This document shows positions 1-64,000 of a DNA stretch of 64,000 bases, piece after piece. Below the pieces are notes generated by a model. It saw nothing but the letters and a program-made list of their open reading frames with translations. It searched no databases and was not told where the DNA came from. This stretch comes from Chiloscyllium plagiosum (taxonomy: Eukaryota): contig NC_057726.1 of NCBI RefSeq assembly GCF_004010195.1, positions 69,302,608 to 69,366,607 on the forward strand, written 5' to 3'. The translations under genes were made by a program, and so were the position numbers. Within the stretch, counting starts at the first letter, position 1; each line of letters starts with the position of its first letter.

Positions 1-606
1 ATTTTTTTCTGAATGCAGTACCTGCCTATGAATTTCCAAATTGCAGTGATGTACAATTTTGCTGATACCAACTATTCCCAGCGCCCTATGCCTATCCAGT
101 TTGGAATACTAGGTATTTCACGCAAGCATTTAAATATAAAATATATAAAATAGACTGAGATAAAGGAACTTTTTACAATATTGCACAATGTAATGGATTT
201 ACTACTTTCTTCCTTGACAGATGCTCCAGGTTTGCTCAGTATTTCAAACAGTCGATGCTTTTTTTTCAATTAATTTCAGATGCACTGTTCTCACTGGAGG
301 CAAAGCTTTCCTCAAACGAATTGGATGGCACAAGCAAAAGGGAGGCTGCAAATTAAAGTGTGAATGATCATGCCAAAATCCCCTATCAGCAATGCATCTG
401 TCACAAATTGTTTAAATGTATTGACTTTGTATGTTAGCCAGAATCGTCAGATAAAACATTTCAGTGTCTCATATGTATAAAGCTTAAATGTCATCCGAAT
501 TATTCTGCCCAAATTAAATCTAAAACTTGTCATAGCTGGAATAATTTGCGATTCATTATTATTCTATAATGCTGCAAACAAATTGAATTTGCACCTATCC
601 TCACAG

Positions 607-699
607 ATTCCAATGATAACATTTACCCAAAGATTTTCGGTTGTTTGGGAGGTGGATTGATATTATTCCTCATCGTGATGTACACACTCAGGCGAATTG
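607..699 (+). CDS. Gene A transmembrane exon (IgSF inhibitory-type receptor; ectodomain exons lie upstream of the window)
   Basis: cacag|AT...ATTG|gtaaga; 93 nt, phase 1-1; xSNDNIYPKIFGCLGGGLILFLIVMYTLRRIG, an uncharged hydrophobic core followed by RR; parallels the gene B TM exon. Confidence 0.85.
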
Positions 700-1457
700 G
701 TAAGAATCAGATTCTATAAACGCTACCGAGTATTGAGGACTACTTCAGATGCAATGTCCTGCTGAGTAACTGTCAAATGGCGCCTATGTACCCTGCCCCA
801 ACGGTGTCTTCAATTTGATGCCACTGTATCAATTATTGATATCTCCAACTGGGGGGGGGGGACACTCAGATGAAAACATAGAACATAGAACAACAGAGTA
901 CAGGAACAGGCCCTTCAGCCTGCCAAGTCTGTGCCGATGATGATAATGCCATTGCAAACGAATCCCGAATGCCTGCACGTGATTGGTATCCCTTTATTGT
1001 CTGGGTGATAGAACATAAAGGGGCACAAAACCACCAAAAATGGGTCCTGGTATGACTAGCAGTCGAATTACTTGCTTGCTCTCCAGCAGGATTGGATTGC
1101 TGCTTGAACTAAAAGTTCAGTATTCCGCCCAACGCCACCCTTCCCTCCGTTATCTCTCAATGCGGGATTGCAGCGGCGTTAACCTCTGTCAGCATGATTC
1201 ATGTTTTACACTGAATGCAACAATGGTTTCAAATTTTAACCTGTTAATTGAGTCAGATTATATCCAATCTACATCATGAGATTTATTCTTAACCCAGATG
1301 CTTGTAATTTACCAGAATGGATGAATAATTTTACGTAGACTTCTTAATTATTCTTTGGCCATTCAGAGGAAATACCGCTGTGATATTGGTTGTAACATTT
1401 TAATATGTAATTGCAATAGAATTAAAGTACTTGTTGATTGATTTATATCTCATTTAG

Positions 1458-1501
1458 GAACATGCAGAAAACCAGAAGAGTGTAATCAGCACAATGAGCA
1501 G
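1458..1501 (+). CDS. Gene A cytoplasmic linker exon
   Basis: catttag|GA...GAGCAG|gtaggt; 44 nt, phase 1-0; GTCRKPEECNQHNEQ; same length, phase and GAGCAG end as the gene B exon at 49196-49239. Confidence 0.85.
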
Positions 1502-2739
1502 GTAGGTCACTGGCAGCTACTATTGAAAAAGTAGTTACACTGACATTTCAAGCAGCATCGCGATATTTTACCAGCTATCCCAACTGTTTCAATTCCCTGA
1601 ATGTCTGTGCGGTTAAAAAGTACCAAGAGACAGTACAGTACTGTCGTCCAATGCAAGGAGTCAGATTACAAAGGAAAAAAGATTGTGTTTCAAGTTAAAA
1701 CCATTAGCAGCATTGTTTGAATATAGTTAATCACTCTGGAGGAACACTTTAGATTAAAGGGTTTAGGGACTTAATGTGGCAGGAGAAAATGTATTAAGGA
1801 GATTGATTCAGAATACACTCTGTTGGATCAAATGGCATATTTCAGTGATGGGAATTGAAGTAAAATATATTGATAAGCAATAACTATAATTAAGAGATGG
1901 CTGACTAGCATTGAAAAAGATACTTTCATCTCCAAGTTGAAAGTATATCGGGTAGATATAATCACAGAAGAGACACAAAATATATTGCAACGCAATTCTA
2001 TTCCTCAAATAGTAAGGAATGAAATACTTATGTTGAGACTAAGAAATATATCTTCAATGCATTATTACATGGTAAAGCGTTAAATGGACGAATTAAGACG
2101 TAGCAGAATCACACGCATGAAGATTAAGGTGTGTGTAACGAGTTCAAATGTGACATTCAAAAAAAATACTGCATTTTAAGAATGAATAGGGCCAAATCTT
2201 GTAATGTCAATAACATGAACTGTGGCGAAATATTTCCAAATAGTTTTAATGAGAGCACAACCTCTAATCTGAATATGACGTGCTAAGAAGCACAATATCT
2301 TAAAATAATCGGAGTGTGGAAAACCCCATTACACCGTCAGGCACTACCGGCACACTCTGTATCCCCACCCGAAACCTGTGGCTGATGTGATGTCAGTACA
2401 CACCTTCCCCTCCCCCCCCCCCTCCCCCGCCCTTCATCATCCACCTCCTCCCTTTTCCCTGGCACCATGCCAAGAACCTAGGACCACTGAGTCGACACAA
2501 TGCCAACATGTGTAATCTTGTTTCCACTCTATTCACCATCAGATCTCAACAGATCTTCTGCTCACCTTGTACATTAACCTCCACTGCAATCCGTCTTCCA
2601 ATCCCCCGATTTCAGATAATAGTCAGTGTGTAGTGCAAATTAGAAACACATTGAATCGAGTATGTGTTTCACGAGGTTTGCAACATATCATAGGCACGTT
2701 GATGGATTGTGCTCTATGCTAACACTTCGTTTCTTCCAG

Positions 2740-2850
2740 ACTAGGTGTACAAAAACTAATGAGGAATTAACATACGCCACTCTAGGTTTCGCTAACCCCA
2801 GGGAAACTAAGAAGTCTCGACCTTCAGATGAGACCATGGTGTATGCGCAG
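2740..2850 (+). CDS. Gene A cytoplasmic ITIM exon 1 (read-through would stop at 2880)
   Basis: ttcttccag|ACT...GCGCAG|gtaaag; 111 nt, phase 0-0; TRCTKTNEELTYATLGFANPRETKKSRPSDETMVYAQ; canonical ITIM LTYATL. Confidence 0.85.
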
Positions 2851-4352
2851 GTAAAGAGAACATGTGCCAATCTAAAATAAATAGAGGAAGGGGAAACATT
2901 CGAGGTAAACACAGGCCTGGGAGCATCTGCGCAGAGGAAGAATTCGTGTATCATAGCAGTGACATTTTTATCAGAAAATAGAATCGAAATGTGAGTTTGT
3001 TTTTGTTCCAGCGAAACTGAAGGGATAGGAAGTATAAATGCAACATCCGGAATTGAAAAAGATTAAACAACAAAGTGTTTCATGATTCAAAGCCAGAAAC
3101 AATTGTAATCTGAATATTAAAGAATCAATAAAGGGAAGCAGATCAGGTGTAAAATCTGCACAGTCGTCATCTGAATGCTGCTTGAAGGTGTAACCAATGA
3201 AATAAGACCAAATTGACTCAGACAAAAGAAAACGAACTAAACAAACGATGTATTCAGAACAAAATTTAGGCATAGGTGTTGCTCCAAGGCTCTTGAGGTA
3301 GTACAGTGTACTGAGTTCTGACAGCTATAGAACATGAAATCAATCCTATTCCTCGAACTGGCACTGAACACCATTGCAATGCTGCAGTGACCTATGGGTA
3401 AAGCAGTCAGGGTGAGATTGGAGAAGAGAATTAAGTGACAAAGCACATGATAGTGAATGTGGGCTGACCAGGGGTGTTTTATTGTCCACTTGAAATGAAG
3501 CCATCTTTAAAACGCAACTCCAATTTCGTAAATTTTAAACAAATACTCGGAGTAGAACTTTTAAGACCTTCGATTTTTAAAAAAAGTAGGAGAAAACAGG
3601 ACAAATGCTTTACCCGCTTTGGAAAGGTTTCACAGGCAAATGAGGAAATGTCAGGTTTGACTGAAAAGTGGACCAGGGTGACGTGGAGGAAATAGCCCTT
3701 CTGTGGAATGTTAACAGTGGAGAGTCGAGGGAGATTGTGTGTAGTGGTGTCATTACACGGTAGCTGCAGGGAAAGACAGAGGAGCATTCAAATGATGGAG
3801 TAAAATACAAGGACAGCGGTGAGCAAGTCATACCGGCGGGAAGGTGGGAAAAGGGTGAAAAATAACGTTATGAAGTAGATCAGATTTAATGGCGACTCAT
3901 TGAACTACAGTCGGATAGCATACTCTTCCAGAGAAAGGAATACAGATCAGAAGCATATACATGCGAGTTACAAGCTGGGTCTAACGAATGATAAACTCAT
4001 AAGGTCTTACATTCTATGCGGTTTCCCGCATGCCTCAGACACCCTGAGCAGCGCGTAAAGTTGCATGGAGGCATACAAAGGGCTTTGAAAACGTGGCCAA
4101 ATACAGACATACATAGAGACTTGAAGAAGGACTTGAAATTTGATATTAGAACATGGTTTATATTGTGACATTCAGAAAAGAAGTGACAGCGATTTGATTA
4201 GAGCTGAACACAGAGCGAGGTGACCGGCAGCAGAAAGTGGAGTCGGCCCCTCGGCCCATTTGGATTCTGGATGTTGCAGAATGGTTAACGACGATGAATA
4301 AGGAATGTACGAGGGCGTTGTAAGACACACCAAGCTTGATAAACCATGTTAA

Positions 4353-6980
4353 AAATCACACAACACCAGGTTATAGTCCAACAGGTTTAATTGGAAGCAC
4401 ACTAGCTTTCAGAGTATCGCTCCTTCATCAGGTGGTAGTGGAGTGCTCAATCCTAACACACAGAATTTATAGCAAAAATTTACAGTGTGGTGTAACTGAA
4501 ATTATACGTTGAAAAATTGATTGCCTGTTAAGCCTTTCACCTGTTAGAATATCATGGTAGTTTCACTTCTTTCATGTGTAAGTCACAAAACCTTTTTTAA
4601 AAAAGTTGCATTCTCAGGCACAAAACCTTTTTTAAAAAAGTTGCATTCTCAGGTTAGCTGTTAACAATGGCGATAACTAGACCATATGTCGAAGGTGTTA
4701 GCCCCCTGTGTTCTCTGTCGATGCCGTGAGGTTTAGATTGATTCTAATCTAAAAAGTGAGATAACGGCGTTTTACATGAATGCATGCAGTTTTTGAGTAA
4801 AGTACGATGTAACCCTGAAAGTACAAATTCACCCCACAAAATATATGTGTGCATGTCTGTGTGTCTGTCTGTTTGGGTTGGGGGTTGTGAGTGTGAGAAA
4901 GTGTGTGTATATGTGTAGTGAGTGCAGAGTGTCTTAAGTCTGTGAGGGAGTGCATGAGCGTGTGTGCCTGGAACGGTGAGTGTGGGTGTCTGTGTGCTCG
5001 TCTGTGTAAATGTGTGTCCGTGTGTATGTGTGTATAGAAGTGCCTGTGTGTGTGTGTGTGTGTATATAGTGCAATGGTCATCACCTGTAATGTGACATGA
5101 ACTCAAGGTCCCGGTTGAAGCCCTCCCTACGGGTACCGAAATTAGCTATCAGCCTCTGCTTGGCCACTTGTCACTGGTGCCTGTCCCGGAAGTCTGCCTT
5201 GAAGGATGGTCACCTGAATGTCCGAGGTTGACTGTCCTGGACCGCTGAAGTGTTCCCCAACTGGGAGGGCACCCTCCTGTCTGTTGATTGTTGTGTGGTG
5301 CCCATTCATCCATTGCTGTAACCTTTGCTTGGTTTCCCCGATGTACCATGCCTATGGGCATCCTTGCCTGCAACGTATAAGATTGAGAACATTGGCTGAG
5401 TCACATGAGTACCTGCCATATACAAGGTGGGAGGTGTCCCCACGCGTAATGGTGGTATCTATGTCTACACTCTGACACTTCGTGCAGCGCCTACCATGAC
5501 AGGGTTGTATGGAGCTGCCCTGAGAGTCGGGCAGCTTGCTACGAACAACAATCTGTTTGAGGTTTGGCGGTTGTTTAAAGGCAAGTAGTGGAGGTGTGTG
5601 GAAGGTCTTGGTGAGGTGCACATCCTCATTGATAATGTGTTGCAGGTCACAAAGAACATAGCGTAGTTTCTCACCAAGACCTTCCCCACACCCCCACTAC
5701 TTTCCTTTAAACAACCGCCAAACCTCATCAGATCGTTGTTCGTAGCGAGCTGCCCGGCTCTCAGGACAACTCCATACAACCCTGTCACAGTAGGCACTGC
5801 AAGACGTGTCAGAGTGTGGACATGGATACTGCCATTATGCATGGGGACACTTCTTACCATGTATATGGCAGGTACTCATGTGACTCAGCCAACGTTGTCT
5901 ATCTTATACATTGCAGGCAAGGATGCCCGGATGCATGGCACATTGGGGAAACCGAGCAAAGGCTATGACAACGGATGAATTGGCACCACACAACAATCAA
6001 CAGACAGGGGTGTTCCCTCCCAGTTGAGGAACACTTTAGTGGTCCAGGACATTCGACCTCGGACCTTTGGGTGACCATCCTCCAAGGTGGACTTCGGGAC
6101 AGGCACCAGCAACAAATGGCTGAGCAGAGGCTGATAGCGAAGTTCGGTACCCACAGGGAGGGCTTCAACCGGGACCTTGGGTTCATGTCGCATTACAGGT
6201 GACCACTATTGCACTATGCAAACACACACAGATACTCCTATACACACCCATTCTCACACACACAGGTACTCCTATACATACATACACACGGACACACATA
6301 TACACAGACGCGAACACAGACACCCACACACACCCTTACAGACACACACACTCCCAAACTCACACATGCACCCCCTCATAGACTTAAGACACTCTGCACT
6401 CACGACACACACACACACTTTCTCACATTCACAACCCCCAACACAGCCAGACAAAGACCTAAATGCACATATATTTTGTGGAGTGAATTTGTACTTTCAG
6501 GGTTACATTGTACTTTAGTCAAAAACTGCATGCATTCATGTCGAACTCTTAGCTCAAAAACTGCATGAATTCATGCAAAACTCCATTTTCTCACTTTTTA
6601 GATTAGAATCAATCTAAACCACATGGTATGGACAGAGAACACAGGGGGCTAACACCTTCGACATATTGTCTAGCTATCACCATTGCTAACAGCTAACGTG
6701 AGAATGCAACTTAAAAAAAAAGGTTTTGTGACTGACACATGAAAGAAGTGAAACTATCATGATATACTAACAGATGAATTTTTCAATGTATAATTTCAGT
6801 TACATCACACTGTAAATTTTTGCTGTAAATTGTGTGTGTTAGGATTGAGCCCTCCACTACCACCTGATGAAGGAACGATGCCCCGAAAGCTAGTGTGCTT
6901 TCAATTAAACCTGTTGGACTATAACCTGGTGTTGTGTGATTTTTACCTTTATACACCCCAGTCCAACACTGCCATCTCTA
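4353..6980. mobile_element. Penelope-like retroelement: two degenerate 3' copies (GIY-YIG region plus 3' end) in inverted orientation, within a gene A intron
   Basis: 4353-5615 is the reverse complement of ~5670-6940. Translations PPLLAFKQPPNLKQIVVRSKLP...PCHGRRCTKCQ...YSCDSANV and LPVEEHFSGPGHS...EQRLIAKFGTHREGFNRD match the PLE linker and GIY-YIG C-terminus; frameshifted. Confidence 0.85.
4584..4653. repeat. 35-bp perfect tandem duplication inside the left Penelope arm
   Basis: cacaaaaccttttttaaaaaagttgcattctcagg x2. Confidence 0.9.
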
Positions 6981-7765
6981 ATTCATTGATATACCATGAT
7001 AGCAAACCTCCTGGGGAGAGTGAGCACAAGCAGCAGCAGTTAAACGCTGCATCGTCTGAACAAATGTGACAAATGTGGAGAAACTGGTAGACAGGAAGAG
7101 AATCTTCATTGAAGGCGGAATGTGCTGAAGTGGAGTCAAGGTTATTTGGGCTTGTCGTGATCTTACAAGATCATCGAACTGAAAGTTAATTCTGCTTCTG
7201 CCCACCTCAGAGGTTGAAAGCTTCCCTTTAAAAAGATATTTTCTCAGATATATGGGACTTCTCCGTTTTTCACTTCGTATTAAATTACACTGATCAGTAA
7301 CTTCATTTCCAGAATCAATTTATGAATAATCGTTTTGAAGCCATTGCTATAAGCATCTGAGTTTCTTCATATATGTGAAAGATACATTAGCGACTATTGA
7401 ATTTGTACAGATTAGAATGGATTACAAACTTGACACAGGAATTGTTGGAAACCACTGCATGATTTCACTTATCTCAACAGTTTCTACAACTGCAATTTAG
7501 AAAGCAATAGCTAAACCAACTTTATGTACAGAACAAAACCTGAATTGTAGATAAATATTGAAACAGGTACTTCAATATTTAATTATTTATTTTTCATGTA
7601 AAAATGTGCAAGGTTTTGGCAAATCGATCGGCGGGAACAATGAATAATTATATGCAGGAAATACCATATTTCACAGCCAATTGACCACCTCCATTGTTGT
7701 AGAATAACAATGCCCAAGTTGCATTTCAGAAGTCTGACTTCAGTCACCATTGTTGGTATTTACAG

Positions 7766-7873
7766 ACGAAACACGAAGTGACAGGGAACATGATATATGT
7801 TGACTTGGATTTGTCGAGTTCGGGGAGAACTGGGAGAACGCCCCAGAAGGAAACAAATGCAGTTTATGCGCAG
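7766..7873 (+). CDS. Gene A cytoplasmic tyrosine-motif exon 2, paralog of 2740-2850 (read-through would stop at 7903)
   Basis: tttacag|ACG...GCGCAG|gtacgg; 108 nt, phase 0-0; TKHEVTGNMIYVDLDLSSSGRTGRTPQKETNAVYAQ; same Y-Y spacing and identical TATGCGCAG|GTA end. Confidence 0.8.
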
Positions 7874-8499
7874 GTACGGCTGATATTTGTAAAATCGAAT
7901 TAAAGGAAATTAACACTTAATTAAAATTAACACAATGCAAATTGACATTTCACATTTGATTATATTAAAACGCATTTTTAAAAGTCCTAATAATGCAATC
8001 GTAAAATAGCATGATGTCATTTCAAACAGTCATTGTAAATAAGAACACTCAAGGCGATAGCTTTATTTTCACTCGTGGAATGTTTGTGGCGAGATACATT
8101 AAGTCCAAAGCTTTTAGATCAAGTGTTGCTGCATACATTCCAAATGGCGTGGAGAGATAATGAAACACATAGAAGGGACAGTTCCCTTCAGGATATTTTG
8201 GATTCACGGGTTTTAGAAGGAAAATAACAACGGAAGAATATAGTTTTACACAAAAACTGCAGGTACGTTTGCACTTCGAGTAAAGAATTTCCCCGAAATT
8301 TTGCCCTGGTCTTTATTGTAAAGAGAGCCGAACGTGCCCGACGTTCTACAGTACACCCACAACCCGTGTAAACACAGCAAGAGTTCCTTAAACTTCGACA
8401 ATTCCATAATAAAAAAAATAAGTTTCTGAACTGAACAGTTCCATTTCGAAGATTGAAAGTAACCGCAAATCATGTGCAGAACTCAACAGAAAGGTTAAA

Positions 8500-8783
8500 C
8501 ATCATACAACACAAGGTTATAGTCCCAACAGGTTTATTTGAAGCATTAGCTTTCGGAGCGCTGTTCCTTCATCAGGTGGTTGTGAACAATTGGGATTGTC
8601 AAACGTGCGTTAAAAGGTACGGGGAAAGAGAGATATTAATAAAAACAAGTCAGTGTCGGACGTCAATCCTGATGAAGGAGCGGCGCTCCGAAAGCTAGTG
8701 CTTCCAAATAAACCGGTTGGACTATAACCTGCATTGTGTGATTTCTAACTTTGTACACCCCAGTCCAACACCGGCTCCTCCAA
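8500..8783. mobile_element. Short Penelope-terminus inverted-repeat element with a hammerhead-like core at 8669-8697
   Basis: Arms match the termini of 4353-6980; CTGATGA-A-GGAGC-ggc-GCTCC-GAAA-GC-TA. Confidence 0.75.
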
Positions 8784-9173
8784 ATTAGAGAGCACAGAAA
8801 TCTTGCAGTTACGTTAGAACAGAGAAGGCTGATGAGATAGATTTTTTTAAAAAAAGCAGTTCAGTCAAGATTCGAAGATCGAACAATTGAAAGAATGTCC
8901 AATGTCGATAGCATTTATGCAGAAGTTTGGATAAAAGGAAATTGTACTGGCATGTTCACCTTTTGATGAGTTAGATTGGTTAAAATATTTTACTACGTTA
9001 CCATTTTTTCATCTTTCTAGACTCTCAAAGGATCTACATTATTTTGATATCTTTAAAGAAGAAAATGTTAACGTCTGTGATGTTCTCACTACTTTGAATA
9101 TAAACCATTTAAACGGATTTTTGCATAGTATTTCAAAAACGCTCTCACAATAGAAAATGTTTCTGTGTTTCAG

Positions 9174-9245
9174 ATCAAACGAGGGCAATCTGACAATGGA
9201 GCTGTGTACACCGATTCATCTATCCCCGGCAGTCATACAACCTAA
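9174..9245 (+). CDS. Gene A terminal coding exon
   Basis: ttctgtgtttcag|ATC...ACC TAA; IKRGQSDNGAVYTDSSIPGSHTT*; the first Ile completes VYAQ|I; AATAAA at 9612-9617. Confidence 0.7.
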   Translation: MKRGQSDNGAVYTDSSIPGSHTT

Positions 9246-9819
9246 AGGACATTTCCTTCAAATCTTTCTCAGTGTAATTATACTGCATTATATATAGACC
9301 ATAAATAACAGAAAGGTTGTAACTCAAACTCATATCAAGCAATACGAATGGACTATGAAAATCCCTGCTGTCGTTTACTGAGCGACATGAAATCAAATCC
9401 TCACAGCAGATTTCATAAATATTCTGACACTCTAATCGGAAATGGACGTGTATTTTCGATTTATTTCCCACAGCGGGTTTCTAGTTACACGGGTATCGAT
9501 TATGACATTTTATTTATGACTTTTCAGGTTTGATATCAACTGATTCAAGTTTATTCCATCTAATTAATCTTCCAATGCCATGCTAAACCTTAAAGGGGTG
9601 ACTCAGCATACAATAAATCTCAGTGATGCATTTCTGTGGACTCAAAGTAATACAGATCCATTCATACACAGTGCTCTGTTCCTTGCAGACAGAAAGAACA
9701 TGTGCGTTTACACGGGGATATTGTCAGAAAAAATGCATTGACTCTGCTTGCTCAATCTACCTCGATTAGCAACTACAAAAACCTCGGTGTTAACTATCAT
9801 TCAGCATTTGTGAGTGCCA

Positions 9820-9990
9820 TGGCAAACTTATGGCAACACATGCACCAATCAGTGATCACATGTCAACCAATCAGCACTCTATTTTCGTCCTGAATCAATG
9901 TTGATTTTCGCCTTGAAATGAGATTTTGCAAATTGTTCTGATGAGTGCAAGATGAAAACCTTTGACAGAATGTGTCTTTTTTTTCTTTAT
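9820..9990 (+). mobile_element. Short PLE-like repeat with a degenerate hammerhead core
   Basis: Two CCAATCAG motifs, then CTGATGAgtgcaagatGAAA at 9938-9957. Confidence 0.4.
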
Positions 9991-10311
9991 AAAGCCTTCA
10001 AGCCTGTTAACTACCTGGAAGCATTTGCTTGTCACCTGCCACATAAATAAGTGCGCCCCCTCTCGCACATTTAAGGAAATCAATTAAATGGCTGCAATTT
10101 CCTGTCAAGATCTCTTTGCACTCAGTCAGCCTGCTTGTGGCGAGCTTCACCCACCAGGACACTTTTTAAAAAGAGGAATACAAATTACATCATATTGTTT
10201 CCACTGTCAGTGCTCAATCTTCACATGCCTACCTTTACAAAAGAAATAGTATCTTGATTCCACCCTAACAACTCAACAACTCAGAAAATCTGAAGTTTCA
10301 GTGACAATATT

Positions 10312-10630
10312 GAATAGAATCCTACAGTGAGGAAACAGGCCATTTGGCCCAACAAGTCCACACCAACCCTCCGAAGACTATCCCACCCAGACCTATTCCC
10401 CACATTTCCCCTAATGAATGCACCTAACCGATACATCCCTGAACACTATGGGCAATTTAGCCTGGCCAATTCACCCAACCTGCACATCTTTGTGCCTGTG
10501 GGAGCAAACTGGAACTCCCAGCAGTAACCCACTCAAACACGGGAAGAATATGCAAACTCCACACAGATAGTCACTCGAGCTGGAACCAAATCCTGTGAGG
10601 CAGCAGTGCTAACCACTGAACCACCATCCC
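10312..10630 (-). mobile_element. HE1 V-SINE
   Basis: Reverse complement of the tRNA-like head (gtggttagcactgctgcctcacag) and core (gatgtgcaggttgggtgaattggcc). Confidence 0.85.
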
Positions 10631-11322
10631 ACAAACAAATGTCATCTGGAATGTATTGTTCTGCTACCCCAAAATGCCTGTAGATTCAACATTGCCACCT
10701 TCCTCAATACAGTCAGAATTATTTTCATTGTCAAACTGTCAGCCAATACAGCCTTTCATTTCTTTTATGAATTATGTGTTCGTCCACATGTAAGAGAATC
10801 CAATGAACATATAATATTTTTCAGTGAGTCAATTAAAAACATATTGCGTAGGTTCTTAAGGACTTATAACTGTCATTGGTCAATGATAATATCGAGGCTT
10901 TTAAAAGATCAGCCAGTTTAGAATTAAAGCCCCCTCTGCTGCTTCTGACGGCAGGAAAGGTACAAAACATGTTCCTGGACTTTTCTTAATACACAGGATA
11001 TTGCACATCCCAGTGACTTAAATGTTGCAACATGTCACTATTTCGGAAAATAACCATCCACTAGACAGTGTATTCAAAAAGAATAGGTATCCAATGACCC
11101 ATTTGCTGATGAACACAGTCCACCGATTTCTCAGCAACAAAACCAAACAAGCACACAAAGCTCATCCAGAAACATGAGCCACTTTCCCCTACATTCGAGT
11201 CATCTTGTAAATGACTGCCAGACTACACAGACCTCTTTCTGGATCAGTGGTGCTGGAAGAGCACAGCAATTCAGGCAGCATCCGACGAGCAGCAAAATCG
11301 ACGTTTCGGGCAAAAGCCCTTC

Positions 11323-11740
11323 TGACTCTACTACCATTGTTGGCAGTGCCTTCCACGCACTCTCCACTCTCTGTGTTAAGAGCCTACACTGACATCTCCT
11401 CGAACGTTCCTCCAATCATCATAAAACTATGCCCCCTCGTGATAGCCATTTCCACCCTGGAAAAAAAGTATCTAGCTATCCACTCTATCTATGCCTCAAA
11501 CCATCCTGTCCACCTCTATCAGTCACCTCTCTTCTTCACTCCAATTAGAAAAGCCCTGGCTCCCTCAACATTTTTTTTATAAGACATGCCCTCCAGTCCA
11601 GGCAGCATCCTTGTAAGTCTCCTCTGCACCTTCTCTAAAGATCCACATCTTTCCCATATTGAATTGACCAGAACTGAACACAATATTCCAAGTGTGAGCT
11701 AGCCAGGGCTTTACAGATCTACAGCATAACCTCGCGGCTC
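11323..11740 (-). mobile_element. CR1/HER1 LINE 3' fragment
   Basis: Minus translation TQRVESAWKALP; typical CR1 ORF2 C-terminus. Confidence 0.75.
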
Positions 11741-12189
11741 TTCCAGTTCTCCATTTGTCTGCATTACTCTTTTGATAATTTTAAAGCCAATTTCTATACG
11801 GAGTATGTGTCAATGTCACATCATTAAAAGCATGTTTTATTCTTCTTCAGGTAAAAATATCAAAACTTTGGAGACGACATGGGATTCCTCCACACTCAAA
11901 ACTGATATTTTATATGGCAGCCAAATCATCCAATCCAATTCTCTTCAAACTTCTTGATCAATGATACACATATCTCGAAAAGTAAGCTGTGAATTAATTC
12001 ACTTCATCTAAACTTTCCTTACTTTTGAAATATCCCATTTAACTATTAAAATTCAATATTTATTTTCCTTTCACTATTCAAATACAATATTAACATGATA
12101 CTCTTAAAAGAGAAATCAAATATTCCTGTGTAAACTCAAACATTGATTGTTCTTGTTAACTAGTTCTTTACAATTGAGTATTTCAGGCT

Positions 12190-13030
12190 TTCAAAAGATA
12201 AAGCTGATGCATTCGTAGCAATCTTCAGCTAGAAGTGCCAATTATATGGTCCATTTTGGCCCCCAGCATCACAGATGCCAGTCTTGAGCAAAATCAATTC
12301 ACTCCATATGGTATCAAGAAATTATTGGAGGCATTGGATATTGCAAAGTCTTTGGGCTTTGACAACACTCAAGTATTGAAGGTGTGCTCCTGGACTTGCT
12401 GCTCCCCTAGCCAAACTCTTCCAGCACAGTTACAGCCCTGACATCTACACCTGACAATGTGGGAAGTTGCCCAACTTGTGCCCTAGACAAAAAGCAGGAC
12501 ACTTCCAACCCAGTCTATTACTGCCCCATCTGTCTACTCTCAAATATCAGCAAAGTGACGGAAGGTGTTACCAACAATGCTATCAAGCATCACACACTCA
12601 GCAATAACCTGCTCACAGACACAGAGTTCAGGTTTCACCAGGGCTATTCAGCTCCTGACCTCATTACGGCCTTGGTTTGAACATGGAAAAAGAGAGCTGA
12701 ATTCGAGAGGTGGGGTGAGAGTGACTGTCCTCGATACCAAGGCCACATTTGATTCAGTGTGGTATCAATGAGCTCCAGCAAAATTGTAATCAATGGGTAT
12801 CAAAGGGAGACCTCTCCACTGGTTGGAGTCATGCCTGGCACATAGGTAAATGTTCGTGGTTGTTAGTCAGTCATAATATCTCTGGAGCATCTCAGCAGGA
12901 GTTCCTTAGGTAGTGTCCTAGGCTGGACCAACCTCAGCTAACTCATCAACAACCTTTCCTCTATCATAAGGTCAGAAATGGGGATGTTCGCTGATGACTG
13001 CCCAATGTTCAGCAACATTTGCAACTCATC
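12190..13030 (+). mobile_element. Degenerate LINE RT fragment (CR1/L2-group); the 3' part of a similar family lies at ~23680-24430
   Basis: KKQDTSNPVYYCPICLLSNISKVTEG, FRFHQG, VLDTKATFDSVW and MFADD-like motifs; frameshifted. Confidence 0.75.
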
Positions 13031-13199
13031 AAATAGCAAAAACAACAAGTGATAGACAGAGCTAAATGTTCCCACTACCAATGCATCAGATCTAAGCTCT
13101 GCAGTCCTGACACACTGGGTTGTGAATGGTAATGAACAATGAAACTACTCACTGGAGAAAGTTGTTCCACAAATATACTCATCCTCAAAGTAGGAAGAG

Positions 13200-13550
13200 C
13201 CCAGCATATTAGTGTTCAGTGGTTAGCCCTGCTGCCTCAGAGCGCCAGGGACCCGGATTCGATTCCAGCCTCGGGGAACTGTTTGTGTGAATTTGCACAT
13301 TCTCCCCTTTTTTCATGGGTTTCCTCCGGGTGCTCTGGCTTCCTCCCACAGTACAAAGACGTGCAGTTTAGATGAATTGGACATGCTAAATTGACCATAG
13401 CATTCATTGAAGTTGAGGCTTAGGTGCATTAGTTCGGGGAAACATAGAGTAATTGGTGTGGGTGAATGGGTTTGGGTGGGAAACTCTTCAAAGGGTCAGG
13501 GTGGACTTGTTAGGTCAAATGACCTGTTTCCACACTGCAAGGATTCTATA
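13200..13550 (+). mobile_element. HE1 V-SINE
   Basis: gtggttagccctgctgcctcagagcgccagggacccgg...gggtttcctccgggtgctctggcttcctcccacag. Confidence 0.85.
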
Positions 13551-14224
13551 ATCCACAATACATATTGAAGTAGTCCATTTTAAAGTGCAACAAGATCTAG
13601 GAGAAAGTGAGGGCTGCAGTTGCTGGTGATCAGAGTTGAGAGTGTGGTGCTGGAAAAGCATATGCAGAGATATTTAAAGAAGGAGGAGATTGGCACGAGG
13701 TAATAGAAGCGTTGCTGGCATGATGGATCAAATGGCCACCACTGCAAAGTAACAATTCTGTGATTTGCAGCATATTTTCCTAATTAATCCACCTTCGTCC
13801 AATTGATTCATAATTTTGACACAGGTTGTGGTTTGCAAGATCTTCCTCATCACAGAGCCTAAACTGATTGGATTGTGTTTTCTGTTTTTGTGCAGTTTTT
13901 TTACAGAAGTATGACTTGGATATTCTCCTATCGCCTGCCTCATTATCTAAAACTAAATAAGTTTAGAAGTTGATTGCTAATGCCTTTGAAATTTATCCTG
14001 TTGTGCATTTGTGGATCTGGGTGGCACTGCTGTGTCACAGTGATAAGGGCCCAGGTTCATTTCCAGCCTTGTGTGACTGTGCCTATGTGGGTTCCCTCTA
14101 GGTAGTCTGGTTTCTTCCCACAGTCCAAAGATGCGTGAGTTAGCCAATCCAAGTTGCCCATAGTGTCCAGGTGTTTGAGCCACAGTAAATGTGGGAGGAG
14201 CTGGCTCTGGGGCGGATGCACTTT

Positions 14225-14498
14225 TAGATTACTTACAGTGTGGAAACAGGCCCTTCGGCCCAACAAGTCCACATCGCCCTGCCGAAGTGCAACCCACCCA
14301 TACCTCTACATTTACCCCTTACCTAACACAACGAGCAATTTAGCATGGCCAATTCACCTGACCTGCACATCTTTGGACTGTGGGAGGAAACCAGAGGAGA
14401 ACGTGCAAACTCCACACAGTCAGTCACCTGAGGCGGGAATTGAACCCGGGTCTCTGGCGCTGTGAGGCAGCAGTGCTAACCACTGTGCCACCGTGCCG
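14225..14498 (-). mobile_element. HE1 V-SINE (young), inserted into an older + strand HE1 at ~14018-14560
   Basis: Near-consensus copy ending ccactgtgccaccgtgcc; tail ttagattacttacagtgtggaaacaggcc. Confidence 0.85.
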
Positions 14499-15359
14499 CA
14501 GTATGGTGGATCAGTATTGGCTGAATGACATCCTCCTGCACTGTAGGAATTCTATGATTCTTTTGGTGACCTCAGATGCATTCTATGCAATCCCAGTGAT
14601 TTATCAACTTAAATATCATCAGACAGTTTTATTGCACTTTTTCTTAACTTTTTTAATTTGCCTGCTGGCTCAATTGACTCCAACATCATTTTGAAAGCAT
14701 GTTATTCCTTTTTGAAGTTTGAAATATCATAATAATTTGCAAAGTCATCTATTTCCTCTTCCACAATGCAGAAAACCGATCTCTGATCTTCCTCGCCTTG
14801 ACTTTTACATTATATTTGGCTCCTTGTATACTGATGGCAAATCTGTGAATTTTACGTTAACTGTGATTCTATCCTCTTAATTTATATGTTTGTGCATTAT
14901 TTCTGTTCTGTCAATTGCTCTGAACTTTCTACAATGTACCTGGATTGTATTACTAACTTGCTCTCCCTTTGCCTCTTCTTACTCTAACTCTTTATCTGTT
15001 TCATCAACAATGAAACTCTGTACAACATTTTTTTGCTTGGTCTCCCAACCGGACAATTTTCTCATGCCAATCAGTTTATTGAATTGCCTCAGGCGTAAGT
15101 ACATCCTACCACAGATAAGGAGATCAAACGTTTGCACATTATTCCAATTGAGGACTGATGGTTTCAAATGCAATTCCATCAACAATGCATTAGTTTCATG
15201 CTACTAAATCCATCTTTTTAAATGTTCATGCACCTTTCATATGCAACTTGCCATTACTTGCATGCTTATTTTTGTTCATTCTTGTGCATAGACCAACAAA
15301 TTCTACTGCAAATATTTACCACATGCTCACTCTCAGACAATAGCCTGCTTTTTGTATTA

Positions 15360-15612
15360 CAGAATCATGGAATCCCTACAGATTGCAAGCAGGCCATTTC
15401 CCATGGCTAACCAATCTTGCCTCTACATCCCCTGACACGGTGGGCAATTTAGCCTGGCCAATCCATCTAACCTGCACATCTTTGAACTGGATGAGGAAAC
15501 TGGAGCACCCAGAGCAAACCCACGCAAATATGGGGAAAATGTGCAAATTCCATAAGACAGTCGCCCAAGGCTGGAATTTGACACAAGGCAGCAATAATAA
15601 CAACTGTGCTTC
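15360..15612 (-). mobile_element. HE1 V-SINE
   Basis: gggcaatttagcctggccaatccatctaacctgcacatctttg core. Confidence 0.8.
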
Positions 15613-17844
15613 CCCAATTATGTCTAAAATAATTTATAATCTTGCACTTGTCACAATACACAATTTGCCAACACTTCAGCAAAAATGATGTATGTGCTTT
15701 GCTGTCCTATTTACAGTCTTAAGTGCTGATGTGCTTACTTTGCTTCCTAAAATTTAGTGGTGAGCAAATGTTGATACATTAGTCTGGGCCCCGTTTTTAG
15801 CTGACATAAAATTGCAGTAGCTGACATCCAAACTTGAAACTGAAATTCAAACTTGAAACTTTGCTTTATCCCACCAGTTATTCTCTACAAAGACAAAATG
15901 ACCCTTTCTTAAAGATCTGCTTTCTGTTTTTTCCCATCAGCTAATCTTATATCCTTAGCGATTGAATGATTGGTGCTTGCTGATCTTATATGTGACACAG
16001 GAAGAAACACTGTTAACTCTGCAGAAAATCAAAAATAAGATATCTGCAACTGAAAAACTATGAACAAAGTTTGTTCAAAAACAACAAAAGTATGCTGCTG
16101 ATTTAGCAATAGCTACCCTACACCCACTTGAGTACGATTGCTTCATCACAAACTCCCTTGTGGTCCCTTGTGAATATGTATGATCCCCTCAGTTTTTTTC
16201 TTTTTCTATATTTTTATTTACACATGGGGAAATCAGCATAGGTTCATATGAACAATGGAATCAGAACCATTGGTAGGTCAGTCAGTCTCTCCAGTATGTT
16301 CCGATGTTCTGAAGATTCAATATAATGACTGGTGTGAGAAGATAGTCCAATTTCAGAGAGCAAATCAAAAACGTTGTACAAACAATATCATACTGAATCT
16401 GCTGTAACCTCAAATCCACATTCAAAGGGTATCCTTGATAATCTTTCACCTCTTGCTCCACCCGAATCTCTCAATTTGGGATTTAAAAATATTCAAGAAC
16501 CTTGCTTCCATTACCTTTTGAGGAAGAGTGTTGCAAAGACTCATAGATGTCTGAGAGAAAACAATGTCTATCGCTGTTTTAAATGGTCAACCTCTGAATT
16601 TTTGCAACCATGATCCCTAATTCTAGATGTTCCCATAGGAGGAAACATCTCTATATCTACCTTATCAAGACACCTTCACATGTCATACGTTTCAATGAAT
16701 GAACATGTTCTTCTTTGCAGCTGTCCAATCTTTTCCCATGAGACAAATTTATCATAATCTTTGTTGCCTCGACCGAGCTAATTCACAATTTCCTAAGCAG
16801 TCTTTTAAAAGTCTTCAGATTGATACTTAATTTCTATGATTGCTTATTTGTAAAGTTTTGATTGGAAGGCCACAAAATGCGTTAATGTCAATAGCAAATT
16901 CAAAATAAAACAATTTTGATAGATTAGATTGCTATATTTTCCTGAACAATTGAGTCTGAATGACTTTTCACAAAATAATCAGTGAACGATTGTACTTTAT
17001 TTAGAAGCTATATGAGTTACCTCCCATTTTTGACAAAAGATACACAAATGTATTGAAAGAATTACTTTGGCATATATAAACATGCTTTCTTTAAATGTTA
17101 ATTAAATTTTGTCTCTGATTTTGTTCTCACTTTAATGAAGAATACCTTCACATTTTCATTATTCAGAAATATTTGTGAATTGTGCCAGCTCGCCCTACTA
17201 TATCAGATTATATTGCATTGCTAAACAATGAGGGATCAAGGATACAGCATGAGTCTACTCTGGCTGGGCAGAGTGCCACTCTACATCAAATGTATATTAA
17301 GAATAAAATTTGAAAACAAAACTGCCAATTATTAACTAAAGCAAATTACCTAAGCAAAATGAACCAGCAAAATATTAGCAGATTAGCAATTGGATCTCTT
17401 CAGCTTTCTGAATATGGATAAATCAAAAAAACATTCTCACAGTAAAATCAAGAGGACAAATAGAATTAAAATTACTGTCCAATAAAATCAGAATGAACTA
17501 TCAATTCATGCCAGAAAAGACAGTGGAACATAAACAGGTTAGGGACAATTAACCAAGAGAAATTTGCGAACATTTGTTGAAGCAAAGCCCATCATTTTTA
17601 GGTCAAAATGCAGCGACTGGAAAATGGGAATGAAAATATTGGCATTTTCCCACGTTACTTACACAAAGTGAAATTATAAATATCTGACTGCATTCTACCA
17701 CAGAGAAAAAAAAAGTCAAAAATAATTTCAATGATTAATATGCTGAATTTTAAGCATATTTAAACAGAGTAAGGAGATCCTTGACAGTTGGAAATAATTG
17801 AAATATGATGTTTAGTGGTAACTGTAATGTTAATGTTCAAGATG

Positions 17845-18520
17845 CTTGAAATTGGAGTCGCAGGTAGATAGGATAGTGAAGAAGGCGTTTGTTATGCATT
17901 CCTTTATTGGTCAGAGTATTGAGTACAGGAGTTGGGAGGTCATGTTGTGGCTGTACAGGACATTGATTCGGCCAATGTTGGAGTATTGCATGTAAGTCTG
18001 GTCTTCTTCCTATCGGAAAGATGTTGTGAAACTTGAAAGGGTTCAGAAAAGATTTACAAGGATGTTGCCAGGGTTGGAATATCTGAGCTACAGGGAGAGG
18101 CTGAACAGGCTGGGGCTGTTTTCCCTGGAGGGTCGGAGGCTAAGGGGTGACTTTATAGAGGTTTACAAAATTATGAGGGGCATGGATAGGATACATCGAC
18201 AAAGTCTTTTTCCTGGGGATGGGAGTCCAGAACTAGAGGGCATTGGTTTAGGGTGAGAGGGAAAACATATAAAAGAGACCTAAGGGCAATTTTTTGACGC
18301 AGAGGGTGGAATTGTATGGAATGAGCTGCTGGAGGATGCGGTGGAGGCTGGTACAATTGCAACATTTAAGAAGCATTTGGATGTGTATATGAATGGGAAG
18401 GGTTTGGAGGGATATGGGTCGGGTGCTGGCAGGCGGGACTAGATTGGGTTGGGATATCTGGTCGGCATGGACGGGTTGGACCGAAGGGTCTGTTTTCATG
18501 CTGTACATCTCTATGGCTTT
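17845..18520 (+). mobile_element. CR1/HER1 LINE 3' end
   Basis: KLERVQKRFTRMLPGLEYLSYRERLNRLGLFSLEGRRLRGDFIEVYKIMRG plus 3' UTR. Confidence 0.9.
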
Positions 18521-20154
18521 ATGACTGTTTCAGTTGAAAGGGAATAGACCCAGGCGACAGTATCTGAGGGAAGAAATTCATCCACAGTTTTGCAAAATTA
18601 CGACAGAATGATGTGAGGAAGATAACAGCTTAATATTGATAAGAAACATAAACACCTCTGTGATACAATCTGTGCTTCTATCTGCTAAGTGTATTTGTAT
18701 TTGCCCAGTGTAGTGGCTTCTTTTCACCACTGCATACACTGGACTTTTTTCTTGGTATTTAGGTTTCGATGATGCACCGTAGTCATTGAAGGTAAGCTAG
18801 CCTGCTTTATGTCATGCTCTGTTTTGTCTGAAAAACAGCATTGAGACTGATTTACCATTCATTTGAATCATTCTAGATGAAAATTACACAAATCTATTTT
18901 TGACATTTTCTTGAAATCAACTCATTCTAATGAATGAACACATTATTTATACATGTGAGCTGAAATGTACCTCTGTACATAATGCGATTTCTTCCAGTTT
19001 TTTGGCATGATGCCATCCTCAGAACCTACTAGGTTAAGAGCAGAGTATGTCAGCTTATCCTCAGGCATCTCTTGCTATTTCTAGAAAATCAAGATTTAAC
19101 ATTCATTTGGTTATTTCATTTTGGAGTCAAGAGACAAGCATACATTCTTAACGCAGGCAATTTGTTTCTTGTAGTGACTTTGCTAACACTTCATTACAAT
19201 TATGATACTTTACAGTTCCTCACTCTGAACTGTTTGTTGCCAGGAACATCACATCGAATCACAATAAGCAAACCTTATTGTTTCACTATTATTAATATTA
19301 ATATAGTTTTAATTCAAAGTTTCCAGAAAAATGCTGCAATTATGCAGTGTTCTGAAGAAAAGGTTTCGTGCATCAGTTCAATTTAATTACGTTTTTGAAT
19401 TCTGATGGGTGACTTGCTGTTTTATTACATTCTGCTACAGATTGAGTATACAGTACAGTTTATTAAATGAGGCAAAAATAAACGTGTTTGCGTTTGCTTA
19501 ATAACTATAAAAAAGAATCACAGGTCGCACTGCTTCAACATAAAATTACAAGTGGCAAATACTTGAAATGAGTTAGTAAAGTCTTTCATTCGGAGGGTAT
19601 ATGATGCAGTATTTAATTGAAAATTCCCTCAAATTAAATCAGTAAATCAGTTTGAGAAAAGGACAAACTGTACTTACAACTGCTAATAGAAAATTAGTTT
19701 CAGAACCACCCTGTTCCCTTATGAATAATGGAAGGTATTCTATTCTATTTCAGTAGGCCATCTAAATAAAGGCATTGAAGTCTTAATTGAAGATGAAGTT
19801 GCAATGTATTTTCAAAGAATTTGCAAGGAACTCTTGATGCCAGATAGCATGTCTTAAAGTAAATTATTGATGTTTTAAGTTAGAATATGTACCATTTATT
19901 TAGGGAGGTACATGTTCAGCTTAGTGACAATGAAGAAATGTAACAAAGACAGTGTGATTTTGCTTAAAATGTAAACCACAATATTTCAGTGCTCTAAAAT
20001 GTGCCTTTTGGTCTTCTGTGAGGTATTTCTCAATCATAGATATTTTCTCTTTTGATCCGATCCACTGCTCGTGAAACAATGAAACACAGATTAAGCATTG
20101 CATCTGGCTATGAGAGGATTTTATTCTATTACCTATAACAGTGCAGCTTCAATA

Positions 20155-21150
20155 TAGAGTCATAGAGATGGACAGCACAGAAACACACTCTTCAATCCAA
20201 CTGGTTCATGCCGACCAGACATCCCAACCCAATCTAGTCCCACCTGCCAGCACCCAGCCCATATCCCTCCAATCCCTTCCTATTCATCTATCCATCCAGA
20301 TGTCTTTTAAATGTTGCAGTTGTACTAGCCTCCATCACTTCCTCTGGCAGCCCATTCCACACACACACACCAACTTCTGCATGAAAAGTTTGCTCCTTAG
20401 GTCTCTCTTATATCTTTGCGTTCTCACCCTAAACCCTCTAGTTCTGGACTCCCCTACCCCAGTGAAAAGACCTTGCCTATTTACCCTATCCATACCCCTC
20501 ATGATTTTATAAATCTCTGTAAGGTCACCCCTCAGCCTCCAACGCTCCAGGAAAAAAAGCCTTAGCCTATTCAACCTCTTCCAATAGCTCAAATCCTCCA
20601 ACTCTGGCAACATCTTTGTAAATCTTTTCTGAACCCTTTCAAATTTCACAACATCCTTCCGATAGGAAGGAGACTAGAATTCCACGCATTTTCCAAAAGT
20701 GCCCTAACCAATGTCCTGTACAGCAGCAAAATGACCTCCCAACTCCTGTAGGAGAAAGTGAGGACTGCAGATGCTGGAGATCAGAGCTGAAAATGTGTTG
20801 CTGGAAAAGGGCGTATGCCCGAAACGTCGATTCTCCTGTTCCTTGGATGCTGCCTGACCAGCTGCGCTTTTCCAGCAACATATTTTCAGCTCCCAACTCC
20901 TGTACTCTATACTCTGACCAATAAAGGAAAGTATACCAAATGCCTTCTTCACCATCCTATCTACCCGCAACTCTACTTTCAAGGAGCTTTGAACCTGCAC
21001 TCCAAGGACTCTTTGTTCAACAACACTCCCTATGATTTTACTATTAAGTGTATAAGTCCTGCTAATATTTGCTTTCCCAAAATGCAGCACCTTGCATTTA
21101 TCTAAATTAAACTCCATCTTCCACTCCTCAGCTCATTGGCTCATCTGATC
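20155..21150 (-). mobile_element. CR1/HER1 LINE 3' region, interrupted by a PLE-derived palindrome
   Basis: MEFNLDKCKVLHFGK...; FERVQKRFTKMLPE... Confidence 0.9.
20751..20889. mobile_element. Short PLE-derived palindromic element with a 15-bp TSD
   Basis: Flanked by ctcccaactcctgta at 20736-20750 and 20890-20904. Confidence 0.8.
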
Positions 21151-21635
21151 AAACAAAAAATCACAGAAAGATATTCAGTAATGGAGTACAAACTTTATCC
21201 CAGTTTTCAGAAGACCTCCGAGAAAGGAATTTAATTTCTGCTGCACCTGCAGCACAGAAGTGGGTCTATTCTGCACGACATAATTTTTAATGGATAAATG
21301 CTTCGTGTTAAGAGTCCAGTAGCGAACCAGCTTCTTGACTTCCTGCAATCCAGGTAATTTAGCTACATTGTTGTCAGGGAGAGAGTTCCATGTACCAGAT
21401 GCAAGGAAAGGGTTATTTTAGTTGTATTAAATTCAAGGATGTAGAACGAAATACCTTTTAAAAAGCAAACTCAGGTCCACACCTGAATTGGAAACAATAT
21501 AGCTATTGAATTCATGCTTTAAAAATGCACTTAAAGCGATTAAATCTGCTGGTCTGTCCTGCATTCAATTGCAGTCAAGAATAAATATCTATAATTGCAT
21601 GGTGCACTCTGGATTGACAGCAGAGATTTCAAGGC

Positions 21636-21871
21636 AAAGGTGAGGACTGCAGATGCTGGAGATTAGAGTCAAGAGTGTGGTGATGTAAAAGAACAGCAGG
21701 TCAGGCAGCATCCGAGGAGCAGGAGACTCGATATTTCGGGCAAAAGCCCTTCATTAAAGGCTGGCAATTCCTGGCCTCATTCCTGACGAAAGGCTTTTGC
21801 CCGAAACGTCGATTCTCCTGCTCCTCGGATGCTGCCTGACCTGCTGTGTTTTTCCAGCACCATACTCTCAA
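21636..21871. mobile_element. Short PLE-derived palindromic element with a hammerhead-like core at 21783-21810
   Basis: Inverted arms; CTGACGA-aaggcttttgccc-GAAACGTC. Confidence 0.8.
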
Positions 21872-22589
21872 CAAAAATTTCAAGTTTTGCCAAACTGTTC
21901 CAATTGTTCCTGGTAAAGTCTCAGCTGCTCCTTTTCAGTTATCACAGACTAGGAGCTTCCTCTCACGTGTCACTAATATCCACATTTTGAAAATTAAAAC
22001 TGAGACAGGTTTGCATCACGATGGCTCATCCACTTGTTTTTCAAGATTGCAGCACATTGCACTGGCAGAGAGGCAGTCTGCAATAAAAGCTGTCTAAGGA
22101 AGCCAAGTTGGGCAAGCTGTCTGCATAATTTGTTGAGATCTTTGCCAGAGTCTCTCGATAGAAGTCAGTCATAATGACCAAACTCAGACTAATGGATGAA
22201 TTAATTTTCAACAGTGTCGTAAGAAAGGCAAGAGCAATCATCTCTATTTGCAGCTAGAAACCTACCATTGAGAATAATCATCACTCCAGTGTAGCATTAC
22301 GCCTATAATCAATGCAGCAAAATTATTCATCATACTGTCACTTGTTAAGTACAAATGAAAAGTCATACAAATGAAAGCAATTATAAATATATTTGAACAT
22401 TTAAAATAGTTACAACAGCTTGTGAAACCTCCTACCATTTTCTAGCATTTTTATTTTGTTTTTATTCAGCTGATGTTGTGCTGCTGAGTGCTGATGGTAT
22501 CTTCAAGACTTATCTACAAGTTAGGAATATATGTATATATATATGGGTTTCCAGTTTCAATTGCTCAACTAGACTTGAAAATTAAAATA

Positions 22590-22700
22590 ATGACTGCAGA
22601 TGCTGGAAACCAGATTCTGGATTAGTGGTGCTGGAAGAGCACAGCAGTTCGGGCAGCATCCGAGGAGCAGTAAAATCTACGTTTCGGGCAAAAGCCCTTC
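22590..22700. mobile_element. Single-arm PLE-derived element with an 11-bp TSD
   Basis: aaattaaaata at 22579-22589 and 22701-22711. Confidence 0.75.
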
Positions 22701-22737
22701 AAATTAAAATAGACAGAATAAAGGAAATTAGCCTCAC

Positions 22738-22784
22738 CACATCTTCATGTTGAGTTGGATTTAATGATTTTTTCTTTCATCCTC
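22738..22784 (-). pseudogene. Gene C (pseudogene) cytoplasmic linker exon
   Basis: Minus strand: tttttatttctcag|GA GGA TGA AAG AAA AAA TCA TTA AAT CCA ACT CAA CAT GAA GAT GTG|gtgagg; 47 nt, phase 1-0 like the 44-nt exons of genes A and B; in-frame TGA. Confidence 0.55.
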
Positions 22785-23089
22785 CTGAGAAATAAAAATG
22801 ACATAAGTCAACAACAGAAAAAAGGTGATACTTGGACATGTCAGCAAACCAAAGAAATCAAAAACAAATCGAATACTATTTGCAGTTGTAAACAGCGTAC
22901 AATAGGAAACAATAATTTCGCACTACTAGTCTAAACGCTACACACAGATGCTTTGAACTTATGTCTTGAGGGTTGAAGCTATGGAAACTTCTTTCAGCAT
23001 TGAATTTCTCTATCACAATTTTGATCAATACTGATACAACATAGCAAAGTGAAACTGCAACTCTTCTTGTTGTATATTTGATGTGAAGC

Positions 23090-23530
23090 TCGGCCTCTGA
23101 CAAGGTTGCACAATGCAGGTTAGTCAGGAAGGTTAGGTCGCATGGGATCCAGAGAGAACTAACTAATTGGCTACAAACCTGTCTTGATGGTAGGAAGCAG
23201 AGGGTGATGGTTGAAGGTTGTTTTTCAGACTGGAGGCCTGTGACCCATGGTGTGCCACAGGTGTCGATACTGGGACCTTTGTTATTTGTTATTTACATAA
23301 ATGATCTGGATGTGAATATACCAGGCATGATTAGAAAGTTTACAGATGTTATAAAATTAGGAGATATCGTTGATAGCGAGGAAGGTTATCGAAAATTACA
23401 GAGGGATCTTGATCAAATGGGCAAGCTGGCTGAGAATCGGCAAATGCAATTCAATACAGGTAAGTATGAGGTGTTGCACTTTGGAAAGTGAAACCAAGGT
23501 AGAACTTATATAGTAAATGGTAAGGTTCTG
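23090..23530 (+). mobile_element. CR1 LINE RT fragment
   Basis: VEGCFSDWRPVTHGVPQVSILGPLLFVIYINDLD. Confidence 0.9.
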
Positions 23531-24784
23531 ACGAACATTTCAAAATGCACAACATTACCGATAATTTCAAGGATATCCATCTGTTAACCTGTGTTCAAAT
23601 GCAAAAAAAATCTTATTGCAACCAATTTCTCTGCAAAAGCTAAATTCAAAAAACTGAAGCAACCCATGACCAAATGCAGCAAAAACTGGAGAACATCAAG
23701 GCTTGGGCTGAAAATTTGGAAGTAACATTCACGCCATACAAATGCCATGCAAACACCATCTTCAACAAGAGACGATTCTAAATATTATGCCTTAACACAG
23801 TGGCATCATCATCAGTGATTCCCCTGACTATCTACGTTTTGGGGGTTATCATTGAGCAGAAACAGAATTGGGCGAGCCACAGATATAGAACTTTAGGTCA
23901 AAGGCTAGGAATCCTGCAGGGAGTAACTCAACTGTTGACTCCCCAAAGCCTACCCACCACCCACAAAGTGCATGTTAGGAGTGTGTTAGAATGATCCCCA
24001 TTTGCCTGCACGCTGCACGTCCAAAAGCACACAAAAAGTTTGACATGATCCAATAAAAATCAACCACTTGACTGACACCACATTCAGTCACTCCATTACA
24101 GATGCTCGGCAGCAGCGGTGTGTACCATTGAAATGCACTACAGAAATTCACCAAAGATCCTGACACAACATCTTCCAAACACACACTCATTACCATCTAG
24201 CAGGACAAGGGCAGTAAGTATATGGGAACACACCATTTCCAGGTTTCTCCCGAGCCACTCACAATCCTGAAATCACCGTTCCTTCACTGTCACTGGGACA
24301 AAATCGTGTAAATTCCTCCCGAATAGCTTTGTGGGTCTACTTACAGCACATGGATTGCAGCAATTCCAGAAGGCAGCACACCACCACCCTGTCAAGGGCA
24401 ACTAGGGACCAGCCAGCGACGCCCACTTTCCACAAGCTTTTTTAAAATCGAGCAGATCTCAAACTTTGCAGTGTCATTGGCTCTCCAGGTTCTCCAATAT
24501 TCTTGAACATGTTTCAGTTTAAGTAAATGTAAATATTTTGCATTATATTTCTGTATCTAATAACGTTTTTTTTTTGTTGACACACAGGATAAATGCATCT
24601 CTGGCCCAGAAGACAGTTAACAGTCAACCACATTGCTGTGGTTCTAGAGTCACATGTAGACCAGACTGGATAAGGATAGCAATTTCCTTTTCAAAAGGTC
24701 ATTAGCAAATCAGACAGGTTTTTCTGATAACCGATCATGGCTTAACCGTCATTATTAGACGTTTACTTCCAGATTCTCCGGTAC

Positions 24785-24956
24785 AATCCAAAGATGTACA
24801 GGTCAGGTGAATTGGCCATGCTAAATTGCCCATAGTGTTAGGTAATGGGTAAATGTAGGGGTGTGGGTGGGTTGCGCTTTGGCGGGTCGGTGTGGACTTG
24901 TTGGGCCGAAGGGCCTGTTTCCACACTGTAATGTAATCTAATCTAATCTAATCTAA
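24785..24956 (+). mobile_element. 5'-truncated HE1 SINE abutting the broken end of the gene C V exon
   Basis: gatgtacaggtcaggtgaattggccatgc...(tctaa)n tail. Confidence 0.85.
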
Positions 24957-25218
24957 TGTTCCAGTATCCTGGACAGTTACATTCAGAAGATTAAGGCAGG
25001 CTACTCGTTTAATGACATGGAAGAACTTGCTGCTACCCTCCTGCAGAAAGGATTTGTTACCTTCTCTCCGCCAGTAAGCAATAACATTTGAATCGTCGAT
25101 TTTGAGGGAGAAAAGACAAAGCAAGAAAACTGTTGAACCTCTCTGCGCTGTTAATCATTTCAGATCTGGGTTCACTTTGGCCAAAATACTCACAGCAGCT
25201 ATCAACCAAGGAAACACA
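24957..25218 (-). pseudogene. Gene C (pseudogene) V-domain exon, truncated before YYC
   Basis: Minus: ...AAVSILAKVNPDLK*LTAQRGSTVFLLCLFSLKIDDSNVIAYWRREGNKSFLQEGSSKFFHVIKRVACLNLLNVTVQDTGT; B-strand Cys, YW and L-x-NV-x-x-QDTG align with the gene B V domain; in-frame TGA; cut by a SINE. Confidence 0.85.
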
Positions 25219-25513
25219 CTGAGGTTAAACAAGAAGGACAGTCTGCACCAAATAACATTGTTATTCCAGGCGATTGATGCAACAATACTTTATGACACTT
25301 TACTCTTCAACTAATTCTCCAGTTTTTAAACTATTATCTGAACTGAATGTCATATCTTCTTCCTACTAACTCAGTGGCAAATGAGTTCTGGGAATAATTA
25401 ACTTGAAAAAGAAGACAATAATAAAAGGTATTCATTTATTTGTCAAATGTTTTTAAGTTCACATTACGTCTTGATTACGAACAGTGAAGCTGTATAGCAA
25501 AAGAAACATGTAC

Positions 25514-25560
25514 CTGCACAAAAGATTCACTGCAAACAGACATCTCCTTGTCAATGCCAT
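25514..25560 (-). pseudogene. Gene C leader exon
   Basis: Minus: ATG GCA TTG...TTG TGC AG|gtacat (MALTRRCLFAVNLLC, phase 2), matching the phase-2 acceptor ttcttgtttaacctcag| at 25218. Confidence 0.6.
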
Positions 25561-26429
25561 ATAGAAATATTGGCAGGGAAAATGTGAGACGATCAGTTGT
25601 GACTGAGGACAAAATAGACAAATGATTGTTAAATGCTCATCTCTGTGCCTCATTTAATCATATACATACGTGTGGTCAATAAGCAAATGACTACTTGCTG
25701 CATGAACAAAAATATATTTTCAAATAAGATCTGCTGTTTATGCTCTGGGAAACTGCCACAAAAATTGTGACACTAGATAGGGTACAGAACGGTATTTGGG
25801 AGATTACTGTTGGGACTTGAAAATGTGGCTGAGGAACGATTAAATAGGATGATGCTTTTGCCTTTCAAATAAGCTGAGGCCGAGGGAAAATTTTATTGGG
25901 ATGCACAAAACTGAGATGGGCTGAGACACAGTCAATTGGGAAGAGGTCATTAGCCTTCATATTGAGGTCAGTAATTGGGGGGTCATAGATTTAAAGAGAT
26001 TGATGGAAAAACTTAACGAGGAGATGATGAAACATCTCGAGTGTGGTAGACATCTGGAACCTGTGGCCTGAAAGGAAATTAGAGGCAGATTCCTTTGACT
26101 CTTTCACAAGTAATTTTGTTTGGACATGTACTTGACGTGCTGTAATCTGCCATACTTCTGTGATGATACTGTCGCTTTAAAAGGTTATGTTGTCCTTTTT
26201 TTAAAGAGAGATTGAATGGAAAATGTCCCAAGCTGTCTCTAAGAATGTAAACAATTTATGAGGCCTTGGCTTTTTTTTAAAGTTGGAACAATGGAAGAAA
26301 CCTGGGTGTGGCCAGCTCTCAAAGACCTGTTTTCTAGGCTTTTGTTTTCTAGGAACTGTGGAACTGCATGTCCAAATACGTCTGTATGTTAATGTTCCTT
26401 TTGATTCTGCCATTTACAGTATAACTGTA

Positions 26430-27020
26430 TTCATTGCTCCTGATGTGGTCTCCTCTACATCGGGGAGACAAAGCACAAACTATGGGACCAGTTCAGGGAA
26501 GATCTATAGTCTGCACACTCCAATCAACCCCACCTCCCAGTTGCCAGACATTTCAACTGGCCCTCCCACTCCCTCAATGACATGTCTATCCCAGGCCTCC
26601 TCCATCCTCAAAAGAAGGCCATCCACAAACTGGAGGAAGAACACCTCATCTTCCACATTGGGAGCTTAAAACCATATGGCTTCAAGATAGACTTAACCAG
26701 CTTCCAAATCTCCCTAACCCCACCTTATCCTAGGTGCAGCCCTGCCTCTCTACCTTGCCGTCTTGGCTGGATCTAACCTGTCCATCTTCCTCCCAATCTA
26801 TCTGTTCAACCCTTCCGACTGACCAATCACAATCACCTGCATCCACCTATCACCATCCCACCTTCCTTGCCCCCAGCCCCACACCCCTCCATCTATTTAT
26901 TTCTAAGGCCCCTTCCCCCTCCCCAGACCTAATGAAGGGTCCTGCCCGAAATATTAACACTTCTGCTCCACTGATGCTGCTTGAATGGTGTGCTTTTTCC
27001 AGCTCTACATTTTATCAACT
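26430..27020 (+). mobile_element. Penelope-like 3' fragment (GIY-YIG C-terminus, 3' end, degenerate hammerhead)
   Basis: YIGETK-like segment; KLEEEHLIFHIGSLKPYGFKID; ctaatgaagggtcctgcccgaaa near 26930. Confidence 0.75.
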
Positions 27021-28755
27021 CTATATCCTGTTTATCCTTTTGCAATCATCCGCACTATCATCAACTTCATCAATCTTCATGTCATCTGCAAACTTACTAA
27101 TCAGATGACTCACATCTTCCTCCAGATCATGTATGTATACTACAAACCACAGAGGACCTGAGACTGATCCCTGTGGAACCCAATTACTGGTCTCCATTCT
27201 GAAAAACACTCCTCCACCACTATCCCCTGTCTGCTATGACCAAGCCAATTTTGCATCCATCTAGCCAGCCAATCTGCTATGTGGGACTTTATCAAATGCC
27301 TCACTAAAGTCCACATTAACTGCATCCACAGCTTTACCATCATCAATAATTCTCATCACCACGTCAAAAAATTCAAGCAGGTTGGTGCGACATGACGTTC
27401 CCAGTACAAAACCATGGTGCCTGTCACTAACTGGTCCATTTTCTTCCAAACGAGACAGGCGGAAGTATTTTGTTAGGATAACTGATTGTTTGGATAACTG
27501 ATCTGAATATAAACAAAGGAAGCATTTATGGGACCTTGAGGTCATGTTCGGATAATCCAAAATTCGGATAATTGATGTTCAGATAACTGAGGTTGTTCTG
27601 TATCTATTACTAGATTACTAGATTACTTACAGTGTGGAAACAGGCCCTTCGGCCCAACAAGTCCACACCACCCCGCCGAAGTGCAACCCACCCATACCCC
27701 TACATCTACCCCTTACCTAACACTACGGGCAATTTAGCATGGCCAATTCACCTGACCTGCACATCTTTGGACTGTGGGAGGAAACCGGAGCACCCGGAGG
27801 AAACCCACGCAGACACGGCGAGAATGTGCAAACTCCACACAGTCAGTCGTCTGAGGTGGGAATTGAACCCGGGTCACTGGCGCTGTGAGGCAACAATGCT
27901 AACCACTGTGCCACCGTGCTGCCCACTATCTTGCCCCTCAGTATCTTCTCCAAGAATGCCCCCACCACAGACATCAGGATCACTGGTCTATAATTTCCTG
28001 GATCGTCCCTGCTTTCTTTCTTAGACAAAGAAATAACATTGCCTATCTCCAGCCCTTTAGAACCTCACCTGTGGTCAAAGAGGATGTGAAGATGTCAGCT
28101 AATGCCCCAGCTATTTCTTTCATGGCCTCTTGCAGCAACCTGGGATAGATCCAATCTGGCCCTGGGGACCCGTCTACATTAATACAATTTAGGATATGCA
28201 AACCTTCCTCCTTTAACATATTGACATTCTCTCGAGCATTCACATACTCATCCCTGATCTCAACATCAGTCATGTCCTTCTACTCAGTGAATACCAAAAC
28301 AAAGTATTTGAAGTATCTCTCCTACTTCCTGTGGTTCCCTGCATAAATTCCCCCCATTATCCTTGAGTGGGCATGCTCTTCCCCTTGCTACCCTCTTTCT
28401 TCTAATATAAGCATAAAAAGCCTTGGGATTCGCGTTGATCATGTTTGCTAAAGACATTTCATCGCCACTTTTAGACTTCCTAATTCCGCGTTGAAGTTTG
28501 TTCCTAATTTCTCAAAACTTCTCAAGGACTTTGCCAGTTGGTATCGAATGCTACCTTTTCCCTTTTGACTAAGCTTAAAATTTCCCTTGTCATCCATGTT
28601 TCCTGAATGCTGCCATTCCTATTCTTCAGTTTTGCAGGGACATACATGTCCTGCACGTTAATCAACTGGTCTTCAAAAGCCTCCTACATGCCAGACAGAG
28701 ATTTGCCCTCAAATAATTGCTCCCAATCCACATTCCCCAGTTCCTGTCTAATTTG
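27020..28755 (-). mobile_element. CR1 LINE ORF2 fragment with a nested MITE end (27455-27602) and HE1 (27610-27922)
   Basis: SPGPDWIYPRLLQEA, DDPGNYRPVILMSVVG, HHGFVLGTSCRTNLLEFF, VDFSEAFDKVPH, SKFADD. Confidence 0.9.
27610..27922 (-). mobile_element. HE1 V-SINE (young, full length)
   Basis: Near-consensus head, core and tail. Confidence 0.9.
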
Positions 28756-28761
28756 TGTGTA

Positions 28762-29042
28762 GATTAGATTCTGTACAGTGTGGAAACAGGCCATTTGCCC
28801 AACATGTCCACATTATCCCTCTGCAGAGTAACCCAACAGATCCATTTCCCTCCGACTAAAGCACATAACACTATGGGCAATTTAGCATGGCCAATTCACC
28901 TGACCTGCATATCCTTGGAGTGTGGGAGAAAACCAGAGCACCCAAAGGGAACTCCACGCAGACAGCCGCCCGAGGCAGGAATCAAGCTCAGGTCCCTGGT
29001 GCTGTGAGGCAGTACTGCTAACCACTGAGCCACCATGCCACC
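28762..29042 (-). mobile_element. HE1 V-SINE
   Basis: Core and head recognisable. Confidence 0.85.
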
Positions 29043-30264
29043 CTATTTAAGCACCCTCACCCGAGGGCCACTCCTCACCCAAAGATTGGGTTTCACCATA
29101 TGTAACCTATCTGCAATTTATTTCTTGTTTTGCTTTAAAACGTTGAATCTTGAAACTTCAAATAAACCACGATATTGTGAAACATCCTCCTGATTTAACA
29201 CTTCAGCTGAACTGCACTTTGACTAAAAGTGAGATACATCACCACATACCTCCCTTTATGGTTCACCATTCTTAAGATTGAAAATTGATAGTTTAGAAAA
29301 ATGAAGCATTGTCAATAAAATTAAAAAATGACAAAGTCACAAGTCAACATTTTTTCTCATATACACCCCCTCAATTTCATTTCTTACTGTCAACTCTTTG
29401 ATCACATTATGAAATAAATGACACATAGCATCAGAAATCTGATATCTGCTTTGCTGGTACACAGCTGGTGGAGATTAGTGTGTGTTTGTGTATGATGTTT
29501 GTAGATGAAGCTGCCCTTGAATGGTAACATGAATCATGATGTGATCATCTCCTAACAGATGTGGACATAACAATCCCAAACCTAAACTATAAACATGCTG
29601 GTATGACAGTCAGAGTCACAGAGTTATTTTACTGCAGTGAAAGCTGCCCTTTGACCATTGTGTTTGTGCTGGCCATAAAACATATATTTATTCCAATTCC
29701 ATTTCCCAGCACTTGGCTTTTATCTTTTGGCTTCAAGTACACACCTAAATATTTCTGAAATGTCTTGAGTTTTCCCATCTCTATTGTCCTTTTAGACAGT
29801 TAGTTCAAGATACCCACAATCCTCTGGGTGAAAAGAAATTTCCCAAACCCCCCTTAACTATTTGTTCCTCATCTCAAAACTGTGCCCCTTGTACTGATGC
29901 CTCTACTGAGTGGAAAGGTTTATCCCTATCTGCTCTATCTGTGTTCCTTATGACTTTATATGCTGCTGCAATGGATATTTGATGCGATAAGGTTTCAAAT
30001 ATACTAACAACTTTGGAAAATCGCAAGACACGGAATACTTGTAATTAATTACATTTTCAAATGCAACTGAAGTATTGGACTGATGGAAGGTTTAAGTCAA
30101 TATTTACCTTGATTCCACCCCTGTGATACTAACCCTGTGATATAAATTCCAAGTTATCCTTGGAACTTCGAATAGCATTGCCCATCTGAAATTGTTTAGA
30201 ATTTCTTCTTTGATATTAATTTTGAGGCAGAATTGTGCGTGCATTATATAAAACCTGCTGTAAA

Positions 30265-30710
30265 GTCATAAAGTTGTACAGCATACAAATGGACCCTTCG
30301 CTCCAAGTCGTCCATGCTGACCAGATATCTTAATCTGGTACCATGTGTTAGTATTTCGCCCATATCCCTCGAAACCCTTCCTATTCACATAGCCATCCAG
30401 ATGCCTTTTTAATGTTGTAATTGTACCCACTTCTACCACATGCTCTGGCAGTTCAATGTATACGCACATCAACCGATGAAAAGATGCCCCTTTAGTCGCT
30501 TTTAAATGTTTCCCTACTCATCGTAAACCTATACCCTCTAGTTTTGGACTCAACTACCCTGGGGAAAGGTCTTTGGCTATTCACCCTATCCATGCCAGTC
30601 ATGGTTTTATAAACTTATATACTGTTACCACTGTCCGACACTCCAGGGAAAATAGCCCCAGTCTATTCAGCCTCACACTATAACTCAAACCCTCCAATCC
30701 CGGAAACATT
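30265..30710 (-). mobile_element. CR1 LINE 3' end
   Basis: ELPEHVVEVGTITTLKRHLDGYVNRKG. Confidence 0.85.
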
Positions 30711-31064
30711 GTGTAAGGAAATAGATGGATTCTGTGATAATGGAAAGGTATCGGTGATGGTGACTAAAATTTTGACTGAAGAAAAGTAATGTCAGCTCAT
30801 CCAATATTGGGTATTATTCTGAGTGCAGTGAGTGAAAGAGATGATTACTACCTTATGCCAGGGGTCCTAAAATATACGTTTGGGAACGGATGTGATGTTT
30901 CCACATGTTGACCCTTAGAAGCAACATGATTATGGGAAATAGCAGAAATAGGAAGGATCCCTTGATAGTTTCAAACGTAATATGGTGGAAATGTGCAACA
31001 TTCCACAACAAGTAATTCAACTCAAAAGTTAAGAAACAATAGGGAAGTAGGAATCAAATAAATT

Positions 31065-32970
31065 CTTGGGGGTCGAATATCTGGAGTTTGGTTCCTTTGT
31101 AATTCATCTAAAAAAACTGCAAAGAGGTCAAGTTCACTCATGCTTCTCAAGTTCACTGACCTGGCTGACCTGTGGATGGTGGGCCAGTGCTAGGCAGTGT
31201 AGTCTGTGGCATCTTCCCCCAGGATCAACTGGGCCAAAAGTTCAGGACTCCAGATCAGTCCGTGGAAGGTGGACTCTCTGCCAGAGGAGTTACAGTGGTT
31301 CAGCTGGAGTACCACCCACATCCTTTACCTGGCCTCTACCTCAGCCCAGCTGAGGAAACATGGCCAGTGAAATGGCAGGAGCTGGAGGCCAAAGTCTCAG
31401 CTCACTGAGGCCACCGGACAGGACTGCTCTGAGTGCTATCTTACAGGACTCGAGTGTTGGTCTTAAACCACGGTGGCCACCATGCTGTGGTACAGGCTGG
31501 TCTCTTTGATCCCTCCTCCTGGTTTTGTCGCTGACATCCAGAGAATGTTGGTTCACTTAAGTGGGTTGTGGCACAGGTTCTGAGCCTCTCTATTAAGGAG
31601 GGTGCACCCACACCCAGGGTGGCGACTTTCCACCTTCAGACCTTGTGGCAATACCTTTCCACTCAGCTTCCTCCTTGGTGGTGCACCCAGGTGATGTATT
31701 TTTTCTACCAGTTGGGTAATCTCAACTACATCACGCAGCTCCTGTTTATCGACCATGAGGTGCCCTCAGGACACTGCCTGACTTTTACCAAGACTTGATC
31801 ACTGTCTGCAACATGGCCAAGGCATGCTAGACCTTCCCTTTGTCTGGCTATTGTCAGACAGCCGCTTCTCAGGAATCTGCACCTCCATGATTGCAGGTTG
31901 AGGGGAGGGCTGTGGCTGCGGGGATGACCAGGGTTGGGGATATGCTGGGTGGGAGCGCCAGAGGCCGTATGCTACTGTAGGGAGTAGCACACAGGGTGGC
32001 AGCCACTGCAATCCAGCACCTTAAAACCGTGGATGTTGATACTTGGCATTGTCCACGCTACCCCTGCCCAGATGGAATTCCACATTGACCCCAAGAGTCC
32101 AGACCTCCACTGGGAGCCTGTGCCCCACAACCTGAGCAGTCTCCAGGATGTAGGCAGTATGGATTTTTAGAGTGTAACAGCCAGCTCTGCACAGACTGCT
32201 GCTGCACACCATCCACCTCTTCTCCTTCATCCACTGGCCAGGCATGCCTGGCATGCCCATTTACCACCAGATAGTGGAGATCCCCAGTGGAGGGCTGTCT
32301 ACCCAGGAGTCTGCCTTCTTTGCCTTAGGGATCTGCAGAGTGCGGTGTTTCATAGACTCCCAGCCCAATTGTTTACTTTGTGGTGCTATGGAGTCCGTGG
32401 ACCATGTACATGTTGGGTTTGGGCATTTAGTTATCACAATGAGCTTCTCCTCTGTTTTTGGTTGCACTTCAGCCCCATGTTCCTGATCTTTGGGCAGGTC
32501 AGAGCACCTCCTCGTGGGTCTGCTCCGGGCAGACCATTAACAAGTCGAGCAGTGGGCCGTGGACTTACTTACACTGACTGCCTGCCCCTCTTCCATAGTT
32601 ACATTCCAGTTCGTGTGTCTCTAGAAAAGGAGCACATGGTGTCCACCAACAATCATGATGCCTTTAGGGAGAGGTGGGTACCACGGAGAGTTTGGTGCTT
32701 TCTCTCCCCTTCTAACTCTGTTTTGATTTGATCACTTCCCTCCCCTTCACTTTTTGTTTCACACGAGCATTGCCTGACCATGGTTCTGCTTGTCACTGGT
32801 ACCCTGGCCACATGGGTGTTTTTCTTGGTGGCGGAATATTAAAAATGTTATTTAAACATCTTTTTTTTTACTGTGTCTTGCACCTTACACACATACAACT
32901 TAGGTGCGAGGGAAAATAAACACTACTGCTGTATGGCAGTAGTGTAGAAGTTATATACAAAAAGAAAAAA
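31065..32970. mobile_element. GC-richer degenerate Tx1/L1-clade-like LINE remnant
   Basis: Plus strand 32290-32730 encodes NCLLCGAMESVDHVH (ORF2 C-terminal CxxC..E..H knuckle), followed by AATAAA (~32915) and an A-rich tail; the upstream part is only weakly assignable. Confidence 0.5.
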
Positions 32971-32979
32971 GATATAATC

Positions 32980-33030
32980 AAGACATTCAGAGTCTTCTCA
33001 CTTCAAGACATTCAGAGTCTTCTCACTTCA
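32980..33030. repeat. 25-bp tandem duplication
   Basis: caagacattcagagtcttctcactt x2. Confidence 0.9.
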
Positions 33031-33341
33031 GGGCTGACTACAGCTGCCTGGCCAGACTTACTGTGCACATGTGTGACCTGGTGGTGGAATATCAGCCTCT
33101 GTGCAGTTATTTCAGTTTTCGCTTGAGAAAATGGGAATTATGATAGATCTAATGGATAGAGGAAATGTGCCTTCTGAGAGTCAGCCATTACTAATATCAG
33201 AAAAATGATGGGTTTGAACTCGGGCTGCACATTCAAAAAGTGAAATGTTGGCGAAAATGAAGGCAGTTTGCCATCTGTGCAGAGTTGTGGGCTGTAGGCT
33301 AATCTAAGCACACACATTTTCCAGTGGATAACATATAATTG

Positions 33342-33643
33342 ATTAGATTAGATTACTAGATTCGATTACTTACAGTGTGGAAACAGGCCCTTCAGCCCAC
33401 ACACCGACCCACTGAAGTGCAACCCACCTAGACCCATTCCCCTACATTTACCCCTTCACCTAACACTACGGGCAATTTAGCATGGCCAATTCACCTAACC
33501 TGCACATTTTTGGACTGTGGGAGGAAACCAGAGCACCCGGAGGAAACCCACGCAGACACGGGAAGAATGTGCAAACTCCACACAGTCAGTCGCCTGAGGC
33601 GGGAATTGAACCCGGGTCTCTGCCGCTAAGAGGCAGCAGTGCT
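33342..33643 (-). mobile_element. HE1 V-SINE (young)
   Basis: Near consensus. Confidence 0.9.
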
Positions 33644-34166
33644 ATTTAGATAAAATGCATGCAGAATTCCACGCTGATTGCAGTTCATTTGAAAAACTGA
33701 CCAGAAAATCAGTTGTGCTGAATTTCAGCAGGATATCTCTCCTACAAGCACCGAGAATGCTCGAGACACTGGGCAGATCTTGTGGAGATAGAAACAGAGT
33801 TAACGTTTAGAGTGCAATATGACTTTTTCGTAGCCGAAAGCTGTTGGAACATTGTTTTTTTTCTGTGTGCTTCTTGACAGAGGCAGAGGAGGAGCAAGGG
33901 AGCAGAGTCCCAATGCAAAAGATAAAGGTTGGGGGAACTTTAACTTTTGCATTAACAATTTAAAAGTGAAAAGTTTTTCATAGAAGCGAAAGAGAAAAAA
34001 GATGTGACAAATGTGTAAATTTAGGTGTGAAAGGGAGTCATTGTTTCGACTAAGTAAGTAAACATCACAAAGATGTGAGGGAGTGGGAAGGTGGGGGGAC
34101 AAAGAGGTGTAAAAACAATGAGAAATAAAAATAAAGAGGTCAGTTTCGAAAGTTAGTGAGTTGAAT

Positions 34167-34714
34167 ACAGGGCAACCTCGATTATCCGAATACCAGTTAT
34201 TCAAATATCGGATTGTCCGAAGGAGATCTTGAGGTCATGATAGAAACATTACATCAAAGACGTGTTTCCAAGAGTGATCGCGCCTTTTGCTTACAGTGAT
34301 TAAACAGGCACCGTCTCCAAATGACTGACTGCCCCCCCCTCTCTGTTCCACTTTCCCTGGAGTTCTACAGAGGGGTTTACCCTTACCCCCCGCACCTCCC
34401 CCCTCCCCCCCGCTTCCCAGGAATACTCTCTATAACATTGTTCTGTGCAGGGCAAACGTGGAACCTGTCAAAAATTTGCAGTAAAGGGCCGGGGATGGGT
34501 TTGGACCGGGTTGGGGGGTGGTGTTGGATGGGGGAGGGAGGCAGTGTTGGGGGCGGGGTGTCACACACTGTGTGCTGCTGCTCGTCTCCTGAACCGTAAG
34601 CAGAATTTAATCTCCGAGCCCCAGAAAAAAGGCATTTAATTGATTAACCGCAGAATCGATTATCCAAATGAAATAGTGCCTGTCCATCTCGTTTGGATAA
34701 TCGAGTTTCCATTA
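34167..34714. mobile_element. Tc1/mariner-superfamily (Tigger/pogo-like) non-autonomous MITE
   Basis: TA-CAGGGCAACCTCGATTATCCGAA...TTTGGATAATCGAGTTTCCATTA-TA imperfect TIRs; a related end lies at 27455-27602. Confidence 0.7.
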
Positions 34715-36359
34715 TATTGGGACTTCTGTAGAAACTAAAGTGTCCTGCCAACTTGTGTTGTGTTTCGTTGGAACCTTGTAGCAGGGCCAGGACAGAAATG
34801 TTTATGTTTAGAACATTATCTGGATCTTTGGAATACTGGGTCATTGCTTCCATCCCTATTTGGTGACATTGGACTTTGGGAATTATTCAGTGAATGTGAT
34901 CATATCAATATGTTTTTCTATTAAATAATTCGTCATACTCGATGTTGTTCAGACACTACCACATTATTGTATATGTTTATGTCACAACATTAAATTTGCA
35001 AAAGTGTTACATTTGAACATAGAAAAATCATTACCCTTCAAATGTACTTAAAGTATTTTGAATTTTTTGTTTGATAATCAGCCTCTCACACATCAAAATC
35101 TTCAGCATTCTGTTATTTTGATTCCCCTAACAATATTAGAGCAGAATTTTACACTTCAAGATCTGCCCCTGGCATGTTTGCCTGTCATTTCATTGATCTA
35201 TGTTAATTTTTCACGCAGTTTCAATTTTCTTTTCAGATTGCTTCACCTCTTATTCTTCAAATGATCCATGTACCAATGCATAAAAGTTCATTTGAATGGC
35301 TAGAATTTCTATTTTTTCAATATTTCGAAGAGACTCAAAATTGAGTGTTATATTTAGCTCATCATAATGGATTGGCAATGCCTGTGCAATTCTTCATTTA
35401 CATAGCATGCCATAACACTCAAAGGAGACATCTATACATATTAGATTATATACAGTATGGAAGCAGTCTCTTCAGCTCAACAAGTCCACACCAACCCTCC
35501 GAAGAGAAACCCACCCACCCTTTACCCTAATGCACCTAACAGTATGGGCAATTTAGCATGGCCAATTCACCTGACCTGCACACCTTTGGATTGTGGGAAA
35601 CCCACACAGACATGGGGAGAATGTGCCGCCCCTAATCTGAATGACTTTTCTGATAAATTACTCGTATTGAACACTACAGCCTCCAAAATTAAATACATAG
35701 TAAAGAATCACTCTGTAACCGTAAATAACAGCTAACATCATTCTTACTCATTCATCAGGGCAAGCATTTCTCAATCATCATCAGCCTTAGCCAGTTAATA
35801 ACATTTCTACATATTCATCAGCAGCAGCTTCACCCAGTCACCAACAATAGTATCTCACAATTACAAATGACACTCAATAACCTGCATCTTCCTTCAAAGC
35901 GAATTCCCATTGACTTCAACATCACCAGCATTACCCAGTCATCAGCAGAAACTCAGTTATCACCAGTAATGACCAGTGACTAATACAAACAGCAGTCAAC
36001 AAAAACACTGTTTCCCAGTCATTGGCACATCACCATCATGAGTACTCAACCAGAAGCAGCAAAATACAAATTGAACAGAATGCCTACTTACTCACCAACA
36101 CCATCACTTAGACATCAGCTGAATCTCATGCCCATAGCAATTTCAAACTCAACAGTAGCCCTTACTAATGAACCCATAGAGTTGTACAACACACAAAGAG
36201 GCCTTTGGCCAAAGTCAATGACATTAAATAATGGAATCTGCAAGCAGTGACATCATACATACACCATTTAGTAAAGCAGCCATAAGAAATGACATCATCA
36301 GGTTTCTAGCAGGAATCAGCAGCACTTTCTAAATATAAACTGCTGATCTGGGTGATTTG

Positions 36360-39300
36360 AGGAAACATTTCTTTCCTCAAATTGTCTCTACACGTGCTAC
36401 CCTTCACCATAAAATTATGCCACCTCATTACTTCAGTTCAGGGAAACAACTGCTATCTTTTCATCTTGCCAATGCCCCTCAATCTTATAGATCTCAGTCA
36501 GGTTCCTGCACAACCTTCTATGCTCTGTAGAAAACAAATCGAGCTTAGCCAGTTTCTCTTTAAAGCAAAATGGTCCAATCCAGGCACCATCCTGGTGAAC
36601 CTGCTCTGCGCCCACTCCAATACAGTCACATCTTTCCTATCATGTGGTGACCAGAACTGCACATAGTGGTCAAATGCATGTTCTGCACAGCTTCAACATA
36701 ATGGCCATGATCTGATAATCTACATCATGACTGTGCATCATTCACCTTCTTAACTACCCGAAGAATCTGTCAGGTGCCTTCTGGGATCTGTGGGGAAGCA
36801 CCCCATGAACTCTCTCCCTCTGAGCTTTCTTGTATCCTGCCATTCATTCAGTATTCCCTTGCTTTGTTACTTCTTCAAAAGTAGATCGCTTCCCATGGCT
36901 AAATGATATTTTCATTGACCTGCCTACCTGACAAATACACTACATCTACTCATAACTGACAATCTTTTTTCTCACTATTAATCTCTTGGCCAATTCTTGC
37001 ATCATCTGCAAACACACTTATATTATACCTCATATTCTCATCTATGTTGTTTATCGAACCATTGAATCATAGTTTCGCTAGAGTATGGAAGCAGGCCATT
37101 TACCTATCGAGTCCACACTGACCCTCTGAAGAGCATCACACCTAACCCATCCCCTACCCAATCCCAGTAACCCTACATTGCCATTGCCAATCCAACTAAC
37201 CTACACATCTTTGGACTGAGGAAGGAAAGCGGAGAACCCAGAGGAAACCCACATAGGCACGGGAAGAATGTGCAAACTCAACGCAGACAGTTGTCTGAGG
37301 ATGGAATTGAACCTGGATCCCCGGCACTGTGGGGTGGCTGTGCTAACAACGAAGCCACTATGCCACCCAATTTATAAGTAAATCATAAACAGTAAGGGAC
37401 TCAGCACTGACCCAGCCAAAACCTCCAATGCCACCTAATTCTCTATGTCAATCAGCTCAGGAACCTCACAGATCTTCTCCCGAAATTCTGTACTACATTC
37501 TCCTTCTCCTGAGAGAACACAGATGTGTGAAGTACTAATTTAACAACCTATCAACATCCTTCAGCTCCACTCACGGATAGCTCCTTAAGTCTCTAATGGG
37601 CCAAACTCTTTCCCTGGCTATCCACTTTCACTAAATATAATTACAAAATATCTTGGGAATCTTCCTAAATTTACCTGCCAGGTTTGTTCTCCTTTTGTTC
37701 TCCAAATTGCTTTCTTATGTTCCTTCCTGCCACCGTTTCTATACTCCACTGAGACCTCCTCTGATTTCAACCTTCTAAAAGTCTTTTTCTTTTTATCCAG
37801 CCCTGAGTATTCTTAGACATCCAGGGTTCTCTGAACTTGTTACTCTTACACATCACCTTATTGTCATACTAAAGCCTTGTTGTCTGTTACCAAATGATCT
37901 GTGGTTTTTGGCCAATGGGGTCATGAGAGGGGTTGAAAGCATCCAAGGCATCATTCCAATATCGTTCACTGTTGCCATGTGAGGGGAGTATAAAGTGCAC
38001 CTCCTCAGTCACTGGCTGGAAGTCAAGGTGCCAGAAAGTTTGATCAATCTTCTCCAATACACAACCCTCAGTCTGGTTGCAACTGGCTCCCCCTCAACCT
38101 TTGTAACCTCTTCACCTTAGTTTCCACTGTTCTCTGCAGCCGATAGCTGCTGGCTGCTGCTTAATTTAGTTTGGCCAGTTTTCAGTCAGGCTCGATTCCT
38201 CTTATTTTGTGTCAATTTATAATGTTCAATTTTGGGCCTGTTGGCGCTTGACCACAGTCATTACTCTTCCCATTTCATTTGTGATCACCCTTTCGCCCCT
38301 GCCATCCACTGCTCTGTTCTAGATTTACCCAGAAGTAGCTGTTCCTAGTCTATTTTGGTCATATCCTGCCTCTTTTCAATAACACTGGCAAAACACATTT
38401 TTTGCAGACTATCTTTTCCTTTATGTGTGAGAAACTTCAGAGTATGATTGTTTTGTGGCTGCTGTCACTAAAATGTTCTCCCATTGCCACCTCTAAAACC
38501 AGCTGGCTTTGTTCCTCAGAATGAGGTCCAGCACTTCACTGCCCTTGTTGGGCATTCTACATGCTGACCTAAAAATTTCTACTGAAAATATTTCAAACAT
38601 CCACTCCCTCTCAATCCCAAATAATATTGGGCAAATTGAAATCCCCTCATACTCTTATGATTATTATCATTATTATTACACACCAGTGAAATGTCTACAT
38701 ATCTGCTTCTCTATCACTCACTGGCTATTTGATGGCCATGGCACACAAGCAATGTTTCTGCTCCCTTTTTATTCCTGAGTTCCGCACCCAGACCTCACTT
38801 GAAATCTAATCCAGAATGTCAACCCTCCTTACTCCTTTATGTGATACCACCTTGACATTTACACCCTCCCCTGTCCTGGCTAAAGATCTTATATGCCATG
38901 GAATGTTGAGTTGCTAGTCCTATCCCTCTGTCAACCATATGTCTGTGATGGTAAGAACATTGCAGTTCTATTTGTCAATACATTCTCTTAACTCATTTGT
39001 CTGATACTCGTAGCATTACAGTTCACTTTACTCCCTTGAGACTGAGCATAGCCAAACAGCTCCTTTATTATGTTAAACTGTGTCCCTAATGTATTAACAC
39101 TATGTGTCCTCACCCCCTGCCAAACTAGGTTAAATTCCTCCCAACAGCAGTAGCAAACTCACTTGCAACAATATTGGTCCCACTCCCATTGAGGGGCAGA
39201 CTGTCACACTTGTACAGGTCCAACCTTCTACAGGAATGGTCCCAGTGATCCAGGAATCTAAAACTCTCACTCTTGCACCAACCTCTGAGTCATTAATGTT

Positions 39301-39530
39301 CTGCATACTCCTCTTTCTATATTCAGTAGCACATGGCACCTGGAGTAATCCAGACATTAGACCTTTAGAGAGCCTGCATTTTAATTTATTGTCTAGCTAT
39401 CTGAATTCTGGATGCAAGATTTCATCCCATACTCTACCTGTATCTTTGGTACTGACACCTTTTAACTTATTACTCTTCCAATTCAGGATGCACTGTAGCC
39501 ATTTAGTGATATCCCTCTGTGATAATGTAA
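36360..39530 (-). mobile_element. Old fragmented CR1 LINE (ORF1 esterase region ~39130-39500 through ORF2 3' end ~36380), with a nested HE1 at 37058-37368
   Basis: KLAKLDLFSTEHRRLCRNLTEIYKI at the 3' end; decayed SGNH-esterase-like ORF1 segment. Confidence 0.65.
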
Positions 39531-40197
39531 ATGCCAGAACTTAAATAACTGTTCATGGATTGAGAGAATCACCAATGACTCTTTCTGGATTAAAGGCTTC
39601 ATGAGATGAAAACAACAAGGAGAAACTGTTATGAAGAAAATAAATGCAACATGCTAATAAGCCATTCCTGGAAAGGTCATGTTTCACATATCCAGCTAAC
39701 ACTGAATGTAACAAGGATTAAATAATCTGAAGGATTGTCAATAATGTCACACCGCAGAACTTTGAAAATCAAGGATCAAAACTTGGACATTCAGAGACAG
39801 ACACTGCTGTTTGGAATAGTAGCTAAATTCCATGATGATTTGGGGAATAGCCAAGTTGGGCTGTGAGACTTCATTACTTGAGGGGTCTTATTTTGGTTGC
39901 TACCTGCTACAACACGTGCTTCTTCAAGGTGAATTGGTTTAAACGCGATTGAAGAATTCAGACTGTTACTTGTAGACTGCAAACTTTCCTCACCTGTATT
40001 GGCTAGAACGCTATTCCAGCCGTATTAGCTTAAAAGGGGCGGCCATTGCACGATTGCCTTATAACTGGAGAACAGAACTGTCGCGTTATATAAAATCCGA
40101 CTGTAATTGTTTCAGTATTTGAGTTTTTTTTAAATAAGCACTCGGACTAAAAGCATCTTGTGATCATTTACACATACCACCCATTTCCAGAGTTACA

Positions 40198-42512
40198 TCT
40201 ATAGCCACAGAAACACCCATTTTCACACAGAATCACTACAGTGTGGAAGCAGGCCAATCGGACCATCAAGTCCACACCAACTCTGTAAAGAGCAACGCAC
40301 CCAGACCTAAAATGCTGCATTTCCCGCGGTTAAGCCACATAACTTCCACACTCTGGACTTTATGTTCAATTTAGCATGGCCAATCCGCCTAGCCTGCACA
40401 GCTTTCGACTGCGGGAGGAAACTGGAGCACTCGGAGTAAACCCAAGCAGACAGGGGGAGAATGTTCAAACTTAATCCAGTCAGCCTGAGGCCAGAATCGG
40501 ACCCAAATGCTTTCAGCGTCATGGACTTTGCCTTTAGCTGCATTCCCTGCAACAGTTTTCCAACACGAGCAAACCATTATTGATTAGAACTGCCTCCTGG
40601 AATTTCCGGTCTGCCTGCTTCACCTCTTTCCTCGTTATCCTCCACGCTAACCCTGTCTGCAACTCCTTTGTCTGCACCACGTCAGAAAACGTGCCCACAC
40701 GTCATCTTTATTTAGCGTTGTGGTTGAACCTCTGAGAGTCCAAGCCGACGCGGAAGTTCCAAGACTCGGCACTCGAGCTGTTCGAATGGGCAGCATTTCC
40801 CTACAGATGTGGTCATCCCGACTTCCAGAACTAGGAGCACAGATTCCCACATGTTGCAGACAGTGCAACACATTATCTTAGGCTCCCTCTGACGTGTTCA
40901 GTTGAATTTAGAAAATCCTCACGGTAGCAATTCTTTTTTTTCTCTGGGGGCTGGAAAGTGGACAGTCGAAGGTGCAGCAATGTTTCTTGTGCTTGGATAA
41001 TTAGTCCAGTCTGCTGAGTGAGCTCCAAATTCTGGAGATGAAACTTATTTTATGGGAGCAAGAAAGAGACATTGGGGACCTGCCTTACAGCTGCCGAGGT
41101 TTGGAGCTGGTCTACTCATGGTGTGAATATATAATCATAAAAGAATGTAAAACAGATCGATTTCAGTGTATGTTGTCTCGAGAGGGCAAATGCCGCGCTA
41201 ATAAACGGCACCATTGTGCACAGTCCCCCAGTTGAAGGAGCCTTTGAAAGGACTTAAACTGTGAATTGTTACGTCTGCACTGATGCATTTGCAAACAGGC
41301 AGTGATTTTCACAATGTGGAATATTTAATCTCGTGTCGCCACCTATGGCCACAGAAACACCTATCTTCACATAGAATCACTACAGTGTGGAAGCAGGCCA
41401 ATTGGCCCGTCAAGTCCACCCCAACCCTGTAAATAATATCGCACCCAGACGTACAACACTGCATTTCCCACGGCTAAACCACCTAACATCCACACCCCTG
41501 GACATTATGTGCAATTTAGGGGTAAAAACAATGACTGCAGATGCTGGAAACCAGATTCTGGATTAGTGGTGCTGGAAGAGCACAGCAGTTCAGGTAGCAT
41601 CCAAAAAGCAGTGAAATCGACGTTTCGGGCAAAAGCCAATTCCTGATGAAGGGCTTTTGCCCGAAACGTCGATTTCGCTGCTCCTTAGATGCTGCCTGAA
41701 CTGCTGTTCTCTTCCAGCACCACTAATCCAGAATTATGTGCAATTTAGCAGAGCCAATCCGCCTAACCTGCACTTCTTTCGACTGCGGGAGGAAACCCAA
41801 ACAGACATGGGACAATGCTCAAACTTAACCCAGACAGCCAGAGGCCAGAATCGAACCCAAATCCTTTCAGCGTCATGGACTTTGCCTTTAGCTGCATTCA
41901 CTGCAACCGTTTTCCAACACAAGAAAACGATTATTGATTAGATTAGTCTCTCGGGCTTTCCAGGCTGCCTGCTTCACCTCTTTCCTCGTTGTCCTCCACG
42001 GTAACCCTGTCTGAAAAACGTCAGAAAACGTGCTATCCGTAGTTTTTATTTAGGGTTGCAGTTGAATTTAGAAATCCTTACGGTAGCAATTCTTTTTTTC
42101 TCTGGGGGCTGAAAAGTGGATAGTCAAAGGTGCAGCAATATTTCTTGAGCTTGGATAATTAGTCCAGTTTGCTGGTTGAGCTCCAAATTCTGCAGATAAA
42201 ACTTTTTTTTGTGGGAGAGCAAGAAAGAGACATTGGGAACCTGCCTTCCAGCTGCTGAGGTTTGGAGCTGGTCTACTCATGGTGTGAAGATATAAGCATA
42301 AACGAGTGTAAAACAGATCGATTTCAGTGTATGTTGTCTCGAGAGGGCAAAGGTCGCGCTAATAAGCGACACCATTGTGCATAGTCCCCCAGTTCAGAGG
42401 CCCGTCAGTTGAAGGAGCTTCTAAAAGGACTTAAACTGTGAATTGTTACATCTGCACGGATGCATTTGTAAACAAGCGGTGAATTTCACAATGCAGACTA
42501 TTTACTCTCATG
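40198..42512. repeat. ~1.15-kb tandem duplication (copy 1 ~40198-41335, copy 2 ~41342-42512), each copy starting with an HE1 SINE
   Basis: Shared starts (gccacagaaacacc...gaatcactacagtgtggaagcaggcc) and shared unique sequence (ggtttggagctggtctactcatggtgtgaa...cagatcgatttcagtgtatgttgtctcgagagggcaaa). Confidence 0.92.
41520..41732. mobile_element. PLE-derived palindrome with a 16-bp TSD and a near-perfect minimal hammerhead core at 41643-41670
   Basis: TSD attatgtgcaatttag at 41504-41519 and 41733-41748; CTGATGA-A-GGGC-tttt-GCCC-GAAA-CG-TC. Confidence 0.85.
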
Positions 42513-42557
42513 TGCAATGTGCGATATTCCCTTGAATAGCTATGTGTACTTTGATTG

Positions 42558-42612
42558 TTATCACTTCCGAGAAACCAATATTTGAAGTAGTCGCTTCGGT
42601 TATCTTGTGGTT
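42558..42612 (+). promoter_or_regulatory. Putative haematopoietic promoter module of gene B
   Basis: TTATCA (GATA) 42558-63, ACTTCCG (ETS) 42563-69, TTCCGAGAA (STAT GAS) 42565-73, CCAAT 42575-79, TTATCT 42600-05, TGTGGTT (RUNX) 42606-12; 110-165 bp upstream of the ATG. Confidence 0.5.
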
Positions 42613-42722
42613 TGTCAAATTGCAGCACGCCTATTATCAAATATTTTCACCACCAGCAGCGCATTGCAATGTTTCCAGTTAACTTGGACCAGGGGTGACC
42701 GAGGTTGTCAACCATATGCAAC

Positions 42723-42777
42723 ATGTTAGCACTTGATCTGTTGAATTACCTTTCGACATTAGGCATTATTTACATAG
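42723..42777 (+). CDS. Gene B leader exon
   Basis: gcaacATG...ATA G|gtatat; MLALDLLNYLSTLGIIYI(A); phase 1; 180-nt intron. Confidence 0.75.
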
Positions 42778-45700
42778 GTATATGCATTTAAGACTTTCAG
42801 ATCAGTAGAAGTGGAATAAGAACTGTGTGACGATCGCTGATACTTAATGTTTATTGTAGTTTCCGCTTTAGTTACATTATACAATAACGGTTTTATTTCT
42901 ATTTAATGCTCCTGAATTATCTCTGTTGATAATCTCTTTTGTGCTCATTTCTGACAGCCTCAGACACTGTGACCCCTTTCTCCTTGCATCAGGTCCCACA
43001 GCGTGTGACCGGAGTGAAAGGCGAAAACATTTCCATTAATTGCTCTGCGTCTTTATTCATGCCGAATGCAATGTTGGATGTTTATTGGTGGAAGAAAGGG
43101 CAACGCTCGACTTTTAGTATGACGAGAGAGAAAACGAAAATAGCGATGCCTTTTCACCAAGGATCTTCCGAGTTCCGCCTGATCAATGTGAGTTTCCAAG
43201 ATTCTGGGGTTTATTACTGCGGCGTTAAAAAAGGGCCAGGAATGATGTCTAATGGCACTGGGACTGAGGTCACAATATACGGTGAGTGATACTGAGGAGC
43301 TAAAGGGCTCTTTGAAATTAATCAGCGAATACCAGTGAATAAGCAAATGAAAATTTCTCTCAGTGCCCATCTGTCATTGTATTTGCAGCGAATGCTTTCT
43401 GGTGAAATAGCCGCATTTATTGCAGGAGTGTTCACATTTGAATGCCAGACTCAACCAATAATTTCTTTCTGAGGGATTATATTTTTGAAGCACCCCTTTT
43501 TAATGATTTTTTAGGCTGAGTAATGTTGGCATTGGCACTATTGGTTGCTTACCATTTAGAGAGTTTTCTTCTTCCCATTTCCCAATGCCTTCTTCCAACA
43601 TGATTGAAATTTTAATCCTACAGCAATAAACAATATGTAATATATTTCTAAGACATAATGGTGCCTGACTTGAAAGGGGTTGGAGGTCCTGGTCTACTCA
43701 TGAGGATGTAGTCCTTTTGTTTCCAAGTTACAGTACTTATATGGTGGTTGATGCTAAAGGCTAGGGACTCTAGTGGTGCAGCTGTAGTATCCTTACCTTT
43801 GTGACAGGCTATGACTTTCCAGCATCTGCAGTCATTACTATCTCCTTTGAGCCATTTAGCTTTGGTTCAAGTCCCACCTGTTCCAGAGGTATATAATAAC
43901 ATTCGAGTGCAAGGAGGAGAAAATGACGACTACAGATGCTGGAGATCAGAGTCGAGAGTGAAAGAAAAACAGGTCAGGCAGCATTTGCTCGCTCGGAGAA
44001 AGTTTCAGGCATAAGCCCTTCTTCAGGAATTCTGCCTGAAACGTCGATTATCATGCTTCTTGGATGCTGCCTGACCTGCTGCACTTTTCCAGCAACACAT
44101 TTTTCAGCATCTGCTCGCTCCACAATATCCCAATACAAGTTGATTAGGAAATATCTTGATGCACAAGCCACCTTGGTGAGTGGAGGCTCATTACTACCTC
44201 ACAGCGCTGGGGACCTGGGTTTGATTCCCGTGTTGACTGGCCGTCTGTATGGAAATTTCACATTCTACGTGTGCCTGTGTGGGTTGCCTCCAGGTACTCT
44301 GGTTGCCTCCCACAGTCCAAACATGGTGCAGGTTAGGTGAATTGGCTGTGCTGAATTGCCCACAGTGTCCAGGGATGTGCTAGGTGCTTTGGCTTTGGTT
44401 AATGCTGGGTTATCTGGATGGAATGCTCTTTGGAGAGTTGGTGTGTACTCGATGAGCTGAACAGCCTGCTTCCATACTGTCGGGATTCCATGGTGGCATG
44501 GATATTGCAGTTGGTGCAGACACGTGTAAAATTTGAAGGGTATGGCTGTTTAACATGGTGTGTGGAATGTAATTTTGTAAATTATGTTTTTTTTCCATGA
44601 AATCCAGTCCAGAATTGTTGCAACTAATTCCCCAAGACAATTAGAGAGCTTTCTATTAGATTCCTGGTTTGTAGGTAACGGAGAGAGTTTGACGAGATAA
44701 CAGTTCACCACTTGCTGCAGAATACTCCTGCTGCATTAATGTCAGCAACTGTGTGACAATCAATATTGGGCCTGAAGAAGGGCCTGTGCCCGAAACGTCG
44801 AATCTCCTGTTCCCTGGATGCTGCCTGACCTGCTGTGCTGTTCCAGCAATAAAGTTTCAACTTTGATCTCCAGCATCTGCAGACCTCACTTTCTCCTTTG
44901 TACCGGTGATACCCTCTCTTATTAGCAGTGCTACACCCCCTCCTATTTTTCAAGACAGTAACATTCTCATAAACAAACCCTTTGGTAATAAGGTAGATTC
45001 AAACACAGACTCTTACAGGCAGGACTCCAATCCAGGAGGGAAATGCAACAAGAGAGATTTCAGACCAAGGCAGTTCGCAATCATTTACTGAAGCTTGCAA
45101 CTCCGATGTCGTGTGACTGCCACAGCTAAAAAAAAGAACTAGAACCTGAACTGGGAGAACTGGACACTCCCTTTCCAGTGTTAAACTGTCTTGAAAAAAT
45201 ACTGATTCAGGCTGGCTCCCTAGCCGCTTCGGCACTTCTACCTTTATAACCTCTCTTCAAACAAAAACCCAGAAGAAAATAAGCTTTTTAAAGTGACAGC
45301 ATTGTCACAACAGTGATGATAGATTTATGGATGTTTGTTTGGTCTTCGTGACATTGAGTTCCTGACATAAATTCCTGCAGTGAGGGTTGAAATGTTACAT
45401 GGGCAGGTTCTGTTTAATTGGGTCATAAGTTAGGGACAGTGTAGGCACAAGCTTTTCCCTCATCGGGTTTAGGTAAAAAAAAATAAAGAAATATGGTATG
45501 ATCAGATTTAAATAATTTAATTAGGAGAACGTGAGGACTGCAGATGCTGGAGGTCAGAGTCAAAAAGTGTGGCGCTGGAAAAGCACAGCAGGTTAGGCAG
45601 CATCCGAGGAGCAGGAGAATCGATGTTCCGGGCATAAGCCCTTCATCATCCAGTGCCACACTTTTTGACTTCAAACACTTCAAGCTAAAAAATCACACAA

Positions 45701-48700
45701 CACCAGGTTATAATCCAACAGGTTTATTTGGAAGCACTAGCTTTCGAAGCATTGCTCCTTCATTAGGTGGTTGTGGGGTATAAGATCCTAAGACACAGAA
45801 TTGACGCAGACACTTCAAGCTATTTATGGTGATTGAAACTCCAACTCTGAAATGATTTGCCTTCCAGGCATGTAATCTTGCTTCTGTTGTCTTTGGTATG
45901 GCATGAAACGTGTTTTCAACTTATTTCCTTTGGCTTATTCACAGTGCCTCCAACTCCAATAACGATTACTCGACTGTCCTCTCCATTCCTTAAACTTCTC
46001 TGTACGACAGCTAGCTTCTTCCCAGAAGAATTTAACCTTACCTGGTATGAAAATGACAGAAAAATTACATCTGGAATAAATACTACAAAGTTTCAGGAAA
46101 AGGAGGGATTACATCAAGTTTCCAGCTCCTTATATCCTGTGGAGATCGGGTTGGTTTATACTTGCCAAGTTTCTCATGTTTCACTAGTGGACCCAGCCAA
46201 TGACAGCTACTTGGTTTCAGATCAGGGTAAGAGTCTCAGCTTCTTCATATTTCCCTGAACTATAATTTGTTAGATTTAAGGGGGCAATATCAGCACTCTA
46301 ATTTCTGTTGCAGATTATTGGAGACAGAGTAACTACATGATTGACAAGAGATTGACTTCAAGTTTTTTTTAAAAAATCATTGGATAGCATGGAAGGAAGC
46401 CACTTTGTTTATTTTGCATTGTCATGTTCTTTGTCATGCTATTCTATTTGGCCCACGCATCCATTTCATCGCAATAAATTCTCCCTTTAGGTTTTATTCC
46501 AATTCTTTTTCAAATGTGATCATTGAAACATCTTTCCTGCTTTTAGAAACAAAAGATTCTGAATTATAACACATTATATAAGTACAGCTGCCCCCATTCC
46601 CTTGCCAAACGTTGCCTGTTTGTGTGCCAATTACTCTAAATACACACCCTTTGATAACCAACCATTCCACCACTCTTTTTCTTTACTGTATTTAAATATT
46701 GATTTTAAACTACTATATCAATTTGTCTTAATCATTGCAGCACCATGAAGAACAGTGCTGGCTTCTCCACTGATTTTACAGAATGAAAATCCCTTGTGTC
46801 ACTCTGTTCGTATGTTCGTATGTGCATATGCACGCCTATGTACTATGAGGATATTCTGTTTTGGCAACCTATTCAGATTCTATAATTTAGTCATGCTTAA
46901 TCCCACTCCAATCTCCATTATTCTTCAGAATCAAATGAATCCCTTTAATTTAAAATTCTATTCACCAAGTCTCTTGCATTTTCTCAACATGTCTGTGTTT
47001 TGAATATCCCATAATAAGTACAAAGAGGCTATATATATATATATATATATATATATGCCAAGCCACATCATTCATATGTATCTCTAACAATGCTCCTCAT
47101 ACAGAGAAATGTCTCTGATGGCTCTCCAACCAAAAGAAAAACAACTGCCTGAGTCCTTCTCTAGCATACAGATGCATGAAGAGAGACAGGCAGAAGTGTT
47201 GAGGTATATTAAGCCCCCGCATATATTCACAAAATCAGCATGAACAAATCTTACATGCATATAACATAAACATTAATAAAGTTAAACATGATAATTATGC
47301 TGAACAAAATGCTAAAATGATCAGAAAATTGAATTGTGTGTTCTTTAATCCAAGTTTGCTCAGTTAATACTGTCATAGAACCTCTGGATAAATGGAGAGT
47401 TTATTAGATTGGTGAGAGGCGATGGGTTTGATGTGTCAGTGTGGCCTGTTATCTGTTGTTGCTTATTATTTAGCATCATTTGCTCTTTAAATGCTAATGT
47501 TCACATTCTCTGTCATCTTTAGGTAAAAAAGGAAATGGTTTCTCCTATGCCTTAGCATTCAGCTGGATAGCAGGGGGCTTTATAATTTTGGTTCTAGCAA
47601 TTGTTGTCAGGCTGTACAAACTAGAGAGATCTCATGGTAAGACTGATTTAAAATTGTCTTTTAACATTAAGTGTACTGCAATGGTGCGGAAGTAGAGGGG
47701 TAGGTTATGACATCAACAGGCCACTGTAATGAGATAGTTTACCACACTGATAGGGCTCATCAGGATAACTTCAACAAACCATAACTGAATTGTAAGATTT
47801 TTATGTGATAAATGACAATGAGAAATAGAATGTGTATGTTAAATATGTTTGATGCTGGATTGAATAAAGAAGACGCAGCAACCATGAATCAGAAAAACAA
47901 ATTAGTAAAACAAGACAGAAATATTTCAGCTACTCAACTGATCAGACAACATCAATGGAGATAAAAGCAGGGGTAATACTTCAGGATATGAACATAGGAG
48001 GTATGATTAGTAAATTGCAGATGACACCAAAATTGGAGGTGTGGTGGACAGTGAAGAAGGTTACCTCAGAGTACGACGGAATCTTGATCAGATGGGCCAA
48101 TAGATCAAGGTGTGATAGATGAAGTTAAATTTAGATAATTGTGAGCTGCTGCACATTGGAAAAGCAAATCAGGCAGGTCTATACATTTAATGCTAAATTC
48201 CTGGGGAGTGTCGTTGAACAAAGAGACCTTGGAGTGCAGGTTCATAGTTCCTTGAAAGTGGAGTTGCAGGTCGATAGTATGGTGAAGAAGGTGTTTTATA
48301 TGCTTGCCTTTCACGTCAGAGCATTGAGTATAGGAGTTGGGAAGTTATGTTGCAGCTCTGTGGGACATTGGTTAGGCCATTTTTGGAATAGAGTGTGCAG
48401 TTTTGATCTCCCTGCTATAGTAAGGACAGCCTGAAATTTGAAAGCGTTCAGAAAAGATTTACAAGGATTTTGCTAGGGATGGAGGCTTTGAGCTCTCGGG
48501 AGAGGCTGAATACACTGGGACAAATTTCCCTGGAGTATCAGAAGCTGAGGGCCTTACAGTAGTTTATAAAATGATGAGGGGCTCACAAACAAGATTTTTT
48601 CCCAAGGGTTCGGGAGTCCAAAGCAAGCTGGCATTGTTCTAAGGTGAGAGGTGAAAGATTTAAAAGGGACCTAAGGAGCACGTTTTAATGCAGAGAGTGG

Positions 48701-51700
48701 TGCATGTATGGAATGTGCTGCCGGAGGAGGTGGAACAGTTGCACCATTTAAAAGGCATTTGGATGGGTATATGAATAGAAAGGGTTTGGAGGTGTATGGG
48801 CCAAATACTGGAAAATGGAACTAAGTATTTAGGATATCTCGTCAGCATGGAAGACTTGGACTGAAGGGTCTGTTTCTGTGCTGTATATCTTTTGGACACT
48901 ATGATTGTATGACACATTTTTAGAACATTAACTCTGTTTTCATTTCCACAAATAATGTCTGACCTGCTAAATATTTCCAGGAATTTCTGTCTTTATGTAA
49001 TACTTCCAGCATTTACTGTATTTTACTTTTGCGAAAAGTAAAATTGATCACATCTCAACCAGCGGTAGAATTGGGTATTAATTTTTTATTGGTGATTATG
49101 CTGCTCATACTGCTCAAATTTTGGGTTTTATCTTTTTTCACAGACATACCTGACATTTTGAAATTCATTATTGGTGTACATTTGTTCTGTGGCAGGTGAT
49201 GCAGTTGCTGAAGAAATTGACAGCCGGGTTGAGGAGCAGGTCAGTTTGGTCTGTTTTTATAAAACCCAGGCGACTTTTGCAGTGCACTTGATGCTTTCAC
49301 CTGTCGTAGGTATATCTATTTTCCTGGTAGGTCAGAAAATCACCAACTAATTGTGGAAAATGTGCCAAACAGAATTCATTCATGTAACCCTCAGAATCCT
49401 GAGGGAATATTATAAATCCCATTGTTTCCAATGCTCATTCGGCATTTATCTAAATTCTTTACAAGGCATAGTCTGCTTGTTTTTGTAATAAGAATGATAA
49501 TCCCACCTGTTAATATCTGAACGGCTGCTGAGTGTTGACTGCTGCTGCTCTGTATCAGGGATTTGACTGATACAGATTAGTTCAGATCTTTAGCAGAAAA
49601 ATGCATCTTCAAAATTAAGCAAACTCAGAACTTGAATATCCAATAACCAGTAAGTGGACATGCGCCACTCCTTACCTCATCTGGTCAGGATGCGGAATGT
49701 AACTGTGAATTAGAATTAGCATTCAGATAAATGACATCAGCTCAAAGTTAGTGGTCGCAACTGTCCTCAGTAGAAAGTTATTGATTGGCCAATGTCATTT
49801 AAGGAGCAAAAACAGATATTACTGGAAAAATTCAGCAGGTTTGGCAGCATCTGTGGAGAGGAAACAGAGTTAATGTTTTGGGTTGAATGCCCCTCCTTTG
49901 GAACTTTTCAGAACTTGTTCAGAAGGGTCACTGGACCTGAAACATTAACTTTTTTTTGCTACAGATGCTTCCAGGCAAGGATCAGGCAGGACTTTGGAGA
50001 GTTACAAGTGGCCAGGAAGGAACTGTACATAGATTCCTGAACGTTGCAACCCAGGTTGATAGGATTGTTAAGGAAGCAAACGGTGTCTGAGCTTTTATTG
50101 GTAGAGGGATTGAGTTTCAGAGCCAGAAGGTCATGTTGCAGCTGTTCAAAACTCTGGTGCCTCTGCACTTGGGGTATTGCATATAGTTCTCGTTATAGGA
50201 AGGCTGTGAAAGCTTTGGAATGGATTCAGAGGTGATTTATTATGATGTTGCCTGGTATGGAAGGAAGGTCTTATGAGGAAAGGCTGAGGCACTTGAGGCT
50301 ATTTTCATTCAAGAGAAGAAGACTTTGAGGGACTTAATTGAGATGTATAAGATAATCGGAGGGTTAGATAGGGTGGACAGTGAGAGCCTTTTTCCTCGGA
50401 TGGTGATGGCTAGCATGAGGGTACATAGCTTTAAATAGAGAGGTGATCAATATAGGACAGATGTCAGAGGTAGTTTCTTTACTCAGAGTAGTAGGGGCAT
50501 GGAATGCCCTGTTTACCATTGTAGTAGACTCGCCGATTTGAAGGGCATTTAAAAGGTCATTGGATATACATATGGATGAAAATGGAATAGTGTAAGGTAG
50601 ATAGGCTTCAAGGATGTGGGTTTGCTCGCTGAGCTGGAATGTTCAGTTTCAGATGTTTCATCACCATACTAGGTAACTTTTTAAGTGAGCCTCCAGATGA
50701 AGCATTGGTGTTGTAGCCCGCTTTCTATTTATATGTTTGGGTTTCCTTGGATTGGTGATGTCATTTCCTGTGGTGACATCATTTCCTATGGTTATGTCAT
50801 TTCCTGTTCTTTTTCTCAGGGGTTGGTAAATGGGATCCAAGTCAATGTGTTTGTTGATAGAGTTACTGTTGGAATGCCATGCTTCTTGGAATTTTTGTGT
50901 GTGTCACTGTTGGCTTGTTCTTGGATGGATGTGTTGCCCCTGTCAAAGTGGTGTCCTTCCTCATCCGTATGTGAGAGTGTGTCGTGTCTTTTTGTGGCTA
51001 GTTGATATTCACGTATCCTGTGGCTAGTTTTCTGCCTGTTTGTCCAATGTCATATTTATTACAGTTCTTGCAAGATATTTTGTAAATAACATTAGTTTTT
51101 CTTATTGTCTGTATCGGGTTTTTCTAGTTCATGAGCTGCTGGTTTAGTGTGTTGGTAGGTTTGTGGACAACCATGATACCAAGAGGTCTGCGTAGTTTGG
51201 CAGTCATTTCTGAGATGTCTTTGATGTAGGGAAGACATAGGGAAGACCATATACAGACTTTTCTCATTGAAGCGAAGAAGAATGAGAGATGACTCGATAG
51301 AGGTGTTCAAGATGATGAGAGGCACAGATAGAGTGAATAGTCAAAGACTTTTCACTAGGGCAGAAACGGCTATCACAAGAGGGCATAATTTTAAGGTGAT
51401 TGGAGGCCGGTTTAGAAGAGATGACAGAGGTGGGTCCTTTACACAGAATGATTGGTGCGTGGAATGCACTGCCAGGGGTGCTACTAGAGTCAGATACAGT
51501 AGGGACATTTAAGCGACTAATGGAAATGCACATGGATAATAGTAATATGAAAGGTGTGCAGGTTAGTTTGATAAAAGAATAGGATAAAAGGTCAGCACAA
51601 CATCAAGGACCATAGGGCTGTACTGTGCTGTACTGTTCTATGTTCCATGCTGCAAAACCTGCTGAGTTTTTCTCACAATTTCTATTTTTGTTTCTGATTT

Positions 51701-51995
51701 CTAGCATCAGCAGTTCATTTAATGCCATTCAAGGCTCTGTGTGCTGTATTTGCTGACCCCAAATATGTTTTTTTGTTGATGTTTACCTGAACCAATTTTG
51801 CTTTTGTTTCAATTTGGTAAGTAACTGATATTCCTCACAAATTCTCCACAGGTCATCCATAAAGGAAAAGTGGAGGGTCCAACTTATGCTGATCTCCACT
51901 TCAATGAACACAGGAAAATGTGGAAACCCAGAAGTGAAAAAGAGGCTGTTGTTTATACAAACATAAATTACCATTCTGTCCAGGACCAACTCTGA
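42723..51995 (+). CDS. Gene B: complete 320-aa type-I IgSF receptor, leader-V(J-like)-C1-TM-ITIM (SIRP-like / antigen-receptor-like); join(42723-42777,42958-43281,45945-46226,47523-47636,49196-49239,51852-51995)
   Basis: All introns GT-AG; phases 1,1,1,1,0 are consistent; 963 nt open to TGA. Confidence 0.9.
42958..43281 (+). CDS. Gene B V-set Ig exon with a J-like G strand
   Basis: ctgacag|CC...TAC G|gtgagt; GENISINC...VYWWK...LINVSFQDSGVYYC...NGTGTEVTIY. Confidence 0.95.
43917..44112. mobile_element. PLE-derived palindrome (gene B intron 2)
   Basis: Inverted arms of the gatgctggagatcagag / ctgcctgacctgctg family. Confidence 0.75.
44165..44490 (+). mobile_element. HE1 V-SINE (old)
   Basis: cctcccacagtccaaacatggtgcaggttaggtgaattggc. 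Confidence 0.8.
44770..44897 (+). mobile_element. Single-arm PLE-derived element with a hammerhead-like core at 44772-44799
   Basis: CTGAAGA-A-GGGC-ctgt-GCCC-GAAACGTC. Confidence 0.75.
45522..45809. mobile_element. Two adjacent PLE-derived elements; the second (45688-45809) has a 13-bp TSD
   Basis: acacttcaagcta at 45675-45687 and 45810-45822; the second matches the 4353 Penelope terminus. Confidence 0.75.
45945..46226 (+). CDS. Gene B C1-set Ig exon
   Basis: ttattcacag|TG...CAG G|gtaaga; LLCTTASFFPEEFNLTW...YTCQVSHVSL. Confidence 0.95.
47030..47056. repeat. (TA)n microsatellite
   Basis: tatatata... run. Confidence 0.95.
47523..47636 (+). CDS. Gene B transmembrane exon
   Basis: tcatctttag|GT...CAT G|gtaaga; GKKGNGFSYALAFSWIAGGFIILVLAIVVRLYKLERSH; no charged residue in the hydrophobic core. 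Confidence 0.9.
47988..48900 (+). mobile_element. CR1 LINE 3' region
   Basis: ADDTKIGGVVDSEEG...; LGSVVEQRDLGVQVHSSLKV. Confidence 0.9.
49196..49239 (+). CDS. Gene B cytoplasmic linker exon
   Basis: ggcag|GT...GAGCAG|gtcagt; 44 nt; GDAVAEEIDSRVEEQ. Confidence 0.85.
50040..50610 (+). mobile_element. CR1 LINE 3' region
   Basis: Typical CR1 ORF2 end (tatgaggaaaggctgagg..., tggaatgccctg). Confidence 0.85.
50612..51240 (-). mobile_element. Second Penelope-like family (GIY-YIG 3' part plus degenerate hammerhead)
   Basis: Minus translation IGQTGRKLATG...LATKRHDTLS; a matching piece lies at ~11140-11238. Confidence 0.7.
51262..51650 (+). mobile_element. CR1 LINE 3' end
   Basis: KRRRMRDDSIEVFKMMRGTDRVNSQRLF. 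Confidence 0.85.
51852..51995 (+). CDS. Gene B ITIM exon with stop codon
   Basis: ctccacag|GTC...CTC TGA; VIHKGKVEGPTYADLHFNEHRKMWKPRSEKEAVVYTNINYHSVQDQL*. Confidence 0.88.
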   Translation, partial: VIHKGKVEGPTYADLHFNEHRKMWKPRSEKEAVVYTNINYHSVQDQL

Positions 51996-52169
51996 AACAG
52001 GTATGCGATAACAGCAACATGAATTAATTCATTGACTTGTGCCAGCAATTAGTCATTGAGTGTAGCTAAACTGAGTTAACTTTTGGAATCCGGTGAATGT
52101 CAGAGTTTTAAGGTTTAAGTTTAATAGTTAATCTCTTACTGAAGTCTAGCCTTGTTTACATTTGTAAGT

Positions 52170-53070
52170 TAGAGTCAGGTAGTTCAGATACAGGCGCGTC
52201 GGCCCAACTCATCCATGCCGACCATGTTTCCTAAATTGAACTAGTCCTATTTGCCTGCATTTGGTCCGTATCTCTCTCAACCTTTCCTATCCACTTACTT
52301 GTCCAAATTTCTTTAAAATGTTGAAATTGTACCCCCCCACACACTTCCTCCAGCAGATCATTCCTAATAAGCACCAACTTCTGTGAAAATGTTGCTCCTC
52401 AGAGCCATTTTTAATCTTTCCCCTCTCACTTTAAACCTATGCCCTCTAAATTTCGACTCTGCTACCCTGGTGAAAAAAGACCTTGGCTATTCACCTTAAC
52501 TTTGCCCCTCATGATTTTACAAATCTCTATAAGGTCACCCCTCAGCATCCTACTTTGCAGGGAAAACAAAATTTGAGCCTATCCTGCATCTCCCTAGAAC
52601 TCAATCCCAGTCTCAGTAACATCCTTGTAAATATTTTGCACCCTTTCCAGTTTAATAACATACTTCCTATACCAGGACAACCAGAATTGTATGCAGTACT
52701 CCAAAGTCTTGTACAGCTGTAACATGACGTCGCAATTCCTGTAGTCATTGCTGTTACTGATGAAGGGGCAAGTGTACCAAATGTCGTCTTCACCATTCCG
52801 TCCACCTGTGACACCACTTTCAAGGAACAATGTTTTTGCACCCCTAGGTCTTTTGATAAAACTCCTCAGGGGCCTACCATTAACAGTGTAAGTCCCGCCC
52901 TGGTTTGTCTTACCAAAATTCAACAACTCACATTTATGTGAATTAAATTGCATTTGTCATTCCTTGGCCCACTGAGCGAGTTGATCAAGATACTGTTGTA
53001 CTCTTAAGTAACCTTCTTCACTGTTCACTAAACCATAATTTTGCTGTCATCCACAAACCTCTTAACCATA
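52170..53070 (-). mobile_element. CR1 LINE 3' region
   Basis: MQFNSHKCELLNFGK...LEYCIQFW...LERVQ. Confidence 0.88.
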
Positions 53071-53246
53071 CCTTCTAATATCCCTCCAACTTGCTATGAA
53101 AATTTATTCCTGTCTTAGGAATTAAGAAGCTGTCCATTGAAATGACTGCAGAATGTTAATTAGGGAGCTAGCATAAAATGATTTCTCTAACCAACAATCT
53201 CATTTGCTTAGATTTATACCTTGTATCAATTCAAATGGTCTTCTAT

Positions 53247-53530
53247 GGGTGGCATGGTGGCTCAGTGGATAGCAACACCTCCTCACACTGCCCAGGACCC
53301 AGGTTAAATTCCCGCTTCAGGCAACAGTCTGTGTGGAGTTTGCCCATTCTCCCCGTGCCTACTGGGGTTTCCTCCGGGTGCTCTGGTTTCCTCCCACAGT
53401 CTAAGGATGTGCAGGTCAGGTGAATTGGCCATGCAAAATTGCCCATAGTGCTAGGTGCATTTGTCAGAGGGAAATGGGTCTGGGTGGGTTACTCTTCAGA
53501 GGGTCAGTGTGGACTGTTGGAATCTAATCT
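53247..53530 (+). mobile_element. HE1 V-SINE
   Basis: Head and core recognisable. Confidence 0.85.
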
Positions 53531-54914
53531 GAACTATGCAAGCATAGGGACAGCAGCTCCTCATTAGATACAGTACTTGTGCCTAGGAATGTGGGTGGGG
53601 GAGGATATACTTTGCATTTAAGTAAGAGCATAGTTTGCCGGATCAACTTTAGAATGCTACGACATAGCCCAAGGATTAATTGCGTACTGAGAAAATCATT
53701 ATATGCTGTTGGACAGCATCAGGTATATATTTGACAGATGAGTATTTTGTTTGCTTGTCTTCAGAAAATCGTGCAAGTTGTGAGTCCATATAAGATTTTA
53801 AATGCACTTGTTTAGTTTACCAACAGGAGTAAACCTATTTGATTGGTTGTAACCTTATTGTGAATAATGATGTATTGATTAACAATTAGTAAATGTTGTA
53901 TTGGGACTACGGAATGGCAGTTACTAAGAAAATCGGTGTGATTCAGAGAAAACACATCTTCATTAATTGTATGTAGCAAGAGGAGCTTCAAATCAGTTTT
54001 GATATGCTGGAGGATGAACTGCAGGTGCAGTGAAACTCAGTGATGGAGTAACTTACCTGGACAAATTGTTTCGGGGGCAGTCACATTCCTTCGGCTAAGA
54101 AGAACCTGAGAGGTTATCAGTTATTAATTATAAGATGCACTGCAGGTCAGAGGGCTGTGAGGAATCAATACATAGTGGTAGAAAGCCTTCGTCCTTGAAA
54201 TTTGAGAACAGAGTCAATGAGAGAAAGACTGCAAGGTGGACGAGTGGACTGGTAACATGGAGAAAAAAGGCTCTTCTTTGTGGGACTAGACTTCATAACT
54301 TATGGAAGAGATGGATTCTGGTTGGATAGAATCAACATAAGGCGAAAATTAGGACTGCAGATGCTGGATGTTAGAGTCATGAGTGTGGTGCTGGAGAAGC
54401 ACAGCAGGTCAGGCAGCATCTGAGGAGCAGGGGAATTGACGTTTCGAATAAAAGCCCATCGACCTAACTGGCAGAACTGAGGATAGGTCACTCGACTGAA
54501 ACTTTAACTCTATTTCTCGCCACAGATCCTGCCAGACCTGCTGAGCTTTTCCTGCAATTTCTATTTTTGTCACTGATCCGAAACCTGAGGATAGATTAGT
54601 CTAAATTTCTAGTTCTACTCTCGCTTTTTAAAGAAGAAGTATTTGTTACCTCACACTTCTTGTTTTACAGGCTGTTGGAGATAACCATGGTTGGGTAGGT
54701 ATGCCTTTAAGCATGTTCATGTCAGTCTTATCTGGTTCTTTATGATGGCTGCATAATCTTAGTTTAGCTTTTCAAACAAATTTAAACGCTGAACTCACTT
54801 GAATTTTTTTTTCATGGGTTGTATCTATACATATAAAGAGTGTATGGGTGGGGAAATGGGGATAAGTTAAGTTTAAATTCATATCTATGTTTTGATTAAC
54901 TTGAATCGACTTGA

Positions 54915-55208
54915 GGCAGCACCGTGGCTCAGTGTTAGCATTGCTGCCTCCCAGCAGGAGGGACCCAGGTTCGATTCCCACCTTGCATGTTTTCCCCGTG
55001 TCTGTGTGGTTTTCCTCCAGGTGCTCCGGCTTCCTCCCACAATCCAAAGATGTGCAGGTCATGATAAATTGCCTATAGTGTGTTAGGTGTATTAGTCAGC
55101 GGTAAGTATAGGGGAAGGGAATTGGTCTGGGTGGGTTACTCTTCAGAGGGTTGGTGTGGACTTGTTTGGCCAATTGGCATGTTTCCATACTTAGGATTCT
55201 AATCTAAT
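54915..55208 (+). mobile_element. HE1 V-SINE
   Basis: Head and core recognisable. Confidence 0.85.
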
Positions 55209-55789
55209 CAAATGTGTCTCATTCCTGACACTGGTATTTATCTACCATGGAAACAACTTTAGCCCATTCTGAAACATTTCCATTAGTTGTCGGCAAATTG
55301 GTTCAGTCGCACTTTGTAAAACCTTTGATTTTTGAAGTAACTAGTTTAGTTTCAACAATGTAGCGATCTTTAAAATATTAATTTAAAAGTTCTGAAATCA
55401 CCTATTGTTTACAATGTTTTATTAACGAAAAGCAGATATTTTGGTATGTAACTTTGCCAATCAGATCCTGTTTTAATGAATCCACAGTAAAGCTTTAGCT
55501 ACAAAAGAAATCAATTATTCTGCAAGGGGAATGCTATCTAATCATTCATTAAGTAATTGTTGACCAAGTTACATTTTTAACTCACAGATTATTGAGTTGA
55601 ATGACCTGCTATAAGTGCTGTAATTTAAGATTTCATTCTTTTTAATGTTTTTAATACTTTTACATTTCATTTCAATTTGTTTTACACTTAAAAAGTATTA
55701 ACCTACTAAATATGCAGTATTGTCAAAAATTGTTCTTGAATACAAAAAAAAATGATTGAAGAGTGTACCAGTTACTGAAAGTGAGCATG

Positions 55790-58700
55790 CAGTATAGCTG
55801 GTGGCCTTTGTGTCAAGACGATTTGAGTACAGGAGCAGGGATGTCTTGCTGCAGTAGTACTGGGCCTTGGTGAGACCACATCTGGAATGTTATGTGGATT
55901 TTTGATCATCCCATGAAGAAAGATGTTCTGGCTAGATTTAGCTAAGATTTACCAGACTGATTCCTGGAATGCACCTATGAGGAGACATTAGATCAGTTAG
56001 GACTACGTTCACTGGAGTTTAGAAAAAATAGGTAGGATCGATAAAATTCTAACAGGATTAGACATGTGAAATGCAGGAAGTACATTCCCATAACCAGGAA
56101 GTAGAGAATTAGGGGTCATAGTCTAAGGATATGGCATGTGCCATTAAGGATTCATTTGAGGAGAAATCTCTTCACTGTGTGGTGAGCGATTATTTGAAGC
56201 CAAAACATGAAGTAGTTCAATATAACTCTTCGGGGTGAAGGGATTAAGTAGTCGATGATGAAAGCAGTAAAAGGGTGCTGAGTTGGTTGATTGTACTGAT
56301 TGACTGAGGAGGCTGGAAGGGCTGAATGGCTTACTCCTTCTCCCATTTCCTCTATTTCCATAGCTTGCATTTTAGTATTGCTCAAGTGAAACAGTGAGTC
56401 ACACTTCCAACGGTGAATGGAGCATCTAAACCTGATTGCTGTCGGTTACATGACATCAAGTCTTTTAAAAAGTGTCCTTAATCTTTGCATTCAAAAATGT
56501 CTATCTTCACATCATGAACATCATGCACCTTGCAAATGCTATTGTGGCATAGATCAAGTATAGAGTATTACAGTTTTTGAAAACAAATATTTTGGTCTAT
56601 GTTACATTCGCTTGTGACAAACAATATTTCCAGATCAATTTTCCCCAATACTGTCTTTTTGCTCATTATTAAGGACAAGGAATGGAAACTTTGAGGCCAA
56701 GACAGTTTGTTCTGAGTGGGAGGGAGGTGTGGTGCTGCCAGTAAGAGTGGTGACAGATCAATTCATGCTTTGGTACTCCGTGTAACTACTGTGTTCAGGT
56801 TTTAAAAACTAGTTTGCACCAATGATGACGTAATCTCATCACAGTTAAATGATGACCCATATAAGTACTTTTCAAATCTGTCTTGCCTAAACTAGAAGAT
56901 TACCAGTGTGAACCTGTGCATTCTGACACCTAATGCAAAGATAACAATAATCAGCATATCTGTACGCAATGCTCTTGGCAATATTCTTAATTAGATGCTT
57001 AGATTTGATATCCATGTTGAAACTGCAATGACTTTATTCAATATCATCAAAAATGTTGCCAGGATTGGGGGGTTTGCACTATCGGGAGAAACTGAATAGG
57101 CTGGGTCTCTTTTCCCTGGAGTGTTGGAGGCTGAAGGGTGACCTTTTAGAGGTTTACAAAATAATGTAAGGGTATAGATAGGGTAAAAAGACAAGGTATT
57201 TTCCTCGGATGGGTGAATCCAGAACTAGAGGGCATAGGTTTAGCGTGAGAAGGGAAAGAAATAAAGCGGAGCTATGGGTAACTTTTTCATGCAGTGGGTG
57301 ATGCATGTATGGAATGAGCTGCCAGAGGAAGTGGTGGAGACTGGTACAATTATAACATTTAAAAAGCATCTGGATGGGGACATGAATAGGAAGGGTTTAG
57401 AGGGAAATGGGTCAAGTACTGGAAAATTGGACTAGATTAATTTAGGATATCTGATCAGCATGGATCTGTTTCCATGTTGTACACCTCTATCACTCAACGA
57501 TTCTTAATCTGAAGAATAACAAATTAATTGATACGAGGTGAGAACGAGTCATAATTAATTGGTAAATAGACTAAATGCTATGCAGGTAAATGAACAACCA
57601 GAAACCTTTAAATAAATATTGGATGTAAATATTGGATAAAAACACACTGCACTGAAGACCAGAAACTCAGCAATAGAGACTCATTTATGTCTCATTAAGG
57701 AAGTTTAGTGTAGTGTTTGGTTAAAAGAAGAAACTTGAACTGTAACAAAAACGATTCACAAGGTTAATAATTAGAAACATGTTAGAAATCAGTAAAACAT
57801 TGAGAAGAACTTAAAGAATAAAATATGAGATTGAATTATAAAAATAAAATCAGATTGCAATTGCATTGATAAGCATATAAAATGAACGTAGTAGCTAAAG
57901 TATGTGATAGTCCCTTAGGAACACAGTCAGAAGAAATTAGCATGTTGAATGTGGAAATTGCAGAAGCATCATTCAAGCATTTTATACATTTTCAGAGTGG
58001 AAAATTTCAAACCAGAAGTGCAGTATATAGTAACATCACTGCTGAAAGAAAGTGAGGAAGTTAATATAGCAGTTAAGAAATATTGGAGAAAAGTGTCAGA
58101 CTAAATTCTGACAAACCCCAAGTGAGGTGGCCTACCCCAGGTAGTTCTAAAAGAGATACCTGCAGAGAACTTGTTGCACGAACTATGACATTCCAATATT
58201 CCTTTGATTTGTGAATGTCCCATCAGATTTTGCAATAGCAAGCCTTATACTGCTGTTTAGGAAGCAAAGTAAAGCAGAGAGAGCACAAGCCAATTAGCCT
58301 AACATTACTTGCTGTGAAAATGCCACAATGATCAGCACTGGGGCCTCAACCGTTTAGAATCTATGTCAATGACTCAGATGAATAGACAGTGAAAAATGTA
58401 TTTGGCTTTGTTGATGATGCTAAACTGGTCGCAACTGCAAGTTGTGAGGAGGTCATAGAAAAGCCACAGGGTGATATTGGCAGATTAAGAGAGTGGGCAA
58501 CAAGTTGCCTCGTGGTTTGTTAATAGTGAAGTTGTTCACCTTGATTGTGAGAATAGAAAAACAACACATACATAATAAATTTGAATCTGTGCAGTTTGTA
58601 AGAATTTATATTTGATGTGATCAAGAATTTTGCTTGCTAAAAGTCAACTCATGATGCACTAAACATTTGGAAGGCCCATAGTTTGTTTGAAGTTATTACA

Positions 58701-59250
58701 AGAAAATTGCAGTTTGGGAATGAAGAGGTCTTGTTACACTCATAAAGAGTTTTGGGTAAGAATACATTGAAAGTGTTGTGTGCAGCTTTCAACCCTATAT
58801 TCATCAAATAATTTCTTTACATTGGAAAGAGTGCACTGAAGATTCACTGAACTGCTCCCCAGTTGAAATGATTGTACTATGGTAAGAGATTGAATAAATT
58901 GGGCGTTGAATTCTCTGACGTTTCGAAGAATAACAGGCGATCCCATTTAGACAAGTGTGATTCTGGTAGGATTAACACAGAGATTGATTCTGCTTAGTAC
59001 TCTGAAGTTGGAAGGGGAATTTATTTCACTCAAACTTTTCTGAGCCTGTTGAATTATTTACCCTGTAGGGTTATGAATGAGCTATTGTTGAATACAATAA
59101 TGACATGCACAGAAATTATTCTGGCCTCTGAACTAGCACAACAAGGGATGTTGGCAGAGGGTGAAACATTCAGCTGAAATGAAAAATTAGCTGTGATCAC
59201 ATTAGATTGTGTAAGAGTCACCAAGGGCTGATTGGTTTACTCCTATTCAT
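55790..59250 (+). mobile_element. Several CR1-type LINE fragments (~55790-56360, 57050-57490, old ~57850-59250)
   Basis: CR1 ORF2 C-terminal signatures, heavily decayed in the last block. Confidence 0.7.
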
Positions 59251-61352
59251 GCATCTGCTGTCCATGGTTTCCTAAGAAAATCATTGTTGTTTCCACAGAC
59301 CAAGCAAGGGACAGATGAGAAAACACCTTCTGCATTTTGAGATCTCATTACTTCGAGAAAGTGTCAAGAGTGGAAAAAAAAAGAAGAGCATGGCAAGAAT
59401 ACGAGAATCCAGTGAAGCAAAGACAGAGAAACCTGGGTCTCATGGGTCAGAGAAGTGTGAAGGATCATGTCCTTGCTATTGTCTGAATACTAACTGCATA
59501 ACCTGGACTTATTGTAAAGTGTTCCATAAATAAGTAGAATATGGAGGGAGAACAGGAAATATAGAGAAACTCTTCGATCTTGATCTTTGCACATTCTTGA
59601 AAACATTGATCATTGTAAGAACACTGCATTATTTATCTTACAAATCAAGTGGAAAGGAGATTGTGGTCTGTTGTTCAGTTCAGTTGAAGACAATAAGCTG
59701 GGTCAGTTATTTCAAATGTTACTATGTCACAATTTTATGGAAGACTTACATTACTGGCCACTAGTCTCAAGATGTCACTGATGTGTTGATACTCTTTACA
59801 CTACCCTCATCTCAGCTTTCTTTATCAAACCTAATTCAAATAGCTTCCACAGCATGTATTTCTCCAAACCATCCTTAAATCCACCAATATTCCAGGTGAC
59901 ATCTTCTGCTGGTGCTAGCAATTTGGACATTCCACGTGGTCCTCAGTAAGGAGTTTTCCAGACGTGTATTTCCTCTTGCATCAGTGTTTTCTCATATTTA
60001 TGACTTCTATTTCTAGAACCATGCAGAACAGTAATTGTTTATTTGGTGCTTACTCTGTTAATCCTATTTGTAATCCTAAATGCGCCTATCACATCACCCT
60101 TCAACCTTAAGACCATAAGAGGTAGAATTAGTGCATTAATTTCTATGACCCTTGCTAGTGTTACTTTAGCTCCACCTATTGATATGATCCAATACAGCTG
60201 TGTTTTCTTGGTATCCAGAAATGTATCAATTTGCCTAAAAAATAAATTTCACAATGCTTTTCATGTCCACCATCTGAATTACAAACCTTCACAGCGAGGA
60301 AATATTTCTGAAACATTACTTCATATTGTAATAAATGAATACGCTGAACATTAAAAATAGAACCTTTGACCCTGTTACACTGACCTGTGAATCCAAAGTT
60401 TCATTTTGCTGAGTAGTCAACCTTGCCACATTCCTTTTTGGTTAAAAATACAAATATGTGCAACAGCTGGAGAGAACAAATATCATCCTCATCTTAATCC
60501 TGAGTGAACAAGCCTGTTCAGCCATCGAGTTTTAGTCTTGCTAGTGGTAGGTAACAAATTGCAACATCTATTACATTAAGTTTCTTCGGAATTTTATACA
60601 CACCTCAATGAGTTTACCTCAGTTTCTGTTTGACTTCTTTCAAGGAATATTAATCTGTGCGATCAGTATTTGTGCAAAACACAATGCGTTGATACCAGCT
60701 GCCACTGTAATGAACAAAAACAGATTTCTGGAAAAAACTCAGCAGATCTGGCAGCACCTGTAGAGAGAAAGTAGAATGAATGTTTTGGGTCCATTAACCC
60801 TTTTTCAGAACAGTATGTCTCCAGTGCTATCACATCTCCCCTATATGCCAGATATGTAGATCCCAAATGAACTCCAGTATTTCCCAGTCTCTCAGCATTT
60901 ACAAATTATTCTGTTGTTCTTTTATTTATTTCCTTCCAAATGTATAACCTAACCCCAACTTTATTCCCTCTTTCACAATCTTACCCATTCATTAAATTAG
61001 TCTATTAGACTCAATCAATGCAATTGGGTATTTAATTAGAAACAGTCTACCAATTACAAAGTCAAATGGCTATCTGATTTCTGTCCATTGATCAGTCCAT
61101 GATTCATACTTACTTAAACTTAAATTCCATTTAACTTAGGTTTCATTAGCAAAAGTCCAAATTCCTTGGTTAAATGCTTCATTATCTTCGTGTCCATAAG
61201 TACACTCTATCTAGATAGAGGACATTATTGTCTCTAATGGTGTGAAGAGCTTCTTAATATTCTGTCAGCTTCCTTATGTGATTGTCCATTTACTTTTCGT
61301 TTGGTAGATTTTTCTAATTGCATTACACCATGTTAATATTTCTGGCAACATT

Positions 61353-61480
61353 CCCGAAGAAGAGCTTATGCCTGAAACGTCGACTCTCCTGCTCCTGGGA
61401 TGCTGCCTGACATGACGTGCTTTTCTAGCACCATACTTTTTGACTCTGATCTCCAGCATCTGCAGTCCTCACTTTCTCTT
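61353..61480 (+). mobile_element. Single-arm PLE-derived element
   Basis: ccgaagaagagcttatgcctgaaacgtcgac...ccagcatctgcagtcctcactttctc. Confidence 0.75.
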
Positions 61481-62084
61481 AACATTGAAGCAGCACTACT
61501 ATTTAATTCTGCTATGATGTAACAAAGATTATTGCTGATTTTGAAGATTGTCCACAAAGATTGATTTATTTGAATGATAGATATCACTTTGTGTAATATG
61601 GGCATGCAATTGGCATCAAAACAAGGTTTTTGCAATTTCCAGTTAAAATAATGTTACCAAGCATGGTATACAATCAATCATGTTGATTGTTTCTCACAGA
61701 CAAAAAAATAAGTAACTAGAATACATTAAATATCCTTTACTAGTTGACATTATTGAAGAATTTGGAATTCAAATGTGAGAAGCAAACTTGAGAAGAAAGT
61801 AAATTATGGCCATATAGTGTTGTCAATGAAAAAAAAATACTTGCTATTGATCAGAATGTTATTTCAATAATGAGAAATTAATCTCTAAACATGGTTTCGC
61901 AAATGCTGAGTGGTGTTCAAGCAGTTTGCTTAATGTTGTGTCATGTGGCAACAGTGACAACTGAAAGCTGGCAAATTGACAATCATGTTTTTATTTTCAT
62001 GAATGAAGTTTAAAATCATTAAAATGTTTTAAGTCTAAGATATTTTCAGTGAGAGAAAAGAGTGACTATTATTTAGTTGAGGTA

Positions 62085-64000
62085 TAGAGTCACACAACAT
62101 AGAAACAAATACTTTGGCCCATCATGTTTGTGATGATCAACAAATTCCAAACTATACTAATCCCATTTACCTAAACTTTGTCCAGTGAACACTATGCCTG
62201 GCATTGTATGTGCTCATTAAGATGCTTCTTAAATGCTGCAAGAGTACCAGCCACAACTAATCTCTCAGGCAGCACATACCATGTTTCTACAATATTATGG
62301 GTGAAAAACTGTTCCCTCAGCTACCCTCTAAAACACTTATTCCTCATCTTAAACTGATGCCCTCTTGTCTCAGACGAACCTGCTATGGAGAAAAGATACA
62401 GTCTATATTATCGATGACTCTCATTATTTTGTAGACAACAACCAGATCCCCTCTCACTCTCCTCTGTTTCATGGAAAAAAATCCTATCCTCTCCAGTCTC
62501 TTCTCATAACTCAAACTTTTCATCCCAGGCAACATCTCCTCTGCATCTTCTCCAATTATCCTTCTAAAGGTGTGGCAATCAGTACTGCACAACTTATACA
62601 CTAAAGTCCTTTGTTCCTCAGTACTCCGAAGGAGCCTACCATTCACTGTGTATATTCTTCCCCTTTTAGATCTCCCAAAATGCATCATCTCATAATTATC
62701 AGGATTAAATTCCATTTGCCATTGTTCAATTTACAGGCTGATTAATAAGAATATAACCTGAGTCCATTTGCATCACTGTCCACAGCACCATCACTTTTCA
62801 TGTTATCTGCAAACGTATTAATTATACCCTCCACATTCACATCAAGTCATTAATGCAGGTAACAAACAACAAAGCTCCCAACACCGATCCCTGTAGTACA
62901 GCACTGGTCACTACATAGCTAAAACAATCCTCTACCATTACCCTTTGCCTTCTATTTGCAAGCCAAATTTGTATCTCGTTTGCCAACTTGCCTTGGATCC
63001 CATGGGGTCTTACCATCTGGTCAACTTCCATTTGGGATCTTGGAAAAGGCCTTACAGAAGTTCATGCAAACCATTTTAACTGCACTACTTTCATCAATAT
63101 ATTTAGTTTCTTTTTTAGAGAAAAGCAAGTTAAATTAGTAGACATGATCTCCCTCCAACAAATCTGTGCAGACTTTCCCTGACCAATCCTTGCTTTTCCA
63201 AGTGTTAACTAATCCTGTTCCTCAGAAGTTTTTCAAATAATATTCCTACCACTGACTTCAGACTAACTGGTCTGGCATTGCTTAGTCCAGCCGTACTGCT
63301 CTGCTTGAACTATGGAACCACATTAGTTATCTTCCAGTCATCTGGCACTTCACCCATGGAACCAGCAAAGTCCTAAATATCTCTGCCAGGGCCCCAGCAA
63401 ACTCCTCCCTTGCTTCACATGCAGTCTGGGATACATCTCATCAGGCCTTGGGGATTCATGCACCTTCATGCTCGTATACCTCCTCCATATTAATTCTAAT
63501 ATGTTAAAGAACCTCACCATCCCAAATGAAATCTTCAGTTCTAACATTTTTCTCCTTTTGTGAAAAGAGGTGAAAAGTATTCATTTAATATCTCACCAAT
63601 GTCTTCTGGTTCCATACATAGAATGCCCTTTGGTATCTCATTAGCCCCACTCTTTCCCACTTAATCTTCATGTTCTTCATATTATTCTAAAATATCTTGG
63701 GGTTTTCCTTAATTGTATTGGCGAATGTCATTTCATTGCCCCTCTCTGCCTTCCTAATTTTTAAAAAAACACATCCTTCACTCTCTATACTTCTGCACGA
63801 TGTAGAATTACTTGTAATTAGCTGCTCCCAGTCTATGTTTGCCAGATCCTGTCCAATGATATTGAATTTGGCCTTCCCCCTAATTTAGACAATTTTGCGT
63901 GATCCTTTTCCCTTTCCACAATGACTTTGAAACTTACAGAGGTGTAGACACTATTCACAAAATGCTTGCCCATTGAAACTTCACTTGCCGACTTCATTCC
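62085..64000 (-). mobile_element. CR1 LINE ORF2 (RT to 3' end), continues beyond the window
   Basis: SPRPDEMYPRL, WLANRRQRVMVEDCFS...VLQGSVLGALLFVTCINDL, MEFNPDNYEMMHFGR. Confidence 0.9.

What the first reader, a model, noticed from the sequence alone, without database searches (positions are those of the whole stretch)
607..51995. A shark multigene cluster of non-rearranging V(J)-C1-TM-ITIM receptors (SIRP-like / antigen-receptor-like inhibitory family)
Seen in sequence: gene B is a complete 320-aa leader-V-C1-TM-cyto protein. Gene A shares its TM exon phase, the 44-nt phase 1-0 linker exon ending GAGCAG, and a two-tyrosine cytoplasmic exon. Gene C is an inverted dead paralog. The copies are highly diverged in protein sequence but keep the same exon architecture. 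Established knowledge: C1-set domains are restricted mainly to Ig/TCR, MHC, tapasin and SIRP-type proteins, and V(J-like)+C1 with ITIMs is the SIRP-alpha plan, though mammalian SIRPa has V-C1-C1. Inference: this is an old birth-and-death family of shark inhibitory leukocyte receptors with a light-chain/TCR-like V-C1 ectodomain encoded in the germline, relevant to antigen-receptor origins and probably not functionally described.
Basis: partly seen in the sequence, partly recalled or inferred. Interest (0 to 1): 0.85.

Follow-up and report, generated by a model that had tools for sequence, protein, structure and literature searches.

The report
Shark V-C1 inhibitory receptor gene cluster
The window holds one intact gene, the tail end of a second and a dead third copy of a large, old family of shark, ray and chimaera surface receptors, built like one antibody chain with an inhibitory tail; the genes are in public predictions under misleading names and seem never to have been studied.

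Summary
Gene B (42723-51995, +) has six exons: leader, V with a J-like strand, one C1, TM, a 44-nt linker and a tyrosine-motif tail. Each exon translation occurs unchanged, in order, in the 320-aa RefSeq protein XP_043563318 of Chiloscyllium plagiosum, named 'tapasin-related protein-like'. Gene A's TM, 44-nt linker and tail exons are as described, but two further tail exons probably follow (to 9245). Gene C is dead: an in-frame stop, a repeat cutting its V exon, and no C1 exon.

The family is large and occurs in sharks, rays and Callorhinchus (19 species named). One 58-hit search shows at least nine different automatic names. 42 of 101 family-like proteins have a TM segment plus a canonical ITIM or ITSM. 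Gene B sits in a fully supported clade with several paralogs per species and ray members.

It has the SIRP and PRARP plan, but membership in SIRP, NKp30, UrIg, B7 or tapasin was not shown. Splicing evidence is thin: one contig. Inhibitory function and leukocyte expression are inferred.

Eight literature searches found no description, but key papers were not held. The scan noted similar genes elsewhere in this genome.

The parts
607..699 (+). Gene A transmembrane exon (phase 1-1); its V and C1 exons lie upstream of the window
   Evidence: Acceptor ag and donor gtaaga read. 49% identical to the TM region of Heptranchias family protein P0046. Family profile E 0.044.
1458..1501 (+). Gene A 44-nt linker exon (phase 1-0), ending GAGCAG|gt
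   Evidence: Same length, phases and end as gene B's linker. The family consensus has EEQ at this place.
2740..2880 (+). Gene A tail exon 1 with the canonical ITIM LTYATL. Either spliced at the CAG|gtaaag donor after 2856, or read through to the stop at 2878-2880.
   Evidence: Family profile E 9.3e-06. Four family proteins hit it.
7766..7875 (+). Probable gene A tail exon 2 (MIYVDL ... AVYAQ|gtacgg)
   Evidence: Family profile E 8.2e-06. Eight family proteins hit it.
9174..9245 (+). Candidate last exon of gene A (strong acceptor, 23 codons, stop)
   Evidence: Read. There is no homology support (searched a mis-framed translation of this exon; two searches gave no hit), so it rests on splice-site reading alone.
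18674..19074 (-). Gene C tail-like remnants: 19074-18973 with LTYSAL and 18796-18674 with PVYAVV
   Evidence: Weak only: tblastn E 0.013 to 0.8 and family profile E 0.22-0.23.
24846..24956 (.). Interspersed repeat that truncates gene C's V exon before its YxC and J-like strand
   Evidence: The 23-base core has 6 copies in the window, against 0 in 100 shuffles.
24957..25199 (-). Gene C V-exon remnant with an in-frame TGA at 25157-25155
   Evidence: 67% identical over 81 aa to P0158 at E 8e-28. The family profile matches positions 35-102 only, E 2.9e-14.
42723..42777 (+). Gene B leader exon (split leader, phase 1)
   Evidence: Its translation is residues 1-18 of P0207.
42958..43281 (+). Gene B V exon with a contiguous J-like strand (GTGTEVTI); it is not split, so no rearrangement is needed
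   Evidence: Pfam V-set E 8.1e-12. Family profile E 9.2e-42. Found in P0207 from residue 20.
45945..46226 (+). Gene B C1 exon (LLCTT..FFP..W...YTCQVSH)
   Evidence: Pfam C1-set E 6.3e-10 against C2-set_2 at 0.0022. Family profile E 3.2e-44. An X2 contig lies inside the exon.
47523..47636 (+). Gene B transmembrane exon with no charged residue in the helix; skipped in RefSeq isoform X3
   Evidence: A 163-letter contig of run X2 lies on 47522-47635 and runs on 4 and 45 letters beyond it. P0177 lacks this exon.
49196..49239 (+). Gene B 44-nt linker exon, ending GAGCAG|gt
   Evidence: X2 depth of 0.65 in bin 49100-49299 equals 44 letters at that contig's depth of 2.9.
51852..51995 (+). Gene B tail exon: PTYADL (Pro at -2, not canonical), then overlapping canonical ITIMs VVYTNI and INYHSV, then a stop
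   Evidence: Motifs counted. 100% identical to the end of P0177.

Best explanation
The window lies in a cluster of a chondrichthyan multigene family of non-rearranging, type I membrane receptors.

What the window holds:
- Gene B is intact. In RefSeq it is Chiloscyllium plagiosum 'tapasin-related protein-like', 320 aa. That name is an artefact of automatic naming.
- Gene A is seen only from its TM exon onward.
- Gene C is a dead remnant on the other strand.

Shown: each protein has a split leader, a V domain whose J-like strand is encoded in the same exon, one C1-set domain, an uncharged TM helix, a short acidic linker exon ending EEQ or NEQ, and a tail of one or more exons carrying YxxL/V/I motifs.

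Inferred mechanism:
1. The V domain binds an unknown cell-surface or pathogen ligand.
2. Src-family kinases phosphorylate the tail tyrosines.
3. SH2 phosphatases (SHP-1, SHP-2) or SHIP dock on the ITIMs and damp activation of the cell.

Also inferred: the TM-less isoform X3 would be a secreted decoy. Short-tailed relatives elsewhere in the genome may be activating partners, as in other paired receptor families. Frequent duplication, divergence (faster in V than in C1) and gene death keep the repertoire changing.
For: Anatomy:
- Splice sites and phases were read.
- All six exon translations are found in order in P0207.
- RefSeq isoforms exist with (X1, X2) and without (X3) the TM exon.

Domains:
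- V-set E 8.1e-12 and C1-set E 6.3e-10.
- The C1 exon's best solved-structure matches are UrIg2, Ig constant domains and MHC class II beta.

Family:
- phmmer of the C1 exon against 1.84 billion representatives gave 413 hits at E<=0.001, many 40-65% identical over the whole domain at residues ~120-220 of 200-450-aa proteins.
- 51 of 58 profile hits are chondrichthyan at E<=4.3e-33; the other 7 are at E>=5e-18.
- 42 of 101 family-like proteins have a TM segment plus at least one canonical ITIM or ITSM.
- Gene B has two canonical ITIMs and gene A has one.

Age and turnover:
- In the careful tree of 46 ectodomains, gene B is in a 15-row clade (100/100) with six shark species, two Mobula species, and 3 rows each from C. 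plagiosum, Heterodontus and Heptranchias (for Heterodontus and Heptranchias some rows may be isoforms of one gene).
- Gene C is dead.
- V is less conserved than C1 in 4 of 4 relatives: 51/67, 52/65, 46/60 and 38/52%.

Transcription (run X2):
- The 4 bins holding the C1, TM, linker and tail-start exons are the only low, non-zero bins.
- 11 of 11 other repeat-free bins are empty.
- One contig covers the TM exon exactly and runs on by 45 letters, which equals 1 letter plus the 44-nt linker.
Against: - No direct evidence of protein, surface expression, ligand, phosphorylation or phosphatase binding.
- The tissue is unknown.
- Run X2 is only guessed to be RNA and carries another species label. Its exon joints were not among the 15 listed, so splicing is inferred from piece ends and bin depths.
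- Runs X1, X8 and X9 of the window's own species label gave no exon cover. Only about 2% of X8 and about 6% of X9 were read, and X9 laid nothing at all, so it is no test.
- Gene B's first motif, PTYADL, has Pro at -2. Its two canonical ITIMs overlap (VVYTNINYHSV), so both cannot be bound at once.
- Three of gene A's four tail tyrosine motifs are not canonical.
- 43 of 101 family-like models show no TM segment by my crude test. Many of these are partial models.
Confidence: 0.7

Rival explanations
1. These are the cartilaginous-fish orthologs or co-orthologs of SIRP (signal-regulatory proteins). They would then be an already characterised family that lost or never gained the second C1.
For: - 13 of the 51 chondrichthyan hits are named 'tyrosine-protein phosphatase non-receptor type substrate 1-like'.
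- The family profile matches SIRP-alpha 2wng over V and C1 (profile 26-215, chain 5-205) at E 7.7e-30.
- Among the ten unnamed hits that I looked up, the non-chondrichthyan ones with a family name are lungfish and coelacanth 'SIRP-like' proteins.
- Gene B's F-G region (YYCGVKKG...NGTGTEV) resembles that of coelacanth SIRP-like P0098 (YYCVKLKG...GNGSDLSV).
- Amblyraja P0038 has V-C1-C1.
Against: - Gene B and most members have one C1.
- No SIRP chain is among the 60 best matches to the V-only profile.
- Ig and UrIg2 chains score as high or higher with the whole and the C1-only profiles.
- The lungfish hits are 25-26% identical, and their scores are sums over three C1 domains.
- Automatic names for the family disagree: nine kinds.
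Confidence: 0.15
2. This is the shark 'NCR3 (NKp30) family' already described in nurse shark (Kinlein et al. 2021, eight divergent subtypes; abstract recalled, paper not held). In that case it is already known.
For: - NKp30 chains are among the best single-domain matches to the V-only profile (6yjp E 4.5e-8).
- They are the best single-domain matches to P0197, a V-only isoform that RefSeq names NCR3-like (E 6.7e-6).
- The profile scores P0197 at E 4.3e-33.
- Some RefSeq isoforms skip C1 and give V-TM proteins (P0187, P0196).
Against: - NKp30 has no C domain and has a charged TM. Gene B has a C1 and an uncharged TM.
- VNAR and CD79b score above NKp30.
- Gene B's own V does not list NKp30 among its 60 best matches.
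- No Ginglymostoma protein is among the 58 profile hits.
- Unchecked notes of this scan place V-only NCR3-like genes, one next to AIF1, on other pieces of this genome.
Confidence: 0.2
3. The genes encode B7/butyrophilin-type ligands (B7H6-like or CD276-like) rather than receptors.
For: - Six hits are named NCR3 ligand 1-like, two CD276 homolog and one butyrophilin-like.
- The family profile matches CD276 9ly5 over both domains at E 1.8e-23.
- B7 proteins also have a V-C ectodomain.
Against: - Pfam prefers C1-set (E 6.3e-10) to the CD80-like C2-set_2 (0.0022, below its cut-off).
- The V has a J-like GxGT strand.
- 42 of 101 members carry canonical ITIM or ITSM tails.
- Ig, UrIg2 and SIRP chains score higher than CD276.
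Confidence: 0.07
4. Gene B is an untranscribed or decaying gene prediction, and the cluster is a graveyard of receptor relics.
For: - Gene C is dead.
- Repeats fill most of the window.
- Three runs with the window's species label showed no exon cover.
Against: - The six-exon frame is intact with canonical splice sites.
- All invariant family residues are kept.
- X2 contigs cover exons only, with one ending exactly at exon borders.
- RefSeq lists four isoforms.
Confidence: 0.05

Closest known systems
SIRP-alpha/beta/gamma (signal-regulatory proteins)
   Same: Both have an N-terminal V domain with a J-like strand encoded in the germline, followed by C1-set domain(s), a TM segment and an ITIM tail (SIRP-alpha). 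Both are multigene. Short-tailed relatives of this family may be activating partners, as SIRP-beta is, but this was not tested. The family profile aligns over V and C1 of 2wng.
   Different: This family has one C1 instead of two. There is no specific V similarity. Tails are often built from repeated exons. The family was found here only in cartilaginous fish at high scores. CD47 binding is unknown.
PRARP genes of bony vertebrates (Fu et al. 2019; recalled, paper not held; named in a passage of PMC10751288)
   Same: As recalled, PRARPs are non-rearranging VJ + single C1 + TM proteins with tyrosine-motif tails, which is the same plan as gene B. Turtle V-C1-TM proteins with a TEYAAV tail are the best non-fish two-domain hits (P0199, E 3.7e-10). 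I did not establish whether those are PRARPs.
   Different: As recalled, PRARP is a linked pair of genes, not a family of dozens. Similarity to the turtle proteins is only 26-27% identity, with a long branch of 1.59 in the tree.
NKp30 / NCR3
   Same: Both have a non-rearranging VJ-type V domain. NKp30 is among the best single-domain structure matches to the family's V. The family's J-like strand carries a conserved NGT sequon.
   Different: NKp30 has no C domain, a charged TM and an activating function. Gene B has a C1, an uncharged TM and ITIMs.
UrIg and UrIg2 of elasmobranchs (PMC12227049: abstract, section 7 and passages read)
   Same: Both have a non-rearranging VJ exon with a split leader followed by C1-type domains. 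UrIg2 (9dmx) is the top solved-structure match to gene B's C1 exon and to the C1 profile.
   Different: [quoted passage not shown] The section reports UrIg2 mainly in gill and liver and UrIg mainly in liver, and mentions no ITIM tail. The UrIg2 score is a sum of three weak domain hits (12, 10 and 17 bits).
Teleost NITRs (novel immune-type receptors; passage of PMC7916673 and search-listing abstract of PMC2442602)
   Same: Both are diversified multigene families of non-rearranging receptors with V-J continuity. Both are mostly ITIM-bearing with a minority of other forms, and both evolve by birth and death.
   Different: NITRs have one or two Ig domains (PMC2442602, search-listing abstract); that the second is not C1-set is my recollection. 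They occur in bony fish. No NITR appeared among the hits named here.

Membership tests
SIRP | Ectodomain of V followed by two C1-set domains | tested here: not met
   Gene B has one C1 exon between the V and TM exons. The six-frame family-profile scan finds no other. P0207 is V-C1-TM.
SIRP | V and C1 domains closer to SIRP than to other IgSF families | tested here: inconclusive
   SIRP-alpha ranks 4th with the whole profile (E 7.7e-30), behind Ig and UrIg2 chains. No SIRP chain is in the best 60 for the V profile. SIRP-gamma ranks 7th for the C1 profile. No tree with SIRP sequences could be built.
SIRP | ITIM-bearing tail (alpha form) | tested here: met
   VVYTNI and INYHSV in gene B; LTYATL in gene A.
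SIRP | Binds CD47; recruits SHP-1/SHP-2 | not testable with these tools
   Needs binding assays.
NKp30/NCR3 | Single VJ-type V domain with no constant domain | tested here: not met
   A C1-set exon is present. Some RefSeq isoforms of relatives do skip it (P0187, P0196).
NKp30/NCR3 | Basic residue in the TM helix for pairing with an ITAM adaptor | tested here: not met
   The hydrophobic stretch of gene B's TM exon has no charged residue before RLYK.
NKp30/NCR3 | V domain most similar to NKp30 | tested here: inconclusive
   NKp30 scores E 4.5e-8 with the V profile but ranks below VNAR and CD79b. It is absent from the best 60 for gene B's V alone.
NKp30/NCR3 | Linkage to the MHC | not testable with these tools
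PRARP | VJ + one C1 + TM + tyrosine-motif tail, non-rearranging (as recalled) | tested here: met
   Architecture of gene B. This is a resemblance of plan only.
PRARP | Sequence grouping with chicken PRARP-A/B | not tested
   No PRARP sequence or paper was at hand. The 'PRARP' literature search returned only unrelated acronyms among the 15 of 106 papers listed.
UrIg/UrIg2 | VJ followed by several C1-type domains (nine C1-type domains in nurse shark UrIg2; several in UrIg) | tested here: not met
   Gene B has a single C1. The architecture of UrIg and UrIg2 is taken from section 7 of PMC12227049.
Rearranging Ig/TCR chains | V and J segments separate in the germline, flanked by recombination signals | tested here: not met
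   V and the J-like strand are one uninterrupted exon, 42958-43281, spliced directly to C1.
B7/butyrophilin | IgV followed by a CD80-like IgC domain | tested here: not met
   C1-set E 6.3e-10, above its cut-off. C2-set_2 E 0.0022 at 18.5 bits, below its cut-off of 21.
Tapasin/TAPBPR (the RefSeq name of gene B) | Large N-terminal tapasin-type domain before the C1 domain (as recalled) | tested here: not met
   The N-terminal domain of gene B is an ordinary V-set domain. No tapasin or TAPBPR chain is among the 60 best matches listed in any of the structure-sequence searches.

The most novel reading that the evidence does not exclude
The family is an undescribed, chondrichthyan-wide lineage of VJ-C1-TM receptors. 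Together with SIRP and PRARP it would descend from the same single-chain, membrane-bound, non-rearranging precursor as Ig and TCR chains. Sharks would then keep, in dozens of copies with inhibitory tails and possibly activating partners, the closest living model of what an antigen-receptor chain did before the RAG transposon split its V exon.
Probability: 0.15. Interest if true: 0.85.

Novelty: new member of a known kind. Interest (0 to 1): 0.5.

Why it matters
Cartilaginous fish are the oldest living animals with antibodies, T-cell receptors and the MHC. Non-rearranging genes that join a V(J) domain to a C1 domain are the favoured models for the ancestor of antigen receptors; passages of PMC10751288 and section 7 of PMC12227049 argue this for UrIg, UrIg2 and NKp30.

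This window shows a well-defined, intact example of a different such gene type: one V(J), one C1, a membrane anchor and inhibitory motifs. The database searches show that it belongs to a large family spread over sharks, rays and chimaeras. In public annotation that family is hidden under at least nine unrelated automatic names.

If the family is indeed undescribed, it gives comparative immunologists three things:
- a shark counterpart of SIRP, NITR and LILR-type receptor families, possibly with paired forms;
- a new set of VJ-C1 sequences for trees of antigen-receptor origin;
- a correction to misleading names such as 'tapasin-related' and 'immunoglobulin lambda-like'.

If it turns out to be the published shark NCR3 family or a SIRP ortholog group, the finding is ordinary annotation.

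Tried and rejected
Searches that gave nothing:
- Gene B's V exon alone in the search for homologous proteins found no candidate. The tool sees only proteins of 59-187 aa for this query, so the blank says little.
- The V-only protein P0197 found only itself.
- The literature search for 'PRARP' gave only unrelated acronyms among the 15 of 106 papers listed.
- Searches on SIRP/ITIM/shark/C1-set, on cartilaginous fish/ITIM/C1 domain/multigene family, on 'NCR3 family' + shark and on VJ-C1/VJC1/V-C1 found no description of this family.
- One search (NCR3, shark, NKp30) listed reviews and the UrIg2 paper only.

Papers not held: Kinlein 2021, Flajnik 2012, Flajnik 2023 (UrIg), and Ohta and Flajnik 2015. 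What I say of them, and of Fu 2019, is recalled. Supplements were closed and I did not ask for them. The gene tables of PMC10751288 and PMC12227049 may list these loci.

Tools and runs that did not help:
No fold comparison was done.
- Runs X1, X8 and X9 gave no exon cover.
- Ten other long ORFs of the window gave no Pfam family (10 of 10).
- My first tblastn used wrong frames and was repeated correctly.
- My crude TM test misfiles TM segments that hold Arg or Asp, so I make no count of 'activating' forms.

Readings considered and not adopted:
- The RefSeq name 'tapasin-related' was rejected.
- The reading as a B7-type ligand was not adopted.
- SIRP orthology is not shown.

Rows left out of the tree. 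I used 46 proteins whose species name I had. I dropped:
- isoforms of gene B (P0173, P0177, P0205) and its Hemiscyllium homologue P0206;
- the fused model P0158;
- models lacking C1 (P0187, P0196, P0197);
- P0070 with a foreign N-terminus;
- other named members of the same species that I took for partial or duplicate models (P0005, P0018, P0171, P0176, P0189, P0192, P0193, P0195);
- all unnamed representatives.

Full report
WHAT IS IN THE WINDOW. The window has no N and is mostly interspersed repeats.

Gene B was read base by base. On the + strand it has:
- a leader exon at 42723-42777;
- a V exon at 42958-43281;
- a C1 exon at 45945-46226;
- a TM exon at 47523-47636;
- a 44-nt linker exon at 49196-49239, ending GAGCAG|gt;
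- a tail exon at 51852-51995.

The splice sites are canonical. The phases are 1,1,1,1,0, and the sum is 960 nt, or 320 codons. Pfam calls the V exon V-set (E 8.1e-12) and the C1 exon C1-set (E 6.3e-10), with the CD80-like C2-set_2 only at 0.0022. The V exon carries the usual Cys, Trp and DSGVYYC residues and runs straight into a J-like GTGTEVTI strand. No rearrangement is therefore needed.

IDENTITY WITH A PUBLIC GENE MODEL. Their 90% cluster holds P0207, 320 aa, XP_043563318.1/XP_043563319.1, 'tapasin-related protein-like isoform X1'.

Each of the six exon translations occurs unchanged in P0207, at residues 1, 20, 128, 222, 260 and 274.

Isoform X3 (P0177, 282 aa) holds leader, V, C1, linker and tail but not the TM exon. 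X2 (P0173) has another start. I did not see what transcript evidence RefSeq used.

Two further exons probably belong to gene A:
- 7766-7875 has a good acceptor, ends ...VYAQ|gtacgg, and is hit by eight family proteins and by the family profile at E 8.2e-06.
- 9174-9245 has a strong acceptor and a stop but no homology support.

The first tail exon also ends ...VYAQ|gtaaag at 2856, so it may be spliced there rather than read through to the stop at 2880. Relatives such as P0046 and P0060 have tails of the same repeated form.

Gene C lies on the minus strand:
- Its V remnant (25199-24957) is 67% identical over 81 aa to the first unit of the Hemiscyllium model P0158.
- It has a TGA at 25157-25155.
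- It is cut after ...VQDTGT by a repeat whose 23-base core occurs 6 times in the window, against 0 in 100 shuffles.
- A family profile run over 2,406 six-frame segments finds only profile positions 35-102 of its V. It finds no C1 or TM, and two weak tail-like pieces (E 0.22-0.23) at 18677-19065.

The same scan finds no family exon elsewhere in the window. Ten other long ORFs had no Pfam family (10 of 10).

TRANSCRIPTS. I laid 46100-52099 with runs X1, X8 and X9 (the window's species label) and X2 (another label, guessed to be RNA).

In X2:
- 19 of 30 bins have depth.
- 15 of those are repeat bins with depths of 53 to 27,866.
- The other 4, with depths of 0.45-1.65, are exactly the bins that hold the C1, TM and linker exons and the start of the tail exon.
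- The remaining 11 bins are empty, among them the bin 51900-52099 that holds the rest of the tail exon.
- One 163-letter contig lies on 47522-47635, which is the TM exon, with no mismatch. It has 4 and 45 further letters that do not continue into the introns. 45 equals one letter plus the 44-nt linker, and the linker bin's depth (0.65) equals 44 letters at that contig's depth of 2.9.

I take this as a spliced C1-TM-linker transcript. However, the joints were not among the 15 printed, so it is an inference.

X1, X8 and X9 gave no exon cover. Only about 2% of X8 and about 6% of X9 were read, and X9 laid nothing at all, so it is no test. The leader-V and V-C1 junctions were outside the stretch laid.

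THE FAMILY. phmmer of the C1 exon against 1.84 billion representatives gave 413 proteins at E<=0.001 and 107 at E<=1e-10. Many are 40-65% identical over the whole domain, at residues ~120-220 of proteins of 200-450 aa.

A profile of 21 full-length members (A1) found 58 proteins at E<=1e-5 among the 8000 candidates scored:
- 51 are chondrichthyan, all at E<=4.3e-33.
- 7 are not, all at E>=5e-18.

The automatic names of the 51 are:
- SIRP-alpha-like: 13
- tapasin-related-like: 7
- NCR3 ligand 1-like: 6
- Ig lambda-like: 5
- MHC class I- or class II-like: 3
- CD276 homolog: 2
- butyrophilin-like: 1
- CDON-like: 1
- NCR3-like: 1
- uncharacterised: 12

Named species are eleven sharks, seven batoids and Callorhinchus milii. 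In every species with several hits, most or all hits lie on one long record; a few lie on short contigs.

Of the 218 proteins stored, 101 are family-like (at least 38% identity to gene B's C1 over at least 60 aa, and at most 560 aa). 42 of these have a TM segment followed by at least one canonical ITIM or ITSM. The invariant residues are the two Cys-Trp sets of the V and C1 domains, a GxG in the J-like strand, and the Pro of VPPTP at the V-C1 junction.

AGE AND TURNOVER. A careful tree of 46 named ectodomains, rooted on two turtle V-C1 proteins, puts gene B in a 15-row clade with 100/100 support. That clade contains:
- Scyliorhinus, Hemiscyllium, Heterodontus (3 rows), Heptranchias (3 rows) and Cetorhinus;
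- two Mobula rays;
- three C. plagiosum rows.

Some rows of Heterodontus and of Heptranchias may be isoforms of one gene: P0160 and P0165 are named as isoforms and differ by a branch length of 0.005.

Other clades also mix sharks, rays and the chimaera. One clade of seven shark rows has short branches and one gene per species (the two Heptranchias rows are isoforms). The tool warned of three long rows and one join of long branches.

V is less conserved than C1 in 4 of 4 relatives compared. Together with the dead gene C, this fits a birth-and-death pattern.

WHAT IT RESEMBLES. The searches against solved-structure sequences gave these results:
- The whole-family profile's best matches are Ig chains (5e-36), UrIg2 (7.8e-35) and SIRP-alpha over both domains (7.7e-30). 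SIRP-gamma (2.7e-25) and CD276 (1.8e-23) follow.
- The V-only profile (4 rows) lists shark VNAR (2.8e-9), CD79b (1.5e-8), NKp30 (4.5e-8), TCR alpha and light chains, and no SIRP among the best 60.
- The C1-only profile (11 rows) lists UrIg2, Ig lambda and mu, then SIRP-gamma and SIRP-alpha.

Among the ten unnamed hits that I looked up, the non-chondrichthyan ones that carry a family name are lungfish and coelacanth 'SIRP-like' proteins. The lungfish ones are 25-26% identical, with scores summed over three domains.

So the domains are true VJ-type V and C1 domains. The plan is that of SIRP-alpha with one C1, or of PRARP as I recall it. No test placed the family inside a known one.

The accessible literature treats UrIg, UrIg2, NKp30 and PRARP as the non-rearranging VJ or VJ-C1 relics. 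I read the abstract, section 7 and passages of PMC12227049, and passages of PMC10751288. It does not mention this family.

MECHANISM. Shown: the architecture, the motifs and the family. Inferred: ligand binding by the V domain; phosphorylation of the tail tyrosines; recruitment of SHP-1, SHP-2 or SHIP and inhibition; and a secreted form from TM skipping.

Weak points:
- PTYADL has Pro at -2.
- The two canonical ITIMs of gene B overlap.
- Most of gene A's motifs are non-canonical.

EARLIER NOTES OF THE SCAN. These notes are unchecked. They say that:
- gene A's V and C1 lie about 7 kb before the window, and further paralogs lie 28-33 kb before it;
- similar VJ-C1-ITIM genes lie 0.25, 7.0, 7.7 and 7.8 Mb before the window on the same piece, and on other pieces;
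- V-only NCR3-like genes, one next to AIF1, and MHC genes lie on other pieces.

I could not test it.

VERDICT. The gene is already predicted in RefSeq under a misleading name. I found no family-level description, but the most relevant papers were out of reach.

Noticed in passing
window 2740-9245 (+): Gene A's tail seems to be built of repeated exons, each ending ...VYAQ at the splice donor (2856 and 7875). The residue at +3 of that tyrosine is therefore supplied by the next exon, or by read-through. Relatives such as P0046 and P0060 have the same repeated tail units.
   Followed up: partly
proteins P0177, P0187, P0196 (RefSeq isoforms; gene B exon 47523-47636): Exon skipping gives other forms. 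Gene B's isoform X3 lacks the TM exon, which would give a soluble V-C1 with the tail sequence. Heterodontus and Scyliorhinus isoforms lack the C1 exon, giving V-TM-ITIM proteins that resemble NKp30 in layout.
   Followed up: partly
proteins P0006, P0024, P0047, P0181 (same chromosomes as the ITIM forms): Short-tailed relatives have a membrane segment of the form R-x-[IV]-LG ... [IV]-[VF]-DH and no tyrosine motifs. They may be activating or adaptor-pairing partners. My crude TM test misfiled them, so I give no count.
   Followed up: no
proteins P0179, P0188, P0184, P0178, P0186, P0180, P0114, P0174: One conserved subfamily has short branches and one gene per shark species. Its V domain is the most NKp30-like of the family. 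It still has a C1 domain, and in the members read it has a long basic tail (Cys-rich next to the membrane in some) without ITIMs. It could be a shark NKp30 relative that kept a C1 domain.
   Followed up: partly
protein P0158 (Hemiscyllium ocellatum) against window 24957-25199: A RefSeq model fuses an intact gene-C-type V-C1-TM unit to a second V-C1-TM-ITIM unit. In that species the counterpart of the dead gene C therefore appears intact and adjacent, on the same strand.
   Followed up: no
window 4744-5106 (-) and 6177-6568 (+): Two His/Thr-rich ORFs with similar translations lie on opposite strands around 5100-6200. This is an inverted repeat pair, probably the arms of a mobile element.
   Followed up: no
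window 43255-43263 and alignments A1/A4: The J-like strand carries an N-glycosylation sequon (NGT within NGTGT) that is conserved in most family members.
   Followed up: no
protein P0038 (Amblyraja radiata): One skate model has V followed by two nearly identical C1 domains. This is either a recent exon duplication that recreates the SIRP-like V-C1-C1 layout, or an assembly artefact.
   Followed up: no

Follow-up and report, generated by a model that had tools for sequence, protein, structure and literature searches.

Two-tyrosine exon modules in the tail of a V–C1 receptor gene of Chiloscyllium plagiosum

The repeated tail exons of gene A, which lies in a 64-kb stretch of Chiloscyllium plagiosum DNA (here called the window), are real and mostly ordinary. 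On balance, we think it probable that they form the tail of a likely inhibitory V-C1 receptor, ancient and standard for the family, and that splicing most likely proceeds in order, the residues at position +3 of the tyrosine motifs coming from the next exon. In this order, the short exon would be followed by module 1, module 2 and the last exon. The second tyrosine of each module would take its +3 residue from the following exon (Thr, then Ile), with the donor supplying none.

Exon layout and tyrosine motifs of gene A

Gene A encodes a V–C1–transmembrane (TM) receptor with a tyrosine-module tail in eight exons, all of which are open and in phase. The GxGT-type strand closes within the V exon (L007:831-1142), so that a J-like segment is joined in one exon. 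A single C1 exon separates V from TM, and the hydrophobic core of the translated TM exon contains no charged residue. The parts of the membrane-proximal region and tail are as follows.

607..699, + strand: TM exon, phase 1-1 (translation; joint 699>1458 in the 247-nt X7 contig)
1458..1501, + strand: 44-nt juxtamembrane exon, phase 1-0, which fixes the module frame (translation, X7 contig, all five close paralogs)
2740..2850, + strand: module 1, with Tyr1 (LTYATL) and Tyr2 (MVYAQ) and a phase-0 donor at its end (sequence; donor used in the X7 contig)
2784..2785, + strand: internal (cryptic) acceptor AG where the Leu codon at Tyr1 +3 ends (joint in the X7 contig; paralog alignment)
2851..2881, + strand: module 1 read-through, Val, 8 codons and TAA (2878-2880), with AATAAA at 2876-2881 (sequence alone)
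7766..7873, + strand: module 2, with Tyr3 (MIYVDL) and Tyr4 (AVYAQ) and a phase-0 donor at its end (whole exon, 0 mismatches to the X7 contig)
7874..7904, + strand: module 2 read-through, Val, 8 codons and TAA (7901-7903), with ATTAAA at 7899-7904 (sequence alone)
9174..9245, + strand: predicted last coding exon, with Ile as Tyr4 +3 and Tyr5 (AVYTDS) (sequence; four paralogs)

Modules 1 (111 nt) and 2 (108 nt) are each preceded by AG, have lengths that are multiples of three and end in TATGCGCAG|GTA; TATGCNCAGGT occurs on the + strand of the window only at the two module ends. The 2740 acceptor is predicted to be strong (12/15 pyrimidines and a branch-point-like site), and both module donors score high (8.0 and 8.4). 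Exon 9174-9245, with AG before it, Ile first and TAA last, has a counterpart in four paralogs, all starting with ATC, and its Tyr5 sits 11 codons into the exon, which is the spacing of a module start.

An earlier note on this DNA had described 2740-2850 and 7766-7873 as paralogous phase 0-0 tyrosine modules, and their boundaries, donors and translations all proved correct. The same is true of the junction residues it gave (YAQ|T for 2850>7766 and YAQ|I on joining to 9174) and of read-through to YAQV and a stop, which follows Val and eight further residues at both modules. The exon status of the modules is supported by one RNA-type contig and by the same boundaries in homologous proteins. With 10 of ~37 residues identical and a local alignment score equalled in 21 of 5000 shuffles, the two modules are, by sequence, related above chance, though distantly.

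A strict ITIM is (I/L/V/S)xYxx(L/V) and an ITSM is TxYxx(V/I), as defined in a passage of PMC2832619. The strict ITIM pattern is matched by Tyr1 (LTYATL) only, i.e. one of the five tyrosines, which counts against a family-standard inhibitory tail. Tyr2 and Tyr3 (Met at -2), Tyr4 (Ala at -2) and Tyr5 (Ser at +3) fit neither consensus in any splice form. In the preferred model, SH2 domains of the SHP-1/SHP-2 type would dock, after phosphorylation, on the leading tyrosine of either module (xYxxL), Tyr2 with Thr at +3 would make a weak or non-ITIM site, and Tyr4 with Ile would be the closing one.

A V-C1 family in cartilaginous fishes

Gene A belongs to a cartilaginous-fish V-C1 multigene family, with 39 C1 exons on its own contig. 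The homologs in alignment A1 are V-C1 proteins, most of them with two ITIM-like first motifs, and the same tail design was found in sharks, rays and a chimaera (e.g. XP_067853506.1 of Heptranchias, XP_067906068.1 of Heterodontus, XP_072135200.1 of Mobula and XP_007902825.2 of Callorhinchus). These models share domain order, two-tyrosine modules and the YAQ|T junction with gene A, which differs from them in the Met or Ala at -2 of three motifs and in its weak leader donor. Their names in RefSeq and UniRef are automatic and inconsistent across species: 'tyrosine-protein phosphatase non-receptor type substrate 1-like' (SIRPα-like), 'tapasin-related', 'NCR3 ligand 1-like' and 'Ig lambda-like'. A search with the V exon against longer proteins yielded just two lungfish proteins among 205 candidates. 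Against the PDB, module 1 gave no match, and the V exon and V profile gave generic Ig matches. Our literature search found no description of the V-C1 family and no account of how its tail is divided into exons, although a 2021 paper in Immunogenetics, reportedly on shark NCR3-family genes, or other subscription papers may cover the family.

Two proteins, P0011 and P0185, are likely orthologs of gene A, judging by sequence. P0011, from the sevengill shark Heptranchias, has 59% identity in the V domain, and its best tblastn match back is the gene A subfamily; it contains both modules, with module 2 identical to that of gene A at 20/36 residues, and a third unit. In the Heterodontus ortholog, module 2 ends in AVYAQ followed by Leu. 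The suggestion that gene A preserves an exon-duplication intermediate does not survive the presence of both modules and a third unit in the likely sevengill-shark ortholog, nor the shared design in the chimaera. A recent duplication was likewise rejected, as each module resembles its counterpart in another shark more closely than it does the other module.

Exon modules with two tyrosines and a Yxx|GT end are the norm in the family. Among the modules compared here, GT was found at the +3 codon in 15/17 internal modules versus 7/18 last-found modules, and GTA in 12/17 versus 1/18 (Fisher p 8e-5, with paralogs that are not independent). Because introns begin with GT and GTN always encodes Val, any phase-0 donor reads as Val when it is not spliced. 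The claim that the donor encodes the +3 residue thus describes something automatic, and the idea that the donor Val is selected information was rejected; this Val simply results from GT. The spliced junction does give Thr, as had been proposed, but the loss of a hydrophobic +3 residue is not telling: in homologous proteins the inner-junction residue was Thr in 7 of 15 cases, Ile in 4, Val in 2, and Ala and Asn in one each. The +3 residue of the last motif was L/V/I in 15/19.

Three of the close paralogs lack the module 1 block and have TAA at the Tyr4 codon, and one has lost the module 2 donor. Where close paralogs differ in motif number, the difference is written in the genome, as deletions and Tyr-to-stop changes. 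In the preferred model, motif number would vary chiefly through sequence change among paralogs (duplication, deletion, mutation), and splice forms with a skip or frameshift would play a minor part.

Splice forms and the condition of gene A

The RNA evidence for the gene A tail is one 247-nt contig (X7), the only one found; its RNA origin is a guess. It joins 699>1458, 1501>2786 and 2850>7766, and its match ends exactly at 7873, with nine letters beyond that position unplaced. The contig probably represents a single molecule, its depth of 2.2 corresponding to one fragment read twice if the reads were 2x150 (the read length is not on record). Both module donors (2850 and 7873) are used, with no read-through, and 2850>7766 is one of the junctions that the earlier note had proposed. 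The 1501>2786 joint enters module 1 internally, so that Tyr1 is lost and the frame is shifted. This form reaches a stop 92 nt ahead of the next junction, and nonsense-mediated decay is therefore predicted for it. Conservation of the cryptic acceptor was rejected, since it is absent from the closest paralog (CTC in place of CTA in the alignment). The in-order form from 2740 was not seen, the sole fragment entering at 2786, and this stands against the in-order model. The X7 contigs do not cover 2740-2783 and 9201-9245; such contigs prove presence, not absence. The single-cell runs X5 and X6 gave no reads on the exons in the ~2% and ~6% of each run that were sampled. Coverage by run X1 extends evenly over the introns, as expected of DNA reads.

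Gene A may be decaying, given a very weak leader donor and the lesions found in each of its five close paralogs. The leader donor scores 0.5, compared to 4.3-9.7 in ten family leaders, after an 8-nt deletion directly behind the leader GT (leaving CAG|GTCCCG) that is common to gene A and one paralog. With the leader intron retained, the frame would run into a stop inside intron 1, and the V exon itself offers no Met. The full receptor may therefore be made poorly, which is a further point against the preferred model. One possibility, which we regard as doubtful, is that gene A is still transcribed yet already decaying, its cryptic acceptor and non-consensus motifs reflecting relaxed selection. 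The sole transcript fragment is out of frame and the gene-A-specific changes (11 non-synonymous, 3 synonymous) give a pN/pS of ~1.1, although this ratio comes from 14 changes only and immune receptors often diversify. However, the eight exons have all stayed open and in phase, and since the split from the paralog that shares the leader deletion the exons have remained 90-96% identical compared to ~82-87% for the introns, a difference that gene conversion could explain in part. A decaying copy would fit alongside the family-level design of the preferred model.

Isoforms were compared in eight RefSeq gene-model sets, and are themselves models. Two sets alter the tail modules, which counts against plain in-order splicing; in five the tail is constant, and the remaining one is a mixture of sequences. 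In the horn shark Heterodontus, XP_067905924.1 differs from isoforms X1/X2 by the exact skipping of module 1. Isoform X3 of the Heterodontus ortholog (XP_067906070.1) finishes with module 2 read in the +1 frame (13/13 codons compatible, versus at most 8 in 2000 shuffles); like the 2786 form, this is an internal-acceptor frameshift, but one that keeps Tyr1. Motif-changing splice forms thus likely occur. The earlier proposal that inclusion, skipping or read-through sets motif number finds support for skipping, as annotated in the horn shark, but not for read-through, found neither in the one fragment nor in any of the eight sets. A regulated splicing dial or rheostat is only hinted at and unproven. 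In such a switch, module skipping and internal acceptors after the first tyrosine would yield, in proportions under control as in CEACAM1-L/S, tails that are short or lack tyrosines. We consider this rather unlikely. The horn-shark isoforms agree with it, as do the internal acceptor just past Tyr1 in the sole gene A fragment and the uniform 0-0 phase of the modules, by which the frame survives skipping. Yet the 2786 acceptor is not a conserved site: besides its absence from the closest paralog, its position differs by three codons from that used in the horn shark, where the site falls in the other module. In addition, the 2786 form is predicted to decay, the contig depth fits one fragment read twice, and most of the isoform sets leave the tail unchanged.

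It seems improbable that the modules of this family, in sharks, rays and chimaeras alike, are swappable two-tyrosine cassettes, an ancient exon-modular forerunner of the SIRPα tail with its four tyrosines, which tune inhibitory signalling through skipping, through internal acceptors that remove the first motif and put the remainder out of frame, and through composite-terminal-exon read-through that turns TxYxx|T into the SLAM/PD-1-type TxYxxV.

Least probable, to the point of being hard to credit, are composite terminal exons, in which the donor would be ignored, Val would complete the motif and the RNA would be cut at a poly(A) hexamer overlapping the stop. Both read-throughs do consist of Val, 8 codons and TAA and have A[A/T]TAAA in an identical position, where just 7% of TAA triplets in the DNA examined fall within such a hexamer, and 14/28 nt past GTA are identical between the modules (p ~0.03, found after looking); but a hexamer lies within 80 nt in 4/17 internal modules, three of these being the two of gene A and its paralog, and elsewhere read-throughs span anything between 1 and 32 residues. 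With the Thr that many family members carry at -2, a read-through form would match the ITSM consensus TxYxxV, whereas the Met and Ala of gene A yield no strict ITIM or ITSM even with read-through. Three chimaera UniRef models (P0044, P0155 and P0156) end by read-through, but extend ~50 residues that are not motif-like; both gene A donors are strong and used in the one fragment, and none of the eight RefSeq sets shows read-through.

Comparison with known receptors and meaning

SIRPα (CD172a, SHPS-1) resembles the V-C1 family in its VJ-type V and C1-set domains, uncharged TM and a tail whose four main tyrosines form two pairs. In SIRPα, all four are encoded by a single last exon rather than by module exons of their own. 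SIRPα has a V and two C1 domains according to a section of PMC8281132, whereas the V-C1 family has one C1. SIRP is counted among joined-VJ genes in a section of PMC11599192, and gene A shares this trait of a V-set domain with a J-like segment joined in one exon. Compared to the four tyrosines and two ITIMs of SIRP, the gene A tail has five tyrosines, paired, with one strict ITIM. The tyrosines are paired as in the SIRPα layout noted earlier, and related receptors in other cartilaginous fishes carry SIRPα-like automatic names. With the full-length family profile, solved proteins included the SIRPα chain 2wng (E 1.9e-29, rank 5) and SIRPγ (rank 11), with the IgA1 heavy chain and shark UrIg2 outscoring SIRPα; with the V-only profile, no SIRP was among the best 60 of 81 matches. 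NSFL1C marks the mammalian SIRP cluster. As judged by this single marker, SEP-domain genes are located on C20 and C4, and none on C17, the contig of the gene A cluster.

NKp30/NCR3 shares with gene A a non-rearranging VJ-type V exon. It has a V-only ectodomain and a charged TM, unlike gene A with its C1 domain, uncharged TM and tyrosine tail. An NCR3 cluster was rejected: none of the 45 MHC class I matches is on C17, and those on large contigs are all on C37.

As in the V-C1 family, YxxL motifs in CEACAM ITAM-like tails are split by phase-0 introns (parts of PMC2832619 and PMC5112662), but CEACAMs have an ectodomain of another family and their split motifs are of the activating type. In CEACAM1, skipping of exon 7 gives a short tail without any tyrosine site, as described in part of PMC11646291. 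In CEACAM1 the switch is under regulation and each form yields a protein, whereas for the V-C1 family both points are conjecture. The candidate gene A counterpart of the tyrosine-free CEACAM1-S-type tail is one contig, likely one molecule, with decay predicted.

If regulated splicing were true, sharks would offer cassette-type control of inhibitory strength. If the plain, in-order reading is true, it shows how duplication of a single phase 0-0 exon can produce a tail with four tyrosines like that of SIRPα, in a family that numbers ~40 genes per genome, is inconsistently named in databases and has no description that we found in the literature. This would be of use in tracing how inhibitory receptors evolved, and unsurprising, phase-0-split motifs and ITIM-dropping splice forms being known from CEACAMs.

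Exon layout and integrity of gene A

On re-checking the sequence, the coordinates and translations that the earlier note had given for the tail exons of gene A, a putative inhibitory V-C1-TM receptor, all proved correct. Translation, with genome parts upstream of the window included, gave the order leader, V, C1, transmembrane (TM), short exon, module 1, module 2 and last exon; the TM and short exons set the module frame.

Exons of gene A (window: C17:69302608-69366607; L007, a stretch of the same genome outside the window)
L007:590-638 (C17:69293197): leader
L007:831-1142: V
L007, from 2361: C1
window 607-699, +: TM, upstream of the modules
window 1458-1501, +: short exon, 44 nt
window 2740-2850: module 1, Tyr1 (LTYATL) and Tyr2 (MVYAQ)
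window 7766-7873: module 2, Tyr3 and Tyr4 (AVYAQ)
window 9174-9245: last exon, Tyr5

The two modules are identical at 10 of ~37 residues, with an alignment score attained by 21 of 5000 shuffles. Under the ITIM consensus definitions in PMC2832619, LTYATL is the only strict ITIM, and the other four tyrosines fail in all splice forms.

It is possible, though on balance unlikely, that gene A is a decaying copy. Its leader donor (CAG|GTCCCG, produced by an 8-nt deletion common to the paralog at C17:70647843) scores 0.5 compared to 4.3-9.7 for ten family leaders, using generic, untrained weights, and its specific changes comprise 11 non-synonymous and 3 synonymous ones. However, all exons are open, and they are 90-96% identical to those of the deletion-sharing paralog, compared to ~82-87% for introns. 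In two other gene A paralogs the leader donor is lost entirely.

The intron at Yxx| in the V-C1 family

The gene A C1 exon has at least 43 matches in the genome, 39 of them on contig C17, in two clusters. An iterated profile applied to 1.40 Mb fetched around these matches identified 50 modules, of which 35 with a recognisable second tyrosine were counted and 15 without one excluded. Modules were classed as internal if another module start lay within the next 6 kb, and otherwise as last-found, a class that may miss downstream modules. The +3 codon begins with GT in 15/17 internal and 7/18 last-found modules, and is GTA in 12/17 and 1/18, respectively (Fisher p 8e-5, with non-independent paralogs). 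Both internal exceptions are mutated copies of paralogs that carry the donor. By these counts, the intron at Yxx| is a design of the V-C1 family. The GT donors said to encode the +3 residue are present, but GTN encodes only Val, so Val gained by read-through at any such intron carries no added information.

Motif number among the gene A paralogs varies at the DNA level. The block ~2206-7482, which holds module 1, is absent in three of the five close paralogs, and the same three carry TAA at the Tyr4 codon. The fourth has lost 7807-8700 and with it the module 2 donor; splicing of its module 1 directly to the last exon would give TVYAQ|I. The alignment of the fifth ends at 1775.

At C17:70.62-70.72 Mb (L008-L017), the gene A region recurs as a duplicate in inverted orientation, interrupted by N gaps (5902 N); one copy there ends after the short exon. 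The window also holds a complete V-C1 family member, gene B (42723-51997, +), whose terminal module has no intron at the second tyrosine and a GT directly past the stop.

Exons of gene B (window)
42723, +: leader
42958-43281, +: V
45945-46226, +: C1
47523-47636, +: TM
49196-49239, +: short exon
from 51852, +: single terminal module, PTYADL ... VVYTNI

On the minus strand, at ~18700-19080 and 24950-25170, lies a relic of another family gene, whose V exon is interrupted by an inserted repeat and whose two tail modules have frameshifts.

Splice forms of the tail

No run recorded as RNA covers the gene A stretch; the RNA origin of X7, a sequencing run with one matching contig, is a guess. This contig (247 nt, zero mismatches, depth 2.2) was counted as one molecule, since its depth equals one fragment read twice as 2×150, the read length being assumed. 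It contains GT-AG joints 699>1458 and 1501>2786, passes from 2850 directly into module 2, of which it carries the first 30 nt at this point, and matches up to 7873, leaving 9 letters unplaced. Both donors, 2850 and 7873, are used, and the 2850>7766 junction proposed for checking is therefore seen. Use of acceptor 2786, whose AG arises from a synonymous base missing in the closest paralog, removes Tyr1; the shifted frame then encodes 26 residues, none of them tyrosine, and stops 92 nt ahead of the 7873 junction. By the usual rule, nonsense-mediated decay acts on stops more than 50-55 nt upstream of a junction, and this form is therefore predicted to decay.

Among the eight RefSeq genes compared (those with comparable isoforms among the database matches listed), two have module-changing isoforms. 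XP_067905924.1 skips module 1 exactly. XP_067906070.1, from the likely gene A ortholog, has a C-terminus that corresponds to module 2 read in the +1 frame (13/13 codons compatible; at most 8 in 2000 shuffles), probably through an internal acceptor. Five isoform sets involve no module change, and one lacks modules but mixes sequences.

Most likely, splicing joins the gene A exons in their genomic order, and their product would be a tyrosine-phosphorylated brake receptor acting via the xYxxL motif that opens each module, a role suggested by the consensus, SIRPα and CEACAM1. Forms that skip a module or shift the frame are likely made in some amount; that their ratio is under control, as a regulated splice switch, appears rather doubtful.

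Donor read-through had also been proposed; its occurrence with local polyadenylation is highly improbable. At equal offset, a poly(A)-type hexamer overlaps the stop of each read-through (AATAAA or ATTAAA; 2876-2881 and 7899-7904; 7% of TAA lie in such a hexamer as background), and three chimaera UniRef models from one cluster terminate by read-through. However, a hexamer is nearby in only 4/17 internal modules, three being the two of gene A and its paralog, and read-through is absent both from the X7 contig (a single 247-nt fragment), which splices at both donors, and from the isoforms of the eight RefSeq genes. In the 28 nt past GTA, 14 positions are identical between modules 1 and 2.

Age of the modules and relation to known receptors

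Among database sequences, a fragment from Chiloscyllium punctatum matches the gene A C1 most closely (94%). Full-length relatives, under automatic and mostly SIRPα-like names, occur in Heptranchias, Heterodontus, Mustelus, Mobula, Hypanus and Callorhinchus. Motifs were countable in 21 of 87 matches shorter than 520 aa, all of them gene models. The inner-junction +3 residue is T in 7, I in 4, V in 2, A in 1 and N in 1 (n = 15), and the last-motif +3 residue is L, V or I in 15/19. As Thr is the commonest, YAQ|T is, by these models, the conserved product of the inner junction, so the loss of a hydrophobic +3 on joining module 1 to module 2 is no tell-tale. In gene A, replacing Thr by Val or Ile at +3 makes no consensus site, since its four non-LTYATL tyrosines miss the consensus however the tail is spliced; the same change would yield one in those family members that have Thr at -2.

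The comparison with orthologs, named beforehand as a check, recovered counterparts of all three tail exons in P0011 (Heptranchias), a likely ortholog and the best full-length match to the gene A V exon, whose reciprocal best is the gene A subfamily. Its first unit pairs with module 1 (score 66, against 56 for its second unit), its second with module 2 (20/36 identical) and its third with the last exon. Module 1 against module 2 scores 31.5. Because these units match their counterparts better than the modules match each other, and because chimaera tails include two- and three-module forms, the duplication is by sequence comparison old, and gene A does not preserve an exon-duplication intermediate.

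In many tails (P0011, P0041, P0048, P0063, P0068, P0091, P0108), Yxx is separated from the following unit by two additional residues, often L-Q, and the tyrosine of that unit again lies 11 residues in. L-Q is also the acceptor translated in frame; intron loss, a shifted donor and a tandem acceptor are candidates. In seven models (P0027, P0037, P0058, P0077, P0103, P0120, P0177), the TM differs and has an Arg at its centre, and the tail is short and lacks tyrosine modules; these are possibly activating partners, which would make the V-C1 family a paired-receptor family. Tyr5 (9204-9221) resembles the short Y-(S/T)-(D/E) motif near the C-terminus of P0030, P0041, P0063 and P0108, and may thus be a conserved non-ITIM site instead of a decayed ITIM.

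By layout, the gene A receptor resembles SIRPα and CEACAM1. However, SIRPα has a V and two C1 domains (PMC8281132), the gene A family one C1. A PDB search with the profile of the V-C1 family places SIRPα fifth, and no SEP-domain marker of the SIRP neighbourhood was found on C17; for these three reasons, SIRP membership is not established. The cluster, on C17, is not on the MHC contig (MHC class I lies on C37).

The earlier observation is confirmed and its interpretation supported in part. Phase-0 introns splitting tyrosine motifs (PMC2832619, PMC5112662) and splice forms dropping ITIMs (PMC11646291) are already known. Of the tail design of the V-C1 family, no account was found in the open-access literature searched, which leaves out most subscription papers.
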